Origin: Phycisphaeraceae bacterium
GTDB lineage: Bacteria > Planctomycetota > Phycisphaerae > Phycisphaerales > Phycisphaeraceae
DNA length: 64,000 nucleotides
NCBI GenBank assembly: GCA_963674705.1
Contig: OY771506.1
Location: 5,120,001-5,184,000 of the forward strand
Reading direction: 5' to 3'
In this document: piece after piece, positions 1 to 64,000 of the stretch
How the letters are laid out: each line of letters begins with the position of its first letter
Position numbering within the stretch: position 1 is the first letter of the stretch
Program-made: the position numbers and the translations under genes
Notes under the pieces: generated by a model
What the model was told of the DNA's origin: nothing
Seen by the model: the letters and a program-made list of their open reading frames with translations, nothing else
Database searches by the model: none

Positions 1-744
1 GGTGACGATGGCGATGACCTGGCCGGCGTCGTTGAGGATGGGGCCGCCGGAGGAGCCCTTGGCGAAGGGGGCGGTGATCTGGATGCGTTTGACGTCGTGT
101 TGGCCGTGGTTGTGGCCCATGAAGAATCGAGCGACTTCGCCGGCTGAGTAGCAGTAGTATCGGCCGCTGGGGTGGCTGATGGTGTGGACGCGCTGGCCGA
201 CCTTCGCATCGCGCGCGATCGGCAAAGGGGTGTAAGGCTCATCACCGCCGAGCTGGATCAGTGCGACGTCGTCGGCTTTGTTGGCGGCGAGCACTTCGAG
301 CACGGGCACGACTCGGCCGTCACGCGTCCGGGCGATGAGTGTTTTGTTGTTGGCGTTATCGATGACGTGGTAGTTGGTCACGGCGATACCATCGGCAGTC
401 GCGATGAAACCGGTAGCGCTATTGGCGTGGTAATTGTCGCATTTGCCGCAAAGGTAGAGCCCCGCGACAACGATGACGCTGTCGGCGGCCTGTTCGTAGA
501 TGTCGATCCCGTCGTTGGTCAGCGCGGTTTCCGGCGGCGGAGCGATGTCGGCGGATTCGCGTTCGAGTTGAGCGATAAATTCGGCGTTATCGACGGCTGT
601 GCCGTCGTTGATCATCGTGGTGCCGGCCTGCTCTATTGAGACCCGGATATCACGATCGGTGATGTAGTCGGGTTCAGCCGAAACCGCCGAAACCGCAAAC
701 AACGTCAACAAGCATATGGCCAGGGTGTGTTTGAACTTAATCAC
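1..744 (-). CDS. Secreted trypsin-like serine protease (S1/Trypsin_2 family), 3' end outside the window
   Basis: Not in the ORF track because it runs off the edge. Manual translation from GTG at 744 gives a signal peptide (MIKFKHTLAICLLTLFAVSAVSA), then ATGF..AVTNYHV (His), DVALI (Asp) and FAKGSSGGPILN (Ser). Confidence 0.9.
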   Translation of the reverse strand, partial: MIKFKHTLAICLLTLFAVSAVSAEPDYITDRDIRVSIEQAGTTMINDGTAVDNAEFIAQLERESADIAPPPETALTNDGIDIYEQAADSVIVVAGLYLCGKCDNYHANSATGFIATADGIAVTNYHVIDNANNKTLIARTRDGRVVPVLEVLAANKADDVALIQLGGDEPYTPLPIARDAKVGQRVHTISHPSGRYYCYSAGEVARFFMGHNHGQHDVKRIQITAPFAKGSSGGPILNDAGQVIAIVT

Positions 745-816
745 TATGTTTACTTTCAATTTCAGGGAATATCATGACGGTTCACGGTTTGAAGAGAACA
801 CAGCGCGGTGTCAGGT

Positions 817-1038
817 TTATCTGTAGGGTTTTGCGATGAAGTAGACGATTGCACCGATCGGCCCGCCGAGGATGATGACGAGTATCCAGACAGCTTGATT
901 CTCCATCTTATGTGTCGCCGCATGAACCAGTGAGTAAATGAAGAAAACAAGCACACCGATCGCAATTGCGATCGCTATGACAAAAAACACGCAACTGAAC
1001 AGGAGCACAAAGAGTCCGCCCGCATCTTGTCCATTCAT
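817..1038 (-). CDS. Small membrane protein, PLDc N-terminal-like domain
   Basis: Two hydrophobic helices ending WILVIILGGPIGAIVYF, typical of PLDc_N. The ATG at 1038 (MNGQ) greatly reduces overlap with ppk2 compared with the longer ORF-track start. Confidence 0.7.
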   Translation of the reverse strand: MNGQDAGGLFVLLFSCVFFVIAIAIAIGVLVFFIYSLVHAATHKMENQAVWILVIILGGPIGAIVYFIAKPYR

Positions 1039-1104
1039 GTTCTGGATGATACCGTGAGATGTAAGATCTGGATAATTGTCTGGCTTCGGGCAGAAGGGGT
1101 TCGT

Positions 1105-2010
1105 ATGGATATCGCCAAGCACATCAAACAGGCTCGCAAGTTGTCGCGCGATTACCGGGTGACGGATGGCAAGGGATTCAAGCTGTCCAGCGTCGACCCG
1201 GGTGACACGAGCGACATGAGCAAGGAAGATAAGTCCGATGCCAAGCAGGCGCTGGCTGAGGGGACGGCGGTTCTGTCAGAGATGCAACGGATGCTGTACG
1301 CGCAGGATCGGTGGGCGGTGCTGCTGATCTTCCAGGCGATGGACGCGGCGGGCAAGGACAGTTCGATCCGTCACGTGATGTCCGGCGTGAACCCACAGGG
1401 CTGCCAGGTGTTTTCATTCAAGCAACCGAGCAGCGAGGAGATGGATCATGATTTTCTCTGGCGGTGCATGAGGCGATTGCCGGAGCGTGGGCGGATCGGG
1501 ATCTTCAACCGCTCGTACTACGAAGAGACGCTGGTCGTGCGCGTGCATCAAAAGATCCTTGAAGGCCAGAAGCTGCCGGAGAAACTCGTCACGAAGCATA
1601 TCTGGAAGCAGCGGTTTGAAGACATCCGCAACTTCGAGCAATACCTGGCGCGCAACGGCGTGGCGATCTGCAAGTTCTTCCTGCATGTTTCCAAAGAAGA
1701 ACAGCTCGATCGGTTCATGGACCGTTTGAATGAGCCGGAGAAGAACTGGAAGTTCTCGATGGCGGATGTGGAAGAACGCAAGTACTGGGATGATTACCAG
1801 AAGGCGTACCAGGACATGATCCGAAACACATCCGCCAAGCACGCGCCGTGGTACGTGATCCCGGCGGATCACAAGTGGTTCACCCGGCTGGTCGTCGCTT
1901 CGGCAATCATCGACACGCTGGATGGGTTGGACCTTCACTATCCGAACGTGGATGGGCAGAAGAAGCAGGAGATCGAGACGGCTAAGAAGCTCTTGGAAAA
2001 GCAACGTTAG
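1105..2010 (+). CDS. ppk2: Polyphosphate kinase 2 family protein (polyP:nucleotide phosphotransferase)
   Basis: QAMDAAGKD Walker A, GVNPQG, FKQPS..E..HDFLWR, FNRSYYE, NWKFS, PWYVIPADHKW. Likely start ATG 1105 (MDIAKH). Confidence 0.95.
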   Translation: MDIAKHIKQARKLSRDYRVTDGKGFKLSSVDPGDTSDMSKEDKSDAKQALAEGTAVLSEMQRMLYAQDRWAVLLIFQAMDAAGKDSSIRHVMSGVNPQGCQVFSFKQPSSEEMDHDFLWRCMRRLPERGRIGIFNRSYYEETLVVRVHQKILEGQKLPEKLVTKHIWKQRFEDIRNFEQYLARNGVAICKFFLHVSKEEQLDRFMDRLNEPEKNWKFSMADVEERKYWDDYQKAYQDMIRNTSAKHAPWYVIPADHKWFTRLVVASAIIDTLDGLDLHYPNVDGQKKQEIETAKKLLEKQR

Positions 2011-2048
2011 CTAGACAAACAGCCACATGCATTACTGAGAGGTAAACG

Positions 2049-2417
2049 ATGTCATATGACTTGATCTTCTGGAAAGAGGTTACGCCTATAAATGAGCCAC
2101 CCGATCGTGTGTGCGAAATGATCTCTAACGACGAGGCTATTGAAGGGATTGCCGAACTACCGATCGATCAGATCAAGATGCGATTTCTCGAAGTTTTCCC
2201 TGATATCGATGACAACGGTGCGGAGATGTATTGGGAGGGAGAAGAAAGCGGATTCACCTTAACCTGGCCGCCCAATCCAACCAATGCAATCATTGCGCAG
2301 TGCGGATACGGGCTACTTGAATCACCTCAGATCATGAATCAGATTATTGATATCGCTCATGAGTTTGGATGCGGTTTATACGATCCACAAGTTGGAAAGC
2401 GATTTGAACAGTCGTAG
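2049..2417 (+). CDS. Hypothetical acidic protein (MSYDLxFW...LYDPQ type)
   Basis: 122-aa ORF with GAGG RBS upstream. Function not recognised. Confidence 0.75.
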   Translation: MSYDLIFWKEVTPINEPPDRVCEMISNDEAIEGIAELPIDQIKMRFLEVFPDIDDNGAEMYWEGEESGFTLTWPPNPTNAIIAQCGYGLLESPQIMNQIIDIAHEFGCGLYDPQVGKRFEQS

Positions 2418-2437
2418 CAAAGCAGTTGCTTTAGAAG

Positions 2438-2460
2438 AAGCGCTAAGCCGCAAGGGGCTT
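2438..2460 (+). repeat. Dispersed REP-like 23-mer, copy 1
   Basis: AAGCGCTAAGCCGCAAGGGGCTT matches the reverse complement of 43956-43978 at 22/23 nt. Both copies lie at convergent gene ends. Confidence 0.7.
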
Positions 2461-2492
2461 GGGGGGAAGGGTGGCTGGTGAGTGTGGGTGGA

Positions 2493-3776
2493 TTATGTTT
2501 CTACTTTCTGCAGCAGGTATGCTGTCAGAGGCAGGTAGACGACCACGGGGAACCATGCGGCGGCGACGGGGTTCAGCCAGCCTGAGACCATTTCGGGCAT
2601 CGTCATACCCCCGGCCCAACAGCCGATACACATGCCCGCGGCCATGACCGATTTGAGCATCATGTTTGCCGGTGAGCGCAGCAGGAAGTACGGCAAGCCC
2701 ATCGCGAGAATCAGCACGTTGACGATCAACAGGCAGATGCGTCCCCACTTCGTGCGTGTCACGTCCGCTTTCAACGATTCAGGGACCGCTTCGCTATTCT
2801 GCATCTGCTGAAGCTGGCTGACGGGCAACAACCGAACGTAGTCCGCATCCTGACGGGTCTTGATCAGTGTCGGCGAAAGATCGGTCGCGTAGAAGTCGAT
2901 CGGGATACTTTCATTGCCCGGCACATCCAGGCCGATGTCGTCCAGGTGTTTGGTTGAGGGCACGATCTGGTAGGCGTCAAACAAATCCCAGCCGTCTCGA
3001 TCGGGGTCCCATTGTGCTGTCGATGCGGTGATAAACCCGACCTGCATGCCATTTTCGCGCTGGATGATGCGCAACCCTTCGAGTTGCTCGTTCTCGGAGT
3101 CGAATTTGGCGGCTGTGAGCAGGGCCCCCTTCTCATCGGGGATGTATTGGAAAGCGTACTTGTCGACCGAGATGTTTTTGATGTTGGATTTTTTTCGGCC
3201 GAGTTTGCCGGCAAGCTCCGGGACGACGAATTCCTGAACCGGTAGCGCCAGTGTGTTGAGCACGATGCCGGCGAGGATGATCGGCATCGCCACGCGGTAG
3301 AGGCTGATCCCGCTTGAGACCATGGCTGTCATTTCCCGGCTGCGTCCGAGCCCGGAGAGTGTGAACCCCATCGCCGCCACGACGATCAACCCGGAGAAGA
3401 ACGCGTAGATCAATACCAGTAGCGGCCCGTAATAATCACCGACAAGCCAGAAGACACCTATTGTCCGCATGATGAAACCGGGTTCGCTGTCTTTAATCAG
3501 TTGAACAGCATCCTCCGCAGAGATGTGCATTTTCTCTGCGATCAATTCCGGATGCGTATCGCTCTCGACTAAAGCGGTTAATTCAGGAGCGGGCAAGCCC
3601 ATCTCATCCGCCTGACGGGCGACCGTGTAGTGCATCGCCCAGTTGTACCCCCCCTTTAGGAATTCATCCAGATCAACAATCAGGTCCACGACGATAAACA
3701 ACGACATCAGCACCACGTAGAGGATGATGAAGTTGATCACGAATTGCCTGATGATGTATCGGTCTAGTGTTTTCAA
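2493..3776 (-). CDS. lptG: LptF/LptG family LPS export permease (LptG-like)
   Basis: MKTLDRYI start, REMTAMVSSGISLYR motif, 3+3 TM layout, LNPVAAAWFP C-terminal motif; second gene of the pair. Confidence 0.85.
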   Translation of the reverse strand: MKTLDRYIIRQFVINFIILYVVLMSLFIVVDLIVDLDEFLKGGYNWAMHYTVARQADEMGLPAPELTALVESDTHPELIAEKMHISAEDAVQLIKDSEPGFIMRTIGVFWLVGDYYGPLLVLIYAFFSGLIVVAAMGFTLSGLGRSREMTAMVSSGISLYRVAMPIILAGIVLNTLALPVQEFVVPELAGKLGRKKSNIKNISVDKYAFQYIPDEKGALLTAAKFDSENEQLEGLRIIQRENGMQVGFITASTAQWDPDRDGWDLFDAYQIVPSTKHLDDIGLDVPGNESIPIDFYATDLSPTLIKTRQDADYVRLLPVSQLQQMQNSEAVPESLKADVTRTKWGRICLLIVNVLILAMGLPYFLLRSPANMMLKSVMAAGMCIGCWAGGMTMPEMVSGWLNPVAAAWFPVVVYLPLTAYLLQKVET

Positions 3777-3810
3777 AAGTCAGTCGTCATAAATCTGTGT
3801 GTTGTGTAAA

Positions 3811-5454
3811 TCAATTCCTTGCCAGCTTGCGGTATACCGCGAAGGACGCCAAGGCGATAACGATGTTACCCATCCAGAGGACGGACAATCCCACGCTGAT
3901 GCTGGTATCGCGTGAGGTGGCCAGGTTTTGTCCCGTGTAGATGATGATGATCGAAAAGATCGCCAGCATAAAGCTCCAGAAGAACACGACCAGCGGCATC
4001 TGTCCCTTGAGCTTGATCGCCAGGACCGACCCGAAGATCAGCAGCATCAGGCATGTGACGGCGGAGGCGGCGCGTACGTGAAGCTGCGAGACGATCTTCC
4101 TGCCGAGTTTATGGATGTTGTTGCTTAACTCGACCTGAGCGCGTGATACGTTTGGTGAGACCGCCGCCTGTTCGGTGGCGAGGGCCTGAAGTTGTTCGAT
4201 GGACTTATTCAGGATGTCCGGATCGATCACGGGCTCGGGCCAGCGCAGCGGTGGCAGTGAGCCTTCCGGTGCTTCGGTCAGGGATTCGGTGTTCGGGATG
4301 GTGAACACGCGCAGGTCGTGTAGTTCGATCGATGCTGAAGGTTGAAGCCTGCCGTAGCTTGGGGGGTTGATCTTGATGAAGCCGGACTGAGCCTCCATAC
4401 GTCGAAGCGGCGCGTCGGCGGGGTATTCAACCGTGATAGGGAGGTTCTGCCTGGCAAGCAGCCTTATCCCCCCGCCCTGCAACCGCGCGGCCGGGCTGTG
4501 GATCAAGTATTCCTGGTTCTTACCGCTGAGCCTGACACCTTCCCGACCGTGATCGGCCCGTATCTGCTGGAAGATCAGCGACCGCAATTCTGCAATCGCA
4601 TACTCAACGCCCAGTTCGGTCTTGGATTCTTTAACATCGTCGTACCGCTCGGGCTTTCGGTCGAGTTCCCGCAGTTCGGGCCAGGACAGAAACTTCGGGT
4701 CATCCTTAAACGGGGTATCAAGTGGGACGGGCCCGAAAGGTAATCGCTCGACATACTCCAGTTCGCCGGTATCAGGCTGATAGCGCATCGCGTCGAGGAG
4801 CATGATCGTGACACGTGAACCCTCGTCGTCCTGGAAGAGCAGGATGTTGGCGATGCGTGCAGTGCTATCGACACGGACGCGCTGCTGGTTGTCGAACTCG
4901 CCGACGGTCGCGCCTTCCAGGCGGATGTATCGGGTTGCCCCTGTTTCGGGTGGGGCCTCTTCCTGCGTGGCGGAATCCGCGTAGACAACAAAGCCCGGGA
5001 TTTCGGTGAACGGGCGGTTCTGGTCCAGTTGTGTCACCAGCACGCTCATCAGGTCGTTTTCGAGTGTCTGTGCGGCGGATTTGTAGAAGCCGGGCACGAC
5101 GAAGTTGGACAGGTAGAACAAGCCCATCGTCAAGACGAGTCCCAGGGCCGCGACGGGCGCGAGGACCTTGGCATAACTCATGCCGCTGGCTGAGCAGGCG
5201 GTGATCTCGTTATCCGAGGCCATGCGGATAAAAACCAAAGTGCTGGCATAGGCCCCGGCAAAGGGCAGGGCAAACCCGAGCATGGTCGGGGCGGAGTAGC
5301 CGACGAATTTGAGCACAGCACCGGCGCTGAGCAGGCCGTCGGACATGGGCTTGATCGCGGCAGCGAAGCTGATCAAGAAGACCAGCGTCAAGACCACCAT
5401 GGTCATGATCTTGATCAATTCACTGAGGATGTAGCGGTACAGCGTCCAGGGCAT
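3811..5454 (-). CDS. lptF: LptF/LptG family LPS export permease (LptF-like), long periplasmic region
   Basis: TLYRYIL start, RMASDNEITACSASGMS motif. Likely start ATG 5454. Confidence 0.85.
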   Translation of the reverse strand: MPWTLYRYILSELIKIMTMVVLTLVFLISFAAAIKPMSDGLLSAGAVLKFVGYSAPTMLGFALPFAGAYASTLVFIRMASDNEITACSASGMSYAKVLAPVAALGLVLTMGLFYLSNFVVPGFYKSAAQTLENDLMSVLVTQLDQNRPFTEIPGFVVYADSATQEEAPPETGATRYIRLEGATVGEFDNQQRVRVDSTARIANILLFQDDEGSRVTIMLLDAMRYQPDTGELEYVERLPFGPVPLDTPFKDDPKFLSWPELRELDRKPERYDDVKESKTELGVEYAIAELRSLIFQQIRADHGREGVRLSGKNQEYLIHSPAARLQGGGIRLLARQNLPITVEYPADAPLRRMEAQSGFIKINPPSYGRLQPSASIELHDLRVFTIPNTESLTEAPEGSLPPLRWPEPVIDPDILNKSIEQLQALATEQAAVSPNVSRAQVELSNNIHKLGRKIVSQLHVRAASAVTCLMLLIFGSVLAIKLKGQMPLVVFFWSFMLAIFSIIIIYTGQNLATSRDTSISVGLSVLWMGNIVIALASFAVYRKLARN

Positions 5455-5657
5455 GGTCGATAGAGTACCAACCCATCGGACTTGTTGCACCGATGACATG
5501 TGACGGGCGGCGAACGTCGATCATTACCGGCCGCATGTAAGTGTTCGGTAAACAAGACCAAGACGGGTTGTATTCACAGCCCGAAACAGGAAAACGCTTG
5601 CCTGCAACAGCTCAAAAAACAATACGCATATCTTAATAGTAAAGTTCAGGATACTTG

Positions 5658-5686
5658 TTGTGTAAATTTTGATGCACGCCTATGAT
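5658..5686 (+). promoter_or_regulatory. Candidate sigma70-type promoter for the large PEP-CTERM gene array
   Basis: TTGTGT-N17-TATGAT in the divergent intergenic region. Confidence 0.35.
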
Positions 5687-5841
5687 GGCTGATTGCTCGG
5701 TTCATATTCATGGCCCGAGGGCGGAAACCAATACGTACCTACAACCAGGCAAACGTCTATTGCTTGTGATGGTATGCGCGCATCGATCAACGATACGCAA
5801 CCAGAAGGATCATCTCACATAAACACACAGGGAGTGGCTTG

Positions 5842-8800
5842 ATGTCAATATATTCACCAACAAAAATATCCGGTTCACTATTGGCGGCGATGGGCGTGAC
5901 GATCGGCATCACGCCACAGCTATGGGCGCAATCGCTGACCGAGATCGATCAAGAAACGCTTTTCATCAGCCAGACACAAGCAACCGCTGAGCCCGAACTT
6001 GGGACACAGGTCGGGGGTGTGGTCGGCGACCTCACGTTTACCACACCTGCGGGCAGCAGCTTGTCGTTTACTGAATTCACTTCGCTGATCCCGACAACGC
6101 CGGACCTTGCGATCAGTGGTGTCGAGAACCTCAATATCGCGTTGGCCGCCCCGGTCTTCAGCCTCGGGTTCCAGTTCGTCGATCCGACGGACGCGCCTGA
6201 TTCAACCTTCGACATCACGCTCTACTCAGGCGGCGCAGGTGGGACCTTTGTCAACAGCTTCAACTTCGAGTCGCCTAAAGATGTGCTGCACTTCGGTGGA
6301 TTCGTTTCGGATACCGCTTTTGATTATGTCGAGATACGAGAGATCGGTGGCGACTCGGGCAACGAGTACTTTGGCCAGTTCTACACTGGCACGACCGCGG
6401 GTGAGTTCTGGACGGCCGGCACAAGCGGCAACTGGGACACCGGCGCGAACTGGACCGGCAGCACCGCCCCACTTTCTACTGATAACGTCTTCATCACCGA
6501 CAGCGCGACCATGACCATTACCGGCCCCGCTTCGGCGCGAACGGTGAACAGCCTGACCATCGACAACCAGGACCTGACCAACTCTGGCGGTACAGGCACG
6601 ACAACACTGAACCTGTCCACCGGTGCTTTGACCGTTACCAACGGGTTTGTGGTCGGGTCTACAGCCACCGACTCCGGCATATCCATCGTGAATGTCGGTG
6701 CGGGAACACTGAACGTCGGCGGCGACACCACTATCAGAGATGGCGGCACGCTCAATGTCGGCACGGGTACGTTCAATCCTACGGGTGCGGTTAATCTCGA
6801 AGGCGGGACGCTGTCGGTCAACTCAATCGGGTCGCTTACGCCGAACTGGACGAGCGGGACGCTTGAGGTCACCGGCGCGGGCGGGTTGGCTGTTAACCTC
6901 AACGGTTCGCTGGGTGGCAACCCGATCGATATCAGCACGGGCAAGACGCTGAACGTGACTAATCTATTGCAGGTCAACTCAGCGGTGATCTTTGATGTCG
7001 ATGGTGGCAGCGTAAATGCAGGCAACATCACTGCATTCCTCGGCACGTTTAATGCAAACATTGGTCAGGTAAATGTTGACAACACATTCACGAACTTCGG
7101 CACGGTCAATCTTGCTGGCGCGGATGTCACGGTCAATACGTTTGATGCTTCGGCTGTGACACCAAACTTTACCGATGGTTCGTTGACGATTGATGGAGGT
7201 GCTTACATCCCCTTCGCGGGATCACCCGACTTCACACTGGAAAGCGCCACGGGTAACCCAACACTCACGCTGGACAACGGCGCCACATTGGGTGTGACGG
7301 GAACGATTGACGTCGCGCTAAACGCAAATACTGACGCGACACTGAATATCAACAATGGAAGCTCCCTCACGAGCGGTGCTGTGGACATGGGGGGTATTTC
7401 TTTCACCTCCGACGCCATCGCCAACGTGGACGGGGCCGGTTCGAGCTGGGACATCAGCGGGACGCTTGAGATAGGCCACGGCAACACCACCACCCAAGCT
7501 GCGAACACCGGGCGGGATGTGCTCACGGTATCAAATGGCGCAGAACTGAATGTTGACGGTGCGGTGACGCTGTACACCACCGGGCGTATCAACATCGACG
7601 ACGGCGATGTGACGGTGAAGGGCTGGGACCGCTTGGCTGCCAGCCAGTTCGGCTGGTACGGCGGGACACTGACCATTGATACGGGCAACTTCAATTCAGG
7701 CACCAGCAACTTCACACTCGGTCATGCTGATCGCAATGTCTTGAATATGATCAACGGCGCGACACACACTGGGACGAACGTTGACATTACGAATGGTGAA
7801 TGGCATGTGCTGTCCGGGTCCGGCGTCAACCTCACAGGCAGCGCCAGCCTGCAGCTCTATAACAACGGCGCGGGCAGCCCGGCCCTGATGGAGATCGACG
7901 GCGCGGGATCGAGTGTCACGGTCAACGGAATCCTCGATGTCGGCACCACGACCGGTGGTGACGCAACGCTTCACATTACCAACGGCGGCTCTCTGACAAT
8001 CAACAGCAGCGCCTCGATCGCTGAAAGTGACACCACAGTCGGCATCGTCAACGTGGATGGCACGGGCTCGAGCCTGAACGTCAACGCGGGCTTTTTCGTC
8101 GGCAACGAAGGCGCAGCCACGCTCAACATCACCAACGGTGCAAGCGTCAACGTGAATGAACTTACCGTTGCTGACAGCGACACCAACGGTATCAACACCG
8201 GCGTCAGCGTGGTGACCATCAACGGCACGGACGGCGTCACACCGTCGACGTTGAACGTAACCGGTTCCAGTTATATCGGGGGTTCGACCAACGAGAACGG
8301 TGGGGTCGGCGTTTTGAATGTCCAGGCGGGCGCGTTATACGCATCCAACGGCGGCATCATCGGCAGCGGTGATGGTGGTGGCGCTGACGGTACCGGCACC
8401 GTCAACATCACTGGTGCTGATTCGTTCTGGAACTCGGTCGCCAACGGCAACAGCGACATCTACGTCGGCGATGACGGCGCGGGTGCGCTGAATGTCAACA
8501 CCGGCGGGCGTGTTGATGCCGACGCCATGTTCATCGGACGGCTGGCAGGTTCCGAAGCCGCTCAGATGAGTGTTGATGGTAACGACTCGGTGGTGAATGT
8601 GCGTGGCGCTTTTGTGGTTGGCAATCAGCGACCAGGCGCGTTGGAGATAACGAATAACGCAACACTCAATACGAGCACACTCACTAACGCCGAATTCCTT
8701 ATCGGCAACAGCACCGCGTCTGACAATTCGTCCGTCCTGGTGGATAACGCATCTATCGTTCATAACGGCACGGGCCGGGTTGCTGTGGGTGATGACTCCA

Positions 8801-10647
8801 ACGGCGTTGCTTCATCACTGACGATTCAGAACGGCGGCAGCTTCACGGCTTCAAACAGCAACATGCTCGTTGCCGACCAGGCGGGGTCGACCGGCAGCCT
8901 GGTTGTGGATGGTGAAGGATCGACGCTGACCGTCGGCCGAATGCTGATGGGCGACAACGGCTCGGGCACCGCGACGATCAGCAACGGCGGGGACCTTATC
9001 ATCACTGCGCCGGGTTCGCAGATCGGCAACCTGGAGGTTTCTGCTTTCGGTGGCGGTAATGGAACCATGACGGTTACCGATCCGGGGTCCACGGTCAGCG
9101 TCGGCGACTGGCTATCGGTTGGTGATGAAGGCACGGCCAACGGCACACTCAATATTGAAAACGGCGCGACGGTCTCAAGCAACGGTCACTCATATATCGC
9201 ACGCCAGGGTTATCTCACAAGCACCGGTGTGATTACCGTGCAGGACCTGGATACCAACGACGGCTCCTCGGGATCTACATTAAACGTCGGCGCGAATCTT
9301 TACCTGAGTGGCAATGCCAGTGGCGGCGGCGGCGACGCGACGCTCAACGTCAACGCGGGCGGCACCGTGAATGTCACCGGGCAACTCAAACTCTGGGACG
9401 ATGGCAAGGTCAACCTCAACGGCGGCACGATCAATGCTGGCTCGCTCGACTTGTTCGATCCGCTCGAAGCGCCTTTACCGGTGTTCACCTTTAACAGCGG
9501 TACGTTCCGCTTCACCGCGGGCGCGACGCTCAACAGTGAAACGCTGCGTGATCTGCTTGGCGGCGTGGGGACACCGGTTGTCAGTACAGGCCGCAATCTT
9601 GTCGTCACCGATCAGGCGGTGCTAAGCGCCCCGGTTCGGTTGAGCGGCGGGACGCTTAGCGTTGGCTCGGTCTTTAACAACGACACATCCAACCTTGACT
9701 TCGATGCTGGCACATTCAACCTGACCAGCAGCAACCTTGAGGTCACCAGCGGTGGGTTGTTCGGCAGCGTTTTAAGTGTTACGCCCAACCAGGCAATCAA
9801 CATCACCAACCTCGCGCAAGTGAATGCCGACGGCACACTCGTTGTGCAGGGCGGTTTCAGTTCAGGCGGGTTGACCAACCTCGGCACGACCGTCCTGATC
9901 GACACAACAATTGGTGGTCCCGTTAATAACCCAAGCGGCAGCGCCATCGATATCGTCGGCGAGGTGATCTTTACCGGCCTTTATTCGGGTGGCGGCGACA
10001 TCTTCGGATCAGGCACGGCTGACTTTCAAGGCGGCATCAGCCCCGGCGACAGCCCCGCCATCGTTTCGATCGAAGGTTCCATTAATCTCGATGCCGCGAA
10101 CACACTCTTCATCGAACTGGGGGGAACGACGCCGGGTGAATATGACCGGCTCGAACTCGGTGGCTTTGCATCTATTGATGGCACGCTTGATGTCGCACTT
10201 ATCAACGGTTTTGTCCCCTCAGTCGGCGACAGCTTCGGCTTCCTCTTTGCTAATGGCGGATTCGGCGGCAGCTTTGCGACGCTCAGCCTGCCTGATCTTT
10301 CAAGTATGGGACTCGATTGGCAACTCAATCCCGGCGGGTCGACGGTCTTCCTTGAAGTCGTTGCAGCGCTGCAAGGTGACTTGAATGGCGACGGCTTCGT
10401 CGGGCTGGATGATCTTGACATCGTGCTGGGCAACTGGAATCAGAGTGTCCCGCCGGCCAATCCACTTGCCGATCCATCGGGCGATGGTTTTGTCGGACTG
10501 GATGACCTGGACATTGTGCTGACTAACTGGAACAACGGTACGCCGCCGAGCGGCGTTGCTGTAACCGTTGTCCCAGAACCAGCCGGCCTGGTGGTGATCA
10601 GTGCGTTATCCATGCTCTGTCTAGCAAAATACCGGTCTCGCAGGTAA
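5842..10647 (+). CDS. Large PEP-CTERM surface protein with T5SS/PEP-CTERM-associated-like beta repeats and paired dockerin-like module
   Basis: About 1600 aa, signal peptide, many Gly/Thr/Asn-rich VGxxGxGxLxIxNGGxV repeats, GDLNGDGFVGLDDLD twice, VPEP plus TM plus basic tail (KYRSRR). Confidence 0.9.
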   Translation: MSIYSPTKISGSLLAAMGVTIGITPQLWAQSLTEIDQETLFISQTQATAEPELGTQVGGVVGDLTFTTPAGSSLSFTEFTSLIPTTPDLAISGVENLNIALAAPVFSLGFQFVDPTDAPDSTFDITLYSGGAGGTFVNSFNFESPKDVLHFGGFVSDTAFDYVEIREIGGDSGNEYFGQFYTGTTAGEFWTAGTSGNWDTGANWTGSTAPLSTDNVFITDSATMTITGPASARTVNSLTIDNQDLTNSGGTGTTTLNLSTGALTVTNGFVVGSTATDSGISIVNVGAGTLNVGGDTTIRDGGTLNVGTGTFNPTGAVNLEGGTLSVNSIGSLTPNWTSGTLEVTGAGGLAVNLNGSLGGNPIDISTGKTLNVTNLLQVNSAVIFDVDGGSVNAGNITAFLGTFNANIGQVNVDNTFTNFGTVNLAGADVTVNTFDASAVTPNFTDGSLTIDGGAYIPFAGSPDFTLESATGNPTLTLDNGATLGVTGTIDVALNANTDATLNINNGSSLTSGAVDMGGISFTSDAIANVDGAGSSWDISGTLEIGHGNTTTQAANTGRDVLTVSNGAELNVDGAVTLYTTGRINIDDGDVTVKGWDRLAASQFGWYGGTLTIDTGNFNSGTSNFTLGHADRNVLNMINGATHTGTNVDITNGEWHVLSGSGVNLTGSASLQLYNNGAGSPALMEIDGAGSSVTVNGILDVGTTTGGDATLHITNGGSLTINSSASIAESDTTVGIVNVDGTGSSLNVNAGFFVGNEGAATLNITNGASVNVNELTVADSDTNGINTGVSVVTINGTDGVTPSTLNVTGSSYIGGSTNENGGVGVLNVQAGALYASNGGIIGSGDGGGADGTGTVNITGADSFWNSVANGNSDIYVGDDGAGALNVNTGGRVDADAMFIGRLAGSEAAQMSVDGNDSVVNVRGAFVVGNQRPGALEITNNATLNTSTLTNAEFLIGNSTASDNSSVLVDNASIVHNGTGRVAVGDDSNGVASSLTIQNGGSFTASNSNMLVADQAGSTGSLVVDGEGSTLTVGRMLMGDNGSGTATISNGGDLIITAPGSQIGNLEVSAFGGGNGTMTVTDPGSTVSVGDWLSVGDEGTANGTLNIENGATVSSNGHSYIARQGYLTSTGVITVQDLDTNDGSSGSTLNVGANLYLSGNASGGGGDATLNVNAGGTVNVTGQLKLWDDGKVNLNGGTINAGSLDLFDPLEAPLPVFTFNSGTFRFTAGATLNSETLRDLLGGVGTPVVSTGRNLVVTDQAVLSAPVRLSGGTLSVGSVFNNDTSNLDFDAGTFNLTSSNLEVTSGGLFGSVLSVTPNQAINITNLAQVNADGTLVVQGGFSSGGLTNLGTTVLIDTTIGGPVNNPSGSAIDIVGEVIFTGLYSGGGDIFGSGTADFQGGISPGDSPAIVSIEGSINLDAANTLFIELGGTTPGEYDRLELGGFASIDGTLDVALINGFVPSVGDSFGFLFANGGFGGSFATLSLPDLSSMGLDWQLNPGGSTVFLEVVAALQGDLNGDGFVGLDDLDIVLGNWNQSVPPANPLADPSGDGFVGLDDLDIVLTNWNNGTPPSGVAVTVVPEPAGLVVISALSMLCLAKYRSRR

Positions 10648-10851
10648 CCCACATTCGGTTCAATATGCGATAAACGCCGGGGCCCGCAGGCATTTGCTGG
10701 GCGGCGAGGATGTTTCTATGGACTGGTCCTGGGTCGAGAGTTATAATTAGTCCTTGTTGGCGGGCGGGTTAACTATTCGCACTTTGTTTGGTTTTTCAGG
10801 GTTTCACTTCAATAAGACAGTCTGGTGTGTCCGTAAACGGAGATACATCAA

Positions 10852-13572
10852 ATGTCACCAATTCGCTCCCAACCGTTCACGCGGATCGGCTGTGCCATAC
10901 TTGCCTTGACAGTAGCCAACAGCGTATCTGCTCAAAGTGCATACTTCTCATGTCAAGGCGTACTGAACGCGCCCGGTGATAAGCACGATTTGTACTTCGA
11001 CCTGTCACGTGAGGTCGGCAGTTCAGAGAACCTGGCTTTCCTGACATTCACCTACGCGGGAGGTATCAACGCTGCGGGTGATGCTATACCCACCAGCGGT
11101 TTTGATGCTGCGCTAGGGTTATATGACTGTTTTAACGCGCTGCGTGGGCGGGATGATTCTTCCGGGCCGGGCCTGGACTGCTTGCTCTCCTGGGCGAGTG
11201 TTCAACCCGAGGGCATTCCGCTGAATCCCGATCCGTTGCCGGTTGATCATTATCGCCTGAACATCAAACAGTACAACGACCTGCACACCGGGCCTTGGGC
11301 AGTGGATCTGATCGGTCCGGCCGACGCGATCAAATTAACCGGTGCGATCCCCATCGAGACCAGTACGCTGGACTCGCTGAAGTTCGGCACGACCGGGAGC
11401 GGCGATACATCCGCGTTAGTAGAGTTTCATACCGAAACAAATGTGACCGGAGAGTTGTGCGTCGCAAACACAGGCAAAGGCAGTCTAACCGTGGGGACAA
11501 GTGGGATGTTATATGCCGGTGAACTCGAGATCGGCAAACAGATCGGTTCGATCGGATCGATGACGGTCAATTCCGCCAACTGTTACATCAGTACTTACAC
11601 AACGATCGGGGATCAGGGCCAAGGCACACTAAATATCCAGGATTACGGCGCCGTCAATTCCATGAGCCAGACAACGGTCGGGTTGAACAGCAACGCGGTG
11701 GGCGTCGTGAATGTGTCGGGCTGGCATGCGATATGGGACATCGATGACAGCCTCTACCTGGGCTACCTCGGTCAAGGCACGCTTAATATTAATAGCGGCG
11801 GCGAGGTGTTAACAGAGAACGGCTTCGTCGGGCTCGTTAATGCCGGGCATCTCAACGTCTGTGGCGAAGATAGCGCTTTGCACAGCACGGGCTCGCTGGT
11901 CGTGGGTTATTTTGACGGTGACAGCACGATGCGGATTGAAAACGGTGGGTTTGTATCCAATGACCATGCGTATCTCGCGTATGAACCCGACGCCTCCGGT
12001 ATCGTTACAGTGACCGGCGAAGACTCACACTGGTTTTGTGGTAACGATCTAAATATCGGCGGCGGTGGCAGCACAGCGGGCGGTGATGGCGAGTTGATTC
12101 TTCAGGACTTCGGGCTGGTATCGGTTGTAGGTTCGCTTCGTTTGTGGCCGAACGGAACGGTGAACCTCGATGGTGGAAGACTGAGACTGTATGAGTCGAT
12201 CGACGACCGGGGCGGGCAGTTTATCTACAGCCGAGGCGCCATCGAGACATACGACCCCGATCTTACACTTTATGTCGATCCTGCTGGTCTGCGGCTAGGG
12301 AATAAGACTATCAGCACATCCACGCTATTGACATATGACCATGACCTGAACCTTTCAGGCAAGATCGTGGTGAATTCAGGGGCGGTGCTCGAATCGACCG
12401 GCGGTTTTGTTATCACGAATGGTTTGACTGTAGCGACCGGCGCGGCCGTGCATGTGTCCGGGGGATTCATGCAGGCCAACAAGCTGACCATGGCGACCGG
12501 TTCGTCGTTGTCGTGTGTGAGCGATCTGTTATATGTCCCGGGACCGGTTCAATTGGCGATCGGTTCGGAACTGGATTTCACGGGCGGAGCTATGACGCTT
12601 GGGCATCCTTCGGCGGTCAACGGTGTGGTCATCGCAGGCACCGTGCGTATTCATAGCGGTACATTGCAGCTCTACGACGCCAATGATACCGTCCTGGACA
12701 GCGGCGCGTGGATCACGCTGGGTGAATCCGGCACACCCGCCACGATCGAGGCGGGCAATGGCTTGACCCTTGACTTCGGCGGCAACATCACCGGCTACGG
12801 CAGCATCGACACGCCCGATGATCCTTCCCGGCCGACCACTATCAACGGCCACATCACTGGTAACAGTGTGCTACAGCCCATCACACTCAACGGCTACATC
12901 AAGGGCGTCGGTACACTTGATAATGTCGTCATCACCGGGACGGATGCGCCTGGGTTCAGCACCACGACTGTATACCGAGGCAGTGTCGAATATGCCGGCA
13001 CACTCCTGATTGAAGTCGGTGGCACCACCATCGGTAGTTATGACCGTATCGAGCATTCGGGCATAGCAACGTTGGGTGGCACGCTCGAAGTGCAACTGAT
13101 CAACGGCTACACACCTGCTTTGGGCGATTCCATTGGTTTTCTGTTCGCCAACGGTGGTTACGGCGGATCATTCACTGACACACTCTTGCCTGATCTCTCC
13201 GGAATGGGGCTGGGTTGGCTACTCAATCCCGGCGGATCGACGGTCTTCCTTGAGGTCATCGCAGCCTTAGAAGGTGACTTGAATGGAGACGGCTTTGTCG
13301 GCTTGGATGATCTTGACATCGTGTTGATCAATTGGAATCAGAACGTCCCGCCGGCCGATACGCGTGCTGATCCAAGCGGCGATGGTTACGTCGGGCTGGA
13401 CGATCTGGATATCGTGCTTGGCAACTGGAATGCGGGTACACCGCCGTGTGTACAAACCCTCGCCCCGTTTCCGGAGCCATATGTAGTTGTGCTGTGGCTT
13501 ATTGGTGTTTGTTGTCTGCCTTGCAGGCGTTATCACGCAACCAACAAACAAATCCTGATCGCGAAAGTGTAA
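10852..13572 (+). CDS. PEP-CTERM surface protein: DVUA0089-like N-domain, beta repeats, paired dockerin-like module
   Basis: Signal peptide, TFTYAGGINAAGDAIPTSGFDAAL motif, GxGTLNI repeats, dockerin pair, FPEP plus TM plus RR. Confidence 0.88.
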   Translation: MSPIRSQPFTRIGCAILALTVANSVSAQSAYFSCQGVLNAPGDKHDLYFDLSREVGSSENLAFLTFTYAGGINAAGDAIPTSGFDAALGLYDCFNALRGRDDSSGPGLDCLLSWASVQPEGIPLNPDPLPVDHYRLNIKQYNDLHTGPWAVDLIGPADAIKLTGAIPIETSTLDSLKFGTTGSGDTSALVEFHTETNVTGELCVANTGKGSLTVGTSGMLYAGELEIGKQIGSIGSMTVNSANCYISTYTTIGDQGQGTLNIQDYGAVNSMSQTTVGLNSNAVGVVNVSGWHAIWDIDDSLYLGYLGQGTLNINSGGEVLTENGFVGLVNAGHLNVCGEDSALHSTGSLVVGYFDGDSTMRIENGGFVSNDHAYLAYEPDASGIVTVTGEDSHWFCGNDLNIGGGGSTAGGDGELILQDFGLVSVVGSLRLWPNGTVNLDGGRLRLYESIDDRGGQFIYSRGAIETYDPDLTLYVDPAGLRLGNKTISTSTLLTYDHDLNLSGKIVVNSGAVLESTGGFVITNGLTVATGAAVHVSGGFMQANKLTMATGSSLSCVSDLLYVPGPVQLAIGSELDFTGGAMTLGHPSAVNGVVIAGTVRIHSGTLQLYDANDTVLDSGAWITLGESGTPATIEAGNGLTLDFGGNITGYGSIDTPDDPSRPTTINGHITGNSVLQPITLNGYIKGVGTLDNVVITGTDAPGFSTTTVYRGSVEYAGTLLIEVGGTTIGSYDRIEHSGIATLGGTLEVQLINGYTPALGDSIGFLFANGGYGGSFTDTLLPDLSGMGLGWLLNPGGSTVFLEVIAALEGDLNGDGFVGLDDLDIVLINWNQNVPPADTRADPSGDGYVGLDDLDIVLGNWNAGTPPCVQTLAPFPEPYVVVLWLIGVCCLPCRRYHATNKQILIAKV

Positions 13573-13630
13573 GCATCGCGCTTTAGCTATACCCACTACC
13601 CACATCCACAACGACTCAAGGAGAAATGCG

Positions 13631-16312
13631 ATGAAACACATCCCGAGGAAGAGATGTTGTATGGCGCAAGCTTTTTTAGTCACATTCTTCTGTTCAACGA
13701 TGTCCCATGCCACGACATATACCTGGGACAATACTACCGGGAACAATTCTTTCCAGACATCTCTCAACTGGTTACCGACAGGCGTGCCCGGGACGGGCGA
13801 CACGGCGTGGTTTAACACCAATCTGGCCGATGACGCCGTCGATGTGGCTGATGGCACGGCTATCGACGCGATGCAAGTGAACAACTCAGCGATCGTTGAC
13901 CTGACCATCGGAGACGGCACGACCGCCAGCCGGTTCGATCTGGATCAGGCTGCCGGTGACTCGCTTATCATCGGCTCTTATCCGGTCGACACGGCGGAAC
14001 TCAACCTCAAAGGCGGGTGGCTGGACACCTACAGGACAAGGCTCGGTGGCCGTGCCATCTTCAATGTTGTCGGATCGTCTGTATGGGATTCGACATCGGT
14101 CTTGATCAATGGCGAAACCGTTTCCGACACGGCCGGTATTGGCGTCGGCCAGTCAGCCCAGGTTTACAGCAGCGGTTATAACGTCGACGTAGGCAGCAGT
14201 ACGGGCAGCGGACGAGTCGCAGTGGACGGCACACCGGAATTTTTTTTAGGGCCCGCTGCCAGATGGGGTGGTATCGGCACGCTCGATATCGGTCCAGACG
14301 TGATCAGCGGTTTTAACTTCGGCTGGGTCCGGTTATATCACGGTGGGCAGATGAGCGCAATTGACGCCGGTATCCACGGCACGACCGATGTGTCAAGCTA
14401 CATCCTGGTCGAGTCTGGCGGCAATCTGGAAGTCGTCAATGAACTTAACATCGGGCCCTATAGCCGACTCGATCTGGATGACACATACAGCCGTGTTTCG
14501 GTCGGTGTATTTACCAAAAGCGGCGGCATGTTTGACTGGACGGGCGGAACGTTGGAGATCACCGGGGAGGCTGTCACCATCGACAATCTCAATGGCCACA
14601 GTGTGATCGGCAGCAATCTGAACATTGGTACAAGTAAAGTGCTTAATCTGACATATGTCGATGGTTCCGGCCAGACGATGCTGGTGGGTAACCAGGGCAG
14701 CGGCGTTGTGACGATTGAAAACGGCGGCCAGTTGACGCAGGCCGGTCGCGCGACTCTCGGCTGGCAAGGTTCAGGCAACGGAACCGTGACGGTGCAAGGC
14801 ACGGGTTCGCACTGGCAAGTGAACGATATCCGCCTGAGCCAACTCGGTCCCAGCAGCGGGACATTGAATATTCTCGATGGAGGTCGAGTCACGACGGTCG
14901 CCGATGTGTTATTGGCCGGATTCGATGCCACGGCATACGGCGAGGTGTTTATGATGGGTGAAGATTCATTATTTGAAGTGGGTGGTAATCTTTCGATCGG
15001 CGGTCAGGCGTATGTTGCCGGCGGCACCGGTGAAGTCTACGTCGGTGATGGTAGCCGGATCGAGGTGGCGAAGACGCTGAAAGTCTGGGGCGACGGTACT
15101 TTTTTGATATGCGGCTCGGGTTCCGTGGTTGCGGACCGGATCGAGCTGGCGCCGGGCGCCGTGTTCGGCTTTCTTACACCCTTACCAGACGTGCACACAA
15201 ACCGACTGATCGGCTTCGGGGACAATGTCAATTTTGACGGGGCCCTATTTCTGGGTCACTCCGCTGGAGCCAGCGACGCCAGCCACAGCGTCGGGGCGGG
15301 GCAGACATTCATGATGCCGGACAATTGGCTGTACGTTGGCGAGGACAAGCCCGCAACCTTTACGATTGAAAACGGCGGATATGTGAAAAGCCTCGGCGGC
15401 GCTATTGGTAAGGAACCAGGCACGAACGGCAGCACCGTTACGGTCAGGGGCTCATGGCGCACCATATATGGCATCGAGGTGGGACAATACCCACAGGGTG
15501 GCGACAGCGCTACGCTCCTGATTGAAAACCAGGGATTCGTGTACACTTCTGGGATAGCCAACATCTGGCCGGATTCGAACATCACCCTGGATAATGCAAC
15601 TCTGAAAGCTACGGTTGTCGATGTGGAAGGAGGCGTCTTGCAGGGCACAGGAAGTGTGATACTTGAAGGTGTCATCGGCAACGAACTGAACAATGAAGGC
15701 GACGTGATCCCGGGCCTATCGATTGGGAAAATCGACGTATCAGGTATATATAACCAGCTACCCGCTGGCGCATTACATATCGAGATCGGTGGTGGAGGAG
15801 GCGTGCCGGGGAACGATTATGATCAGTTGAATATCACTGGGCCGGCCAACTTGGCGGGCAGATTGTTGTTGTCATCGTTCGGTCCCTACATCCCCGCGGA
15901 AGACACGACGTTCCGAGTGCTGGCTACGACATCAGGTGTGTCCGGTCACTTTGATCATGTGAGCTTCCCATACCTCGGGATCATGGGTCTTGGTTTGGAT
16001 TACTCAGATCCGAACGGTGTCTGGGTCCACGCCAATCTGAGTGGCGATCTCAATGGTGACGGATTCGTTGGGCTGGACGATCTGGATATTGTGCTAACCC
16101 GATGGAATATGGTTGCAGTAGCAGGTGTCTGGGGTCAGGGTGATCCGAGCGGCGACGGCTTCGTCGGCCTGGCCGACCTCGACATTATCCTGACCAACTG
16201 GAACAACGGCACACCACCGAGCGGCGCTACGGCCACCATCCCTGAACCAACAGCCATGGGCGTATTCGTCAGCGGGCTGGCTTTATTTATCACCCAGCGA
16301 AGAAGTCGCTGA
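13631..16312 (+). CDS. PEP-CTERM surface protein with beta repeats and paired dockerin-like module
   Basis: AAGGAG RBS, signal peptide, TYTW..NWLPTGVPG start, dockerin pair, IPEP plus TM plus RRSR. Confidence 0.9.
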   Translation: MKHIPRKRCCMAQAFLVTFFCSTMSHATTYTWDNTTGNNSFQTSLNWLPTGVPGTGDTAWFNTNLADDAVDVADGTAIDAMQVNNSAIVDLTIGDGTTASRFDLDQAAGDSLIIGSYPVDTAELNLKGGWLDTYRTRLGGRAIFNVVGSSVWDSTSVLINGETVSDTAGIGVGQSAQVYSSGYNVDVGSSTGSGRVAVDGTPEFFLGPAARWGGIGTLDIGPDVISGFNFGWVRLYHGGQMSAIDAGIHGTTDVSSYILVESGGNLEVVNELNIGPYSRLDLDDTYSRVSVGVFTKSGGMFDWTGGTLEITGEAVTIDNLNGHSVIGSNLNIGTSKVLNLTYVDGSGQTMLVGNQGSGVVTIENGGQLTQAGRATLGWQGSGNGTVTVQGTGSHWQVNDIRLSQLGPSSGTLNILDGGRVTTVADVLLAGFDATAYGEVFMMGEDSLFEVGGNLSIGGQAYVAGGTGEVYVGDGSRIEVAKTLKVWGDGTFLICGSGSVVADRIELAPGAVFGFLTPLPDVHTNRLIGFGDNVNFDGALFLGHSAGASDASHSVGAGQTFMMPDNWLYVGEDKPATFTIENGGYVKSLGGAIGKEPGTNGSTVTVRGSWRTIYGIEVGQYPQGGDSATLLIENQGFVYTSGIANIWPDSNITLDNATLKATVVDVEGGVLQGTGSVILEGVIGNELNNEGDVIPGLSIGKIDVSGIYNQLPAGALHIEIGGGGGVPGNDYDQLNITGPANLAGRLLLSSFGPYIPAEDTTFRVLATTSGVSGHFDHVSFPYLGIMGLGLDYSDPNGVWVHANLSGDLNGDGFVGLDDLDIVLTRWNMVAVAGVWGQGDPSGDGFVGLADLDIILTNWNNGTPPSGATATIPEPTAMGVFVSGLALFITQRRSR

Positions 16313-16622
16313 TATCTGCAACATAAGTCATTTTATTCTTGTTATATACCTCCCCCCCGTCTAAACTGGCGGTTTGGTTTCGTTGTTATTGAATAATCGT
16401 ATGGGCGGCGGCTGACGGAGGATCAGCGAGAGGGCCTGCGATGAGGGGTGGTAACACGTCGCCGGACGGGGAGTGGTTTGGTTCACAAACCTCGATATTT
16501 GGCTACACACCGCGTTGATCGGTGCGGGCTGTCGCTGCGCAACATATCTGTTCGACACGCAGACTTCAAATCGAATCTTCTTATTAGAACACTTCACTGT
16601 TCAGTCACCAAGGAGCTTAATC

Positions 16623-19600
16623 ATGTTGCGGTTACACACACAATCGACCAGCGTGACATGTGTAGTGATGATTGTCTCGCTTATGATGATGGTCGTTTCC
16701 AGACCGGCGGCTACCCATGCGCAAACTGCGTACTTCTCACTTGAAGGCGACATCGTCGCGGTTAGTGATGAGATCAACTTCGGCGTGGACCTGACGCGCA
16801 GTGTCGGCAGCAGCGAGAACCTCTTGTTCCTCACGTATACCTATGCGGGGGGCACAAACTATGCGGGTGATACGATCACGGCCAGCAGTTTCGATTCGGA
16901 CCTGCACTTCTATGACGGGCTAAGCGTATTGCACGGCCAGGACGATCAATCGGGACCAGGTTTTGATGCGCTGCTTTCCTGGACGGTCGGAGACACGCCG
17001 TTGAATCCCGATCCGCTGCTGGCGGGTAATTACCGATTGAACCTACAGGAATACATGAATAACAATACGGGACCGTGGGCGGTGGACATGGTCGGCCCTG
17101 CTGATGCGATGACCTTCACGGGGGCGACGGGCTTATTTTCCGGCACGATCGATTCCTTGAAGTTCGGCACGACCGGCGGCGGCACCGCGGTGTACAACCA
17201 TGGCAGCACGGTCAACCTGCTCGGTGATCTGGTCGTCGCGGCGACGGGTAACGCCGAATTGAATGTCGATGCAGGCACACTGACAGTCCATGGGCAAACC
17301 ACGATCAACAGCGGCGGCACGATTGATATTGACGGCGGCACGCTCTCCGCGGTTGGTCCGGTGTTGGTCGACGGCGGGACGTTTACATACAACAGCGGGT
17401 ACTTTTATCTGGCTTCGAGCGGTACATTCAGTGCGGTCAATGATGCCACGGTTGATTTCAGCGGTTCGTTAAATATCAATAGCAATAAGACCTACCGAGT
17501 CAGCTCCGGTTCGGACATAACATTTGGGGGTTATGTCGATGTGGGTGGGAACAGTGATGGCGTGCTGATTGTCGAGGGTGCTGGCACAACGTACGAAAAC
17601 GGCAACAGCTCGTGCTTCTGGGGGTACGGCGGGGGAACTGCGCAGGTGTTCATCACGACCGATGCGCAGGCCAACATCGATGGACTTAACCTGCGTATCG
17701 GATACGGCACCACCGCGAACAGCACGGGGCTGGTCAGTATCGAGAGCGGCGCGGGGATGACGGTGAGTAGTAATATTTATCTTGCGTCTGACGGCTCTGT
17801 CGGCGGCATGGGCGCCATTAATGTCATGGGCACCGACTCAACGTTTGAGCAAACAGGCGTCCGTAATCTGACTATCGGTCATGCGAGCGATGGTGTTGGA
17901 AGGCTTTCTGTTGAGTATTCCGGTTCCTTTACTTCGGGCAGCGGTACGATCACGGTCAATCCAACCGGGTTGATCGAAGTTAAGTCGGGCGGATCATTCC
18001 TTGCTAATGGTGATATCGTCGTCGATGGCGGAACGATATATATAACCAACAGCAGTTTCGCGCTGGCTGCGGGCAAATCATTGACGGCATCCAACAACGG
18101 CCAGGTCCACCTCAGCAACAGTTACAACATAGCTAACGGGAACACTTTCACTATCGATTCCGGTGCGGACTTGGAGGGAGGCAGCTACATCGATGTGGGT
18201 ACCGGCACAGATGGCACGCTGATAATCGACGGGCCCGGTTCAACGATCAGCACGAATGACGTCAGTTACTACGGCTCGAACGGCGCGACGGGGCAAGTTA
18301 CGCTCAGGAATGAAGCCACGGCGTACTACAACAACGCCATCCGAGTGACACAAGGGCTCAACCCCGGCACAAACGGCGTGCTCAACGTCGAAAGCGGCGC
18401 CGATGCGTATATGTACGGGACGCTGGCTATCTGTACCGGTGGAACGCCGGGTGGTAGTGGCACAGTTACCTTGACGGGCGCGGGGTCAACCATCGTACAG
18501 AGTGGTGATGTGGAATTGATCGTTGGACATGCAACTGACGGTACGGGCCTGCTGACGATCACGGATAATGGCAGTTTCACAACCGGCACAGACTCCACCG
18601 TCATCAGGACGACCGGCACGATCGAACTCAGTAATGGCGGCAAACTCTACACCAACGGCAACATCCTCGTAGACGGCGGGACGCTGAACCGCAATACGGG
18701 CGGCCTGCTCATCATGGATGCGGGTACAACCTTGTATGCCTACAACAACGGCCAGGTCAATATCACCGGTTCACATAACATCATGGATGATTGTACGTTC
18801 GAGATTAACTCCGGTGCGGACCTGGCGAGCACGAGTTACATCGACATCGGTAACGGATCGAACGGGACGCTGATCGTCGACGGCGTCGGCTCGACACTCA
18901 CGGTTAACGGACAATCGTATTGGGGATCGAATGGCGGAACGGCCACGGTCACACTGAGCAACAACGCTTATGTCGAGTTAGTCAAGCTCCAACTGGCTCA
19001 GGGTTCAACGGCCGGCACAACCGGGAGCCTCCGTATTGAAAGTGGCGCGGATGCTTTTATTCAAGGTGAGATCAGTCTGGCTGTAGGCGCACCCAGCGGC
19101 GGTAGCGCAACATTGCACATCAGCGGACCCGGCTCCACCCTGACACAAACGATGGACTACGATCTTGACATCGGCAGCACCACTTCCGGCTCTGCCTCGG
19201 TGACCATCGACAATAGCGGAAGCTATACACAAGACACCGGGTCGATTTTTATCCACGGCACCGGTACGGTCAATATCAGTAACGGCGGATCGTTTAGTAC
19301 CGGTGGTACGGTCGACCTCCGCGGCGGAACACTCAACCTCGATGACGGTGAGATCACTACCGGCAGCTTCATTCAATCAAGTGGGACATTCAACTTTAAC
19401 GATGGCAAGCTTACGATCGATGGCGGAACGTTCGATCCCGGTACCACGTATTACCGGATTTATGGCCCAACCGTGTCAGAAGTGCCTACACTTGTTTTCG
19501 ACAACGGCGCATCCGCTCCAGTGATAACCGGGTCGATGCATGTCGGCCACATTAATCGTGGGGCAATGCAAATACTGAATGGGTCCACTCTCAGTTCAAC

Positions 19601-20831
19601 AACCGCGTACATCGGCTATGATTCCACATCAAAAGGATCGGTTATTGTTGACGGTAGCGGGTCAACCTGGAACATTACCGATACAGACCTTCGTGTTGGT
19701 CAGAGTGGTTATGGAGAACTGATCGTCAGTGATCATGCTGTGATAAATGTTGCTGACGACTTTGGTGTAGGTTGTGCCATGGGCGGCACAGGTTATCTGC
19801 ACCTCACTTCAAGAGCCACGATCAACGTTGCCACGCGAACCTTTATTTCAGACTTCGGTAATGGTGAAGCAACGATTGATGGTGGTGCGACATTGACCTC
19901 GCAAGGCGGCGTGTGGATCTCAAACCTGGCCGGCACGTCCGGAACCTTGCATGTTCGTGAAACAGGAACGTTACTGGATGCAAAGACCGACTTACATGTG
20001 GGCGGTAATCCCAGTGGCTCAGAGGGTATTGGTATCGTAGACCTGAGTGATAACGCCCGGATCAGTGTCGGCGCGAAGCTTCACATCTGGGATCAGGGCA
20101 GTGTCAACTTCTCCGGCGGAACTCTCAGTGCAGACATCATCAGCGACATCGACGGCGGTACATTCAAGTTCACCGGTGGTGTGTTGCACGTGAATACCTA
20201 CGAAGGCCACCTGATCAACAACGGCGGAACAGTAGCGCCGGGTCATTCGGTGGGCCTGACATCGGTCACAAAAGATTACTCGCAGTTTGGCGGCATACTA
20301 GAAATCGAACTTGCCAATACGCCCGGTTCCGGTGGGATCGACTACGATCTGCTGGATGTCGTTGGTGATCTTGAGTTGGCAGGAACGCTTGATATCCTGC
20401 TAACAGGCGGGTTCATGCCTGTCATCGGCAACAGCTTCGATGTGATTACTTTTCACAACAGTCGATACGGTGTATTTGATCAGGTGCTTCTGCCAAAGAC
20501 ACCCGGAGTGGGCCTGGACCTTGTCTACATGTCCAAGTCCGTCCGTATCGTGACACGACTGGCAGGAGACCTCAACGGCGACGGCTTCGTCGGTCTGGAC
20601 GATCTGGACATTGTGTTGACACACTGGAATCAGAATGTGGATGCGGACGTCTGGCTGGGCGGCGACGCGACCGGTGATGGGTATGTCGGCCTGGACGACC
20701 TGGATGTCGTCCTGAACAACTGGAACGCGGGCACGCCGCCGGCTATCGACAAACAGGCAGCAATTCCTGAACCATCAACAGGTTTAATTCTTTGGGGAAT
20801 TATTATCGTGGGTTCGGTCATGAGAAAATAG
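16623..20831 (+). CDS. PEP-CTERM surface protein: DVUA0089-like N-domain, three ~217-aa repeats, paired dockerin-like module
   Basis: ATG 16623 preceded by AAGGAG. TYTYAGGTNYAGDTITASSFDS motif, dockerin pair, IPEP plus TM plus RK. Confidence 0.9.
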   Translation: MLRLHTQSTSVTCVVMIVSLMMMVVSRPAATHAQTAYFSLEGDIVAVSDEINFGVDLTRSVGSSENLLFLTYTYAGGTNYAGDTITASSFDSDLHFYDGLSVLHGQDDQSGPGFDALLSWTVGDTPLNPDPLLAGNYRLNLQEYMNNNTGPWAVDMVGPADAMTFTGATGLFSGTIDSLKFGTTGGGTAVYNHGSTVNLLGDLVVAATGNAELNVDAGTLTVHGQTTINSGGTIDIDGGTLSAVGPVLVDGGTFTYNSGYFYLASSGTFSAVNDATVDFSGSLNINSNKTYRVSSGSDITFGGYVDVGGNSDGVLIVEGAGTTYENGNSSCFWGYGGGTAQVFITTDAQANIDGLNLRIGYGTTANSTGLVSIESGAGMTVSSNIYLASDGSVGGMGAINVMGTDSTFEQTGVRNLTIGHASDGVGRLSVEYSGSFTSGSGTITVNPTGLIEVKSGGSFLANGDIVVDGGTIYITNSSFALAAGKSLTASNNGQVHLSNSYNIANGNTFTIDSGADLEGGSYIDVGTGTDGTLIIDGPGSTISTNDVSYYGSNGATGQVTLRNEATAYYNNAIRVTQGLNPGTNGVLNVESGADAYMYGTLAICTGGTPGGSGTVTLTGAGSTIVQSGDVELIVGHATDGTGLLTITDNGSFTTGTDSTVIRTTGTIELSNGGKLYTNGNILVDGGTLNRNTGGLLIMDAGTTLYAYNNGQVNITGSHNIMDDCTFEINSGADLASTSYIDIGNGSNGTLIVDGVGSTLTVNGQSYWGSNGGTATVTLSNNAYVELVKLQLAQGSTAGTTGSLRIESGADAFIQGEISLAVGAPSGGSATLHISGPGSTLTQTMDYDLDIGSTTSGSASVTIDNSGSYTQDTGSIFIHGTGTVNISNGGSFSTGGTVDLRGGTLNLDDGEITTGSFIQSSGTFNFNDGKLTIDGGTFDPGTTYYRIYGPTVSEVPTLVFDNGASAPVITGSMHVGHINRGAMQILNGSTLSSTTAYIGYDSTSKGSVIVDGSGSTWNITDTDLRVGQSGYGELIVSDHAVINVADDFGVGCAMGGTGYLHLTSRATINVATRTFISDFGNGEATIDGGATLTSQGGVWISNLAGTSGTLHVRETGTLLDAKTDLHVGGNPSGSEGIGIVDLSDNARISVGAKLHIWDQGSVNFSGGTLSADIISDIDGGTFKFTGGVLHVNTYEGHLINNGGTVAPGHSVGLTSVTKDYSQFGGILEIELANTPGSGGIDYDLLDVVGDLELAGTLDILLTGGFMPVIGNSFDVITFHNSRYGVFDQVLLPKTPGVGLDLVYMSKSVRIVTRLAGDLNGDGFVGLDDLDIVLTHWNQNVDADVWLGGDATGDGYVGLDDLDVVLNNWNAGTPPAIDKQAAIPEPSTGLILWGIIIVGSVMRK

Positions 20832-21082
20832 GAGACCTTGTAACCAATTCTATACGCATCTCGTGCTGTAATATGGCATATTACTTTGCGTTTTATGACA
20901 TGTCGTTTTGCGTTTAATTTAATATACCTGCTTCCTGTACGATTGCGTGCGATTGTTGTATTGCATTTCATAATAATAAAGCAATCGTGAAGGTTGCGGC
21001 GTCGCAGTCCGATGGCGTTGGCCGTATAATGTTAGGCCAAATGTCATCCGGGTTGTTCTTCTCTAACTACAAGCAAGATGCC

Positions 21083-22159
21083 ATGATCGAACTCAAAGAA
21101 AACTGCCGTTACAACCTCGTCATCCCCACCAGCATGGGTACGCGTCTGACGCCGATCAACGGCCAGCCGTTCCACTGCTCCGACACCTTCAAAATGCAGG
21201 CAACCAGTGCCGAATCAAACGTCGGCAGCGCGTCGTCGTACCTTGGTCTGAAAGTGAAGATCCTGACCGCTTTCGTAAAAGGCAGCCCGGTCTCGCGCTT
21301 TATCAAGGACAACCTCGCCGGCCGACATATGGATTATGAAGGCCCGGAGTTCGACCAGGGCGGGCCCTGGGGCTACCGGCATCAGATCAACATGGCCGAC
21401 TCCGGCGCAGGCTCACGCGGCCCACGTGTGGCCAATGACCGTGCCGGTGAAGTCGGACGCATGCTCAACGTCAAGGACTTCGATCTCGACCGCATCTTCG
21501 CGAAGGAAGGTGCGCAGATCGTCCACCTTTCCGGTCTGATCGGTGCGCTCTCTCCGGATACCAGCAAGTTCTGCCTGGAAATCGCACGTGCCGCCAAGGC
21601 GAATGGATCTCGCATCAGCTTCGACCTGAACCACCGCGCCACCTTCTGGAAGGGCCGAGAGAAGGAACTCAGTGAAGTCTTCCACGAAATCGCCGGCCTG
21701 GCGGACATCCTTGTGGGTAACGAGGAAGACTTCCAGCTTTGCCTTGGCATCAAGGGACCTGAAGCCGGCGGCATTGGTATCGACGCCAAGATCGAAAGCT
21801 TCAAAGAAATGATCGGCCGGGTGCAGAAGACCTACAGCAACGCCAGCGTCTTCGCGACCACGCTGCGTGAAGTCGTGAATGTCAATTGTCATAAGTGGGG
21901 CGCGATTGTTTTTGCCGATGATGACTGGCATGTCCTGCCGCCACGCGAAATCGGTGTGGTCGACCGCATCGGCGGGGGTGACGGCTTCGTCGGCGGATTG
22001 CTCTACGGTATCCTCAAAAAATGGAACGCAGAGAAGTGCGCCCAGTTCGGCTGGGCCAACGGTGCGTTAACCGCAACGTTGCTGACCGACTATTCGCAAC
22101 CGGCGGATGAAGAGCAGGTCTGGAGCATCTGGGAAGGCAACGCCCGCGTCAAACGCTAG
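21083..22159 (+). CDS. PfkB family sugar kinase, 2-keto-3-deoxygluconate kinase-like
   Basis: SAESNV, ISFDLNHRATFW, GNEEDFQ, VDRIGGGDGFVGG PfkB signature. Likely start ATG 21083. Confidence 0.88.
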   Translation: MIELKENCRYNLVIPTSMGTRLTPINGQPFHCSDTFKMQATSAESNVGSASSYLGLKVKILTAFVKGSPVSRFIKDNLAGRHMDYEGPEFDQGGPWGYRHQINMADSGAGSRGPRVANDRAGEVGRMLNVKDFDLDRIFAKEGAQIVHLSGLIGALSPDTSKFCLEIARAAKANGSRISFDLNHRATFWKGREKELSEVFHEIAGLADILVGNEEDFQLCLGIKGPEAGGIGIDAKIESFKEMIGRVQKTYSNASVFATTLREVVNVNCHKWGAIVFADDDWHVLPPREIGVVDRIGGGDGFVGGLLYGILKKWNAEKCAQFGWANGALTATLLTDYSQPADEEQVWSIWEGNARVKR

Positions 22160-22170
22160 TATTAGACATA

Positions 22171-22215
22171 CTCCCTCTCCCCCCGGGAGCCCCCGGAGAA
22201 TGGTCGGGGTGAGGG
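22171..22215 (+). repeat. REP-like CCCTCTCCC...GGGAG...GGGGTGAGGG motif (degenerate)
   Basis: CTCCCTCTCCCCCCGGGAG...GGTCGGGGTGAGGG between the kinase and LarA-like genes; resembles an intergenic palindrome type recalled from other bacteria. Confidence 0.45.
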
Positions 22216-22255
22216 CCGTTTTACTTTCAACCTAAAGCGTTATTGACCCCATACC

Positions 22256-23548
22256 ATGCCAAACAACATCAACATCGGCGGCGAAAACGTCACGATCACA
22301 TCCAGTGACCTCGCTAACCGTCTCGATGCGTTGATCGAACAGATCAAGACAGAGCATAAGCTTAAACGCCTTTTGATCCTCCCGCCGGACATCACGCGCC
22401 TCAACTCACGTGCCGGCGAGATCACTGCTCATCTGTGGGATCGTCTGCATAATTCAGTGCACATCGATATCATGCCCGCGCTCGGCACCCACAAGCCCAT
22501 GACCGAAGCCGAGTGCATCCGCATGTTCGGCAAGGAAATCCCCTACGACCGCTTCCTCCCCCACCGCTGGCGCACCGACCTGAAAGAACTCGGCGAACTC
22601 ACCGCCGATGAAATCGCCAAGTTATCTGACGGCAAGTTCAAGGAACCGATGGCCGTCGCCGTCAACAAGCAGTTGTTCGATGGCAACTACGACCTGATTC
22701 TTTCGATCGGCCAGGTCGTGCCGCATGAAGTAATCGGCCTTGCGAATTACACCAAGAATATCCTCGTCGGCACGGGCGGTCGCGACACGATCAACAAGTC
22801 GCACTTCCTGGGCGCGGTCTGCGGGATGGAATCGATCATGGGCCGAATCGACACGCCGGTGCGTCGGGCGCTGAACACCGCGTTCGATCGTTACCTGCGT
22901 GAAGCATTGCCCATCCGCTTCCTATTGACCGTCGTCGGCGCTGAGGGTGAAGACACCGTGCTGCGTGGCTTGTACTACGGTGACGACGATAAGACTTTCG
23001 AGCAGGCTGCCGAGTTGAGCCGACGCATTAACTTCCAGGTTCTGGACAAACCGATCAAGCGGTGCGTGGTGTATCTCGATCCCGAAGAATTCCATTCGAC
23101 GTGGTTGGGCAACAAGGCTGTCTATCGCACACGCATGGCCATGGCGGATGACGGCGAGTTGATCGTCCTCGCACCCGGTGTGAGGATGTTCGGCGAAGAT
23201 GCGGAGATCGACCAACTCATCCGCGCGCACGGCTACAACGGCACGCCCAAAATACTCGAAACCCTCAAAACGAATCCGGAACTTGCAGGCAATCTCTCCG
23301 CCGCCGCACACCTGATCCACGGCTCGAGTGAAGGCCGGTTCAGCATCACCTACTGCACCACCGCCCTGTCGCGTGAAGAGATTGAAGGCGTCGGCTACCT
23401 TTACCGCCCTTACGAAGAAGCCGCCAGGCAGTACGACATCAGGAAGCTTGCCATCGGTTGGAACAAGGATATGGATGGTCAGCCGTTCTACTACATACCT
23501 AACCCCGCGCTTGGACTGTGGGCCAGCCGCGATCGTTTGGGTGATTAG
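22256..23548 (+). CDS. Lactate racemase (LarA/DUF2088) family protein, probable sugar-acid 2-epimerase
   Basis: LILPPDITR, ALGTHKPMT, GQVVPHEVIGLANYTKN, HLIHGSSEGRF motifs; directly follows a KDG kinase-like gene. Confidence 0.85.
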   Translation: MPNNINIGGENVTITSSDLANRLDALIEQIKTEHKLKRLLILPPDITRLNSRAGEITAHLWDRLHNSVHIDIMPALGTHKPMTEAECIRMFGKEIPYDRFLPHRWRTDLKELGELTADEIAKLSDGKFKEPMAVAVNKQLFDGNYDLILSIGQVVPHEVIGLANYTKNILVGTGGRDTINKSHFLGAVCGMESIMGRIDTPVRRALNTAFDRYLREALPIRFLLTVVGAEGEDTVLRGLYYGDDDKTFEQAAELSRRINFQVLDKPIKRCVVYLDPEEFHSTWLGNKAVYRTRMAMADDGELIVLAPGVRMFGEDAEIDQLIRAHGYNGTPKILETLKTNPELAGNLSAAAHLIHGSSEGRFSITYCTTALSREEIEGVGYLYRPYEEAARQYDIRKLAIGWNKDMDGQPFYYIPNPALGLWASRDRLGD

Positions 23549-23570
23549 TCCAGTATCAAACGTAATACTT

Positions 23571-24536
23571 TCACGCCGCCCTGGTATGGCTCAGCGCATC
23601 AACGATGTGATTTGCGCTGCCTGAACCGCCGACGACAATCAGTTGGTCGCCGCTGTTCACGACCGTGTCGTCGCTTGGCCGAAGCACGCGCGTCCCGGCC
23701 TCTTGCATAATCGCAACCACGATGGTTTTCTCACCGATCAGTTGATAGACCTGTGATAGTGGCTGGCTGGTGAACCCCGGGAAGCGGTCCAGCGAGACGC
23801 GCGAAAGTTCGAGGTCGGGCCAGTGGCCGTCCAGTTCAATCATGTCGTCGATCTGCGGGTGGATCATGTAGCTCGACGCCCGCGCCGCTCCCATCACGGC
23901 CGGGCAGATCACACGGTTAGCGCCTGCCCGCAACAGCTTCGGCTCGGTCTCCGCTTCATCGCAGCGCGAGGTGATATCCAGATCATGCTTGATGCCGCGT
24001 GCTGTCAGGGTGATCAGAACATTATCCGCATCATGCGCCAGGCATGTCACCAGGCCCCTCGCCCGCACGATCCCTGCTTCTTCGAGGATCGCGTCATGCA
24101 TCGCATCGCCTTCGATACAAAGGTAGCCCATTTCCTCCGCATCTCGCAGGCTTCGGGTTTTCATGTCAATGACAACGAAAGGCATCCCGCGATAGGCGAG
24201 CGTCGAACACAACGCCTGGCCCATCCGGCCGAAGCCGACCACGATGAAGTGCCCGTTGAGCTTGCGGATCTGTGAAGTCACCTTTCGCCTCCCGATCATA
24301 TGCTTGAACTGACCTTCGACCACAAACGACACCATCTGCCCGGTCGCGTACAACACGACACCGATCCCGCCGATCATCAGCACCAACGACCAGACCCGGT
24401 CGGCATCGTTCTTCGCCCCCTCCATCCCCACCGTCGTAAGGATGACGACTGTCAGGTACAGCGCGTGGAACATGTCCCGATCGCCGGTCAGCATCAAACC
24501 GAGCGTGCCGGTCATGGTCAGCAGCACGAGGATCAT
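23571..24536 (-). CDS. Two-TM ion channel with RCK (TrkA-N/TrkA-C) domains
   Basis: TM, pore helix TTVG, TM, then HFIVVGFGRMG Rossmann motif, GDA, DADN, KLLRAGANRVICP. Confidence 0.9.
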   Translation of the reverse strand: MILVLLTMTGTLGLMLTGDRDMFHALYLTVVILTTVGMEGAKNDADRVWSLVLMIGGIGVVLYATGQMVSFVVEGQFKHMIGRRKVTSQIRKLNGHFIVVGFGRMGQALCSTLAYRGMPFVVIDMKTRSLRDAEEMGYLCIEGDAMHDAILEEAGIVRARGLVTCLAHDADNVLITLTARGIKHDLDITSRCDEAETEPKLLRAGANRVICPAVMGAARASSYMIHPQIDDMIELDGHWPDLELSRVSLDRFPGFTSQPLSQVYQLIGEKTIVVAIMQEAGTRVLRPSDDTVVNSGDQLIVVGGSGSANHIVDALSHTRAA

Positions 24537-24730
24537 GAAGCTGACCTTAAGATGTTTCAGGGAATCTCTGATCTCAATCCTCCGATAACTAACACGGAGC
24601 CAGTGCTCCGACTTGACATCAGATCGGGTGTTCCGGTTAGTCGGATGAGTCCACGAATGGTTATCACCCCCCGTTGTAAGCGAAATGTGTTCTCGGCTTA
24701 GCGTGGCAGCCTGTTATCGTTCACCCACCA

Positions 24731-25471
24731 TCAAAACAGCATCGGCGTCTGCCCCCCGTTGCTGCCTTTACCGCCATCATTTTCCTGCACATCGGCCGGC
24801 TTCACACACGCGGGCCCTTCATGCCGTGCGTTGTTGACGTATGTCGTGACGGGTCGATGCATCATCAATTCTGCCGGATACGGTCGGCACAGGGCCTTGG
24901 CGGTCGTGATGTCTTCGGTGCTGGTATCGAGCCAGTTGCTGTAATCTTCCGGGTCCAGGATCACGGGCATGCGGTCGTGCAGTTCGCCGACCATCGCGTT
25001 CGCGGCGGTGGTCAGGATCGTACAGGTTTCCAGCTCGTTACCTGCCGGGTCCTGCCAGTGTTCCCACAAACCCGCCATCGCGAATGGCTGTTCATCCGCC
25101 ATCGTAATCAGGTAGGGTTGCCTGCCTTTCGCTCCACCGCCCTTCTCAGTTCGACGCCATTCGTAAAAACCATCCGCCGGGATCAGGCAGCGCCGGCGTT
25201 TGAACGCGTTTTTGAACGCGGGCTTTTCATGGGCCGTCTCCGATCGCGCGTTGATCATCCGGTTGCCGATCGCCACATCCTTCGCCCACGACGGCACGAA
25301 CCCCCATCGGAGCATGACCGACTCGCGCTTGCCGCCGTTCTGCCGAACCGCCAGCACGGGCTGCGTTGGCGCGACGTTGTAGCGTGAGATCAATTCCCAG
25401 ACTGCAAAATCCACACCCAGCAGCTTATCCAGCCGGTCTTCGACAATCGTCAGCATGAATCGGCCACACAT
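24731..25471 (-). CDS. SOS response-associated peptidase (SRAP/YedK/HMCES family)
   Basis: MCGRF N-terminus, RYNVAPTQ, INARSET, RCLIPADGFYEW, HDRMPVIL. Confidence 0.95.
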   Translation of the reverse strand: MCGRFMLTIVEDRLDKLLGVDFAVWELISRYNVAPTQPVLAVRQNGGKRESVMLRWGFVPSWAKDVAIGNRMINARSETAHEKPAFKNAFKRRRCLIPADGFYEWRRTEKGGGAKGRQPYLITMADEQPFAMAGLWEHWQDPAGNELETCTILTTAANAMVGELHDRMPVILDPEDYSNWLDTSTEDITTAKALCRPYPAELMMHRPVTTYVNNARHEGPACVKPADVQENDGGKGSNGGQTPMLF

Positions 25472-25573
25472 AATCCCGTCCCTTGCAGAATAAATCCGTA
25501 AATGGAATCATACCGGCTGAACCAGCCGCGCCAAAGCCGCGTACAGAAGTCAGACCCGGGAAGGACAAACGTC

Positions 25574-26221
25574 ATGGCCGAAACAGATCTAGGCCGAAAC
25601 ACACGAACAACACGCAAACAGCTGGTAATCGCGATACTCGTGGGTCTGTTTGTGTGGGGATTATCTCTGCTGGTTGCCTGGAAGCTCAGCGGCATTGCAC
25701 CCGGGGTCGGACCCGAGCAATCTTACACACAGCATATCTTGATCTATCGCATCAACCATGCAATATCAGAATATGAAAAGGAGCACGACGAGAAAGTCGA
25801 ATCATTATACCAACTGTTGGATGATGGTTACCTTGAAATAACAACTGATGGGAAACTACTTGATGGCTGGGAGAATCCGATGGTCGTTGAATACGATGGT
25901 ACTCAACTTATATTCACCAGCTACGGACGCGACGGCAAACCCGGTGGTAAAGGGCTGGACCATGATCTGACCAATCTCGACCCATCACCCGATGGAGCAA
26001 TAGTCACGTTCTATCAGTTTCTCTTTAACGCCCCAATTAGGAGCATCCGGTTGTGGAGCTTTGCAATCGGTGTCTTTACATTCATCGCCATTATCAATGA
26101 TAGAGGGAGCAGAAAGAAGCAGCCATGGCGACACAATATAGTTAACATAAGTGTATTCATCATTGCAGCCTGCATTGTCGCTGGTTTCATGAGTATCCTG
26201 CAGCTATATTCCGGTCATTAA
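25574..26221 (+). CDS. Membrane protein with GspG-like (T2SSG) domain, paralog 1
   Basis: DGWENP...TSYGRDGKPGGKGLDHDLT motif between one N-terminal TM and two C-terminal TMs. ATG 25574 with AAGGA RBS. Confidence 0.75.
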   Translation: MAETDLGRNTRTTRKQLVIAILVGLFVWGLSLLVAWKLSGIAPGVGPEQSYTQHILIYRINHAISEYEKEHDEKVESLYQLLDDGYLEITTDGKLLDGWENPMVVEYDGTQLIFTSYGRDGKPGGKGLDHDLTNLDPSPDGAIVTFYQFLFNAPIRSIRLWSFAIGVFTFIAIINDRGSRKKQPWRHNIVNISVFIIAACIVAGFMSILQLYSGH

Positions 26222-26258
26222 TACCCATCAGCAGTTATTCGATTAGAGTTACTTACAA

Positions 26259-26993
26259 ATGACAACAGAAAACAATCCCGACAAACGTGATCGCAAGACA
26301 GTCATCAAGATGATGGTGCTTTCGAGCATCCTGTCATTAATCAGTTTTGCGCTCGTGTGGCTGACCACAACATTTGTCGCGTGGCAGTTTTCCAACAATT
26401 CGTACGGCATCAGGCCCGAGCAATGGACCACGCAGGAATTTCTACAGCAATGCAGCTCTGAAATTGCAGAATATGCGGTCCAAGGCAAGATCAGCGAGTT
26501 TGATTTACGTACATTTGAACCGCCCAATGAATACTACACTGAACGCCTTTTCCATACAGACAACGACGGACAGTGGCTTGACGGCTGGGACAGGCCTTAC
26601 CTGGTAGAGTCGGGCGGCGGGAATGTCGTTGTGACTTCTCTCGGCCGGGATGGTAAACCGGGAGGCATTGGTCTGGATATCGACCTCACCAGCGACGAAA
26701 CTCACCCGCTTGATTTTCAGCCTACCTTCGGCCAATTCCTGCAAACCGACAACGCCAACGCCAAAGAAGTCCGCATGTGGTGTCTGGCTATCAGCGTCGG
26801 CTTCTTTGTAGTCGTCGCTACAGGTGCGTTGTTACTGATATACACGGCCTCCAAGTTAACAACGAAACAATACACGTGGCTGATCACACAGATCTGTTCC
26901 TTGATTGTGTTCATCGGCTTCACCGCATTCTTCGGCGGACTGATCAGCCTGTTGCACGTAAACCTGCTCCCCCCTTATGCCTCGGGGCACTGA
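26259..26993 (+). CDS. Membrane protein with GspG-like (T2SSG) domain, paralog 2
   Basis: DGWDRPY...TSLGRDGKPGGIGLDIDLT; same topology as the upstream gene. Confidence 0.78.
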   Translation: MTTENNPDKRDRKTVIKMMVLSSILSLISFALVWLTTTFVAWQFSNNSYGIRPEQWTTQEFLQQCSSEIAEYAVQGKISEFDLRTFEPPNEYYTERLFHTDNDGQWLDGWDRPYLVESGGGNVVVTSLGRDGKPGGIGLDIDLTSDETHPLDFQPTFGQFLQTDNANAKEVRMWCLAISVGFFVVVATGALLLIYTASKLTTKQYTWLITQICSLIVFIGFTAFFGGLISLLHVNLLPPYASGH

Positions 26994-26996
26994 CGC

Positions 26997-27422
26997 ATGA
27001 AGTTCCGTTTCCTGCTGGACCCGCTATTTGTCTTTTGCTTCGTGCTGTACTTCGTCAACAGGCTGCTGTTGAAGCCTTATGTGCCTAATACCTTCTCACA
27101 GAATTACCTGAACGACCTGATCCTGATTCCCTTCTGGCTGCCGATCATGTTGTTTACGATGCGGCTTGTACGTTTGCGTGATACCCGGCCGCCGCGCGTG
27201 CATGAAGTACTGATCCCGCTGGTCCTTTGGTCGGTGTGGTTTGAATTCATTCTGCCGTATACCGCAGCATTCAAAGGCCTGTCCATCGCCGATCCGTACG
27301 ACATCCTTTTCTACGGCCTGGGCGCACTTGCATCTATCTTGTTCTGGAAGCTCTGGTATAAGCGCCTTCACACAACGCAATCATCTGCAAACCGCTTAGC
27401 AAATCAGGCTGCTACCGGCTAG
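26997..27422 (+). CDS. Small multi-pass membrane protein (VanZ/DUF2809-like motif pattern)
   Basis: About 4 TMs with YLNDL, EFILP and ADPYDILFYGLG; starts 4 nt after the upstream stop. Confidence 0.7.
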   Translation: MKFRFLLDPLFVFCFVLYFVNRLLLKPYVPNTFSQNYLNDLILIPFWLPIMLFTMRLVRLRDTRPPRVHEVLIPLVLWSVWFEFILPYTAAFKGLSIADPYDILFYGLGALASILFWKLWYKRLHTTQSSANRLANQAATG

Positions 27423-27431
27423 AATCCCGGG

Positions 27432-27929
27432 ATGAGCGACCCGCAGTTACCCGTGTACATCATCGAAGCAGACTTCGACAATCCGCGTCACCAGGCGGAC
27501 CTGATCGCGATGCTGGACGATTACGCCCAGGACCCGATGGGCGGCGGCAGGCCGTTAACCGAAGAGGTCAGAGCACGCCTGATCCCGGGCCTCCGGGCAC
27601 ACCCGGCCGCGTATTCTTTTCTTGCCTACAAGGGCGATCCCAACGTCGGCGGCGAAGCGATCGGGCTCGCTAACTGCTTTATGGGTTTCTCCACGTTCGC
27701 AGGCAAACCACTTATCAACATCCACGATATCTCCGTCACGAAGGCCGCACGCAGGATGGGCGTCGGCCGAAAGCTGCTGGACGCTGTGAGAGATAAGGCC
27801 AAATCCCTCGGTTGCTGTTACGTCACACTCGAAGTGCGCGAAGATAACCCGACCGCTCAAAAAGTCTACGCCGACTACGGCTTCCACGATCAGGGCATCC
27901 CGCATCACTTCTGGAAACTGAAAGTGTGA
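27432..27929 (+). CDS. GNAT family N-acetyltransferase
   Basis: NIHDISV...ARRMGVGRKLL acetyl-CoA motif, TLEVREDNPTAQKVY..YGF. Confidence 0.92.
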   Translation: MSDPQLPVYIIEADFDNPRHQADLIAMLDDYAQDPMGGGRPLTEEVRARLIPGLRAHPAAYSFLAYKGDPNVGGEAIGLANCFMGFSTFAGKPLINIHDISVTKAARRMGVGRKLLDAVRDKAKSLGCCYVTLEVREDNPTAQKVYADYGFHDQGIPHHFWKLKV

Positions 27930-27933
27930 GGCT

Positions 27934-27975
27934 GGGGATTGGGGATTGGGGATTGGGGATTGGGGATTGGGGATT
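27934..27975 (+). repeat. Heptamer tandem repeat (GGGGATT)6
   Basis: Six perfect copies immediately after the GNAT stop codon. Confidence 0.95.
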
Positions 27976-28091
27976 GGAAAATTGTATTGCTCTTTGCCAA
28001 CGCCGGTCCTGAGCGCAGCGAAGGGGCGGGCTGATTAGAGCAGGAGAATGTAGAACAGGTAAACAGTAGACTCTCTCACCTGCTCTGCTCT

Positions 28092-28724
28092 CTACAACTT
28101 CGGCTCTTCCAACGGCACCGGGCAGATATCTTTGCGTTTACATCCCTCACAGCACGCGCCTTCCCACAACGCATTGAACTCCTGAAGCACGCTATCGATC
28201 AATGGTGATGCGTGCGTCCAGATGCCCAGTTCGAAGTTGCGTCGATCCGCTGATTTCGCGCCGAGCCCCGCGCCGGTCAGGTTCGCTGAGCCGAGGTACA
28301 TCGCGCAGGCATCGACGATCACTGTCTTGGCGTGCAGCCTCGGACAGCGACGGATGATTAACGATCCCGGCGCATCCTTCAGCCCTGTAGCCAGCTTCTT
28401 CAACTCTCGCAGCGTCGGACCGCTGGGCACGCCCGCATGCAACAGCCGGACCTCCACCCCTTTCTGTGCCAGTTTGACAAGATGATGCACGATCGACGGT
28501 GCGTTTCTACTCCTGCTTCCGGGGATCGGCACGAGCATCGCCTTGAAGTCGGCGGTCATGATGTCCAGGCTGACTTCAGCCCGCAAGATGCCGTCGATGA
28601 CGACTCGTTGTAAGTGTGCTTCATTAGCAATCAGTTCCGCCTGTCCGAGCGCAGCCACAGCGTTGCCGGAGGCGTGATTGATTGGCAGTTTTTGCCGGGT
28701 GGGTCTGGCCATCCGGCACTTCAT
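28092..28724 (-). CDS. Single-HKD phospholipase D/nuclease-like protein with C-terminal Cys cluster
   Basis: LHAKTVIVD...GSANLT...NFELG motif; ends CCEGCKRKDICP. Confidence 0.85.
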   Translation of the reverse strand: MKCRMARPTRQKLPINHASGNAVAALGQAELIANEAHLQRVVIDGILRAEVSLDIMTADFKAMLVPIPGSRSRNAPSIVHHLVKLAQKGVEVRLLHAGVPSGPTLRELKKLATGLKDAPGSLIIRRCPRLHAKTVIVDACAMYLGSANLTGAGLGAKSADRRNFELGIWTHASPLIDSVLQEFNALWEGACCEGCKRKDICPVPLEEPKL

Positions 28725-28732
28725 CGGCTAGA

Positions 28733-29584
28733 TCAGCGCCGCCGCGTCAACATCAACCCGGACAACGCCAGCCATGCCATCACCGCGGGTTCAGGCACGT
28801 AAGACGCGGGCATGCCGCCGGCGTTCCAGTTGTTCAGCACGACGTCCAGATCGTCCAGACCGACAAACCCATCGGGTAGGCCGTCGGGCCCGTTGACATC
28901 CGCCCGATCGTCCGCCGGCGGAACCCACATGTTCCAGTTGTTGAGGATGATGTCCAGATCATCAAGGCCCACAAAACCATCGCCGTTAAGGTCACCGGGG
29001 ATCCCGGCGCCGCTGAGCGGCGCGTAACCGGTCTCGAAGATCGTCAACTGCGAGAATGCACCATCTTCAGCCTCGACGGCCATGTACACGTAGGCCGCGT
29101 ACTCGCTTCCACCGGGGATGTCGAAGATAAGACCGGCGTAGCCTTCGATCTCGAATTCATTGATGCCGGCGGCTGTGTCCCAGATCGATTCGGTATAGGT
29201 AGATGCATATGTGTTACTAAGCTGTTGAGCTTCTATGTAGACGTCATCTGCAAACTCGAACCGGTAGACACCGTACCCGGTCAAGATCTGGTTGTTATAT
29301 TCGCCAACCGTGGCGGGGGTCAGGTGCACAGCCTCCCCGTAACCGCAACCGAGGCAATCCCCGCTGAAAGTAAGGTCGGTGATACCGTCCCCATCAATAT
29401 CGATGTCCACATCACTGGACATGTCATACGCGCCGGCGCCGTTGCCTTCCTGCCATTCCGGGCCTGCGAACGCTCCCTGTGCTTGCGTCGTCGCATTTGT
29501 ACCGACCGCAGCGGCGACCAAGGCCGCAGCCACAAGCCGGCTCTTGTCTTCAAACTCTCTTCGACGATAGTGTTGATGTTTCAT
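28733..29584 (-). CDS. PEP-CTERM protein with paired dockerin-like module
   Basis: Signal-like AAALVAAAVG, DIDIDGDGITD, GDLNGDGFVGLDDLD plus second repeat, VPEP plus TM plus RRR. Likely start ATG 29584. Confidence 0.88.
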   Translation of the reverse strand: MKHQHYRRREFEDKSRLVAAALVAAAVGTNATTQAQGAFAGPEWQEGNGAGAYDMSSDVDIDIDGDGITDLTFSGDCLGCGYGEAVHLTPATVGEYNNQILTGYGVYRFEFADDVYIEAQQLSNTYASTYTESIWDTAAGINEFEIEGYAGLIFDIPGGSEYAAYVYMAVEAEDGAFSQLTIFETGYAPLSGAGIPGDLNGDGFVGLDDLDIILNNWNMWVPPADDRADVNGPDGLPDGFVGLDDLDVVLNNWNAGGMPASYVPEPAVMAWLALSGLMLTRRR

Positions 29585-29983
29585 CGTATTGTCTCTCCCT
29601 GCTTGAGTAATAACTCGGACTGTGATCCATGAGATTGAATCGTTGATGTGATCGTGGCAAAGGATTCGGGCACAGAAACAATCCCAGCTCACACTGATAT
29701 TGTGTAAGTGCTAGTTACCAGAAGGCATTGCGCCAGACAGGCAAAAGTTGTATGTGCCCAGACATGTCACCCCCCTTTTGCTGAAGTATTCAGGCAAACC
29801 CCCGCCCAACAAATGTTTACCCCTCATCCACCGAGAGCTTTGGGAAACCACTCCCCAAGGATATGACTCGCGGTTATCACGCAGTATTATAATATTTTAC
29901 AGTCTTTTGTATAGGCATTTATACCTAGTCTTTATCATGATGGGCGGTCGCTGGCTCAGGATTGGAGGCAAATCATCTGCAAG

Positions 29984-31159
29984 GTGTTGCTGACATGGGA
30001 GTTGGGCGGAGGGTTAGGGCATGTCGCTCGCCTGTCACCCATTGCACAGGGCTTGGCCGGGCGCGGTCATGATGTCACCGTAGTACTCTGTCAATCCGAA
30101 CTTGCTGACAGTTGGTTCGCAGACCTTTCTTGCCTGAAAGCCCCCCCGACAAGACCACTACCCAAAACCGAGCATGTCCCGGTCCGAACCTTTGCTGACA
30201 TCCTCGCCAACCTGGGTTGGCAGTCCTTCGATCTGCTGGGCGCGTCCGTATCACGATGGCGGATTATTCTCGAAGAAGCCCAGCCCGACATACTCATCAT
30301 GGATCACAGCCCCACGGCGTTACTCGCCAGCCAAGGGATCAAAACGCGGCGTGTTGTTGTGAGTAACGGCTTTGCGATCCCGCCGGATGCCAGCCCGCTC
30401 CCTGCGTTTGATAAGTTGAACCATGCCAACCCGGCAAGCAGCACCGTCGAATCGCGTGTACTTGATACGGTCAATCGATACTTGCAACAAATAAACCAGC
30501 CCCCCCTGCCCCGACTCGGCTCGTTCTATACGCGGGTAGATGAATCGATGTTAACCGTGCTGCGGGAACTGGATCATTACGGACCTCGCGAAGGCGCTAC
30601 CTACTGGGGCGCATGGCCGGGTAAAGCAGGCAAGCCGTCGCGCTGGCCCAAAGGAAGTGGCCCGAAAGTGCTGGCCTATCTCAAACCGTTCCCCGCGATC
30701 AAGCCGACGCTGCGTATGCTGCAACGCTCGGGGCTGCCCGTGCTCTTGTACCTGTCCGGCGTGAGTGCCGAACAAGCCCAACGGATCAGCACCGATCATA
30801 TGCATGTCGTCAATGAACCACTCGACCTGCATCAGGCGGCCAAGCAAGCAGAACTGACGATCTGTCACGCCGGACCGGGCGCCGTCACGACCGCCTTGTT
30901 AGCCGGCGTGCCGTTGCTGTTAATCCCGTTGCAGCAGGAGCAACTCATGCTCGCGGCCCGCATCACACAACTAGGCGCCGCGCAGATTGCTTCACCGGAT
31001 TCCGCGGACCAGATCAGTCAAGGCCTGCAACGCCTGCTGCTAGAACCCCTTTTTACACACGCGGCCGAGGCATTTGCAAAAACCTATGCCAACTACGATT
31101 CCGATCTGCAGATCAGGCGTGTCGTGGATCGAATTGAAGAAGTGATGATGTTGCAGTGA
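29984..31159 (+). CDS. GT-B glycosyltransferase (GT1-like)
   Basis: WELGGGLGH N-terminal motif; ICHAGPGAVTTALLAGVPLLLIP..QEQ UDP-sugar binding signature. Confidence 0.88.
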   Translation: MLLTWELGGGLGHVARLSPIAQGLAGRGHDVTVVLCQSELADSWFADLSCLKAPPTRPLPKTEHVPVRTFADILANLGWQSFDLLGASVSRWRIILEEAQPDILIMDHSPTALLASQGIKTRRVVVSNGFAIPPDASPLPAFDKLNHANPASSTVESRVLDTVNRYLQQINQPPLPRLGSFYTRVDESMLTVLRELDHYGPREGATYWGAWPGKAGKPSRWPKGSGPKVLAYLKPFPAIKPTLRMLQRSGLPVLLYLSGVSAEQAQRISTDHMHVVNEPLDLHQAAKQAELTICHAGPGAVTTALLAGVPLLLIPLQQEQLMLAARITQLGAAQIASPDSADQISQGLQRLLLEPLFTHAAEAFAKTYANYDSDLQIRRVVDRIEEVMMLQ

Positions 31160-31306
31160 GTATGCTGCGCACAGGATGTCGTCGAACAACGCCCCGTTGA
31201 AGGTGCTGATAGCGCATAACGTATCTTGCCGATCGGTTTTGGACAGGCCGCCACATCCTTTGATTACAACGTGAGGACAGACAATACGCTCACAAAGCCG
31301 CGGCTA

Positions 31307-34081
31307 TTACCGGCCGACCGTTGGCCCGGCTTGCCTGAGTTGATACTGAATGTCTTCGCTGCGCCTTCGGCCACTGATTCTCTGGGCTTCGGTTAGTGTG
31401 TTATTGAGTTTTGCGATGATACTGTCCGCCTCTTGCTTGATCTTTTGATCATCGAGGCCGATCGCCAGCAGCCACGCGTAGGCGGTCTCGGGATCATATT
31501 CGGGGCCGTCCGCCAGGCTCATGATCCTAGCCATGCCAAGCTGCGCCTCCACATTCCCTTTTTCAGCGGCGAGGCGGTACCAGCGCAGGGCTTCTGCCAG
31601 ATCGGCTTCCACGCCTTCGCCTTTTTCATAAAAGCCGCCCATCCGGAATTGCGCCTTCGTATGGCCGTGATCCGCAGACTCTCTAAACCAATGTATCGCC
31701 TGCTCCATGTCCTTCTCGATTCCCGAACCAACACGGTAGCAACCGCCCAGGCTGTATTGCGCCTGGGTGTGGCCCTGATTGGCCGAAAGCTTCAACCATG
31801 TGACCGCTTTCGCTTCATCGCGCGGCACGCCCAATCCAAAACCGAGCATCTGTCCGTAAAAGTACTGTCCATCCGCGTTGCCTTGCATGGCGGCGGCAAA
31901 GTAATACTGGACCGCCTTCTTGTGGTCTCGGTCCACGCCGGTGCCGCTGTAATACATATAGGCAATTCTCAATTGCCCCGCGATGTTTCCCTGCTTGGCA
32001 GCAAGTTCGTACCACTTCGCCGCCTGTGCGAAGTCGACCGGTGCGCCTTTGCCGGTCTCGCAAACCGTTCCCATGCAGACCTGCGCATCGGCGATCCCTT
32101 GCAGCGCCGCCTTGCGGATCCACTTCACGCCCTCTTCCAGGTCACGCGACCTGCCATCTCCCGAATAATAAACCTTGCCCAGATTGAGTTGCGATGCGGG
32201 GTCGCCCTGTTCAGCAGCCATGCGGAACCATTTGATAGCCTCATCGACATCCTTGCGGACTTTCTTCCCGTTCGCATACAACACGCCCAACTCGGCCTGG
32301 GCGGCGACATCCCCACTCTGGGCGGATTCGATCAGCAGTTCGACCGCTGCAACGGTGTCCTGCATCACGTCATCGCCGGTAAGCCCGATCATCGCGAGTT
32401 TGGTTCCGGCTTCTGGGTGTCCTTGTTCTTTGGCTAGCCGATACCAACGCGCCGCCTCCTGTTGGTTCGCTGTAACGATTTGGCCATTGTGATATATCTC
32501 GCCCAATATGAACTGGGCTTCCACCTTACCGGAGGTGGCGGCTTTGCGCAACCAGCGGATCCCTTCATTGACATCGCGCTCGACTCCGATACCTGCCAGG
32601 TAAAACTTACCGAGCGATAGCTGAGATATCGCTAAACCTTGCCTAGCCGCTAGTTGGTAATATTCGACCGCTTTGGTCATGTCCGCTGGAACAGTGATAC
32701 CTTTCATATACATGACCGCCAGATTGTGTTGAGCCGAGGCGTCGCCCTGCTCGGCAGCCAGGGTGTACCATTTGAAAGCTTGCTTATAGTCCTGCTTCGT
32801 GCAATGGCCATTGTAAAAATGATCGCCCAAGATGGATTGCGATGGCGCGTAACCTCCCTCGGCGGCCAGCAGGTACAGGCGATGCGCTTCGGCTTCATCC
32901 TTGGGAACGTCATGCCCGTTTGCATAAGCATTAGCCAGATTATTCTGAGCGATCGGATACCCCTGCGCCGCGGCCAACCGATACCACTTAAGCGCTTCGG
33001 CGTGGTCCTTTTTGATCCCCCAGCCCATGTGGTATCGGTAACCGAGGTTGTGCTGACCTTCCGCATCACCTAATTCCGCCGCCTTCCTGTACCAGTACAC
33101 GGCCCGTTCATCATCACGCTTGACACCTATACCCGTGCCGAACATCACACCTAAGCAATTCATCGCGACCGCGTCGCCTTGCTCCGCGGCACGCAGATAC
33201 CACTGCATTGCCTGCTGATTATCTACGGCAACACCGACACCTTCCTCGTACATCATCCCCATCTGTGTCTGGGCCTTGGCTAAGCCGTTCGTTGCTGCCA
33301 GTTGTATCCAGGTGAATGCGAGTGTTTCATTCTTCGGCACCCCTTCACCGTGCAGATACATGATCCCTAACATGTTCTGCGCTTCGGGCAACTGCTGGCC
33401 CGCAGCCAACTGGACCAGCCTCAACGCTTCGGCCAGGTCTTTGTCTACGCCCCGACCTTCGAGGTACAGCCTGCTTAACAGGTATTGCGCAACCGGGTCA
33501 TTCTGTTCTGCCGACAAGCGGAATAAACGCACCGCCTCGTCGTCGTCTTGCGGGACGCCCAGCCCTTGGAGATATAAGCCGCCCATCCGCACCAGTGCCG
33601 GGGGGTACTTCTGCTTGGCGGCCCGCTTCAACCAGGTGATCGCTTCAAGCGGGTCCGCTTCAACGCCCAAGCCCATCCAATACATCATGCCGAGCTGATA
33701 TTCCGCCTCGGCGTAGCCTTTCGCAGCCGCGAGTTTAAACCACTTGAGCGCCTCTTCATGATCCGCTTCACGCTCCCAGCCGCTGAAGTAGATCCAACCC
33801 ACAAAGAACTGGGCTTTAACGTCGTCCTTCTCGGCCGCGAGCTTCCAGTAACGCAGCGATTCATCAGAATCGGCCTTGACGCCGTCGCCGACCGAGTAGC
33901 GCACCGCCAGCGCTTTCATCGCCTCGACGTCACCCGCCTCGGCGCGCGTTTGTAGCTCTTCAGCCGAAGCTAACGCCAATGAACCTGTCGTGGAAGTATC
34001 TTGCGCGTGAACTACGATGCCGGGCAACAACAAGACAAGCAAAGCCCAACAACAAACCGTACGACAAAACCAATGAGACAT
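31307..34081 (-). CDS. Secreted Sel1-like repeat protein
   Basis: Signal peptide followed by more than 20 ~36-aa AQxxLGxxYxxGxGVxxDxxxAxxWYxxAAxQG repeats. Confidence 0.95.
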   Translation of the reverse strand: MSHWFCRTVCCWALLVLLLPGIVVHAQDTSTTGSLALASAEELQTRAEAGDVEAMKALAVRYSVGDGVKADSDESLRYWKLAAEKDDVKAQFFVGWIYFSGWEREADHEEALKWFKLAAAKGYAEAEYQLGMMYWMGLGVEADPLEAITWLKRAAKQKYPPALVRMGGLYLQGLGVPQDDDEAVRLFRLSAEQNDPVAQYLLSRLYLEGRGVDKDLAEALRLVQLAAGQQLPEAQNMLGIMYLHGEGVPKNETLAFTWIQLAATNGLAKAQTQMGMMYEEGVGVAVDNQQAMQWYLRAAEQGDAVAMNCLGVMFGTGIGVKRDDERAVYWYRKAAELGDAEGQHNLGYRYHMGWGIKKDHAEALKWYRLAAAQGYPIAQNNLANAYANGHDVPKDEAEAHRLYLLAAEGGYAPSQSILGDHFYNGHCTKQDYKQAFKWYTLAAEQGDASAQHNLAVMYMKGITVPADMTKAVEYYQLAARQGLAISQLSLGKFYLAGIGVERDVNEGIRWLRKAATSGKVEAQFILGEIYHNGQIVTANQQEAARWYRLAKEQGHPEAGTKLAMIGLTGDDVMQDTVAAVELLIESAQSGDVAAQAELGVLYANGKKVRKDVDEAIKWFRMAAEQGDPASQLNLGKVYYSGDGRSRDLEEGVKWIRKAALQGIADAQVCMGTVCETGKGAPVDFAQAAKWYELAAKQGNIAGQLRIAYMYYSGTGVDRDHKKAVQYYFAAAMQGNADGQYFYGQMLGFGLGVPRDEAKAVTWLKLSANQGHTQAQYSLGGCYRVGSGIEKDMEQAIHWFRESADHGHTKAQFRMGGFYEKGEGVEADLAEALRWYRLAAEKGNVEAQLGMARIMSLADGPEYDPETAYAWLLAIGLDDQKIKQEADSIIAKLNNTLTEAQRISGRRRSEDIQYQLRQAGPTVGR

Positions 34082-34235
34082 CACGGCCTCCCGGTGAAAA
34101 ATAACAACATACATCTATCATCTTGCATCCGGCCCGGGATCGCAAGCATAAAGAGGCAATAGAGGCTTTATAGCTATGTTATTGGACGCTGATGATATAC
34201 AGAAATATGAAAAACAGGACGTACACAGTACTGTA

Positions 34236-35252
34236 TCAATCTTCCGTCTTTTCCTTCCATATCACATCCGCGACGATCGGCAGGTGATCTGAAAGATCGC
34301 TCTGTTTCACTTCGAGCCGATCGATCTGCAAAAGTGAACCGACGAGTATCCAGTCGATCGTGCGGTGCGGCTGCCACGAGGGGAAGGTCGGTTCAAAGGT
34401 GTACTGTTCGTCTTCACCCGGTGCAGCGGAGAAGCTGCTGACTGTCATCAATGTGCTCACGCTCGTAACGCCGGTATCCGTTACCCGTGCCCCGGGCAAT
34501 CCTGGCAACGTCGCATTCAGATCACCCGCGATGATCGTTGGGATGTATGGATACTTCAGTGCCAAAACGACTTCCTTTACCGACCTCACACGAAAAGCTT
34601 CTTCACCGCGTGGCTCAAGATGTGCACCGACTACGCGGAACCGCGATCCGTCTTCACGTTCAATCACACACACCACCGCTCGTTTCTTACCACCCAGAAC
34701 CGTCTCCCAGCCGGCGAATCCCGTTAGATTGATCACCTCCGCTTCGACAATCGGATACCGACTTAACACCGCGTTACCGAACCGCAATGATACGAACGGC
34801 AACGACGCATCGATATTGACCTCCTCCGCGCGATACCGATAGCCCGCCGCCGTGGCGATTGTGTCTGCCTGATTCTCGTGCCCGCTCCAGATGCTGGAAA
34901 AATCCACCTCGTTCAGCACCACCACATCCGCATCCAACTCCCGCAACAGCTTCCCGATGTCATCAAGGCGTTGCCTGCGTTCAACCTTATCACTGAAGTT
35001 CGATCTGGCCGTCCCCCTGCCGTGCGCGATGTTGTACGCAGCGATACGAAGTGGCCGATCATGCTCGACCGTCAAAGTCATCGCGTTCTGCCCGGCATCC
35101 ACCACCTTGAGCGCCCGCCACGGACTGATCAACCTGACCACACCGTACCAACCAACCAGAAAGATAAACACAACGACACACAGCCGTAGCAGCAACCTGC
35201 CCCGCTTCGGTCGATGTATTTTCTCCGGATTGGCCCCTGAAGCGTCTGACAT
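34236..35252 (-). CDS. Endonuclease/exonuclease/phosphatase family protein, N-terminal TM
   Basis: AYNIAHG, LNEVD, GNAVLSRYP, HL, AGDLNA, IDWI, SDHLP motifs. Confidence 0.92.
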   Translation of the reverse strand: MSDASGANPEKIHRPKRGRLLLRLCVVVFIFLVGWYGVVRLISPWRALKVVDAGQNAMTLTVEHDRPLRIAAYNIAHGRGTARSNFSDKVERRQRLDDIGKLLRELDADVVVLNEVDFSSIWSGHENQADTIATAAGYRYRAEEVNIDASLPFVSLRFGNAVLSRYPIVEAEVINLTGFAGWETVLGGKKRAVVCVIEREDGSRFRVVGAHLEPRGEEAFRVRSVKEVVLALKYPYIPTIIAGDLNATLPGLPGARVTDTGVTSVSTLMTVSSFSAAPGEDEQYTFEPTFPSWQPHRTIDWILVGSLLQIDRLEVKQSDLSDHLPIVADVIWKEKTED

Positions 35253-35259
35253 ACAACAA

Positions 35260-36243
35260 TCAATCTTTCACAAAGTGTTCCAGCCGGTCGCCGTACTTCA
35301 TAAGAGTACCGTCGTTAGTACTGGTCGCATGGAAGTTATCCCACAACTTGTAGAACCACTGCGAACCGTTTGGTGGCGGCTCCATTACACCCAATTGGGA
35401 TGGATCTTCCATGTATGTAGCCAACAGTTTCGCGTTCTCCGAATTCTCCGTCGTATCTATTAAGTGCTTCATATACGTCTTGAACGCATCGGGATTTGAT
35501 CTTACGCGCATAATTAATAAAGCGGTCGACATGGCCTCATCAAACTCTCCATTGAGATTTGCTTCGATATAGCCCCGGATCCAGTCGGCCGCCTGCTTGT
35601 TATCGAAAGCCGAGATCGCACACAGGATGTCTTCCCGCATCTCTTCGTGTTGAGTCAGCCGCAGAATCGGCTGGAGTTTCTCAATCATGGCATCTGACTG
35701 TTTTGCCGCTGCGATCAGGCAGAGCGTGTGTACGTGGATCGGCCTGACATGTGCATCCTTGGCGACGTTCGGATCTGACAATTCAATCAGCGTCGGCTGC
35801 GCCGCCTCCCAGTTCAGTATCGCGGCAAGCATCAGTGCATCGGCCGAGACTAATGCATCCTTACCGAGATTCTCCTTAGCCATCACCAGTAGTTCAGAAA
35901 CATCCGTATCCGAATCCAACGACTGCATCGCCTCCAGGTATTGCTTTTTGTGCCAGTGAAATATGTCGAGATAACTTCGTTCAGCGTGGACATGCACAAA
36001 ACCCACAAACGCCAGCCAGTGCTGCTCCGTGATCACACGGAAACGCTTGACCTTTTCGGGTAAATCCAGATCTGCATCCACCCATAATGCCTGAACCTCG
36101 TCCGCCAGCACGGGTTCTTGCTGCTTTACCTCTTCGGTTCCAAATCCTTCTTCTGTGGCCGCGCCTCGCGCATCGAACGGAGCATACAGGATTACCACAA
36201 CAACCAGTAATAACCAACGATTCAATTTGCATTCCCGAAACAT
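35260..36243 (-). CDS. Hypothetical secreted helical protein
   Basis: 327-aa ORF with N-terminal hydrophobic signal, ends just upstream of the EEP gene. No family recognised. Confidence 0.7.
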   Translation of the reverse strand: MFRECKLNRWLLLVVVVILYAPFDARGAATEEGFGTEEVKQQEPVLADEVQALWVDADLDLPEKVKRFRVITEQHWLAFVGFVHVHAERSYLDIFHWHKKQYLEAMQSLDSDTDVSELLVMAKENLGKDALVSADALMLAAILNWEAAQPTLIELSDPNVAKDAHVRPIHVHTLCLIAAAKQSDAMIEKLQPILRLTQHEEMREDILCAISAFDNKQAADWIRGYIEANLNGEFDEAMSTALLIMRVRSNPDAFKTYMKHLIDTTENSENAKLLATYMEDPSQLGVMEPPPNGSQWFYKLWDNFHATSTNDGTLMKYGDRLEHFVKD

Positions 36244-36304
36244 CGATGTGCTCCCGAAGTGTGTTGGCCTGTATTCTTACCGCTAAAGGGCTGAATTACA
36301 AGCC

Positions 36305-36336
36305 AAAATAAAAACACCCGCCAAAACAGCGGGTGT
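36305..36336 (-). terminator. Intrinsic terminator downstream of ugd
   Basis: ACACCCGC-7nt-GCGGGTGT stem with an A-rich tract on the left (U tract on the minus strand). Confidence 0.75.
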
Positions 36337-36361
36337 CATCAAGTAGATGTCTAATTTGCGA

Positions 36362-37738
36362 TCAGCTTTGCGTTACTGTCCCCGGGATAACCGCATGCCT
36401 TCCGACGCTGTGATACACGAAGCCCATTTCCTGCATCATCTCGGGACGGTACAGGTTTCGGCCATCGAAAATGACCGGGTTCTTGAGCTTCTGCTTGATC
36501 TCATCAAAGTCGGGGAATTTGAACTCATCCCAGTCCGTGCAGATCACAAGTGCGTCCGCTCCGTTCAGTGCGTCCATCGCATCGGTCACATAGCTGACCT
36601 TGTCTGCCAGCACTTCCTTGCAGGTTTCCTCAGCCACGGGATCGTACGCAACAACTTCCGCGCCACGATCCATGAAGTGGCGCATCAGTGTGATCGACGG
36701 CGCTTCACGCACGTCGTCTGTCCCGGGCTTAAAGGCGATGCCCCAGACAGCGATCTTCTTGCCGTTCAATCCGCCGGCCTCAGCAAAGTGCTTATCGAGT
36801 TTGGACATGAATGCGTCGCGCTGCGCCTGGTTGACCTGGTGCACCGCTTCGAGCAGCTTCGCCGGCGTATCGCTCAGCTCACCCATCGAGATGCACGCGA
36901 GCACATCCTTCGGGAAGCACGACCCGCCGTAGCCCAATCCCGGATAGAGGAACTGGTTGCCGATGCGCCTGTCCGAGCACATCCCGCGACGCACTTCATC
37001 CACATCCGCCCCGTATGATTCACACAGATTGGCGATCTCATTGATGAACGAGATCTTCGTCGCAAGCATCGCGTTCGAGGCGTACTTGACCATCTCGGCG
37101 CTTGGGATATCCATGATGAAGATCGGGTTGCCCTGGCGTACGAAAGGTTCGTACAGGTCGCGCATCCGATCGCCCGTGCCCTTGTCGTTGGCGCCGATGA
37201 CGACACGGTCGGGCTTGTTGAAGTCGTTGATCGCGGCGCCTTCCTTGAGGAACTCAGGGTTCGACGCCATATGGAAAGGCTTGCTCGTCTTCGATGCGAT
37301 CTCGGCCTGGACTTTCTGATTGGTCCCCACCGGCACGGTCGACTTGACCACGACAATCTTGGCCCGACGTTCATCGGCATCACCACCGGTAGTACCCGGC
37401 GCGGCCTCGATCGCGTTGCCGATGTCTGACGCAGCGCTCAACACGTACTTCAGGTCGGCGTGGCCCTTCTCGTCGCTGGGTGTGCCGACGCAGATGAAGA
37501 TGATTTCGGCCGACTGGTAGGCCTTGACCTTATCGGTCGTGAAAGTCAGGCGGCCGGCGGTGGCGTTGCGCCGGATCATTTCGTCCAGCCCCGGCTCGTA
37601 GATCGGACTGATCCCCTTGTTCAGCTTGTCGATCTTGGTTTGATCTACGTCCAGGCAGACCACGTCATTACCCGTATTGGCCAGGCAGGTTCCTGTAACC
37701 AGCCCGACGTAGCCTGTACCGACCATCGTGATACGCAT
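36362..37738 (-). CDS. ugd: UDP-glucose/GDP-mannose dehydrogenase family protein
   Basis: GTGYVGL, PIYEPGL, ICVGTP, KSTVPVGT, NPEFLKEG, GYGGSCFPKD, AFKPGTDDVRE. Confidence 0.95.
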   Translation of the reverse strand: MRITMVGTGYVGLVTGTCLANTGNDVVCLDVDQTKIDKLNKGISPIYEPGLDEMIRRNATAGRLTFTTDKVKAYQSAEIIFICVGTPSDEKGHADLKYVLSAASDIGNAIEAAPGTTGGDADERRAKIVVVKSTVPVGTNQKVQAEIASKTSKPFHMASNPEFLKEGAAINDFNKPDRVVIGANDKGTGDRMRDLYEPFVRQGNPIFIMDIPSAEMVKYASNAMLATKISFINEIANLCESYGADVDEVRRGMCSDRRIGNQFLYPGLGYGGSCFPKDVLACISMGELSDTPAKLLEAVHQVNQAQRDAFMSKLDKHFAEAGGLNGKKIAVWGIAFKPGTDDVREAPSITLMRHFMDRGAEVVAYDPVAEETCKEVLADKVSYVTDAMDALNGADALVICTDWDEFKFPDFDEIKQKLKNPVIFDGRNLYRPEMMQEMGFVYHSVGRHAVIPGTVTQS

Positions 37739-38028
37739 CTGTATACCTTCTCGTTATCTGGGTTTAAGGCTGACCCATTCTGCAAGATCGGCCTGGAAAA
37801 ATAATTATCGTCATGTTTCCGGCGGGAGTATACCCCGATCCGCACCCCCTGTCCCACAAATCAAGGCCCGCTTCCCCCTGAACTTCGCAGGATAACACAC
37901 ATAATTACGCCCGATAGCCCAAGTGAGTTTGAATATGTTGTGAGTGGATCACTATAGTGTCCGACCCAGAGCCTATTGTAGTAACAAGATAAACAAAAGA
38001 CTTTTAAAACCTAACAGGCGGGCGCCCA

Positions 38029-39666
38029 ATGTCAGCACGTGTGAACAAAGCCGAAGAAGTGAAACAAGCCAAGGACGGTTTCGACGTCCTCCAGGACATC
38101 CTACGCTACGCCGAGCAAGGCGATTACAGCGCGATCGCAGAGGACGACCTGTCCGTCCGCTTCAAGTGGTTCGGCGCTTATCGTCAGAAACCCAACACCG
38201 GACACTTCATGTTGCGTATCAAGGTGCCCGGCGGCCAACTGTCGCCCCACCAGCTCAAAACGATCTCCCAGATTGCAGATAAATACGCCCGCGGCTTCGG
38301 CGACATCACCACACGCCAGACCATCCAGATGCACTGGCTTACCATCGCGGACCTCAAGCCGATCTTCCAGACGCTATGGGACATCGGCATGACGACGCAG
38401 TTCGCCTGCGGCGACGCTCCGCGTAACGTCGTCGGTTGCCCGCTTGCCGGTGTGCTCGAAGACGAGATCATCGATTCGTCCGAGCACGCCCGCGCGATCA
38501 ATCAGCACTTTATCGACACCGGCCGCGAGTTCTCGAACCTGCCGCGCAAGTTCAAGCCTTCCATCGGCGGTTGCCGGCTGCACTGCCATCAACCGCAGAT
38601 CAACTGCTACGGGCTTTACGGCGTGAAGCGCCCGAACGGTGATGTGGGTTACGGCCTGGTCGTCGGCGGCGGCTTATCTTCAACGCCTCACTTCGCACAG
38701 GCCCTGCGTGTCTTTGTGAAGCCTGAACAAGTGGTCGATGTTTCCAACGCGATCGCCACCGTCTTCCGAGACCAGGGCTACCGTGAAAAACGCACACGTG
38801 CTCGCTTGAAGTTCCTCGTTGCCGACAAGGGTTGGCAGTGGATGCGCGACGAGATCGAGAAGGTACTCGGATATAAACTCGAACATGATGACACGCTGCG
38901 CAATCCCCCCGCGGTGCATTCCGATCACATCGGCAAAGGCAAGCAGAAGGACGGCAACTACTACGTCGGCGTGCCGATCAGCCGCGGCCGATGGACCGCA
39001 CGCAACATGGCCGACATCGCCGACCTGGCTGAGAAGTACGGCACGGGTGACAAGCGTATCCGCACCACCGGTAAGCAGAACGTCATCCTGCTGGATATCC
39101 CCGAAGCCCATGTCGCAGCGCTCGAAAAAGAGCTTGCCGACAAGGGCCTGCCCACCAACACGCACTCCCTGCGCGGCAGCCTGATCTCCTGCACGGGTAG
39201 CGAGTTCTGTAACCTCGCCGTCGTCGAAACCAAGAACCGTGCAGGCCGGGTGCTTCAGTGGCTCGAACAGAACGTCGAGGTCGACTTCCCCCTGTTCATC
39301 AGCTTCACCGGTTGCCCCAATGCCTGCGCTCAGTACCAGATCGCCGACATCGGCCTGACCGGCATCCCCTACGTCCTCAAGGATGAAAAGGACGAGGACG
39401 GCAAGCCCAAGAAGATCGACGGCTACAAGGTCCTGCTCGGCGCCGGGCTGGGTATCGAGCCGAAGTTCAACGAGCTGATCGCCAAGAAGGTCCCGGGTGA
39501 TCTGATTCACCTGTCGATCAAGAGCCTGATCGAGACCTTCAAAACCGAGCGTGTCGACGAGGAAGACACCTTCCAGAGCTGGGTGACACGAAGCGACCCG
39601 GAGTACCTCCAGAAGCTGATCCTCGAGCCAACCGAAGCTGAGGGTGCCGTGATGTTGACTGCATAA
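38029..39666 (+). CDS. Ferredoxin-dependent nitrite/sulfite reductase (siroheme, 4Fe-4S)
   Basis: MLRIKVPGG, TTRQTIQMH, NLPRKFK, CTGSEFC and GCPNACA ligand motifs. Substrate not determinable by eye. Confidence 0.92.
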   Translation: MSARVNKAEEVKQAKDGFDVLQDILRYAEQGDYSAIAEDDLSVRFKWFGAYRQKPNTGHFMLRIKVPGGQLSPHQLKTISQIADKYARGFGDITTRQTIQMHWLTIADLKPIFQTLWDIGMTTQFACGDAPRNVVGCPLAGVLEDEIIDSSEHARAINQHFIDTGREFSNLPRKFKPSIGGCRLHCHQPQINCYGLYGVKRPNGDVGYGLVVGGGLSSTPHFAQALRVFVKPEQVVDVSNAIATVFRDQGYREKRTRARLKFLVADKGWQWMRDEIEKVLGYKLEHDDTLRNPPAVHSDHIGKGKQKDGNYYVGVPISRGRWTARNMADIADLAEKYGTGDKRIRTTGKQNVILLDIPEAHVAALEKELADKGLPTNTHSLRGSLISCTGSEFCNLAVVETKNRAGRVLQWLEQNVEVDFPLFISFTGCPNACAQYQIADIGLTGIPYVLKDEKDEDGKPKKIDGYKVLLGAGLGIEPKFNELIAKKVPGDLIHLSIKSLIETFKTERVDEEDTFQSWVTRSDPEYLQKLILEPTEAEGAVMLTA

Positions 39667-40027
39667 AAAGCCGCACCCGTGCTTAGCGTTGTTACATCAA
39701 ATTTTCATTTACTTATATAGATGGCTTGCGTAAACAACCATTGTTATACGTGCATCCCATCAGAATCACGCCGCAACACGCACCAAACTCCTTTAAAAAA
39801 TGGACTTATAATATAAAATCGCAATGGTTGTTCTGGGATCGCGATATTCCAGGCCTATACCATATCTATTCACCCTAAGTTGTCTTGTTTTACATATTTA
39901 GGACTTATTTAGAAATGTTATGAATTTCGTTTGACTTTCCGGGAATCGCTCTCTAATCTAGTTTATATAATAGGTTTACAGCCTGTTTTAGAATTATGTT
40001 ATGCATTCAACAAATGGAGGAGAGAAA

Positions 40028-40606
40028 GTGAAAGCCCGTCATCTGTTATCAGTAATTGCTTGCCTGGGTCTCACTGCCGGGGCCGCATCCGCCAGCACCC
40101 TCACGCTCAGCATTCCGGATATCACCGGATTCGCGCAGATCAGCGCTTCTGATGCCGCTACTATCACCGTGAACAACGGCATCATCCCCGCCGGTACAGC
40201 GGTTACCTTCACCACCATCTTCGTCCCCCCGCAGACGGGTGTTCAGTCAGCAGACGTCGGCCTGACCGGCATGGGCGTCGCGTTCGCTGCTGGTGACGAT
40301 CTCAGCCTCGAACTCAAGAACACCAACGAGAACCCCTGGACGTTCCAACTCGTCGCAGTGACCGACCAAGGCACCTTCTCCTCGCTGCCCCAAACGCTCG
40401 CACCCGACGTGGCCAGTTCCTTCAGCGTCGACCTCGGCGCCGCGGCAGGCACCATCAGCTCCGCCTACTTCGTCGTCAGTGGCGACGTCCCGCATCCGGA
40501 CGGCGACCGCACCCCTGAATACGAAATCGCCCCCATCCCCGAGCCCGCCTCCCTCGCGCTGCTCGGTCTGGGCGCCGCCTGCCTGGCAAACCGCCGCAGG
40601 AAGTAA
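40028..40606 (+). CDS. Small PEP-CTERM protein without dockerin-like module
   Basis: GGAGG upstream of GTG 40028, signal peptide, canonical IPEPASLALLGLGAACLANRRRK tail. Confidence 0.9.
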   Translation: MKARHLLSVIACLGLTAGAASASTLTLSIPDITGFAQISASDAATITVNNGIIPAGTAVTFTTIFVPPQTGVQSADVGLTGMGVAFAAGDDLSLELKNTNENPWTFQLVAVTDQGTFSSLPQTLAPDVASSFSVDLGAAAGTISSAYFVVSGDVPHPDGDRTPEYEIAPIPEPASLALLGLGAACLANRRRK

Positions 40607-40644
40607 AAACGCATAACAGACCTTTCCGGGGACAAGCTAACAGG

Positions 40645-40676
40645 CCGGCGTGCTTTTAACAGCACGCCGGTTTTTT
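40645..40676 (+). terminator. Intrinsic terminator
   Basis: CCGGCGTGCT-6nt-AGCACGCCGG followed by T6. Confidence 0.88.
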
Positions 40677-40766
40677 ATGCCTGTGATGTATGCAGCATCG
40701 GATCTTTGCGATATCCTGCATCGTCTGTTTGTTCGTATACCGGGAACAATCCTGGAGCCGTAAAGC

Positions 40767-41348
40767 TTGACCGCCATCGAAGCCATCGCGACCGTGGCCG
40801 GACTCATCTGTGTACTGCTGACCATACGCCAGAACATCTGGTGCTGGCCCGTCGGGCTATTGATGGTCGTGCTGTACATCTACATCTTCTATCAGGCCCG
40901 GCTCTATTCTGATATGGGCCTGCAAGTCATATATGTCTTCCTACAGTTCTACGGCTGGTACCAATGGCTGCACGGCGGTAAGGACCACAGCAAACTGAAC
41001 GTCCGAAGGATATCACCGCCAATGGGCATCGCATGGATCATTACAGGCATTGCCGGCACCTTTGTGCTCGGTTACGTCATGGCACGATACACCGACGCCA
41101 GCCTGCCCTATTGGGACGCCGCCACCACCGTCCTCAGTCTGATCGCGCAGTACCTCATGGCCAAAAAACTGCTTGAAAGCTGGGCGTTCTGGATCGTTGT
41201 CGACGTGATGGCGGTCGGAATCTATCTGGCAAAATCCCTCTACCTGACTTCCGGTCTGTATGCTGTATTCCTCGGTCTGGCGATCACAGGATTCTTCGCG
41301 TGGCACAAGAGCATGAAACAACCAGAGCCCGAGGCGGCAGCGGCCTGA
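40767..41348 (+). CDS. pnuC: Nicotinamide riboside transporter PnuC
   Basis: Multi-TM, YGWYQW, PYWDAATTVLSLIAQYLMAKKLLESWAFWIVVD; adjacent to a NadR-like gene. Confidence 0.93.
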   Translation: MTAIEAIATVAGLICVLLTIRQNIWCWPVGLLMVVLYIYIFYQARLYSDMGLQVIYVFLQFYGWYQWLHGGKDHSKLNVRRISPPMGIAWIITGIAGTFVLGYVMARYTDASLPYWDAATTVLSLIAQYLMAKKLLESWAFWIVVDVMAVGIYLAKSLYLTSGLYAVFLGLAITGFFAWHKSMKQPEPEAAAA

Positions 41349-42337
41349 TCCTCGGCAAGTTCATGCCGCCACACCGCGGCCACCTCTTCCTTGTCGACTT
41401 CGCACGTCACTATGTCGACAAACTCACGGTCCTGGTCTGCTCAATCGAACGTGAACCTATACCGGGCGAATTACGTTACCAGTGGATGTGGCAGCTATGC
41501 CCTTATGACAACGTCGAACTCATCCACATCACAGACGAATTGCCGCAGGAGCCCGAAGAACACCTCGACTTCTGGCAACTCTGGCACGACACCATACGAC
41601 GCACCATCCCGACCGGCCCCGACTACGTCTTTGCCTCCGAAGACTACGGCTGGAAGCTTGCTGAGGTACTAAGCTCAAAGTACATCCCCGTCGATCACGC
41701 AAGACAGATCGTTCCCGTCTCCGGCACAATGATCCGAAACGACCCGATGCGCTACTGGGAAGCAATGCCCGAATGCGTCCGCCCCTACTTCCTCAAACGC
41801 GTCTGCATCTTCGGCCCGGAATCAACCGGCAAAAGCACACTCACCCAACAGCTTGCACAGCACTTCAATACCGCTTACGCGTGGGAGTACGCCCGCCCCC
41901 TGCTCAACTTCAACAACGGCGCATGCACACCCGAGCACATCCCACAAATCGTACGTGGGCAGATCGCCACCGAAGAATCGCTTGCCACGCAAGCCAACCG
42001 TGTGCTCTTTTGCGATACGGACGTACTCACGACCACTATCTGGAGCGACATCCTCTTCGGCAACTGCCCGCAATGGATTATCGATGAAGCCGATCGGCGA
42101 ACCTACGACCTCACATTATTGCTCGACATCGACGTTCCCTGGGTAGACGACAACCAACGCTTCTTCAAAGAAAACGAACAACGGCAAGCTTTCTTCGAAA
42201 GGTGCAGACAGGCACTGGAAACCCGTGGTCGTCCTTACGTCATGATCCACGGGGATTGGAACGAGCGCAAGAAACAAGCGATCCAAGCGGTCGAGTCACT
42301 TATCGCAAATGCCAATACTCACACAACCGGGCGTTAA
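41300..42337 (+). CDS. nadR: NadR-like NMN adenylyltransferase / ribosylnicotinamide kinase, no HTH domain
   Basis: GKFMPPHRGH, SGTMIR, GPESTGKST, EYAR, FCDTD, DVPWVDD motifs; overlaps the pnuC 3' end. Confidence 0.9.
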   Translation: MAQEHETTRARGGSGLILGKFMPPHRGHLFLVDFARHYVDKLTVLVCSIEREPIPGELRYQWMWQLCPYDNVELIHITDELPQEPEEHLDFWQLWHDTIRRTIPTGPDYVFASEDYGWKLAEVLSSKYIPVDHARQIVPVSGTMIRNDPMRYWEAMPECVRPYFLKRVCIFGPESTGKSTLTQQLAQHFNTAYAWEYARPLLNFNNGACTPEHIPQIVRGQIATEESLATQANRVLFCDTDVLTTTIWSDILFGNCPQWIIDEADRRTYDLTLLLDIDVPWVDDNQRFFKENEQRQAFFERCRQALETRGRPYVMIHGDWNERKKQAIQAVESLIANANTHTTGR

Positions 42338-42443
42338 CCTTGTTAACCCATAAAAAGAACCACTTTCTTGCACAAGAAAGGCGTGAAATCAAACCACAGC
42401 AGCCTATGATAAGGATAAACGCCTACTGACTTGGAGAAGTGTC

Positions 42444-43973
42444 ATGCCGTGTAGATGCCTGCTGTGGTTGATTGTTCTTATCATTGCAGCGCCCGCCACA
42501 AACTACGCCCAATCCCCGCCGGACCCGGACTACGTGCGCGGCACGGTTTACGCGAGTTACGCCGACTTCAAGATCGACCTCAACAACATCGCCGCTATGC
42601 CCGCAGGCGCCGCGCGCGAAACGGCTTTCGATGACTTTTTCAATACCCTCGAAGCCGTCGGCCAGGTGCCCTACGCACAAGGCAACCAGGTCGCTTTCCT
42701 CTATAGAAGTTCAAGCGCCTCCAGCGTTTCGTTCCCGGGCGATCACACCGGCTGGAGCGCATCATCGTCATCCGCCGTCGCAACAGAACTCGGCGACACC
42801 GGCGTGTGGATTAAAGAACTCACTTACCCAACCGATGCACGCCTCGACTACAAGATCGTCACCAACGGCAGCAACTGGATACTCGATCCAAAGAACCCGC
42901 TTCAACAATGGGGCGGCTTCGGGCCCAACAACGAACTTCGCATGCCGGATTATGTCTTTGCCCAGGAAACCGTCCGTCACACGGGTGTCCCGATGGGCAC
43001 GCTCACCTCCAACATCCGCACCACCAGCACGAACCTCGGCTACGACGTCAACTACCGTGTCTATACCCCCGCGGGCTACGACACAAACAGCCTGCACAAC
43101 CTGCCCGTGGTCTACATCACCGACGGCCACGAGTTCGCTGCCGACTACCTCGGTTCGGTCACAGTCACGCTCGATAACATCATCGACTCGGGCGAACTGC
43201 AACCCACGATCGCGGTGTTCATCGATCCGCGCGATCCGGATACGGGTACAAACCGTCGAGCCAGCGAATACACCGGCAACCTTGACTTCGCCAACTTCGT
43301 CGCCGATGAACTGGTCGCCGAGGTGGACGCCGCGTACCGCACGAATCCGACGCCGACCGGCCGCACGATCCTCGGCACGTCCTACGGCGGTGTGAATTCG
43401 GCCTACTTCGGCCTCACCCAGTACGACACATTCGAAAACATCGCTCCACTCTCGCCATCGAACTTCCCCAGCATTTACAACAACTACATCTCCGCCGGAC
43501 TGCAGGACGAACTGGACTTCTACCTGACCTATGGCACGATCGGTGACGGCAGCGGCGGCCCTAACCTCTACAACATCCTTTCATCCAACGGCTACAACGT
43601 CACACGCAAAACGGCCAATGAAGGACATTCCTGGGGAAACTGGCGCGCCCAGATCAAAGACATCCTCACCGGCCTGATCGGCGCACCACTACCCGGCGAC
43701 CTCAACTTCGACGGCTTCGTCGGCCTGGACGACCTGGACCTCATTCTCAGCAATTGGAATCAAACCGTCACCCCGGGCGACACCTTCATAGGCGACCCAT
43801 CCGGTGACGGCTTCGTCGGCCTTGACGATCTGGATATCGTTCTGAACAACTGGAACGCCGGCACGCCACCCATTAACGATGCACAATCAGTACCCGAATC
43901 CACGACCCTATTACTCATCCTGCCTTTCACATTCAGACTAATCTACCGTCCCCAAAAGCCGCTTGCGGCTTAG
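42444..43973 (+). CDS. Secreted Fes/IroD-like alpha/beta hydrolase with paired dockerin-like module and PEP-CTERM-like tail
   Basis: Signal peptide, RLDYKIV..WILDPKNP, VYTPAGY, GTSYGG nucleophile elbow, EGHSWGNW, dockerin pair, VPES plus hydrophobic tail. Confidence 0.9.
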   Translation: MPCRCLLWLIVLIIAAPATNYAQSPPDPDYVRGTVYASYADFKIDLNNIAAMPAGAARETAFDDFFNTLEAVGQVPYAQGNQVAFLYRSSSASSVSFPGDHTGWSASSSSAVATELGDTGVWIKELTYPTDARLDYKIVTNGSNWILDPKNPLQQWGGFGPNNELRMPDYVFAQETVRHTGVPMGTLTSNIRTTSTNLGYDVNYRVYTPAGYDTNSLHNLPVVYITDGHEFAADYLGSVTVTLDNIIDSGELQPTIAVFIDPRDPDTGTNRRASEYTGNLDFANFVADELVAEVDAAYRTNPTPTGRTILGTSYGGVNSAYFGLTQYDTFENIAPLSPSNFPSIYNNYISAGLQDELDFYLTYGTIGDGSGGPNLYNILSSNGYNVTRKTANEGHSWGNWRAQIKDILTGLIGAPLPGDLNFDGFVGLDDLDLILSNWNQTVTPGDTFIGDPSGDGFVGLDDLDIVLNNWNAGTPPINDAQSVPESTTLLLILPFTFRLIYRPQKPLAA

Positions 43974-43978
43974 CGCTT
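43956..43978 (-). repeat. Dispersed REP-like 23-mer, copy 2
   Basis: Reverse complement AAGCGCTAAGCCGCAAGCGGCTT; contains the hairpin AAGCCGC-TT-GCGGCTT and the esterase stop codon. Confidence 0.7.
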
Positions 43979-44106
43979 TTCCACTCACATATTCGTCATT
44001 GCCAGCTCATCTAATCCCACGCCAGCTATCTCCTCGGTGATGCAAGTTTTCGAGCCACCGGCATCTCTACGTAAATGCTGTTGAATGCCTATCGCAGCGC
44101 ACCCAA

Positions 44107-44529
44107 TCAATCCATTACAAGCATAACTAGCACGTAGATCGTGCCGAAGATGGCGAGCGCGAGTCCATAAGTGACCAATGTCACGAGTATGGCCCGTCCG
44201 TACTTCAGCGATAAACCCATGCTTATCACACCGGCCGCAGCCGGCAGACCTAGACCCAGTGACACGGGTAAAATGATGGCTAAAAGCACCCCCATCCCCG
44301 GGTCCCAATCCAACGCCGCTGAGAGAGCACCGAGAAACAGGCCTCCGATGATTACGAGTGTGCCGATGATCAGGTGGTTCACAAAATAAAGCCCGTATGC
44401 GGTTCCATACGGGACATCTTTCTTGGCAACCCATTCCGCAGCCGCACGGAGGAATACCGCTCCGATGAGTGATCCAACAGCCGCACGCAGTAACATCTTC
44501 CCGAAAAGACCGACAAAAACCTCAATCAT
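44107..44529 (-). CDS. Hypothetical integral membrane protein
   Basis: 140 aa with about 4 hydrophobic helices. Confidence 0.75.
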   Translation of the reverse strand: MIEVFVGLFGKMLLRAAVGSLIGAVFLRAAAEWVAKKDVPYGTAYGLYFVNHLIIGTLVIIGGLFLGALSAALDWDPGMGVLLAIILPVSLGLGLPAAAGVISMGLSLKYGRAILVTLVTYGLALAIFGTIYVLVMLVMD

Positions 44530-44639
44530 GCAGCAATACCCCTGGTAAGAAGTTTAGAAAACTGATGCCTCTATATAGAGGATGTGAATTCTGATGTAAA
44601 CTAAAAATGAAAGCTTGATGAAAAAGATACGGTAAGCAG

Positions 44640-45518
44640 TCATCCCACCACTTTCGCCATCGCTTGGGTGCCCAGCTTCCCGCCGCCCTGTTTTGCAACC
44701 GTCTTGAATTTGCCCTGTGCTAATTCCGTCGCTTCCAGGTCGATACCCAAACGCCGCGCAACGTCTTGCAGTATCCCAAGGTCTTTGAGCACCATATTGA
44801 CCGCAAAACCCGGTGCGAAATCGCCGGCCAGGATCTTCGGCCCGAGATTCGATAACTGCCAGCTCCCGCCTGCGCCGCTGCCTAACACTTCGATCATCTT
44901 ATGAGCATCGAGTCCACACTCGCGCGCTAACAGCAACGCTTCACAAACCCCCATCAGGTTGCACACGACGGTGATCTGGTTGCACGCCTTACACGTCTGG
45001 CCGGTGCCGGATTCGCCGAGGTGCACGATGTTCTTGCCCACCGCTTCAAAGACAGGCATCGCACGCTGCACTGCCTCGGCCTTCCCGCCGATCATGATGC
45101 TCAGCGTCCCCGCCTGCGCCCCGACATCACCGCCCGAAACCGGCGCATCCAGCAGCGTCACGCCTTGCCTTGCCAACCTCGATGCAAAGTCTTTCGTCGC
45201 GACCGCGCTGATCGTCGAGTGATCGATCACGATCAGCCCATCCTTCGCGCCGTGTGCAACACCCTGCTCCCCAAACAAGACCGCCTTGACGTCCGGCGTA
45301 TCCGTCACGTTCACGCAGATCACATCAGGCCCGGCCGCCGCCATCGCCGCGGGCGAATCCGCGACCTTCGCGCCAAGCTTCACAAACGCATCGCACTTTT
45401 CCGGGCTGCGATTCCAGACCGTGACATCAAACCCGGCCTTGATCAGGTTCGCCGTCATCGCCCGACCCATAATCCCAAGCCCGATATAACCGATTGTCTT
45501 GATAGCTGCTGTATTCAA
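44640..45518 (-). CDS. Beta-hydroxyacid dehydrogenase (3-hydroxyisobutyrate / tartronate semialdehyde reductase family)
   Basis: IGYIGLGIMG, WNRS, DAPVSGG, KACNQ, F.PGF....LKDL. Likely start TTG 45518. Confidence 0.92.
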   Translation of the reverse strand: MNTAAIKTIGYIGLGIMGRAMTANLIKAGFDVTVWNRSPEKCDAFVKLGAKVADSPAAMAAAGPDVICVNVTDTPDVKAVLFGEQGVAHGAKDGLIVIDHSTISAVATKDFASRLARQGVTLLDAPVSGGDVGAQAGTLSIMIGGKAEAVQRAMPVFEAVGKNIVHLGESGTGQTCKACNQITVVCNLMGVCEALLLARECGLDAHKMIEVLGSGAGGSWQLSNLGPKILAGDFAPGFAVNMVLKDLGILQDVARRLGIDLEATELAQGKFKTVAKQGGGKLGTQAMAKVVG

Positions 45519-45551
45519 CTTTAATTCGCCTCGATAAATGCAAAAGAATCT

Positions 45552-45676
45552 GCCACGAAAAAGCGCAAAATACACAAAAAAGAAGAAGCAGGTGGCGTTC
45601 TTGGGTATTCAATATATTGGGAAACCAAGTGATTCAAAACACCAGCCCTTTTGTGTCTTCTGTGCCTTTTCGTGGC
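45552..45676. repeat. Inverted-repeat element with 9-nt periodic arms
   Basis: Arms 45552-45579 and 45649-45676 are complementary at 24/28; units CCACGAAAA/AGCGCAAAA/TACACAAAA. Confidence 0.85.
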
Positions 45677-46158
45677 TAACAAATCTGCCTTGGTACTTCC
45701 TTATGCTTGCGCACGAGATAGATGTTTTCGATGCGCAGTTCCTTGTCAATCGCTTTGGCCATGTCGTACAACGTCAGGCAGGCAACACTCACCGCTGTCA
45801 GCGCTTCCATCTCGATACCTGTTTTCGCAGTGATCGAGGCGCTTGCGGTCACGCGCAGCCGGTCTTCTGCCGTGCGTTCAAAGTCGACCTGCACGTGATC
45901 CAATGGCAGCGGATGGCACAACGGGATCAACTCCCCGCACTTCTTCGCCGCCATCACCCCCGCGACGCGCGCCACCGCCAGCGCCTCACCTTTGGGTAAT
46001 GGATCACTTCCGGGCACGTTCATCAACCGATCAAGCGTGTCCGGACAAGCGACAAACTCCCCCGCCGCCAAAGCCGACCGCTTCACCGCCGGCTTATCCC
46101 CCACATCCACCATCCGCGCCCGCCCCGCCTCATCCAGATGACTCAGGTCTTTGCTCAT
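45676..46158 (-). CDS. moaC: Cyclic pyranopterin monophosphate synthase MoaC
   Basis: LSHLD..GRARMVDV..K, KGEAL, LIPLCHPL, TGIEMEALT, YDMAKA. Confidence 0.97.
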   Translation of the reverse strand: MSKDLSHLDEAGRARMVDVGDKPAVKRSALAAGEFVACPDTLDRLMNVPGSDPLPKGEALAVARVAGVMAAKKCGELIPLCHPLPLDHVQVDFERTAEDRLRVTASASITAKTGIEMEALTAVSVACLTLYDMAKAIDKELRIENIYLVRKHKEVPRQIC

Positions 46159-46184
46159 GGGTTTATTCTACGGGAAGACGGGAA

Positions 46185-46384
46185 TGGAACAGGGATGAAC
46201 ACAGATGGACACGGATATATGACGAATAAGAGGTGTTAACCGCAGATTGCGCAGATTTGGATTCATGTATTCTTGTTTTTAAATCTGCGCCATCTGCGGG
46301 CTAACCCTCCTATCTGTGTTCATCCGTGTCCATCCCTGTTCCACCTCTTTCCCCTCTGTGTCCTCTGCGTCCTCTGCGGTGAAA
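46185..46384. repeat. Nested inverted-repeat elements with 10-nt and 9-nt periodic arms plus an orphan arm
   Basis: Outer arms 46185-46217 / 46311-46343 (29/33), inner arms 46240-46258 / 46281-46299 (18/19), then about three CCTCTGYGT units ending GGTGA. Confidence 0.9.
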
Positions 46385-46391
46385 ATTCTTA

Positions 46392-46434
46392 TTGACTTTC
46401 ACCCCGCTGCCCGATACTATGTAATACATAGTAT
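46392..46434 (+). promoter_or_regulatory. Sigma70-type promoter with overlapping palindromic operator (probable PadR site)
   Basis: TTGACT(46392)-N17-TACTAT(46415). Perfect inverted repeat ATACTATGTA-A-TACATAGTAT at 46414-46434. Confidence 0.8.
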
Positions 46435-46458
46435 GTGTCACACGAAAGGTGGTTCGCC

Positions 46459-46803
46459 ATGAAAATCGAGCGGGAACTGATGCGGGGCGCCGGGCCGGTC
46501 GCTGTCCTCAAACTCCTGGAACGCGGGGAAATGTACGGCTACGAGATCGTCAAGGCCCTCGATCAACGCAGCGAAGGCGTCCTGGCGATGGGCCAATCCA
46601 CCCTCTACCCCATGCTCTACAACCTTGAAGCCAAGGGCTTGATCCAGAGCCGGATGGACGCCGCCGACAACGGCCGACCCCGCAAGTACTACCAACTCAC
46701 CGGCAAAGGCAAAAAACGCCTCGCCCACGACACCCAGCAGTGGCAGGCCGTCACCGCCGCCATGAACGCGCTGGGCGTCACCCAATGCATCCAGGGGGCA
46801 TAA
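46459..46803 (+). CDS. PadR family transcriptional regulator
   Basis: LKLL...EMYGYEI, STLYPMLYNLEAKGLI, RPRKYYQLTGKGK. ATG 46459 with AAGGTGG RBS. Confidence 0.95.
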   Translation: MKIERELMRGAGPVAVLKLLERGEMYGYEIVKALDQRSEGVLAMGQSTLYPMLYNLEAKGLIQSRMDAADNGRPRKYYQLTGKGKKRLAHDTQQWQAVTAAMNALGVTQCIQGA

Positions 46804-46805
46804 CC

Positions 46806-48770
46806 ATGACGACCGCCACACTCAAACGCAGGCTTTTCAAAACCCCCATGCGCGACCTGATCCGCGGCCGCGTCACCGGCAGGCTGGACATCGATGCGCT
46901 GCTCGAAGATTCAGACCTGCCCAAAAACGCCGCCGACAAAGTCCGCCGCGTCGTCAAACGCACGCGACTGTGGCGTCTGGAAAAAGTAGATGTCGCCAAC
47001 GAACTGATCGCCCACTTCCAGGACGGCCTCGAAGCAGAAACCCCCATAGAAGAACTGCTCAAATCCTTCGGCAACGAAAAACAAACCGCCAAACTCATCC
47101 GCCGCGCCAAAAAACGCCAACGCCCTCTCGCCTGGCACATCTTCGCATGGGCGAGGCTGACAGTTGTCTGTTTCCTTGGGTTCTACATCGTCTCAGCGCT
47201 CTACCTGCTTACAGGTTCGCCTTCGGTCAAGACCGATTACGTTGCCGTCATCAACAAACAGGCCAACCAGATTCCCGAAGACCAAGCCGCGTGGCCGTTG
47301 TATCGGCAAGCCATGCTGGAGTTGAATCTCTGGCAGGAGCGTGAATGGGACACGCCGATCCCGTATTTCGCCGAGTTGCCTGAACCCGAGCGCGAAGATA
47401 TTGATCCCAGTTACTATGAACCGCCGTACGTCATGGATCAGATGACAAGGCTTTTTTACTCCCTGCATCCGAATGATCCGGGCTGGGACCAGACCGTGCA
47501 ATTCCTGCGTGAACATGCGCAATCCATTAGCCTGATCCGAGAAGCAACGGACAAGACCGGCTTTGGGCTCAAAATAGGATTCGCAAGTGATTATTCTTCC
47601 GAGGACCTTGAAGCGTGCAACTATCATCCGGAACCCGAAACACTTGCTGCCATGACGGACAAGACGTTTCGAGATCCGGAACGGGCGTTAATTGGCATAG
47701 CGATCCCTCATCTTTCGCGGATACGTGACATAGCTCGTCTGCTTTGCGCCGATGCATTGCGTGCTGCCGAAGCAGGCGACGCCGATACCGCGATACGGGA
47801 TGTCATCGCAATACAACGACTCAGCAAACAAGCGGAAGAACAACCACTGCTTTTTAATGGTCTTGTGGGCATCTCAGCGCGAACCCTCGGCTTTGAAACG
47901 ATCCAAGACATCCTCATCAACTATCCTGACCTTTTGACACAGCAGCAACTCCGCGACCTCGCCCATGTACTAGCATCCACACAGATCGATCACGAACCGT
48001 GGTACAACGGCGAGCGATTCTGGTTCTACGACTTCCTTCAACGCACCTATACTGATGATGGTGAAGGTGGTGGTTACATCACGAAAAAAGGGATCGAAGA
48101 CCTGAAGTCGTATGACAGCGGTGACTCACCTTTCAACCGATATGATGGACCCTTCACAGGCGCGCTGATCACAGCAAGTTTGCCGGCCGCCGCAATCTTG
48201 ATTGCTCCACGCGAAGAGATGCGCTGTGTATACGATGACTTCATCGATCAGGCTATCCTCGATTCAAACAAACCGCTGTGGGAGTATGATTACAAAGATG
48301 GTCTGCACGCAAAGTATGACCAACTTATGTCTTCATCGGGTAATAGGCTACGTTATCTACCGCTTGACGTATTCATGCCAGCCTTGTCTGCAGTGAATAA
48401 GACTATCCATAGATATTACGGCTCACGCGACGGCATCCTGATCGGGATCGCGCTTACCCTTTACCAGCAAGAGCACGGCAATTGGCCCGATTCACTCGAC
48501 GATCTATCCCCCACTTATCTCCCAAGTGTGCCGATCGATCGCTTGACCGGAAAACCGCTTCACTACCGCATCACCGATGAAGGCCCATTGGTCTACAGCG
48601 TCGGCGTGGATGGAGATGACGATGCGGGACGGGTACCTGTAGACACTGACGGGAAGGTAAACAATGGTATGGCTTCACCCACACAATTAAATGGGCCCCT
48701 GTCGGATCGGTTGGCAGACCCAAATTGCGATGGCGACTGGGTGCTCTGGCCTCAGCCTCATAAGCAATAA
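46806..48770 (+). CDS. Membrane-anchored protein: HAAS-like N-terminus, one TM, large extracytoplasmic region ending in a GspG-like segment
   Basis: EKVDVANELIAHFQD...LLKSFGNEKQTAKLI N-domain; C-terminal LYQQEHGNWPDSLDDL...YSVGVDGDDD; starts 3 nt after the padR stop. Confidence 0.8.
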   Translation: MTTATLKRRLFKTPMRDLIRGRVTGRLDIDALLEDSDLPKNAADKVRRVVKRTRLWRLEKVDVANELIAHFQDGLEAETPIEELLKSFGNEKQTAKLIRRAKKRQRPLAWHIFAWARLTVVCFLGFYIVSALYLLTGSPSVKTDYVAVINKQANQIPEDQAAWPLYRQAMLELNLWQEREWDTPIPYFAELPEPEREDIDPSYYEPPYVMDQMTRLFYSLHPNDPGWDQTVQFLREHAQSISLIREATDKTGFGLKIGFASDYSSEDLEACNYHPEPETLAAMTDKTFRDPERALIGIAIPHLSRIRDIARLLCADALRAAEAGDADTAIRDVIAIQRLSKQAEEQPLLFNGLVGISARTLGFETIQDILINYPDLLTQQQLRDLAHVLASTQIDHEPWYNGERFWFYDFLQRTYTDDGEGGGYITKKGIEDLKSYDSGDSPFNRYDGPFTGALITASLPAAAILIAPREEMRCVYDDFIDQAILDSNKPLWEYDYKDGLHAKYDQLMSSSGNRLRYLPLDVFMPALSAVNKTIHRYYGSRDGILIGIALTLYQQEHGNWPDSLDDLSPTYLPSVPIDRLTGKPLHYRITDEGPLVYSVGVDGDDDAGRVPVDTDGKVNNGMASPTQLNGPLSDRLADPNCDGDWVLWPQPHKQ

Positions 48771-48796
48771 ATACGCCGCACACCCTTCGCCATACA

Positions 48797-48912
48797 GAGC
48801 CGCGTCGCCCTCGACGCGGTCCGCCGTGGGGGCACGGCGGCTCGGATAATAAAATGCTACGTCTCTACATCGCCCTCGACGCGGCTCGGATAAGTGGAAT
48901 CGCCACGTCTCT
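48797..48912. repeat. Cluster of REP-like hairpins and short direct repeats
   Basis: Hairpins CCGCGTCG-CCCT-CGACGCGG (48800-48819) and CCGCCGTG-GGGG-CACGGCGG (48821-48840); TCGCCCTCGACGCGG, GCGGCTCGGATAA and ACGTCTCT each occur twice. Confidence 0.7.
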
Positions 48913-48959
48913 TCTTCGCTCCCTGACGCGATCCGCCCCGGTCGATTACAATCTCCGGC

Positions 48960-49442
48960 ATGAAGCCCACCCCCCCGCTGCTGCTTGTGATCGGCTGCCT
49001 GATGTCGGTCGGCTGCGTCCAACGCACGATCTCCATTACCAGCGAACCCACCGGGGCGCTGGTCTATCTCAATGACCGTGAGGTCGGGCACACGCCGGTG
49101 ACTGTGCCGTTCACGTTCTATGGGATCTACGACGTCCGCATGGAGGCCGACGGTTATAAACCACTGTGGACACAGCAAAAAGCTAAGGCCCCATGGTGGG
49201 AGACCCCCGGAATTGACCTCTTTGCGGAGGCGGTGCCCAACGGTAAGGCGGAGCTGCACTGGCACTTTGCCATGGAAACCCAGCCCTCGGCTGAAGAGAC
49301 TGATGTCGACATGCTGATCGACCACGCCAGGCAACTGCGGGCGGCCACCGTGGATCAGGAACCTGCCAACACGGCGGAACAACCCCCGGAACAAACCCCG
49401 GAACAAACCCCGGAACAAACCCCGGAGCAAGCCCCAGAATAA
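48960..49442 (+). CDS. PEGA domain lipoprotein
   Basis: Lipobox-like SVGC, ITSEPTGALVYLNDREVGHTP PEGA motif, C-terminal PEQT repeats. Confidence 0.88.
   Translation: MKPTPPLLLVIGCLMSVGCVQRTISITSEPTGALVYLNDREVGHTPVTVPFTFYGIYDVRMEADGYKPLWTQQKAKAPWWETPGIDLFAEAVPNGKAELHWHFAMETQPSAEETDVDMLIDHARQLRAATVDQEPANTAEQPPEQTPEQTPEQTPEQAPE
49377..49436 (+). repeat. Coding 12-bp tandem repeat, 5 copies (EQxP)
   Basis: GAACAAACCCCG three times exactly, flanked by two variant units. Confidence 0.9.
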
Positions 49443-49491
49443 ATCTACCCTCAGCCCCCGGCCTATCCGGCGGACAATCCCATACAAAGCC

Positions 49492-49950
49492 ATGCACGAG
49501 CCGATTAAGTACCATCAAAACCCCACCCCCGCCCCCGGAAGCTCCCCGGCCCCGGAAGGTGACCCCGAAGCCACGCCCGGCGCGATCGGCGACAGTGCGC
49601 CCGTCACCAAAGTCCGTCCCACGCACATCGACCTGCAAAAGGACAAGCAACTGACCATCCGCTGGTCCGACGGCCACGAATCGGTCTATTCGATCGGCCT
49701 GTTACGTAAGCTTTCGCCCTCGGCAGACGCCCGCGAGTTACGAAAGGAAATGGATCGCAATCCCCTGACCGTCCTGCCCTCGGGGCACGGCAGCCACGGT
49801 CCGTTAACCGCTCTAGGTGTTGAAATGGTCGGCAATTATGCAATACGCATCAACTTCTCCGACGGCCACAACACCGGCATCTACACCTGGCACTACCTAA
49901 GACACATTGATCCCAATGACCCGGATCGCGTAATCGATCAGGACGGTTGA
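49492..49950 (+). CDS. DUF971 / gamma-butyrobetaine hydroxylase N-terminal-like protein
   Basis: LTIRWSDGH, LRKLSPSA, VGNYAIRINFSDGHNTGIYTWHYLR. Confidence 0.9.
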   Translation: MHEPIKYHQNPTPAPGSSPAPEGDPEATPGAIGDSAPVTKVRPTHIDLQKDKQLTIRWSDGHESVYSIGLLRKLSPSADARELRKEMDRNPLTVLPSGHGSHGPLTALGVEMVGNYAIRINFSDGHNTGIYTWHYLRHIDPNDPDRVIDQDG

Positions 49951-50006
49951 CGTCACTACCCATCCCCTATAAAAACTCTAACGTATTTTTAACATAAGGC
50001 CCCACC

Positions 50007-50684
50007 ATGCGAACCATCGCCAAACTGTTCGGTCAATCTCCGATCGTCCCGCTGCAGGCTCACATGGAAGTCGTGACCAACTGTGTTGAGAAGGTCAAGC
50101 AGCTATTCGAGGCTCTGTATCGCACCGATCAGGACGCGATCGAGAAACTGGCGATCGAGACCTCCAAGCTGGAACTCGAAGCCGACCAGCTCAAGCATGA
50201 CATCCAGAGCCACCTGCCTAAGCGGATGTTCCTGGCGATCGATCGCGGCCGCATCCTCGATATCCTCGCCGCCCAGGACAACCTCGCCGACAAGGCCGAG
50301 AACATCGGCGTGCTGCTCACGCTCAAACCCCTGACGATGCCCGATTGGCTGAAGGAGGACTTCAACGCCTTCCTCGCCACAAATATCAAGGCGTTCGAGG
50401 GCGCACGCGGCATCATCAACGAACTGGACGAACTGCTGGAAAGCGGCTTCGGCGGCGACGAGGCCGAACGCGTCCTGCGCATGGTTGAACGTGTCGCCCA
50501 GACCGAGCACGAGGTCGATCTGCTACAACGGCAGATGCTCAAGAACCTCTTCGCCAACGAGACCGCCCTCACCACCGGGGAATTCTTCCTCTGGACCAAG
50601 CTCTTCAAGCAGGTCGGTGACCTGTCCAACCTTTCCGAACGGCTGGCGAACCGGGTCCGTCGGACGCTGGAGTTGAAGAAGTGA
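50007..50684 (+). CDS. DUF47 / TIGR00153 PhoU-like phosphate transport regulator
   Basis: LFGQSP..PLQAHM, LE.EAD.LK.DI..HLP, QDNLADKAE; upstream of a PiT transporter. Confidence 0.92.
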   Translation: MRTIAKLFGQSPIVPLQAHMEVVTNCVEKVKQLFEALYRTDQDAIEKLAIETSKLELEADQLKHDIQSHLPKRMFLAIDRGRILDILAAQDNLADKAENIGVLLTLKPLTMPDWLKEDFNAFLATNIKAFEGARGIINELDELLESGFGGDEAERVLRMVERVAQTEHEVDLLQRQMLKNLFANETALTTGEFFLWTKLFKQVGDLSNLSERLANRVRRTLELKK

Positions 50685-50748
50685 CCGACTCACGGGCCGA
50701 GCCACACACCCGATTCATCAAACTTCCCAAGGAATAGACCGGATACTT

Positions 50749-52254
50749 ATGGGCACTGAAGCGATGATTCTGACCGGGCTGGCCCTGCTTTTCGGGCTGT
50801 ACATGGCCTGGAACATCGGCGCCAACGACGTCGCCAACGCCATGGGCACCAGCGTCGGCTCAGGCGCGCTGACACTCAAACGTGCGGTCATCCTCGCCGC
50901 CGTCATGGAGTTTGCCGGCGCATTCTTCATCGGCCCGCACGTCACCGAAACCGTGCGCAAGGGCATCATCGACATCAGCATGTTCTCCGGCGAGGAAGGC
51001 GCGCGCATGCTCTGCTTCGGCATGCTTGCCGCGCTGCTCGCTGCTGGCGCCTGGCTGCAGATCGCGTCCTACTTCGGCTGGCCCGTCTCCACGACACACT
51101 CCATCGTCGGCGCGATCGTCGGATTCGGGTGTGTCTACGGCGGCATCCACACCGTCGACTGGTTCGGCGGCAACGGCTTTAATGTCGTTACCATCCTCAG
51201 CGGCAAAGGCGGCGTCGCCTCCATCGTCGCCAGTTGGGTCGTCTCACCGCTGATATCCGGCGTCATCGCCTACTTTGTCTTCCGCTTCATCCTCCGCAAG
51301 ATCTTTTACAGGCCCGACCCCGTCGTCGCTGCGCGCAAGTGGACGCCGATCCTGGTTTTCGCCGTCCTCGTGACGATGATGCTCGTGCTCTCCTTGAAAG
51401 GGCTCAAGCCTTTCTGGCACGATAACTTCGGCTTGAAACCCACGGATAAGTGGCCTTTAACCATCGGCCTGGGCGCATCAATCCTGAGCGGCATCGTCGG
51501 CGCACTGGTGTCCCGCAAGCTGGTCGTCAAAGTCAAAGACGACGACCCCGCCTTGGCGCGATTGCAGGCCGACCTCTACACCGCGCGGGCGATGAGCAAG
51601 GCACTCATGCACCTGCGCCGCGTACACAGCACCGCCATCGACGACCAGGCACGCGCCCAGGCGCAACGGGCTCTGGATGAATCCGAAAAGCTCTACAAGG
51701 AAGTACGCGACCGCACACGCGGAAACACCGACAGCCACATCTACCACAATGTCGAACGCATCTTCATCTATCTGCAGATCATCAGCGCCGCGTTCGTCGC
51801 ACTCGCACACGGCTCCAACGACGTTGCCAACGCGATCGGCCCGCTCTCTGTCGTCGTTGAAACCGCAAAGACAATGTCGATCCCGGAAAAAACTTCCGTC
51901 CCGCTGTGGGTGCTCGGTGTCGGCGGCGTCGGCATCGTCATCGGCCTGGCTGTCTGGGGCTGGCGCGTCATGCAGACCGTCGGCAAACGCATCACCGAAC
52001 TCACCCCCTCACGCGGCTTCTGCGCCGAGTTCGCCGCCGCCATCACCATCCTCATCGCCAGTGTCTACAAGCTGCCCATCTCAACCACGCACACCCTCGT
52101 CGGCGCCGTCTTAGGTGTCGGCCTGGCACGCGGCATCGGCGCCCTGAACCTCAACACCATCCGCGACATCGTCGCCTCATGGATCATCACCATCCCCGCC
52201 GGCGCAGGCCTCGCCATCCTCTTCTTCTACGGCCTGCAATTGATCTTCGGCTGA
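50749..52254 (+). CDS. pit: Inorganic phosphate transporter, PiT family
   Basis: GANDVANAMGTSVGS, PVSTTHSIVG, HGSNDVANAIGP, PISTTHTLVG signatures. Confidence 0.95.
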   Translation: MGTEAMILTGLALLFGLYMAWNIGANDVANAMGTSVGSGALTLKRAVILAAVMEFAGAFFIGPHVTETVRKGIIDISMFSGEEGARMLCFGMLAALLAAGAWLQIASYFGWPVSTTHSIVGAIVGFGCVYGGIHTVDWFGGNGFNVVTILSGKGGVASIVASWVVSPLISGVIAYFVFRFILRKIFYRPDPVVAARKWTPILVFAVLVTMMLVLSLKGLKPFWHDNFGLKPTDKWPLTIGLGASILSGIVGALVSRKLVVKVKDDDPALARLQADLYTARAMSKALMHLRRVHSTAIDDQARAQAQRALDESEKLYKEVRDRTRGNTDSHIYHNVERIFIYLQIISAAFVALAHGSNDVANAIGPLSVVVETAKTMSIPEKTSVPLWVLGVGGVGIVIGLAVWGWRVMQTVGKRITELTPSRGFCAEFAAAITILIASVYKLPISTTHTLVGAVLGVGLARGIGALNLNTIRDIVASWIITIPAGAGLAILFFYGLQLIFG

Positions 52255-52342
52255 TGTTCAATGTTCGATCTTCAATGTTCAATCTGAATGAGAAGGTACG
52301 GTTTTTTATACATTGAACATTGAACATTCCACATTGAACATC
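52253..52342. repeat. Inverted-repeat element with 7-nt periodic arms (ATGTTCA)n...(TGAACAT)n
   Basis: Arms 52253-52283 and 52312-52342 are complementary at 27/31. Confidence 0.88.
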
Positions 52343-52355
52343 TACCCTATTTCCC

Positions 52356-52847
52356 ATGCAGGTCTACGTCTTCCGACACGGGATCGCTGAGCCACGCGAC
52401 ACGGATAAACCCGACGCCGCCAGGGCTTTGACGTCGGTTGGCATCGAACGCACCACCGCCGCCGCCAAGGGTCTCGCCCGGTTCGCCGACCGCCCGCAGG
52501 TCATCCTCACCAGCCCCAAAATCCGCGCCAAGCAGTCCGCCGCGATCCTCGGCGACATCCTCGACCTCACCCCCATCCTCGCCGACGAACTGGCCGACGG
52601 TCCTGCAATCGACGTGATCCACATGCTCCGAAGACGCGACGAACAGCGCGTCCTGATCGTCGGCCACGAGCCCACGCTCAGCGAGGTCATCGAAAACCTC
52701 TGCACCCACAAAAACCTGCCAAGCTTCATCGAACTCAAAAAAGCAGCCTGCGCCCTGGTCGAAGCCCCCCTCCACCCCGAAGACCCCCCCGGCCCCGGCG
52801 TACTCAAGTGGCTGCTCCCCCCGCGAGCACTGAGGGCGCTGGGATGA
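52356..52847 (+). CDS. sixA: Phosphohistidine phosphatase SixA
   Basis: YVFRHGIAE, RALT..G, SPKIRAKQSA, IVGHEP. Confidence 0.9.
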   Translation: MQVYVFRHGIAEPRDTDKPDAARALTSVGIERTTAAAKGLARFADRPQVILTSPKIRAKQSAAILGDILDLTPILADELADGPAIDVIHMLRRRDEQRVLIVGHEPTLSEVIENLCTHKNLPSFIELKKAACALVEAPLHPEDPPGPGVLKWLLPPRALRALG

Positions 52848-52862
52848 CCATACGACATATAG

Positions 52863-53068
52863 CCCGACCATCCTGGTCGGGTCTGAATTATTAAATTTAC
52901 ATAACACCCGCACATAATAAACACGTTTACCGGACGAGCGCTGATCGCGGTCTCTCACTTGCCACGTAAACATCCCCACCCGCGTTGCATCGCAACGCGG
53001 CTATTAAAGAAACAAACACGGATGCACTTGAATCCGCATCCGTGTTCATCTGTGTTCATCGGTGGCTA
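52863..53068. repeat. REP-like hairpins and a 10-nt periodic arm between convergent genes
   Basis: CCCGACCA-TCC-TGGTCGGG (52863-52881), CCGCGTTGC-ATC-GCAACGCGG (52980-53000), AACACGGATGC/GCATCCGTGTT stem (53015-53046) continuing as CATCTGTGTT-CATCGGTGGCTA. Confidence 0.75.
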
Positions 53069-53085
53069 ATCTCTTCCGCAGAAGA

Positions 53086-53724
53086 TCACCCCTGCTTTGC
53101 ATGCGCATCGATTTCTTCCCGCGTCACCTGTAACCATTCAAGCATGTACTGCTCGTAGATGTCCTGGTGTGCATCGTTCGAGAAGTCCAGCCGTAGTTCG
53201 TTGATCACCTTCGTGCCCTGTCCGATCCACGCACGCCACGTGTCCTGGCCGAAGTGGTCGTAGATGAACTTACCCGTCGCCCCGCGCATCGGCGGATCGG
53301 GCAGACGCGGCTGAGGCGTCCCAGTCCGTCGGTCCAGCACCATGTCGCCCGACGATTCGACCTCCGCCTTACGAGCCGACGCATCCTGCACCTCCGGTAA
53401 AGGCTTTCCGATCTTCTCAAGCAGCGAGCCGATCGCCTTCTGCGGCATCACGTCCCCGCGCTCGGCCGAGATCTTGTACCCCTCGGTCAGGACGGCGGCC
53501 GCATCATCATCCCGACCCATCTGGATCAGGACCTGCCCACGCAACTGATACGCCCGGCTCATCCCGGGATTCAGCTCGATCGCCTTGGCGTATGCGATCT
53601 GGGCATCCTCGTGGCGGTCACCTTCCTTGTAGGCGTTTGCGAGGCTGAAAAAGGCCATGTCGTCCGGCGCCTCGCGGGCCATCTGCTCCCACTGGGCGAT
53701 ACGTTCTTCAATCGTTGTGCTCAT
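53086..53724 (-). CDS. TPR domain fused to Fe(II)-trafficking (YggX-like) domain
   Basis: TPR (FSLANAY...AYAKAIELNPGMSRAY) followed by GKFIYDH...W..W....TKVINELRL, matching the YggX pattern. Likely start ATG 53724. Confidence 0.85.
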   Translation of the reverse strand: MSTTIEERIAQWEQMAREAPDDMAFFSLANAYKEGDRHEDAQIAYAKAIELNPGMSRAYQLRGQVLIQMGRDDDAAAVLTEGYKISAERGDVMPQKAIGSLLEKIGKPLPEVQDASARKAEVESSGDMVLDRRTGTPQPRLPDPPMRGATGKFIYDHFGQDTWRAWIGQGTKVINELRLDFSNDAHQDIYEQYMLEWLQVTREEIDAHAKQG

Positions 53725-53794
53725 ATGCGATAGCATAGACAACTTATCCCGCCCGCCAAGTCGGGGGGCACATAAAATCCGGATACACTGGATA

Positions 53795-53893
53795 TGCCGC
53801 AAATGAACGCCAATTAACGCGAATAAGTAAGATAAATCCGATCATCTGCTTTCTTCTTTTCCTATTTGCGTTTATTCGCGTCCATTGGCGGCA
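53795..53893. repeat. Inverted-repeat element with 10-nt periodic arms
   Basis: Arms 53795-53825 and 53863-53893 are complementary at 26/31; units AAATGAACGC/CAATTAACGC. Confidence 0.85.
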
Positions 53894-53926
53894 AAATAAG
53901 ATTTGTTCTTGGGTATAACTGATTCA

Positions 53927-56774
53927 ATGCCGATCACGCGACACTTCCTGGGATGGGATGGACCCGCACTACCGCGGGCGGCCGCCTACCTGCGCGATCA
54001 TCTCGGCCAGGGTGATGACGGCTCCGACCTCAGCCACCTTTTCGCCGTACTCCCCGCTCAGCGCGCCGGGCGTCGGTTGCTGGAACTGCTTGTTGTCAAT
54101 GCACAGGCCCGAGGCGCTGCGCTCAACCCGCCGCAAATTGTCACCGCCGGCAAGCTCCCCGAACTGCTCTATCAACCGCAACACCGACAGGCCGGCGACA
54201 TCGATGCACAGCTCGCTTTCATTGATGCGATGCGCAACCTGCCGACCGAAACGATGGCCGACCTGCTGCCGCATCCGCCCGGCCCGGATGACCTGCCCGG
54301 CTGGTGGGCCTATGCAACGCAGCTCCGCCGGCTGCGCGACGACCTTGCAGCGCACCGTATGACCTTCGCTGATGTGCCACGCCTCTGCGCCGACCGAGGC
54401 ATCGATCTACGCGGCGAACAGCGATGGACCGTGCTCGAACAAGTAGAACAGGCGTACCAGGAAACACTGCGTTCGCTGCAACTTTCCGATCGCGACACCG
54501 ACCGCCTCGATGCGATTACCTCCAAACGCTGCGCACTTGATGAAGATAAACACATCCTCCTCATCGCAGCACCCGACCTCAATGACACCGCCACCGCGAT
54601 GTTGCGACTTATCGGCGACCGGATCACCAGCCTGATCATGGCCCCGGATCAACACGCCGATGGCTTCGATGACCTAGGCTTGCTCCGCGCAGAATACTGG
54701 GCCAAACAACAAATCGACCTGCAGGCTAAACAACTCGCCTTCGTCGGCAGAAACAGCGATCAGGCCGGCGCTGTCATCGACGCCGTCGCCGAAGCGCAGC
54801 AAACCTTTAAACTAACCCACAACAACCTCAGCGCAGATCAGATCACCGTCGGCTTGGGTGATGAACGCTTCGCCGGCCCGGTCCGTCGTCGGCTCGACCT
54901 CGCCGACATCCCTTGCCGCAGCGCCGCCGGCTCGCCGACTGTCCAGTCTCGCCCCGCACTGCTCTTACGTGCCTTAAGCCGGTTCATGGAATCGCACCGC
55001 CTCGATGCACTGGCTGAATTGCTGCGCCACCCGGACATCCAGACGTACCTTCAGCGCGATCACGACGATGCACAGCAAACCATCGACGACTGGCTCACAC
55101 TGCTCGATAAATACGCCACCGACCACTTGCAAGGCCAACTCACCAGTACCTGGCTGGGTGATCCCGACCGCATCGCGCGATTAAAAACGCTGCACAACAA
55201 GATCACCACGCTCCTGCCCGAGCACTTCGCCACGCGCAAACCGCTGCCGAAGTGGAGCGAAACGATCGCCGCTGCGCTAAAAACCGTCTACGCTGATGCG
55301 CCGCTGCGCGAACACGTTCGAGAAGAACACCAGCTCGCCCTGGCGCTCGAACAGATCGCCGATCGGCTGCGTGAGCAAGCTGAATTCAAAGAAACCAATC
55401 CGACGTGCCCGAATATCACCGCTTCGCAAGCGATCGCACTGACGCTTCGCCGCCTTGTCGACAGCATCATCCCCGATGAACACGACGGCCCGGCCGTAGA
55501 ACTGCTCGGTTATCTAGAACTCCCGCTCGACGATGCTCCCGTACTGACCATCACCGGCCTCAACGAAGGGCTCATCCCCTCTTCGCGTAACGCCGATGCG
55601 TTCCTGCCCGATTCCATCCGAACAAAACTGTCCATGCACGACAATGCCCGCCGCTTCGGCCGCGACCTGATGCTGCTTAGCGCCATCATCCACTCACGCC
55701 CATTCGTCCGCCTGATCGCATCGCGCAGAACCGATGAGGGCGATCCGCTTACGCCAAGCAGGTTGCTGCTTGCCTGCGACGACGCGACGCTCGTCAAACG
55801 CGTCCAATCGTTTTTCAGCGATGATGAAACAAGTACCCCCGCCGACGCTGCCCATCAAGCCCGCCGGGACAAACCGTTTCCTTATCCCCAAACCCATCGT
55901 CGCGCCCGAGCCGCTCGATAAGTTATCCGTCACCGCTTTCCGTGCGTACATCGCATGCCCCTACCGGTTCTACCTGCGGTATGTCCTGAAACTCGCTTCG
56001 CTGAACGACCGGGCGATCGAGATGGACCCGATGTCCTTCGGCTCGATCACGCACACCGTCCTCCAAACCTTCGGCCAAAGCGACCTGAAACACGAAACTA
56101 ACGAAACAAATATCAAAAGCTTCCTCAATAGCTCTCTCGACAACACCATCGAAGCGCAGTTCGGCGAGGACCGCCGATCCGTCATCCGCATCCAGACCGA
56201 ACAACTGCGCGAACGCCTAAACGCCTTCGCTAAGCAGCAAGCCATACTCACGCAAGAAGGCTGGCTCATCCAGTACGCCGAGCAGGAACTATCCACCACC
56301 ATCACCGTCGACGGCACCCCATTCACCATCAAGGGCAAGGTCGACCGCATCGATTATCACGAACAGCACGGCTACCGTGTCTTTGATTACAAAACGGGCG
56401 ACACCGACCACAAACCCGACCAGACGCACCGCACCGGTCGCGGCGATGAACGCATATGGGTCGACCTGCAACTGCCGCTCTATCGCGACCTCTGCAAAGA
56501 ACTGAAAATCACCGGCCCGATCGAACTCGGTTACTTCAACCTGCCTAAAAAATGCGACCGCGTCGGGCCGAGCCTCGCCGACTGGAGCGATGACGACTTT
56601 ACCGACGCAACCCAAACGCGCGACACGGTCATCCGTGCTATCCGCGATCAACACTTCTGGCCGCCCAATCAAGCCCCCGGCCTGCCCGACGGTTACGAAC
56701 GCATCTGCGCCGACAACGCCATGCAGCGCGACGAACTCATCGTCGCAAGCTTCAAGCAAGGGGGCGCATCATGA
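53927..56774 (+). pseudogene. AddB/RexB-like protein with C-terminal PD-(D/E)XK nuclease, split by a +1 frameshift (or a sequencing error)
   Basis: ORF 53927-55921 holds the helicase-like part (LPAQRAGRRL, GLNEG..P, PSRLL). The +1 frame holds LSVTAFRAYIACPYRFY, GKVDRID, DYKTG, LQLPLY. The frames switch near 55811-55840. Confidence 0.75.
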
Positions 56775-59700
56775 ACCCACTCTCCCCCCTGCAAGCATGG
56801 CAACACGAACCGCCACACCTGCTCATCCGCGCCTCGGCCGGGTCGGGCAAGACCTATCGACTCAGCGCGCGATACCTGAAACTGCTGCGCCTTTTCGATC
56901 AGCCCGAATCCATCCTCGCCACCACATTCACGCGCAAAGCCGCCGGCGAAGTGCTCGGTCGCGTCGTCACCTGGCTCGCAAACGCGACCACCGACGATGC
57001 CGCACGCGAAGCGCTTGCGATCAGCACGATCAGGGCTGAACTATCTCACGATGATTGCCTTGCGATGCTGCGCCGACTCACCGATCAGATGCATCGGCTG
57101 AGCATCTCCACCATCGACGGCTTCTTCAACCGCGTCGCCCAAAGTTTCGCCCACGAACTCGACCTGCCGCCCGAGCCGACGCTCGTGGATGAATCGCACC
57201 CAAGCGTGAAGCAGTTGCGTCAGGACGCGGTCGAAGCGATGCTCGCCGACGCCGACCTGCCGGACATGGTCACGCTGTTAAGGCAGTTCCACCACGACCA
57301 CGCCGCACGCAGCGTCACCGAAGCGATCGACAAGATCATCAACGATACTTACGAGGTCTACCGCGAAGCCCCACAGCAAGAAGCCTGGGCGAAGTTGCAG
57401 CCGACGGGCAAGCTCGATGATGATGAACTGCAAAAGGCGATAGAAAAACTCCAGGATGCCGCGGCCTTGCTGCCGGATAACGGCCACTGGAAAAAAGCGT
57501 ACGCAGCAAACTGCGCCGCGGCGCTCACTGGACAATGGGAAGTCTTCATCAGTAAAGGCTTGGCCGGCTCGATCGTCAACGGCAAAGAAAGTTTCCAGCG
57601 TCATGACATCACCGCCGACATCCAGGCCGCTTACGTCCCGCTCATCGCCCATAGCAAAGCCATGTTGATCGAGCGCGTCGCGCTACAGACGCTTGCCACG
57701 CACGACCTGCTGCGCCGATTCGACACACACTACACCAGCCTGCGCCGCCGTCAAAGCATCCTGCTGTTCAGCGACCTGACGCACAAGCTCGCGCGTGAAC
57801 TACCCGCGCTCGGTGATGGGTTGGCTGAAGACATCTACTTCCGCCTCGACGGCCGGGTCACGCACCTGTTGCTCGATGAATTTCAGGATACAAGTCTGGC
57901 GCAGTGGGACGTGTTGCGCCCGTTCGCGCAGGAAATCGCTGCGACCGCCGACGGCGACCGCAGCCTTTTAGTCGTCGGTGATGCCAAGCAAGCGATCTAC
58001 GGATGGCGCGGCGGCGTCGCGGAACTGTTCGACCAGATCGAAGAAGAACTGAACCTGCCGCCTGAAAGTGTGCAATCACTTTCACTCAGCTACCGCTCCA
58101 GCGGGGTCGTGCTTGATGCGGTGAACAAGGTCTTTTCAAAGCTGGGATCAAACGCTGCGCTGGATAAAGACGCGCAAACCGCTGCACGCTGGCAGCGCAG
58201 TTTTGACGACCACGCATCCGCAAAAGACCTGCCGGGCCATGTCACGCTCGAAACCTCCGTCGCCGGCTACAACGCCGACGATGATGATGATGATGACGAG
58301 AGCAACGACGATGAACCCGTCACGATCACGCACAATGTGCACGAGCCTTACATCGCCCTGCGCGTTAAACAACTCTACGAGCGCAAAGGCGGCGCTGGCT
58401 CGATCGGCGTGCTCGTCAGCACGAACAAAGCCGCATCGCGCCTGATCTTTGAGATCGGCAAACTCGGCCTGCCCGTCAGCGGTGAAGGCGGCGGGTCCGT
58501 CACTGATTCACCCGCGGTCGCGGTGGTCCTTTCCGCGCTATACATGGCAGACCATCCAGGCGACACCGCAAGCGTCTTCCACGTCATGAACTCTCCACTC
58601 GCTGAAGTGGTCGGTCTTGAATCCACGAAGCCCGCGCATGTCCAACAGATTGCGATGCGCATCCGTCAAACGCTGCTTACCCAAGGCTACGCACAAACAC
58701 TCGCCGACTGGACGCGGGCCGTGGCAGACAGTCTCGATCAGCGCGGCCTGACGCGCCTGACGCAACTGATCGAACTTGCCGACAAATTCGAACCCGCCGA
58801 TGCGTTGCGTCCATCGCGTTTCGTCGCGCTCGCCGAATCGCAGCGCGTTGCCGAGCCGAACCCCGCGGCGATCCGTGTCATGACCATCCACGGCGCGAAG
58901 GGCCTTGAGTTCGACACAGTCGTACTCGCTGAGCTTGACCGGACGTTTAGAGATAATCCCGCGCTATTGATCGAACGCGAACACCCCACCGCCCCGATCG
59001 ACAGCGTGTATCGCAACGTCAAAAAAGAAGTCCGCGCTCTTGACGACAGCCTGGTAAAAGCATCCGAAGCCCAGCGCGCCACACGCCTGATGGACGACCT
59101 CTGCGCGCTGTATGTCGCCATGACCCGCCCGCGTCAGGCGCTGCACATGATCGTCAAGCCCAGAAAGCTCACGCCTAAAGGTGACAAACTCGCAAGCCTC
59201 GGCCTGTCCTACGCCGCCATCTTGCGCGATGCGCTCAGCGAAGTCGAAGAATCACTCGACGGCAAGCAAATCCTCTATCAACATGGCGACCCCGACTGGT
59301 CCTTCAAAGGCAAAATACAGACCGTTGCCGCGCTAACCACACATCAACCCATCGCGCCGATTGCGCTGAGCACAAGCCAATCCGCATCGCGCCGCTTCTG
59401 GCCGACCGTCTCGCCCTCTGCGCGCGCCGGCGGCGTCAAGCTCGCATCCGACCTGCTCGATATCTCGTCCGACTCCACCGGCGCGAAAAACTACGGCACG
59501 CTCATCCACGCCTGGTTCGAACACGTCGGCTTCATTGATGAAGATGAATTACCCGACGTTGAGATACTGCGCCAACTTGCGATCCGCGCGCTACCGCATC
59601 TGGACGACGCATGGATCGACAGCCGTATCGATTGGTTCGCGAACTTACTCAATAGCCCAACCGCTAAACAATTGCTCGCACGCAACGGCGCGACCAACCT

Positions 59701-59992
59701 CTGGCGTGAACGTGCATTCGCGGTGCAGGTCGGCAAAGAACTGGTGCGCGGCTGCTTCGATCGCGTCTCGATCTATCGTGATGACAGCGGCCAAATCGAA
59801 CGCGTCGAACTGATCGACTTCAAGACCGACCGCCTCGGTCCCGACGGCGTCGCCCCCCTGATCGAACACTATCGGCCGCAGATCCAGACCTACCAGCGCG
59901 CCCTGACCAAGCTGCTTCCGGTCGATATCGACGCCATCCGAGCCCGGCTCTGGTTCGTCGGCGATGATGTCCTGGCAGATGTTGAAACCTGA
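56771..59992 (+). CDS. AddA/RecB-like UvrD helicase with C-terminal nuclease
   Basis: ASAGSGKT, TFTRKAA, DEFQD, VGDAKQAIYGWRG, MTIHGAKGLEF, YVAMTR, DRV...IDFKTD; ATGA overlap with the upstream gene. Confidence 0.95.
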   Translation: MNPLSPLQAWQHEPPHLLIRASAGSGKTYRLSARYLKLLRLFDQPESILATTFTRKAAGEVLGRVVTWLANATTDDAAREALAISTIRAELSHDDCLAMLRRLTDQMHRLSISTIDGFFNRVAQSFAHELDLPPEPTLVDESHPSVKQLRQDAVEAMLADADLPDMVTLLRQFHHDHAARSVTEAIDKIINDTYEVYREAPQQEAWAKLQPTGKLDDDELQKAIEKLQDAAALLPDNGHWKKAYAANCAAALTGQWEVFISKGLAGSIVNGKESFQRHDITADIQAAYVPLIAHSKAMLIERVALQTLATHDLLRRFDTHYTSLRRRQSILLFSDLTHKLARELPALGDGLAEDIYFRLDGRVTHLLLDEFQDTSLAQWDVLRPFAQEIAATADGDRSLLVVGDAKQAIYGWRGGVAELFDQIEEELNLPPESVQSLSLSYRSSGVVLDAVNKVFSKLGSNAALDKDAQTAARWQRSFDDHASAKDLPGHVTLETSVAGYNADDDDDDDESNDDEPVTITHNVHEPYIALRVKQLYERKGGAGSIGVLVSTNKAASRLIFEIGKLGLPVSGEGGGSVTDSPAVAVVLSALYMADHPGDTASVFHVMNSPLAEVVGLESTKPAHVQQIAMRIRQTLLTQGYAQTLADWTRAVADSLDQRGLTRLTQLIELADKFEPADALRPSRFVALAESQRVAEPNPAAIRVMTIHGAKGLEFDTVVLAELDRTFRDNPALLIEREHPTAPIDSVYRNVKKEVRALDDSLVKASEAQRATRLMDDLCALYVAMTRPRQALHMIVKPRKLTPKGDKLASLGLSYAAILRDALSEVEESLDGKQILYQHGDPDWSFKGKIQTVAALTTHQPIAPIALSTSQSASRRFWPTVSPSARAGGVKLASDLLDISSDSTGAKNYGTLIHAWFEHVGFIDEDELPDVEILRQLAIRALPHLDDAWIDSRIDWFANLLNSPTAKQLLARNGATNLWRERAFAVQVGKELVRGCFDRVSIYRDDSGQIERVELIDFKTDRLGPDGVAPLIEHYRPQIQTYQRALTKLLPVDIDAIRARLWFVGDDVLADVET

Positions 59993-60248
59993 CACGCCCC
60001 ACACTTCCAATTCAATCAACTCACCACAGATTACCTGGATTGACATAAATGCAAGGCACAAGCGGGCATAGGTTCTACCCTCGGAAGCAAGAACCGCTTT
60101 TAAACGCTGTAAATGCCGTTTTAATAGGATTTTGCCTTGACTTCCAGGGGCCTGACGCCTTACTGTGTATACGCATGGGCGTTCTGCGCCCATTCCCTGA
60201 AGTGACCGGCCCCGGCATCCAGCAGGGCGCCAACATGGATACAACCCA

Positions 60249-61976
60249 ATGAAGAAGTACTCCCTCCGCGAGAGTTTTTGCGTGGTATTGGTGATGGCTC
60301 TGCTCTGCTGCGCCGCCGGTGCCGCCAAAGCACAAACCATCCAGGGCGATCTCGACGGCGACGGCTTCGTCGGCGCGCTCGATATCCAGATCATCCTAAA
60401 CAACTGGAACCAACTGGTCCCCGTCGGCGACCTGTCTCACGGCGATCTACTCCCCGACGGCTACGTCGACCTCAGCGACCTCACCTTCCTGCTGCTGAAC
60501 TGGGGCCAAGGCACCATCCCAACACCCGGCGGCGACGCCTCGCTCGGTATCAACCTTAACGAACTCACCTACTACACACGCGAACTCGCCTTCGTCGACG
60601 CGGTCAAAAGCGCCAGGCCATGGGTCTCAACCAATCCCAGCGGCCAACCCTTTGATACCGGCCAAACCGTCAACACCGACGCCAACGGCTGGCCCATCCT
60701 CCAATCCGGCCAGGCCGCGCAAACCCTGATGCTCGTCGATAAGCCCGGCGCTTACCCCACCGGCACCTACACCGTCACTTTCGACGGCGACGGCGAACTC
60801 GACTTCGAGTTCGACGCCTCCAACGTACAACTCGTCAGCACGGGAAGGATGACCTTCCAGGTCAATAGCGCCTCCTCCAGCGGGATCCTCATGCGGATCA
60901 GTCGCTCCAATCCCAGTGATCACGTCCGCAACATCAAGGTCTGGATGCCCGGCTACGAGGGCGCGACTTCATCCTTCCACGACCTGTTCATCCAACGCCT
61001 TCAGCCCTTCGGTGTTATCCGCTTCATGGACTGGCAGCACACCAACGGCTCGAAGCTCGTTAGCTGGTCCGACCGCACCGAGCCCGATGACTTCAGCATG
61101 GATACAACCAACGGCGTCGCGCTCGAATACATGATCGAACTCTGCAACGAACTGGGCGCTGATGCCTGGTTCTGCATGCCCCACCAGGCCGACGACAACT
61201 TCGTCACCCAGTTCGCCACCATGGTCCGGGACAACCTCGATCCGGAGTTGAAGGTCTACATCGAATGGTCCAACGAAGTCTGGAACTCGCAGTTCTCCCA
61301 GAGCAAGTGGGTCAACCAGCAATCCGGCTCCAACATCTTCTCCGACGCCTGGTTCCAGACCATGGCCGGGCATGTAGCAAACGACTTCGGGATCTGGCAG
61401 AACGTCTTCGCCGGGCAAACGGACCGCCTTTTCCGTGTCGCCGCAGGCCAGCAGGCCAACGTCTGGGTCACGCGACGGCTTACACAGGAACTGGATAACC
61501 TCGGCAGCCCGTATGACGCGATCTCCTGTGCCGCCTACTTCGACCACTGGAACGCTAAATTCGACGCCAGCACCACTGTTCAGGACATCCTCGACAACGC
61601 CATCAACCACACCATCCCCGACATCTACACCGGCTTCTACCAGGACCACGGCGACCTCTCGCAGGAACTGACCAACCGCCTGGGGCGTAATATCCCGCTG
61701 CTGGCTTACGAAGGCGGGCAGCACTACACCGTCCACGGCAACTCGGCCGCGCCGTACTACCAGGCGTTCAAGGATGTGCAGGAAGCCGACGGGATGTACG
61801 ACGCCTACACGGCGAACATGGAGGCCTTCGACCAAGCCGGCGGGTCTCTTTTCATGGCCTATAACTACATCCGCAAGCAGGATCAGTACGGCTCGTGGGG
61901 CCACCTTCAGTACCAGAACCAGGACCCCAACACGTCGCCCAAATACCGGGCATTACTGGACTTCAATAGCGAATAA
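60249..61976 (+). CDS. Secreted protein: N-terminal paired dockerin-like module plus putative clan GH-A-like glycoside hydrolase domain, paralog 1
   Basis: Signal peptide, GDLDGDGFVGALD / GDLLPDGYVDLSD, LGINL, RFMDW, YIEWSNEVWN, AYEGGQH, WGHL. No PEP-CTERM tail. Confidence 0.8.
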   Translation: MKKYSLRESFCVVLVMALLCCAAGAAKAQTIQGDLDGDGFVGALDIQIILNNWNQLVPVGDLSHGDLLPDGYVDLSDLTFLLLNWGQGTIPTPGGDASLGINLNELTYYTRELAFVDAVKSARPWVSTNPSGQPFDTGQTVNTDANGWPILQSGQAAQTLMLVDKPGAYPTGTYTVTFDGDGELDFEFDASNVQLVSTGRMTFQVNSASSSGILMRISRSNPSDHVRNIKVWMPGYEGATSSFHDLFIQRLQPFGVIRFMDWQHTNGSKLVSWSDRTEPDDFSMDTTNGVALEYMIELCNELGADAWFCMPHQADDNFVTQFATMVRDNLDPELKVYIEWSNEVWNSQFSQSKWVNQQSGSNIFSDAWFQTMAGHVANDFGIWQNVFAGQTDRLFRVAAGQQANVWVTRRLTQELDNLGSPYDAISCAAYFDHWNAKFDASTTVQDILDNAINHTIPDIYTGFYQDHGDLSQELTNRLGRNIPLLAYEGGQHYTVHGNSAAPYYQAFKDVQEADGMYDAYTANMEAFDQAGGSLFMAYNYIRKQDQYGSWGHLQYQNQDPNTSPKYRALLDFNSE

Positions 61977-62044
61977 GCAATTTTTAACAAAACTTCTGTA
62001 CAATACTCACTCCCGGGCGGATGATATCGGCTTGTGAAAAAATC

Positions 62045-62072
62045 TTGACAAGGCAGTTACGAGCGGTAAGTT
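62045..62072 (+). promoter_or_regulatory. Candidate sigma70-type promoter
   Basis: TTGACA-N16-TAAGTT upstream of the 62149 gene. Confidence 0.35.
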
Positions 62073-62148
62073 CAATAGCTTGCAAGGATGCATAGACGGC
62101 TACTGTCTCAAGTGCCTGCTATGTGTTTTTCCAGATTGAGGGCGAGAG

Positions 62149-63870
62149 ATGTTAAAGAATAATCTGATTCTTGCGTTGTGTCTTTTGTCGTGCGTAGCCG
62201 TGATCGGGCCATGCTACGCGCAGGTGAATGACACGGTCGCGCCGATCACCGGCGATCTGGATGGTGACAGCTTCGTCGGACTTAGCGACCTTGGCATCAT
62301 TATCGAGCACTGGAACCAAAAGGTCACGCCCGGCGACCTGCTCTTGGGTGATCCTTCAGGCGATGGCGAGGTCGGCCTCGCTGACATCGACATCCTCGTC
62401 AACAACTGGAACCTCGGCTACCCCATCCCCGCTGAGCGCAACCTCAATCTCGGTATCAACCTCTCACAACTCAACTACTACAGCCGTGAATGGGTCTTCG
62501 TCGACGCCGTCAAGCAAGCCCGGGAATGGGTGATGACCACGCCCACCGGCAACCCGTTCGACACCGGCGAAACCGTCATCACCGATCGCAACGGCTGGCC
62601 GTTATTGCAGGAAGGCCAGGCCGCGCAAACGATCATGTTCAACGGGATGGAAGGCGCTTACCCCGCCGGACAGTACGTCTGCACCTATGAAGGCACGGGC
62701 GAGATCATCCTGACATGGGACGCCGACGTCGCTTCTAAGGAGACCGGCCGCATAGTTGCCAATGTCACGCCCAGCGACAACGGCATCCTCATGCGCATCG
62801 CTTCCTCCGACTCTGCCGATCCCATCCGCAACATCAAGCTATGGATGCCGGGCTTCGAAGATGCGCAGTCTTCCTTCCACCCGCTCTTCCTGCAAAGGCT
62901 CGCCAAGTTCAAAGTCCTGCGCTTTATGGACTGGCAACACACCAACGAAGTCGACGACACCGTGTCATGGTCAAACCGTTCACGGCCCGTCTACTACACG
63001 CAAGGCACGCTCCGCGGCGTCTCGATCGAACAGATGATTGAACTGTGTAACGAACTACATGCCGATCCTTGGTTCTGCATGCCGCACACCGCCAGCGACG
63101 CCTACATCGCCAACTTCTCCGCGCTCGTGCAGGAGCTGCTGGACCCCGATCGCAAGATATATATTGAGTGGTCCAACGAGGTCTGGAACTCTCGCTTTGA
63201 TGTCCACCAGTATGTCAAGACGCAATCGGGTGGATCGAGCTTTTCAGATGAATGGTTCGACTTCTGGGCCGACCGCGTCTCCAACACGTTCACGATCTGG
63301 GAAAACACGTTCTACGGCGAAGAGGACCGGCTCGTGCGCGTCGCCGCAGGCCAGGAAGCAAACGTCTGGGTCACCCAGAACCTTGCCAACCGATTGAACG
63401 GCCAACTCGATGCGATTGCCTGCGCCGCCTACTTCGGCGAAGACGGCGCCGACTTCGACGAAAGCACGACCGCCGAGCAGATCCTGCTCGACGCGATCAA
63501 CCGAGCGATCCCGCAGAAGTCCGCCGTCTTCTACCAGAAGCACGGCGACCTGGCCGGAAAACTCTCCAATGAGTTAGGCCGAACCATCCGCTTCATCGGT
63601 TACGAGGGCGGCCAGCACTACGCCGACGACAACCGACACGTGCCCTACGAGCAGGCGCTGCTGGATATGCAATACCTGCCCAGGATGTTCAGCGCGTATC
63701 TGCAAAACCTCGACGCCTTCGAGCAGGCCGGCGCCGACCTCGTCTGCCCCTTCAACTACGTCGACCGCCCCGGCAACCACGGCGCCTGGGGACACCTCGA
63801 GGTGCAGGACGCCTCACTCGATACCTCCGAAAAGTTCCACGCCTTGATGTACTACATCAAAGATCAGTAA
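62149..63870 (+). CDS. Secreted protein: N-terminal paired dockerin-like module plus putative clan GH-A-like glycoside hydrolase domain, paralog 2
   Basis: Signal peptide, GDLDGDSFVGLSD / GDPSGDGEVGLAD, RFMDW, YIEWSNEVWN, GYEGGQH, WGHL; homologous to the upstream gene along its length. Confidence 0.8.
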   Translation: MLKNNLILALCLLSCVAVIGPCYAQVNDTVAPITGDLDGDSFVGLSDLGIIIEHWNQKVTPGDLLLGDPSGDGEVGLADIDILVNNWNLGYPIPAERNLNLGINLSQLNYYSREWVFVDAVKQAREWVMTTPTGNPFDTGETVITDRNGWPLLQEGQAAQTIMFNGMEGAYPAGQYVCTYEGTGEIILTWDADVASKETGRIVANVTPSDNGILMRIASSDSADPIRNIKLWMPGFEDAQSSFHPLFLQRLAKFKVLRFMDWQHTNEVDDTVSWSNRSRPVYYTQGTLRGVSIEQMIELCNELHADPWFCMPHTASDAYIANFSALVQELLDPDRKIYIEWSNEVWNSRFDVHQYVKTQSGGSSFSDEWFDFWADRVSNTFTIWENTFYGEEDRLVRVAAGQEANVWVTQNLANRLNGQLDAIACAAYFGEDGADFDESTTAEQILLDAINRAIPQKSAVFYQKHGDLAGKLSNELGRTIRFIGYEGGQHYADDNRHVPYEQALLDMQYLPRMFSAYLQNLDAFEQAGADLVCPFNYVDRPGNHGAWGHLEVQDASLDTSEKFHALMYYIKDQ

Positions 63871-64000
63871 GCGACCAAACGCGATCAAGACGTGACACCG
63901 GTTGCGCCGTACATCAATCCATAATAGCCGCGAACCGCCGGCTCGCGCGCCAGCCACACACAATCAAACGCCTTGACGTCTTGTAACACAGAACCGATCT

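Follow-up and report, generated by a model that had tools for sequence, protein, structure and literature searches.

The presence of one duplicated, dockerin-like module on eight different secreted proteins, six of which end in a PEP-CTERM-type tail, raises the question which partner such a tag could serve. The modules lie within a stretch of 64,000 nt (the window; Phycisphaeraceae bacterium GCA_963674705.1, contig OY771506.1, forward-strand positions 5,120,001-5,184,000), and the study genome (G000) was compared with 10 congeners, i.e., 11 genomes in all. From the window, a dockerin of type I had been suspected to link anchored proteins and free enzymes in a surface complex, either through an outside partner or by self-binding. 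The evidence compiled here points to non-cellulosomal dockerin docking, with an unannotated domain, termed domain X, as a candidate partner.

All eight duplicated modules of the original prediction are present (Table 1). Seven of their starts were exact, the one on the minus strand is located at 28996 instead of 28997, and the proposed length of about 58 aa turned out to range from 53 to 58 aa. As described before, six modules precede a PEP-CTERM-type tail and two are N-terminal on tail-less proteins. Three of the six tails score >12 bits with a tail model trained on the genome, those following the modules at 13273, 20565 and 43695 are degenerate or short, and a whole-protein search with TIGR02595 at E 0.01 gave no match to the eight window proteins. 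Regarding the cargoes, the four beta-repeat proteins belong to TIGR04393 and the esterase to PF00756, while the label of two glycoside hydrolase-like proteins stems from motif reading, and neither of them matches any Pfam family or PDB sequence. The near-invariance of amino acids claimed for the modules does not extend to the one at 60345, which is a separate conserved variant.

Table 1. Tagged proteins of the window and the positions of their tags and tails.
Feature	Position	Strand	Remarks
Secreted beta-repeat protein, 1602 aa	5839..10647	+	TIGR04393 repeats, tag, PEP-CTERM tail
Dockerin-like tag	10375..10533	+	Two repeats; PEP-CTERM tail 10570-10644
Beta-repeat protein, 906 aa	10852..13572	+	Tag, degenerate PEP-CTERM tail
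Dockerin-like tag	13273..13431	+	Tail 13468-13569
Beta-repeat protein, 893 aa	13631..16312	+	Tag, PEP-CTERM tail
Dockerin-like tag	16043..16204	+	Tail 16238-16309
Beta-repeat protein, at most 1452 aa	16473..20831	+	Tag, short PEP-CTERM tail
Dockerin-like tag	20565..20726	+	Tail 20763-20828
Small acidic secreted protein	28733..29692	-	Tag, PEP-CTERM tail 28736-28798
Dockerin-like tag	28823..28996	-	Second loop with 5-residue insertion
Esterase (PF00756), 509 aa	42444..43973	+	Tag, degenerate PEP-CTERM tail 43890-43970
Dockerin-like tag	43695..43856	+	Copy used for folding and dockerin structure matches
Tail-less secreted protein, 575 aa	60249..61976	+	N-terminal tag; GH-like barrel without assignment to a named family
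Variant tag	60345..60506	+	Own conserved residues; kept in ~27 orthologues
Tail-less paralogue, 573 aa	62149..63870	+	N-terminal tag; barrel 53% identical to that of the 60249..61976 protein
N-terminal tag	62251..62412	+	Second repeat found in both dialects among orthologues

The copy count across the genome, which had been suggested as a check, revealed a genome-wide system of 222 tagged ORFs, with 0 HMM matches in reversed ORFs and 0 regular-expression matches in shuffled ORFs as chance controls. Export leaders are present on the tagged proteins; 207 of the 222 carry a PEP-CTERM-type tail, 11 are LEPR-leader/'GLWE'-tailed proteins and the remaining 4 are of other kinds. Since only three combine an ordinary signal peptide with the lack of a tail (two of these in the window), a main role of the tag in joining anchored proteins to free enzymes is unsupported. 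That PEP-CTERM proteins count as anchored from the start is likewise a weak premise because, in the published model, the tail is cleaved by an exosortase (Haft et al., 2006, PMC1569441). In most proteins the tag is placed between cargo and tail, it becomes commoner with longer cargo (from 29/113 to 36/41), and identical cargo families were found both with and without it. Furthermore, nine proteins feature just one repeat, in which the same residues are kept, two others contain two tag halves flanking an inserted domain, and tandem arrays of at least three repeats also occur. That neither cohesin nor exosortase is visible holds true for the window, but the genome contains both. Three exosortase genes were detected (PF09721, 116-161 bits), one of them within a cluster reading as polysaccharide-export-like from its sequence. 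Genome-wide, all 150 scored candidates pass the TIGR02595 cut-off, and 392 PEP-CTERM tails reach at least 12 bits with the genome-trained model (shuffles 0).

The tag is predicted to adopt a calcium-binding dockerin fold. For the copy selected for folding, the model (pLDDT 97.3) features two 22-residue repeats with helices at residues 14-22 and 46-54 and a short linker in between. Dockerins made up the top 15 of 20 matches in the VIA structure search, led by 2ozn_B (Z 6.9, rmsd 2.1, 54 aligned) and 2y3n_D (Z 6.8, rmsd 1.5, 46 aligned), and the best Foldseek match was 2y3n_B (TM 0.78). Predicted structure and structure matches thus support the term 'dockerin-like', but not the assignment to type I, as the predicted model reaches Z 6.8-6.9 against type II and C. 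perfringens dockerins vs. Z 4.1-4.5 against those of type I. Loop positions 1, 5, and 12 are acidic, position 9 is Gly and position 3 of the second loop is Ser or Thr; the conserved helix is acidic with zero basic residues. None of the eight window proteins passes the curated cut-off of PF00404 (best 19.4 vs. 22.9 bits), and genome-wide 12 pass alone among the 93 matches listed (150 candidates scored). NF041540 matches three of the eight, all of them under its 29-bit cut-off (best 25.1 bits).

Selection on the protein, as originally proposed, was supported by the comparison of synonymous and protein divergence, with pS 0.68 and pN 0.18 for 28 window pairs and pS 0.72 (0.81 under free codon choice) and pN 0.15 for 180 modules, together with that of orthologue pairs. 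The residues L10, L13, D14, L17, and N21, which lie at positions not specified by the search pattern, are fixed to 95-99% in both repeats, and the median identity of the tag repeats is 77%. From dockerin numbering, we take positions 10, 14, 17, and 21 to be partner-facing. Frequent gene conversion as the source of this uniformity was rejected on the G000-G004 scale: in 27 orthologue pairs, pS of the tag (0.265) resembled that of the cargo (0.275; Wilcoxon p 0.68), with 27 of 39 loci being usable, 8 dropped for <80% identity and 4 without a match. Adjacent tag copies feature pS 0.64, nearest neighbors are 83% identical vs. 80% expected, and slow conversion of tags may occur. With pS near saturation and no frequent conversion in orthologous tags, it is thus selection that keeps the tag uniform. 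Between congeners, moreover, two tag residues are switched throughout the genome. The motif DG[FY]VGLxDLD was counted 351 times in G000, 343 times in G004 and 140 times in G009, but 0-1 times in the other eight genomes, which feature 84-321 copies of DG[FY]VGIxDLN, a motif with 0 counts in the former three; reversed-pattern controls gave 0. Such a genome-wide switch of two residues, with VGLxDLD in three genomes and VGIxDLN in eight, points to one shared partner.

The genome search for cohesins and exosortases, also suggested beforehand, yielded, besides the three exosortases, a giant ORF of 5.7 kaa with two matches over the PF00963 cut-off (44.5 and 39.1 bits). Each of these cohesins is followed by a dockerin, which in the case of the second is the tag itself. 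Outside the giant, no cohesin was found in G000 by a six-cohesin profile or by single-sequence searches (for the second cohesin, among the best 15 listed, with the profile covering the remainder), and in a search for short relatives of the second cohesin, 0 of 108 candidates gave a score. Likewise, no small cohesin gene with a PEP-CTERM tail was seen directly after the giant or in the surroundings of 12 inspected ORFs. Pfam cohesins occur in only two of the 10 tag-rich congeners, in agreement with a profile of the giant's own cohesins, which supports the earlier assumption of a shared partner other than a classical scaffoldin. No cohesin was found in G009 (2 contigs, 96% complete, 114 tag matches). 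Absence from the congeners is nevertheless not proven, because most of the eight cohesin-negative ones are fragmented assemblies, which can lose giant genes.

Domain X, an unannotated 150-aa beta-sandwich, is represented by 27 domains in 23 ORFs of G000 and by 17-28 copies in each of the 10 congeners, occurring as PEP-CTERM-tailed singles and doubles, one triple with proline linkers and scaffoldin-like arrays. The top structural matches of the predicted beta-sandwich (pLDDT 94.7) are adhesin-type (Als9, Z 7.9, rmsd 3.2, 117 aligned), with none reaching Z 8, vs. Z 5.4-6.7 at rmsd ~4 for cohesins (2vo8, Z 6.7; 2y3n_A and 1tyj, Z 6.5). In its modeled fold, domain X thus appears either equally close to adhesins and cohesins or slightly closer to the former. 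At the sequence level, none of 28 members gave a PF00963 match at E 1, profile comparison with the giant's cohesins gave no match (probability 0.3%), Pfam and PDB-sequence searches gave nothing informative, and the ESM Atlas returned unnamed or low-scoring clusters only. In G000, just one protein stops bluntly at the tag, and the gene directly after it is a tail-less domain X gene. A tail-less tagged gene preceding an X gene was also found in G008 and G010, amounting to three unrelated cargoes in three genomes, and both are fused in P0012; G016 has a single tag match and a single X match, which lie in neighboring genes. The tail-less X orthologue was found in only two of 10 congeners, and two metagenome scans confirmed no further tail-less X loci. 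In G000, a tagged gene lies directly upstream of 2/17 untagged X genes vs. 17/170 other untagged PEP-CTERM genes, and thus tagged genes are not generally enriched upstream of X. The median identity of X copies is 33% vs. 77% for the tag repeats, a diversity fitting poorly to a single specificity, and no X columns co-switch with the dialect (34 vs. 23 sequences). High codon adaptation of X genes is absent save for the first gene of one array. In a class survey of 151 genomes, domain X was detected in 10 and dockerin-like modules in 125; G019 features 123 tag matches and no domain X.

The reading tentatively preferred here, held at less than even confidence, is that ~220 exported proteins are docked by the tag, which would serve throughout the genus, on a shared surface partner, most likely domain X and not classical cohesins. 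Tagged proteins would be exported, mostly with a PEP-CTERM-type tail, which an exosortase would cleave according to the published model (PMC1569441). The fixed residues, being the same in both repeats across paralogues and switching together between species, could make up a recognition face of two-fold symmetry for a single class of partners, and X domains would serve as sockets that hold large cargo on the surface or gather it in clusters. A wider claim, namely that the Phycisphaeraceae possess a Gram-negative counterpart of the cellulosome coupled to exosortase, in which a species-coded dockerin on half of the PEP-CTERM proteome binds a new family of cohesin-like X sockets escaping profile searches, with a code rewritten across hundreds of genes in the course of genus history, is possible but doubtful. 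Rather unlikely, the tag could instead be a second sorting signal, by which one receptor, e.g., a chaperone or a component of outer-membrane export or sorting, brings large cargo across or onto the outer membrane after exosortase cleavage. A single receptor would best account for hundreds of half-sites being nearly invariant and switching fully between species. The sharing of the tag by PEP-CTERM and LEPR-leader proteins, its frequency on large cargo and the many dockerin-rich genomes featuring neither X nor a Pfam cohesin fit as well, and the PEP-CTERM tails of one species are themselves described as resembling each other more than those of other species (PMC1569441). Nevertheless, no candidate receptor was found, the occurrence of cargo families without the tag makes it dispensable for export, and it would be left unexplained why tail-less tagged genes are repeatedly paired with X.

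Self-binding of the tag with calcium, cross-linking surface proteins into a coat by species-specific self-recognition, is unlikely. A lone half, as in the nine single-repeat proteins and the two with split halves, would need another half for its fold, arrays of three or more repeats fit such a coat, and no extra gene is needed, in line with X-less genomes. Single-repeat dockerins of R. flavefaciens, however, are reported to bind cohesin two at a time (PMC12270676), and thus halves do not imply self-binding; in addition, the conserved helix is acidic without basic residues, and a concerted switch of all copies would be harder to achieve without an outside partner. The position between cargo and tail, the link to long cargo and the polysaccharide-export-like surroundings of one exosortase would suit a calcium-stabilized spacer or a binder of lipopolysaccharide, exopolysaccharide or mineral without any protein partner. 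This is distinctly unlikely, as neither the fixation of L10, D14, L17, and N21 in the two repeats nor the genome-wide switch of two of them would be expected of a spacer, and copies at the N-terminus or at a blunt C-terminus have nothing to keep apart. Finally, binding to the two classical cohesins of the giant, which would make this a known, planctosome-like type of cohesin-dockerin system, is favored by their scores over the cut-off and by the tag following the second one. The number of tags alone is no objection, since 222 dockerin proteins are reported for R. flavefaciens FD-1 (PMC2930009). With cohesins in only two of 10 congeners and no further copy in G000, this is very improbable.

Docking by the tag would bear on the fate of PEP-CTERM proteins after export as well as on the partners of 'orphan' dockerins in cohesin-less genomes. 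The two natural dialects, differing at two positions in hundreds of genes, imply that the true partner should bind dialect-matched, and the candidate domain X with the natural tail-less tag/X gene pair reduces the question of binding to two proteins. If true, this would add a new family of sockets for dockerins as well as an orthogonal pair for docking; should X not be the partner, the two dialects would still be of use as bait and control for the real receptor.

Among known systems, the PEP-CTERM/exosortase system (TIGR02595, PF09721; Haft et al., 2006, PMC1569441) has the C-terminal tail, export leaders, exosortase and lineage-specific expansion in common with the one described here. It differs in the number of substrates (~390 here vs. 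a maximum of 65 in that account) and in the dockerin directly preceding the tail in half of them, a feature absent from the account as given there. In the literature searched, which was mostly open-access, no dockerin joined with PEP-CTERM was found, and cohesin and exosortase appeared together, as far as these sources state, in archaea only. In its predicted fold, the tag resembles the type II dockerins of Bacteroides cellulosolvens (2Y3N) and the non-cellulosomal NagH dockerin of C. perfringens (2OZN), with the C. perfringens cohesin 2VO8 being the best-scoring cohesin for domain X; it differs by an identity of 22-28%, a Gram-negative host and the junction with a PEP-CTERM tail in ~200 proteins. 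Some public orthologues of the tagged proteins are already named dockerin proteins. The tag weakly matches NF041540 ('GC-type dockerin domain-anchored protein', 20-25 bits) and PF00404 Dockerin_1 (19 bits), but the window copies stay below the cut-offs (29 and 22.9 bits), and the tag is followed by a tail instead of the protein end. The cellulosome of R. flavefaciens FD-1 likewise features, in the reports cited, >200 dockerin proteins, mixed cargo and single-repeat dockerins (PMC2930009, PMC12270676), with six dockerin groups and proven scaffoldins vs. one dominant tag and a candidate scaffoldin here; ruminococcal cohesins are described as often escaping profiles and being found only by structure prediction (PMC11557425). 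The planctosome of the Nemodlikiaceae (Phycisphaerae) is, as outlined by Andrei et al. (2019, PMC6461901), also a cohesin/dockerin system unrelated to cellulose and a proposed surface complex. While its recognized cohesins are carried by a lamin-tail anchor and an adaptor and its cargo consists of peptidases, most congeners here are without recognizable cohesins, and ~220 mixed cargoes are combined with PEP-CTERM tails.

All eight duplicated modules of the original prediction are present in the window, and reversed and shuffled ORF sets, used as a control for chance, gave no match. Their starts were located correctly in general, with the minus-strand copy beginning at 28996 instead of 28997. 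The module (the tag) consists of two 22-residue repeats and a short linker, which in 173 of 180 modules is 8-10 residues long. In the window it is carried by four TIGR04393 beta-repeat proteins, an esterase and a small acidic protein, and the two remaining tags are located N-terminally on tail-less proteins whose barrel found no match in Pfam or PDB sequence searches.

A profile built from the eight modules matched 222 ORFs genome-wide (delimited by stop codons and begun at the first Met, so that lengths are approximate), 209 of them across nearly the full model length. PEP-CTERM-type tails were found in 207 and a LEPR leader or GLWE end in 11. The remaining four are the two tail-less window proteins, a protein that stops abruptly at the tag, and another that combines a degenerate half tag with a tail. 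Hence, the window offers a glimpse of a large system with few free, tail-less enzymes, which speaks against linking anchored proteins to free enzymes as the main function of the tag. A genome-trained tail model recognized 392 PEP-CTERM proteins, 201 of them tagged, and none in shuffled ends. The tagged share climbs with cargo length, from 29/113 (<250 aa) via 50/107, 39/69 and 47/62 to 36/41 (>=800 aa), and the same cargo families occur both with and without the tag. Moreover, nine proteins feature a single repeat with its own linker ahead of the tail, and in two others the tag halves flank a domain, resembling the split dockerin helices of 10.1101/2023.11.21.568195.

Coordinates of features in the window, in this genome (G000, contig C1) and in loci L010, L097 and L098
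Feature	Location	Remark
Small untagged PEP-CTERM protein	window 40001-40606	35 bits by the tail model; close paralogue at C1:143928-144563
Helicase/nuclease genes	window 53903-59992	presumably AddAB-like, labelled by motif
Overlapping ORFs	window 53903-55921 and 55734-56774	different frames; one frameshifted gene possible
GH-like genes	window 60249-63870	barrel with six paralogues in the genome and >2,000 public relatives; both genes with orthologues in many relatives
Giant ORF	L010:884-18070 = G000:C1:998883-1016117	ends cohesin - atypical dockerin - cohesin - tag
'LGLWE'-like ends (examples)	G000:C1:998883-1016117, 1322292-1326257, 5108401-5110932	
Single-repeat tag	G000:C1:448223-449221	one of nine
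Tag halves around a domain	5382131-5386287	one of two
Prepilin-like neighbourhoods	G000:C1:1177954-1184605; 4205787-4211251; L097:6746-9606	
Tag and tail continuing into X	L098:3567-6686	single ORF
X-bearing genes (examples)	G000:C1:5108401-5110932, 1181009-1181689, 2085919-2086644	
Tail-less pair of tagged gene and X gene	G000:C1:2086659-2089787 (tag) and 2085919-2086644 (X)	

The predicted near-invariance of the tag at divergent synonymous sites was borne out in 176 of the 222 ORFs, whose 180 modules showed synonymous differences near saturation (pS 0.72 vs 0.81 under free codon choice) and a pN of 0.15. It did not extend to the module at 60345, an exception to the uniform tag forming its own variant conserved in about 27 orthologues. 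Residues L10, L13, D14, L17 and N21, left free by the search pattern, are 95-99% fixed in both repeats. As tag and cargo diverge at an equal synonymous rate (0.265 vs 0.275 in 27 orthologous pairs between G000 and genome G004), frequent gene conversion is not the cause of this uniformity.

The predicted tag structure (window copy 43695-43856, pLDDT 97.3) matches dockerins, the best Foldseek match being the type II dockerin 2y3n_B (TM 0.78, E 0.0026). The first 15 of 20 VIA matches were likewise dockerins, with C. perfringens 2ozn_B and 2y3n_D on top; type I dockerins rank behind these for this predicted model. The window copies score under the PF00404 and NF041540 cut-offs, and, judging by its loop residues, the tag would bind calcium. 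The tag is a real, selected, dockerin-fold module on half of the PEP-CTERM proteome and very likely a recognition module.

Tag matches occur in all ten congeners (68 to >=150 each) in two exclusive dialects. VGLxDLD half-sites number 351, 343 and 140 in G000, G004 and G009 and 0-1 in the other genomes; VGIxDLN half-sites number 84-321 in the other eight genomes and are absent from these three. Since the three may form one clade, the difference perhaps reflects a single switch. The tag of the orthologous giant ORF matches the dialect of its host genome, and between G000 and G007 its atypical dockerin is nearly unaltered (pN 0.02) with the tag dialect switched. We take positions 10 and 14 to lie on the partner-binding face by dockerin numbering. 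One shared partner is the simplest reading of such exclusive dialects.

By clustering cargoes, an unannotated 150-aa domain, X, was discovered as a candidate partner. G000 contains 27 X domains in 23 ORFs, including arrays of PEP-CTERM proteins with one or two such domains, a LEPR-leader triple with proline-rich linkers and fusions ahead of tags, and all ten congeners contain 17-28 copies. The predicted model is a beta-sandwich (pLDDT 94.7) whose structural matches stay below Z 8, with maxima of 7.9 for adhesin domains and 6.7 for cohesins; sequence and profile searches did not connect it to cohesins. Gene neighbourhood is the strongest link of the tag to X. A tail-less X gene comes after the sole G000 protein ending bluntly at the tag, and its orthologue in G008 and G010 also follows a blunt tagged gene, the three having different cargoes, distinct neighbourhoods and only the tag in common. 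Additionally, P0012 unites cargo, tag and X, and the sole tag and X matches of G016 adjoin. A general enrichment of X genes behind tagged genes was not found in G000 (2/17 vs 17/170).

Besides, three ORFs (P0017, P0137 and one in L098) run on from tag and PEP-CTERM tail to a second leader and X, apparently neighbouring genes that were fused or read through. An 'LGLWE'-like C-terminal motif, possibly a further sorting signal, follows a low-complexity or FG-GAP-like region in 11 of 22 listed ORFs of the LEPR-leader type, which bear a tag or X, and occurs in congeners too. In both G000 and G016, tagged genes and X genes have prepilin-like neighbours ('GFTLIELLVVISII').

That the tag docks on X is tentatively put forward as a possible reading. 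Dockerins are also present in 46 of the best 150 public X representatives. Against this reading, a class sample had X in 10/151 genomes, every one with dockerins, and dockerin-like modules in 125/151, many at high numbers; X copies are 33% identical (median) vs 77% for tag repeats, and no X column switches along with the dialect. X may be the socket of one lineage only, an X-module-like neighbour or ordinary cargo. Close rivals to docking on X are another single receptor, which is rather unlikely, and self-binding, which is more doubtful still. Self-binding is compatible with the nine single-repeat tags, but these would equally fit the two-to-one cohesin binding described in PMC12270676.

A tag with no protein partner at all appears improbable. 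The original prediction saw no cohesin or exosortase in the window; outside it, G000 has three exosortases and two Pfam cohesins, both within the single 5.7-kaa giant ORF, and a genome search found no further cohesins. These two are very improbable partners, as giant-type cohesins were found in just 2/10 congeners (3/41 genomes overall, Pfam and a profile made from these cohesins agreeing) and neither method found one in G009 (2 contigs, 114 tag matches).

Dockerins in Phycisphaerae are already known from the planctosome proposal (PMC6461901), and the NF041540 family and database names of relatives show that they were annotated before. Likewise, more than 200 dockerins within one genome are known from R. 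flavefaciens (PMC2930009), and profile searches can miss divergent cohesins (PMC11557425). In the literature searched, no paper on dockerins joined to PEP-CTERM was found, and cohesin and exosortase came up together in one paper, on archaea. No mention of dockerins was found in a genomics paper covering the class Phycisphaerae (PMC11266412), and nothing further on partners in PMC6995999 and 10.64898/2026.06.07.730766. What is new in the present system is its scale, mutually exclusive dialects spanning whole genomes, and X as a candidate family.
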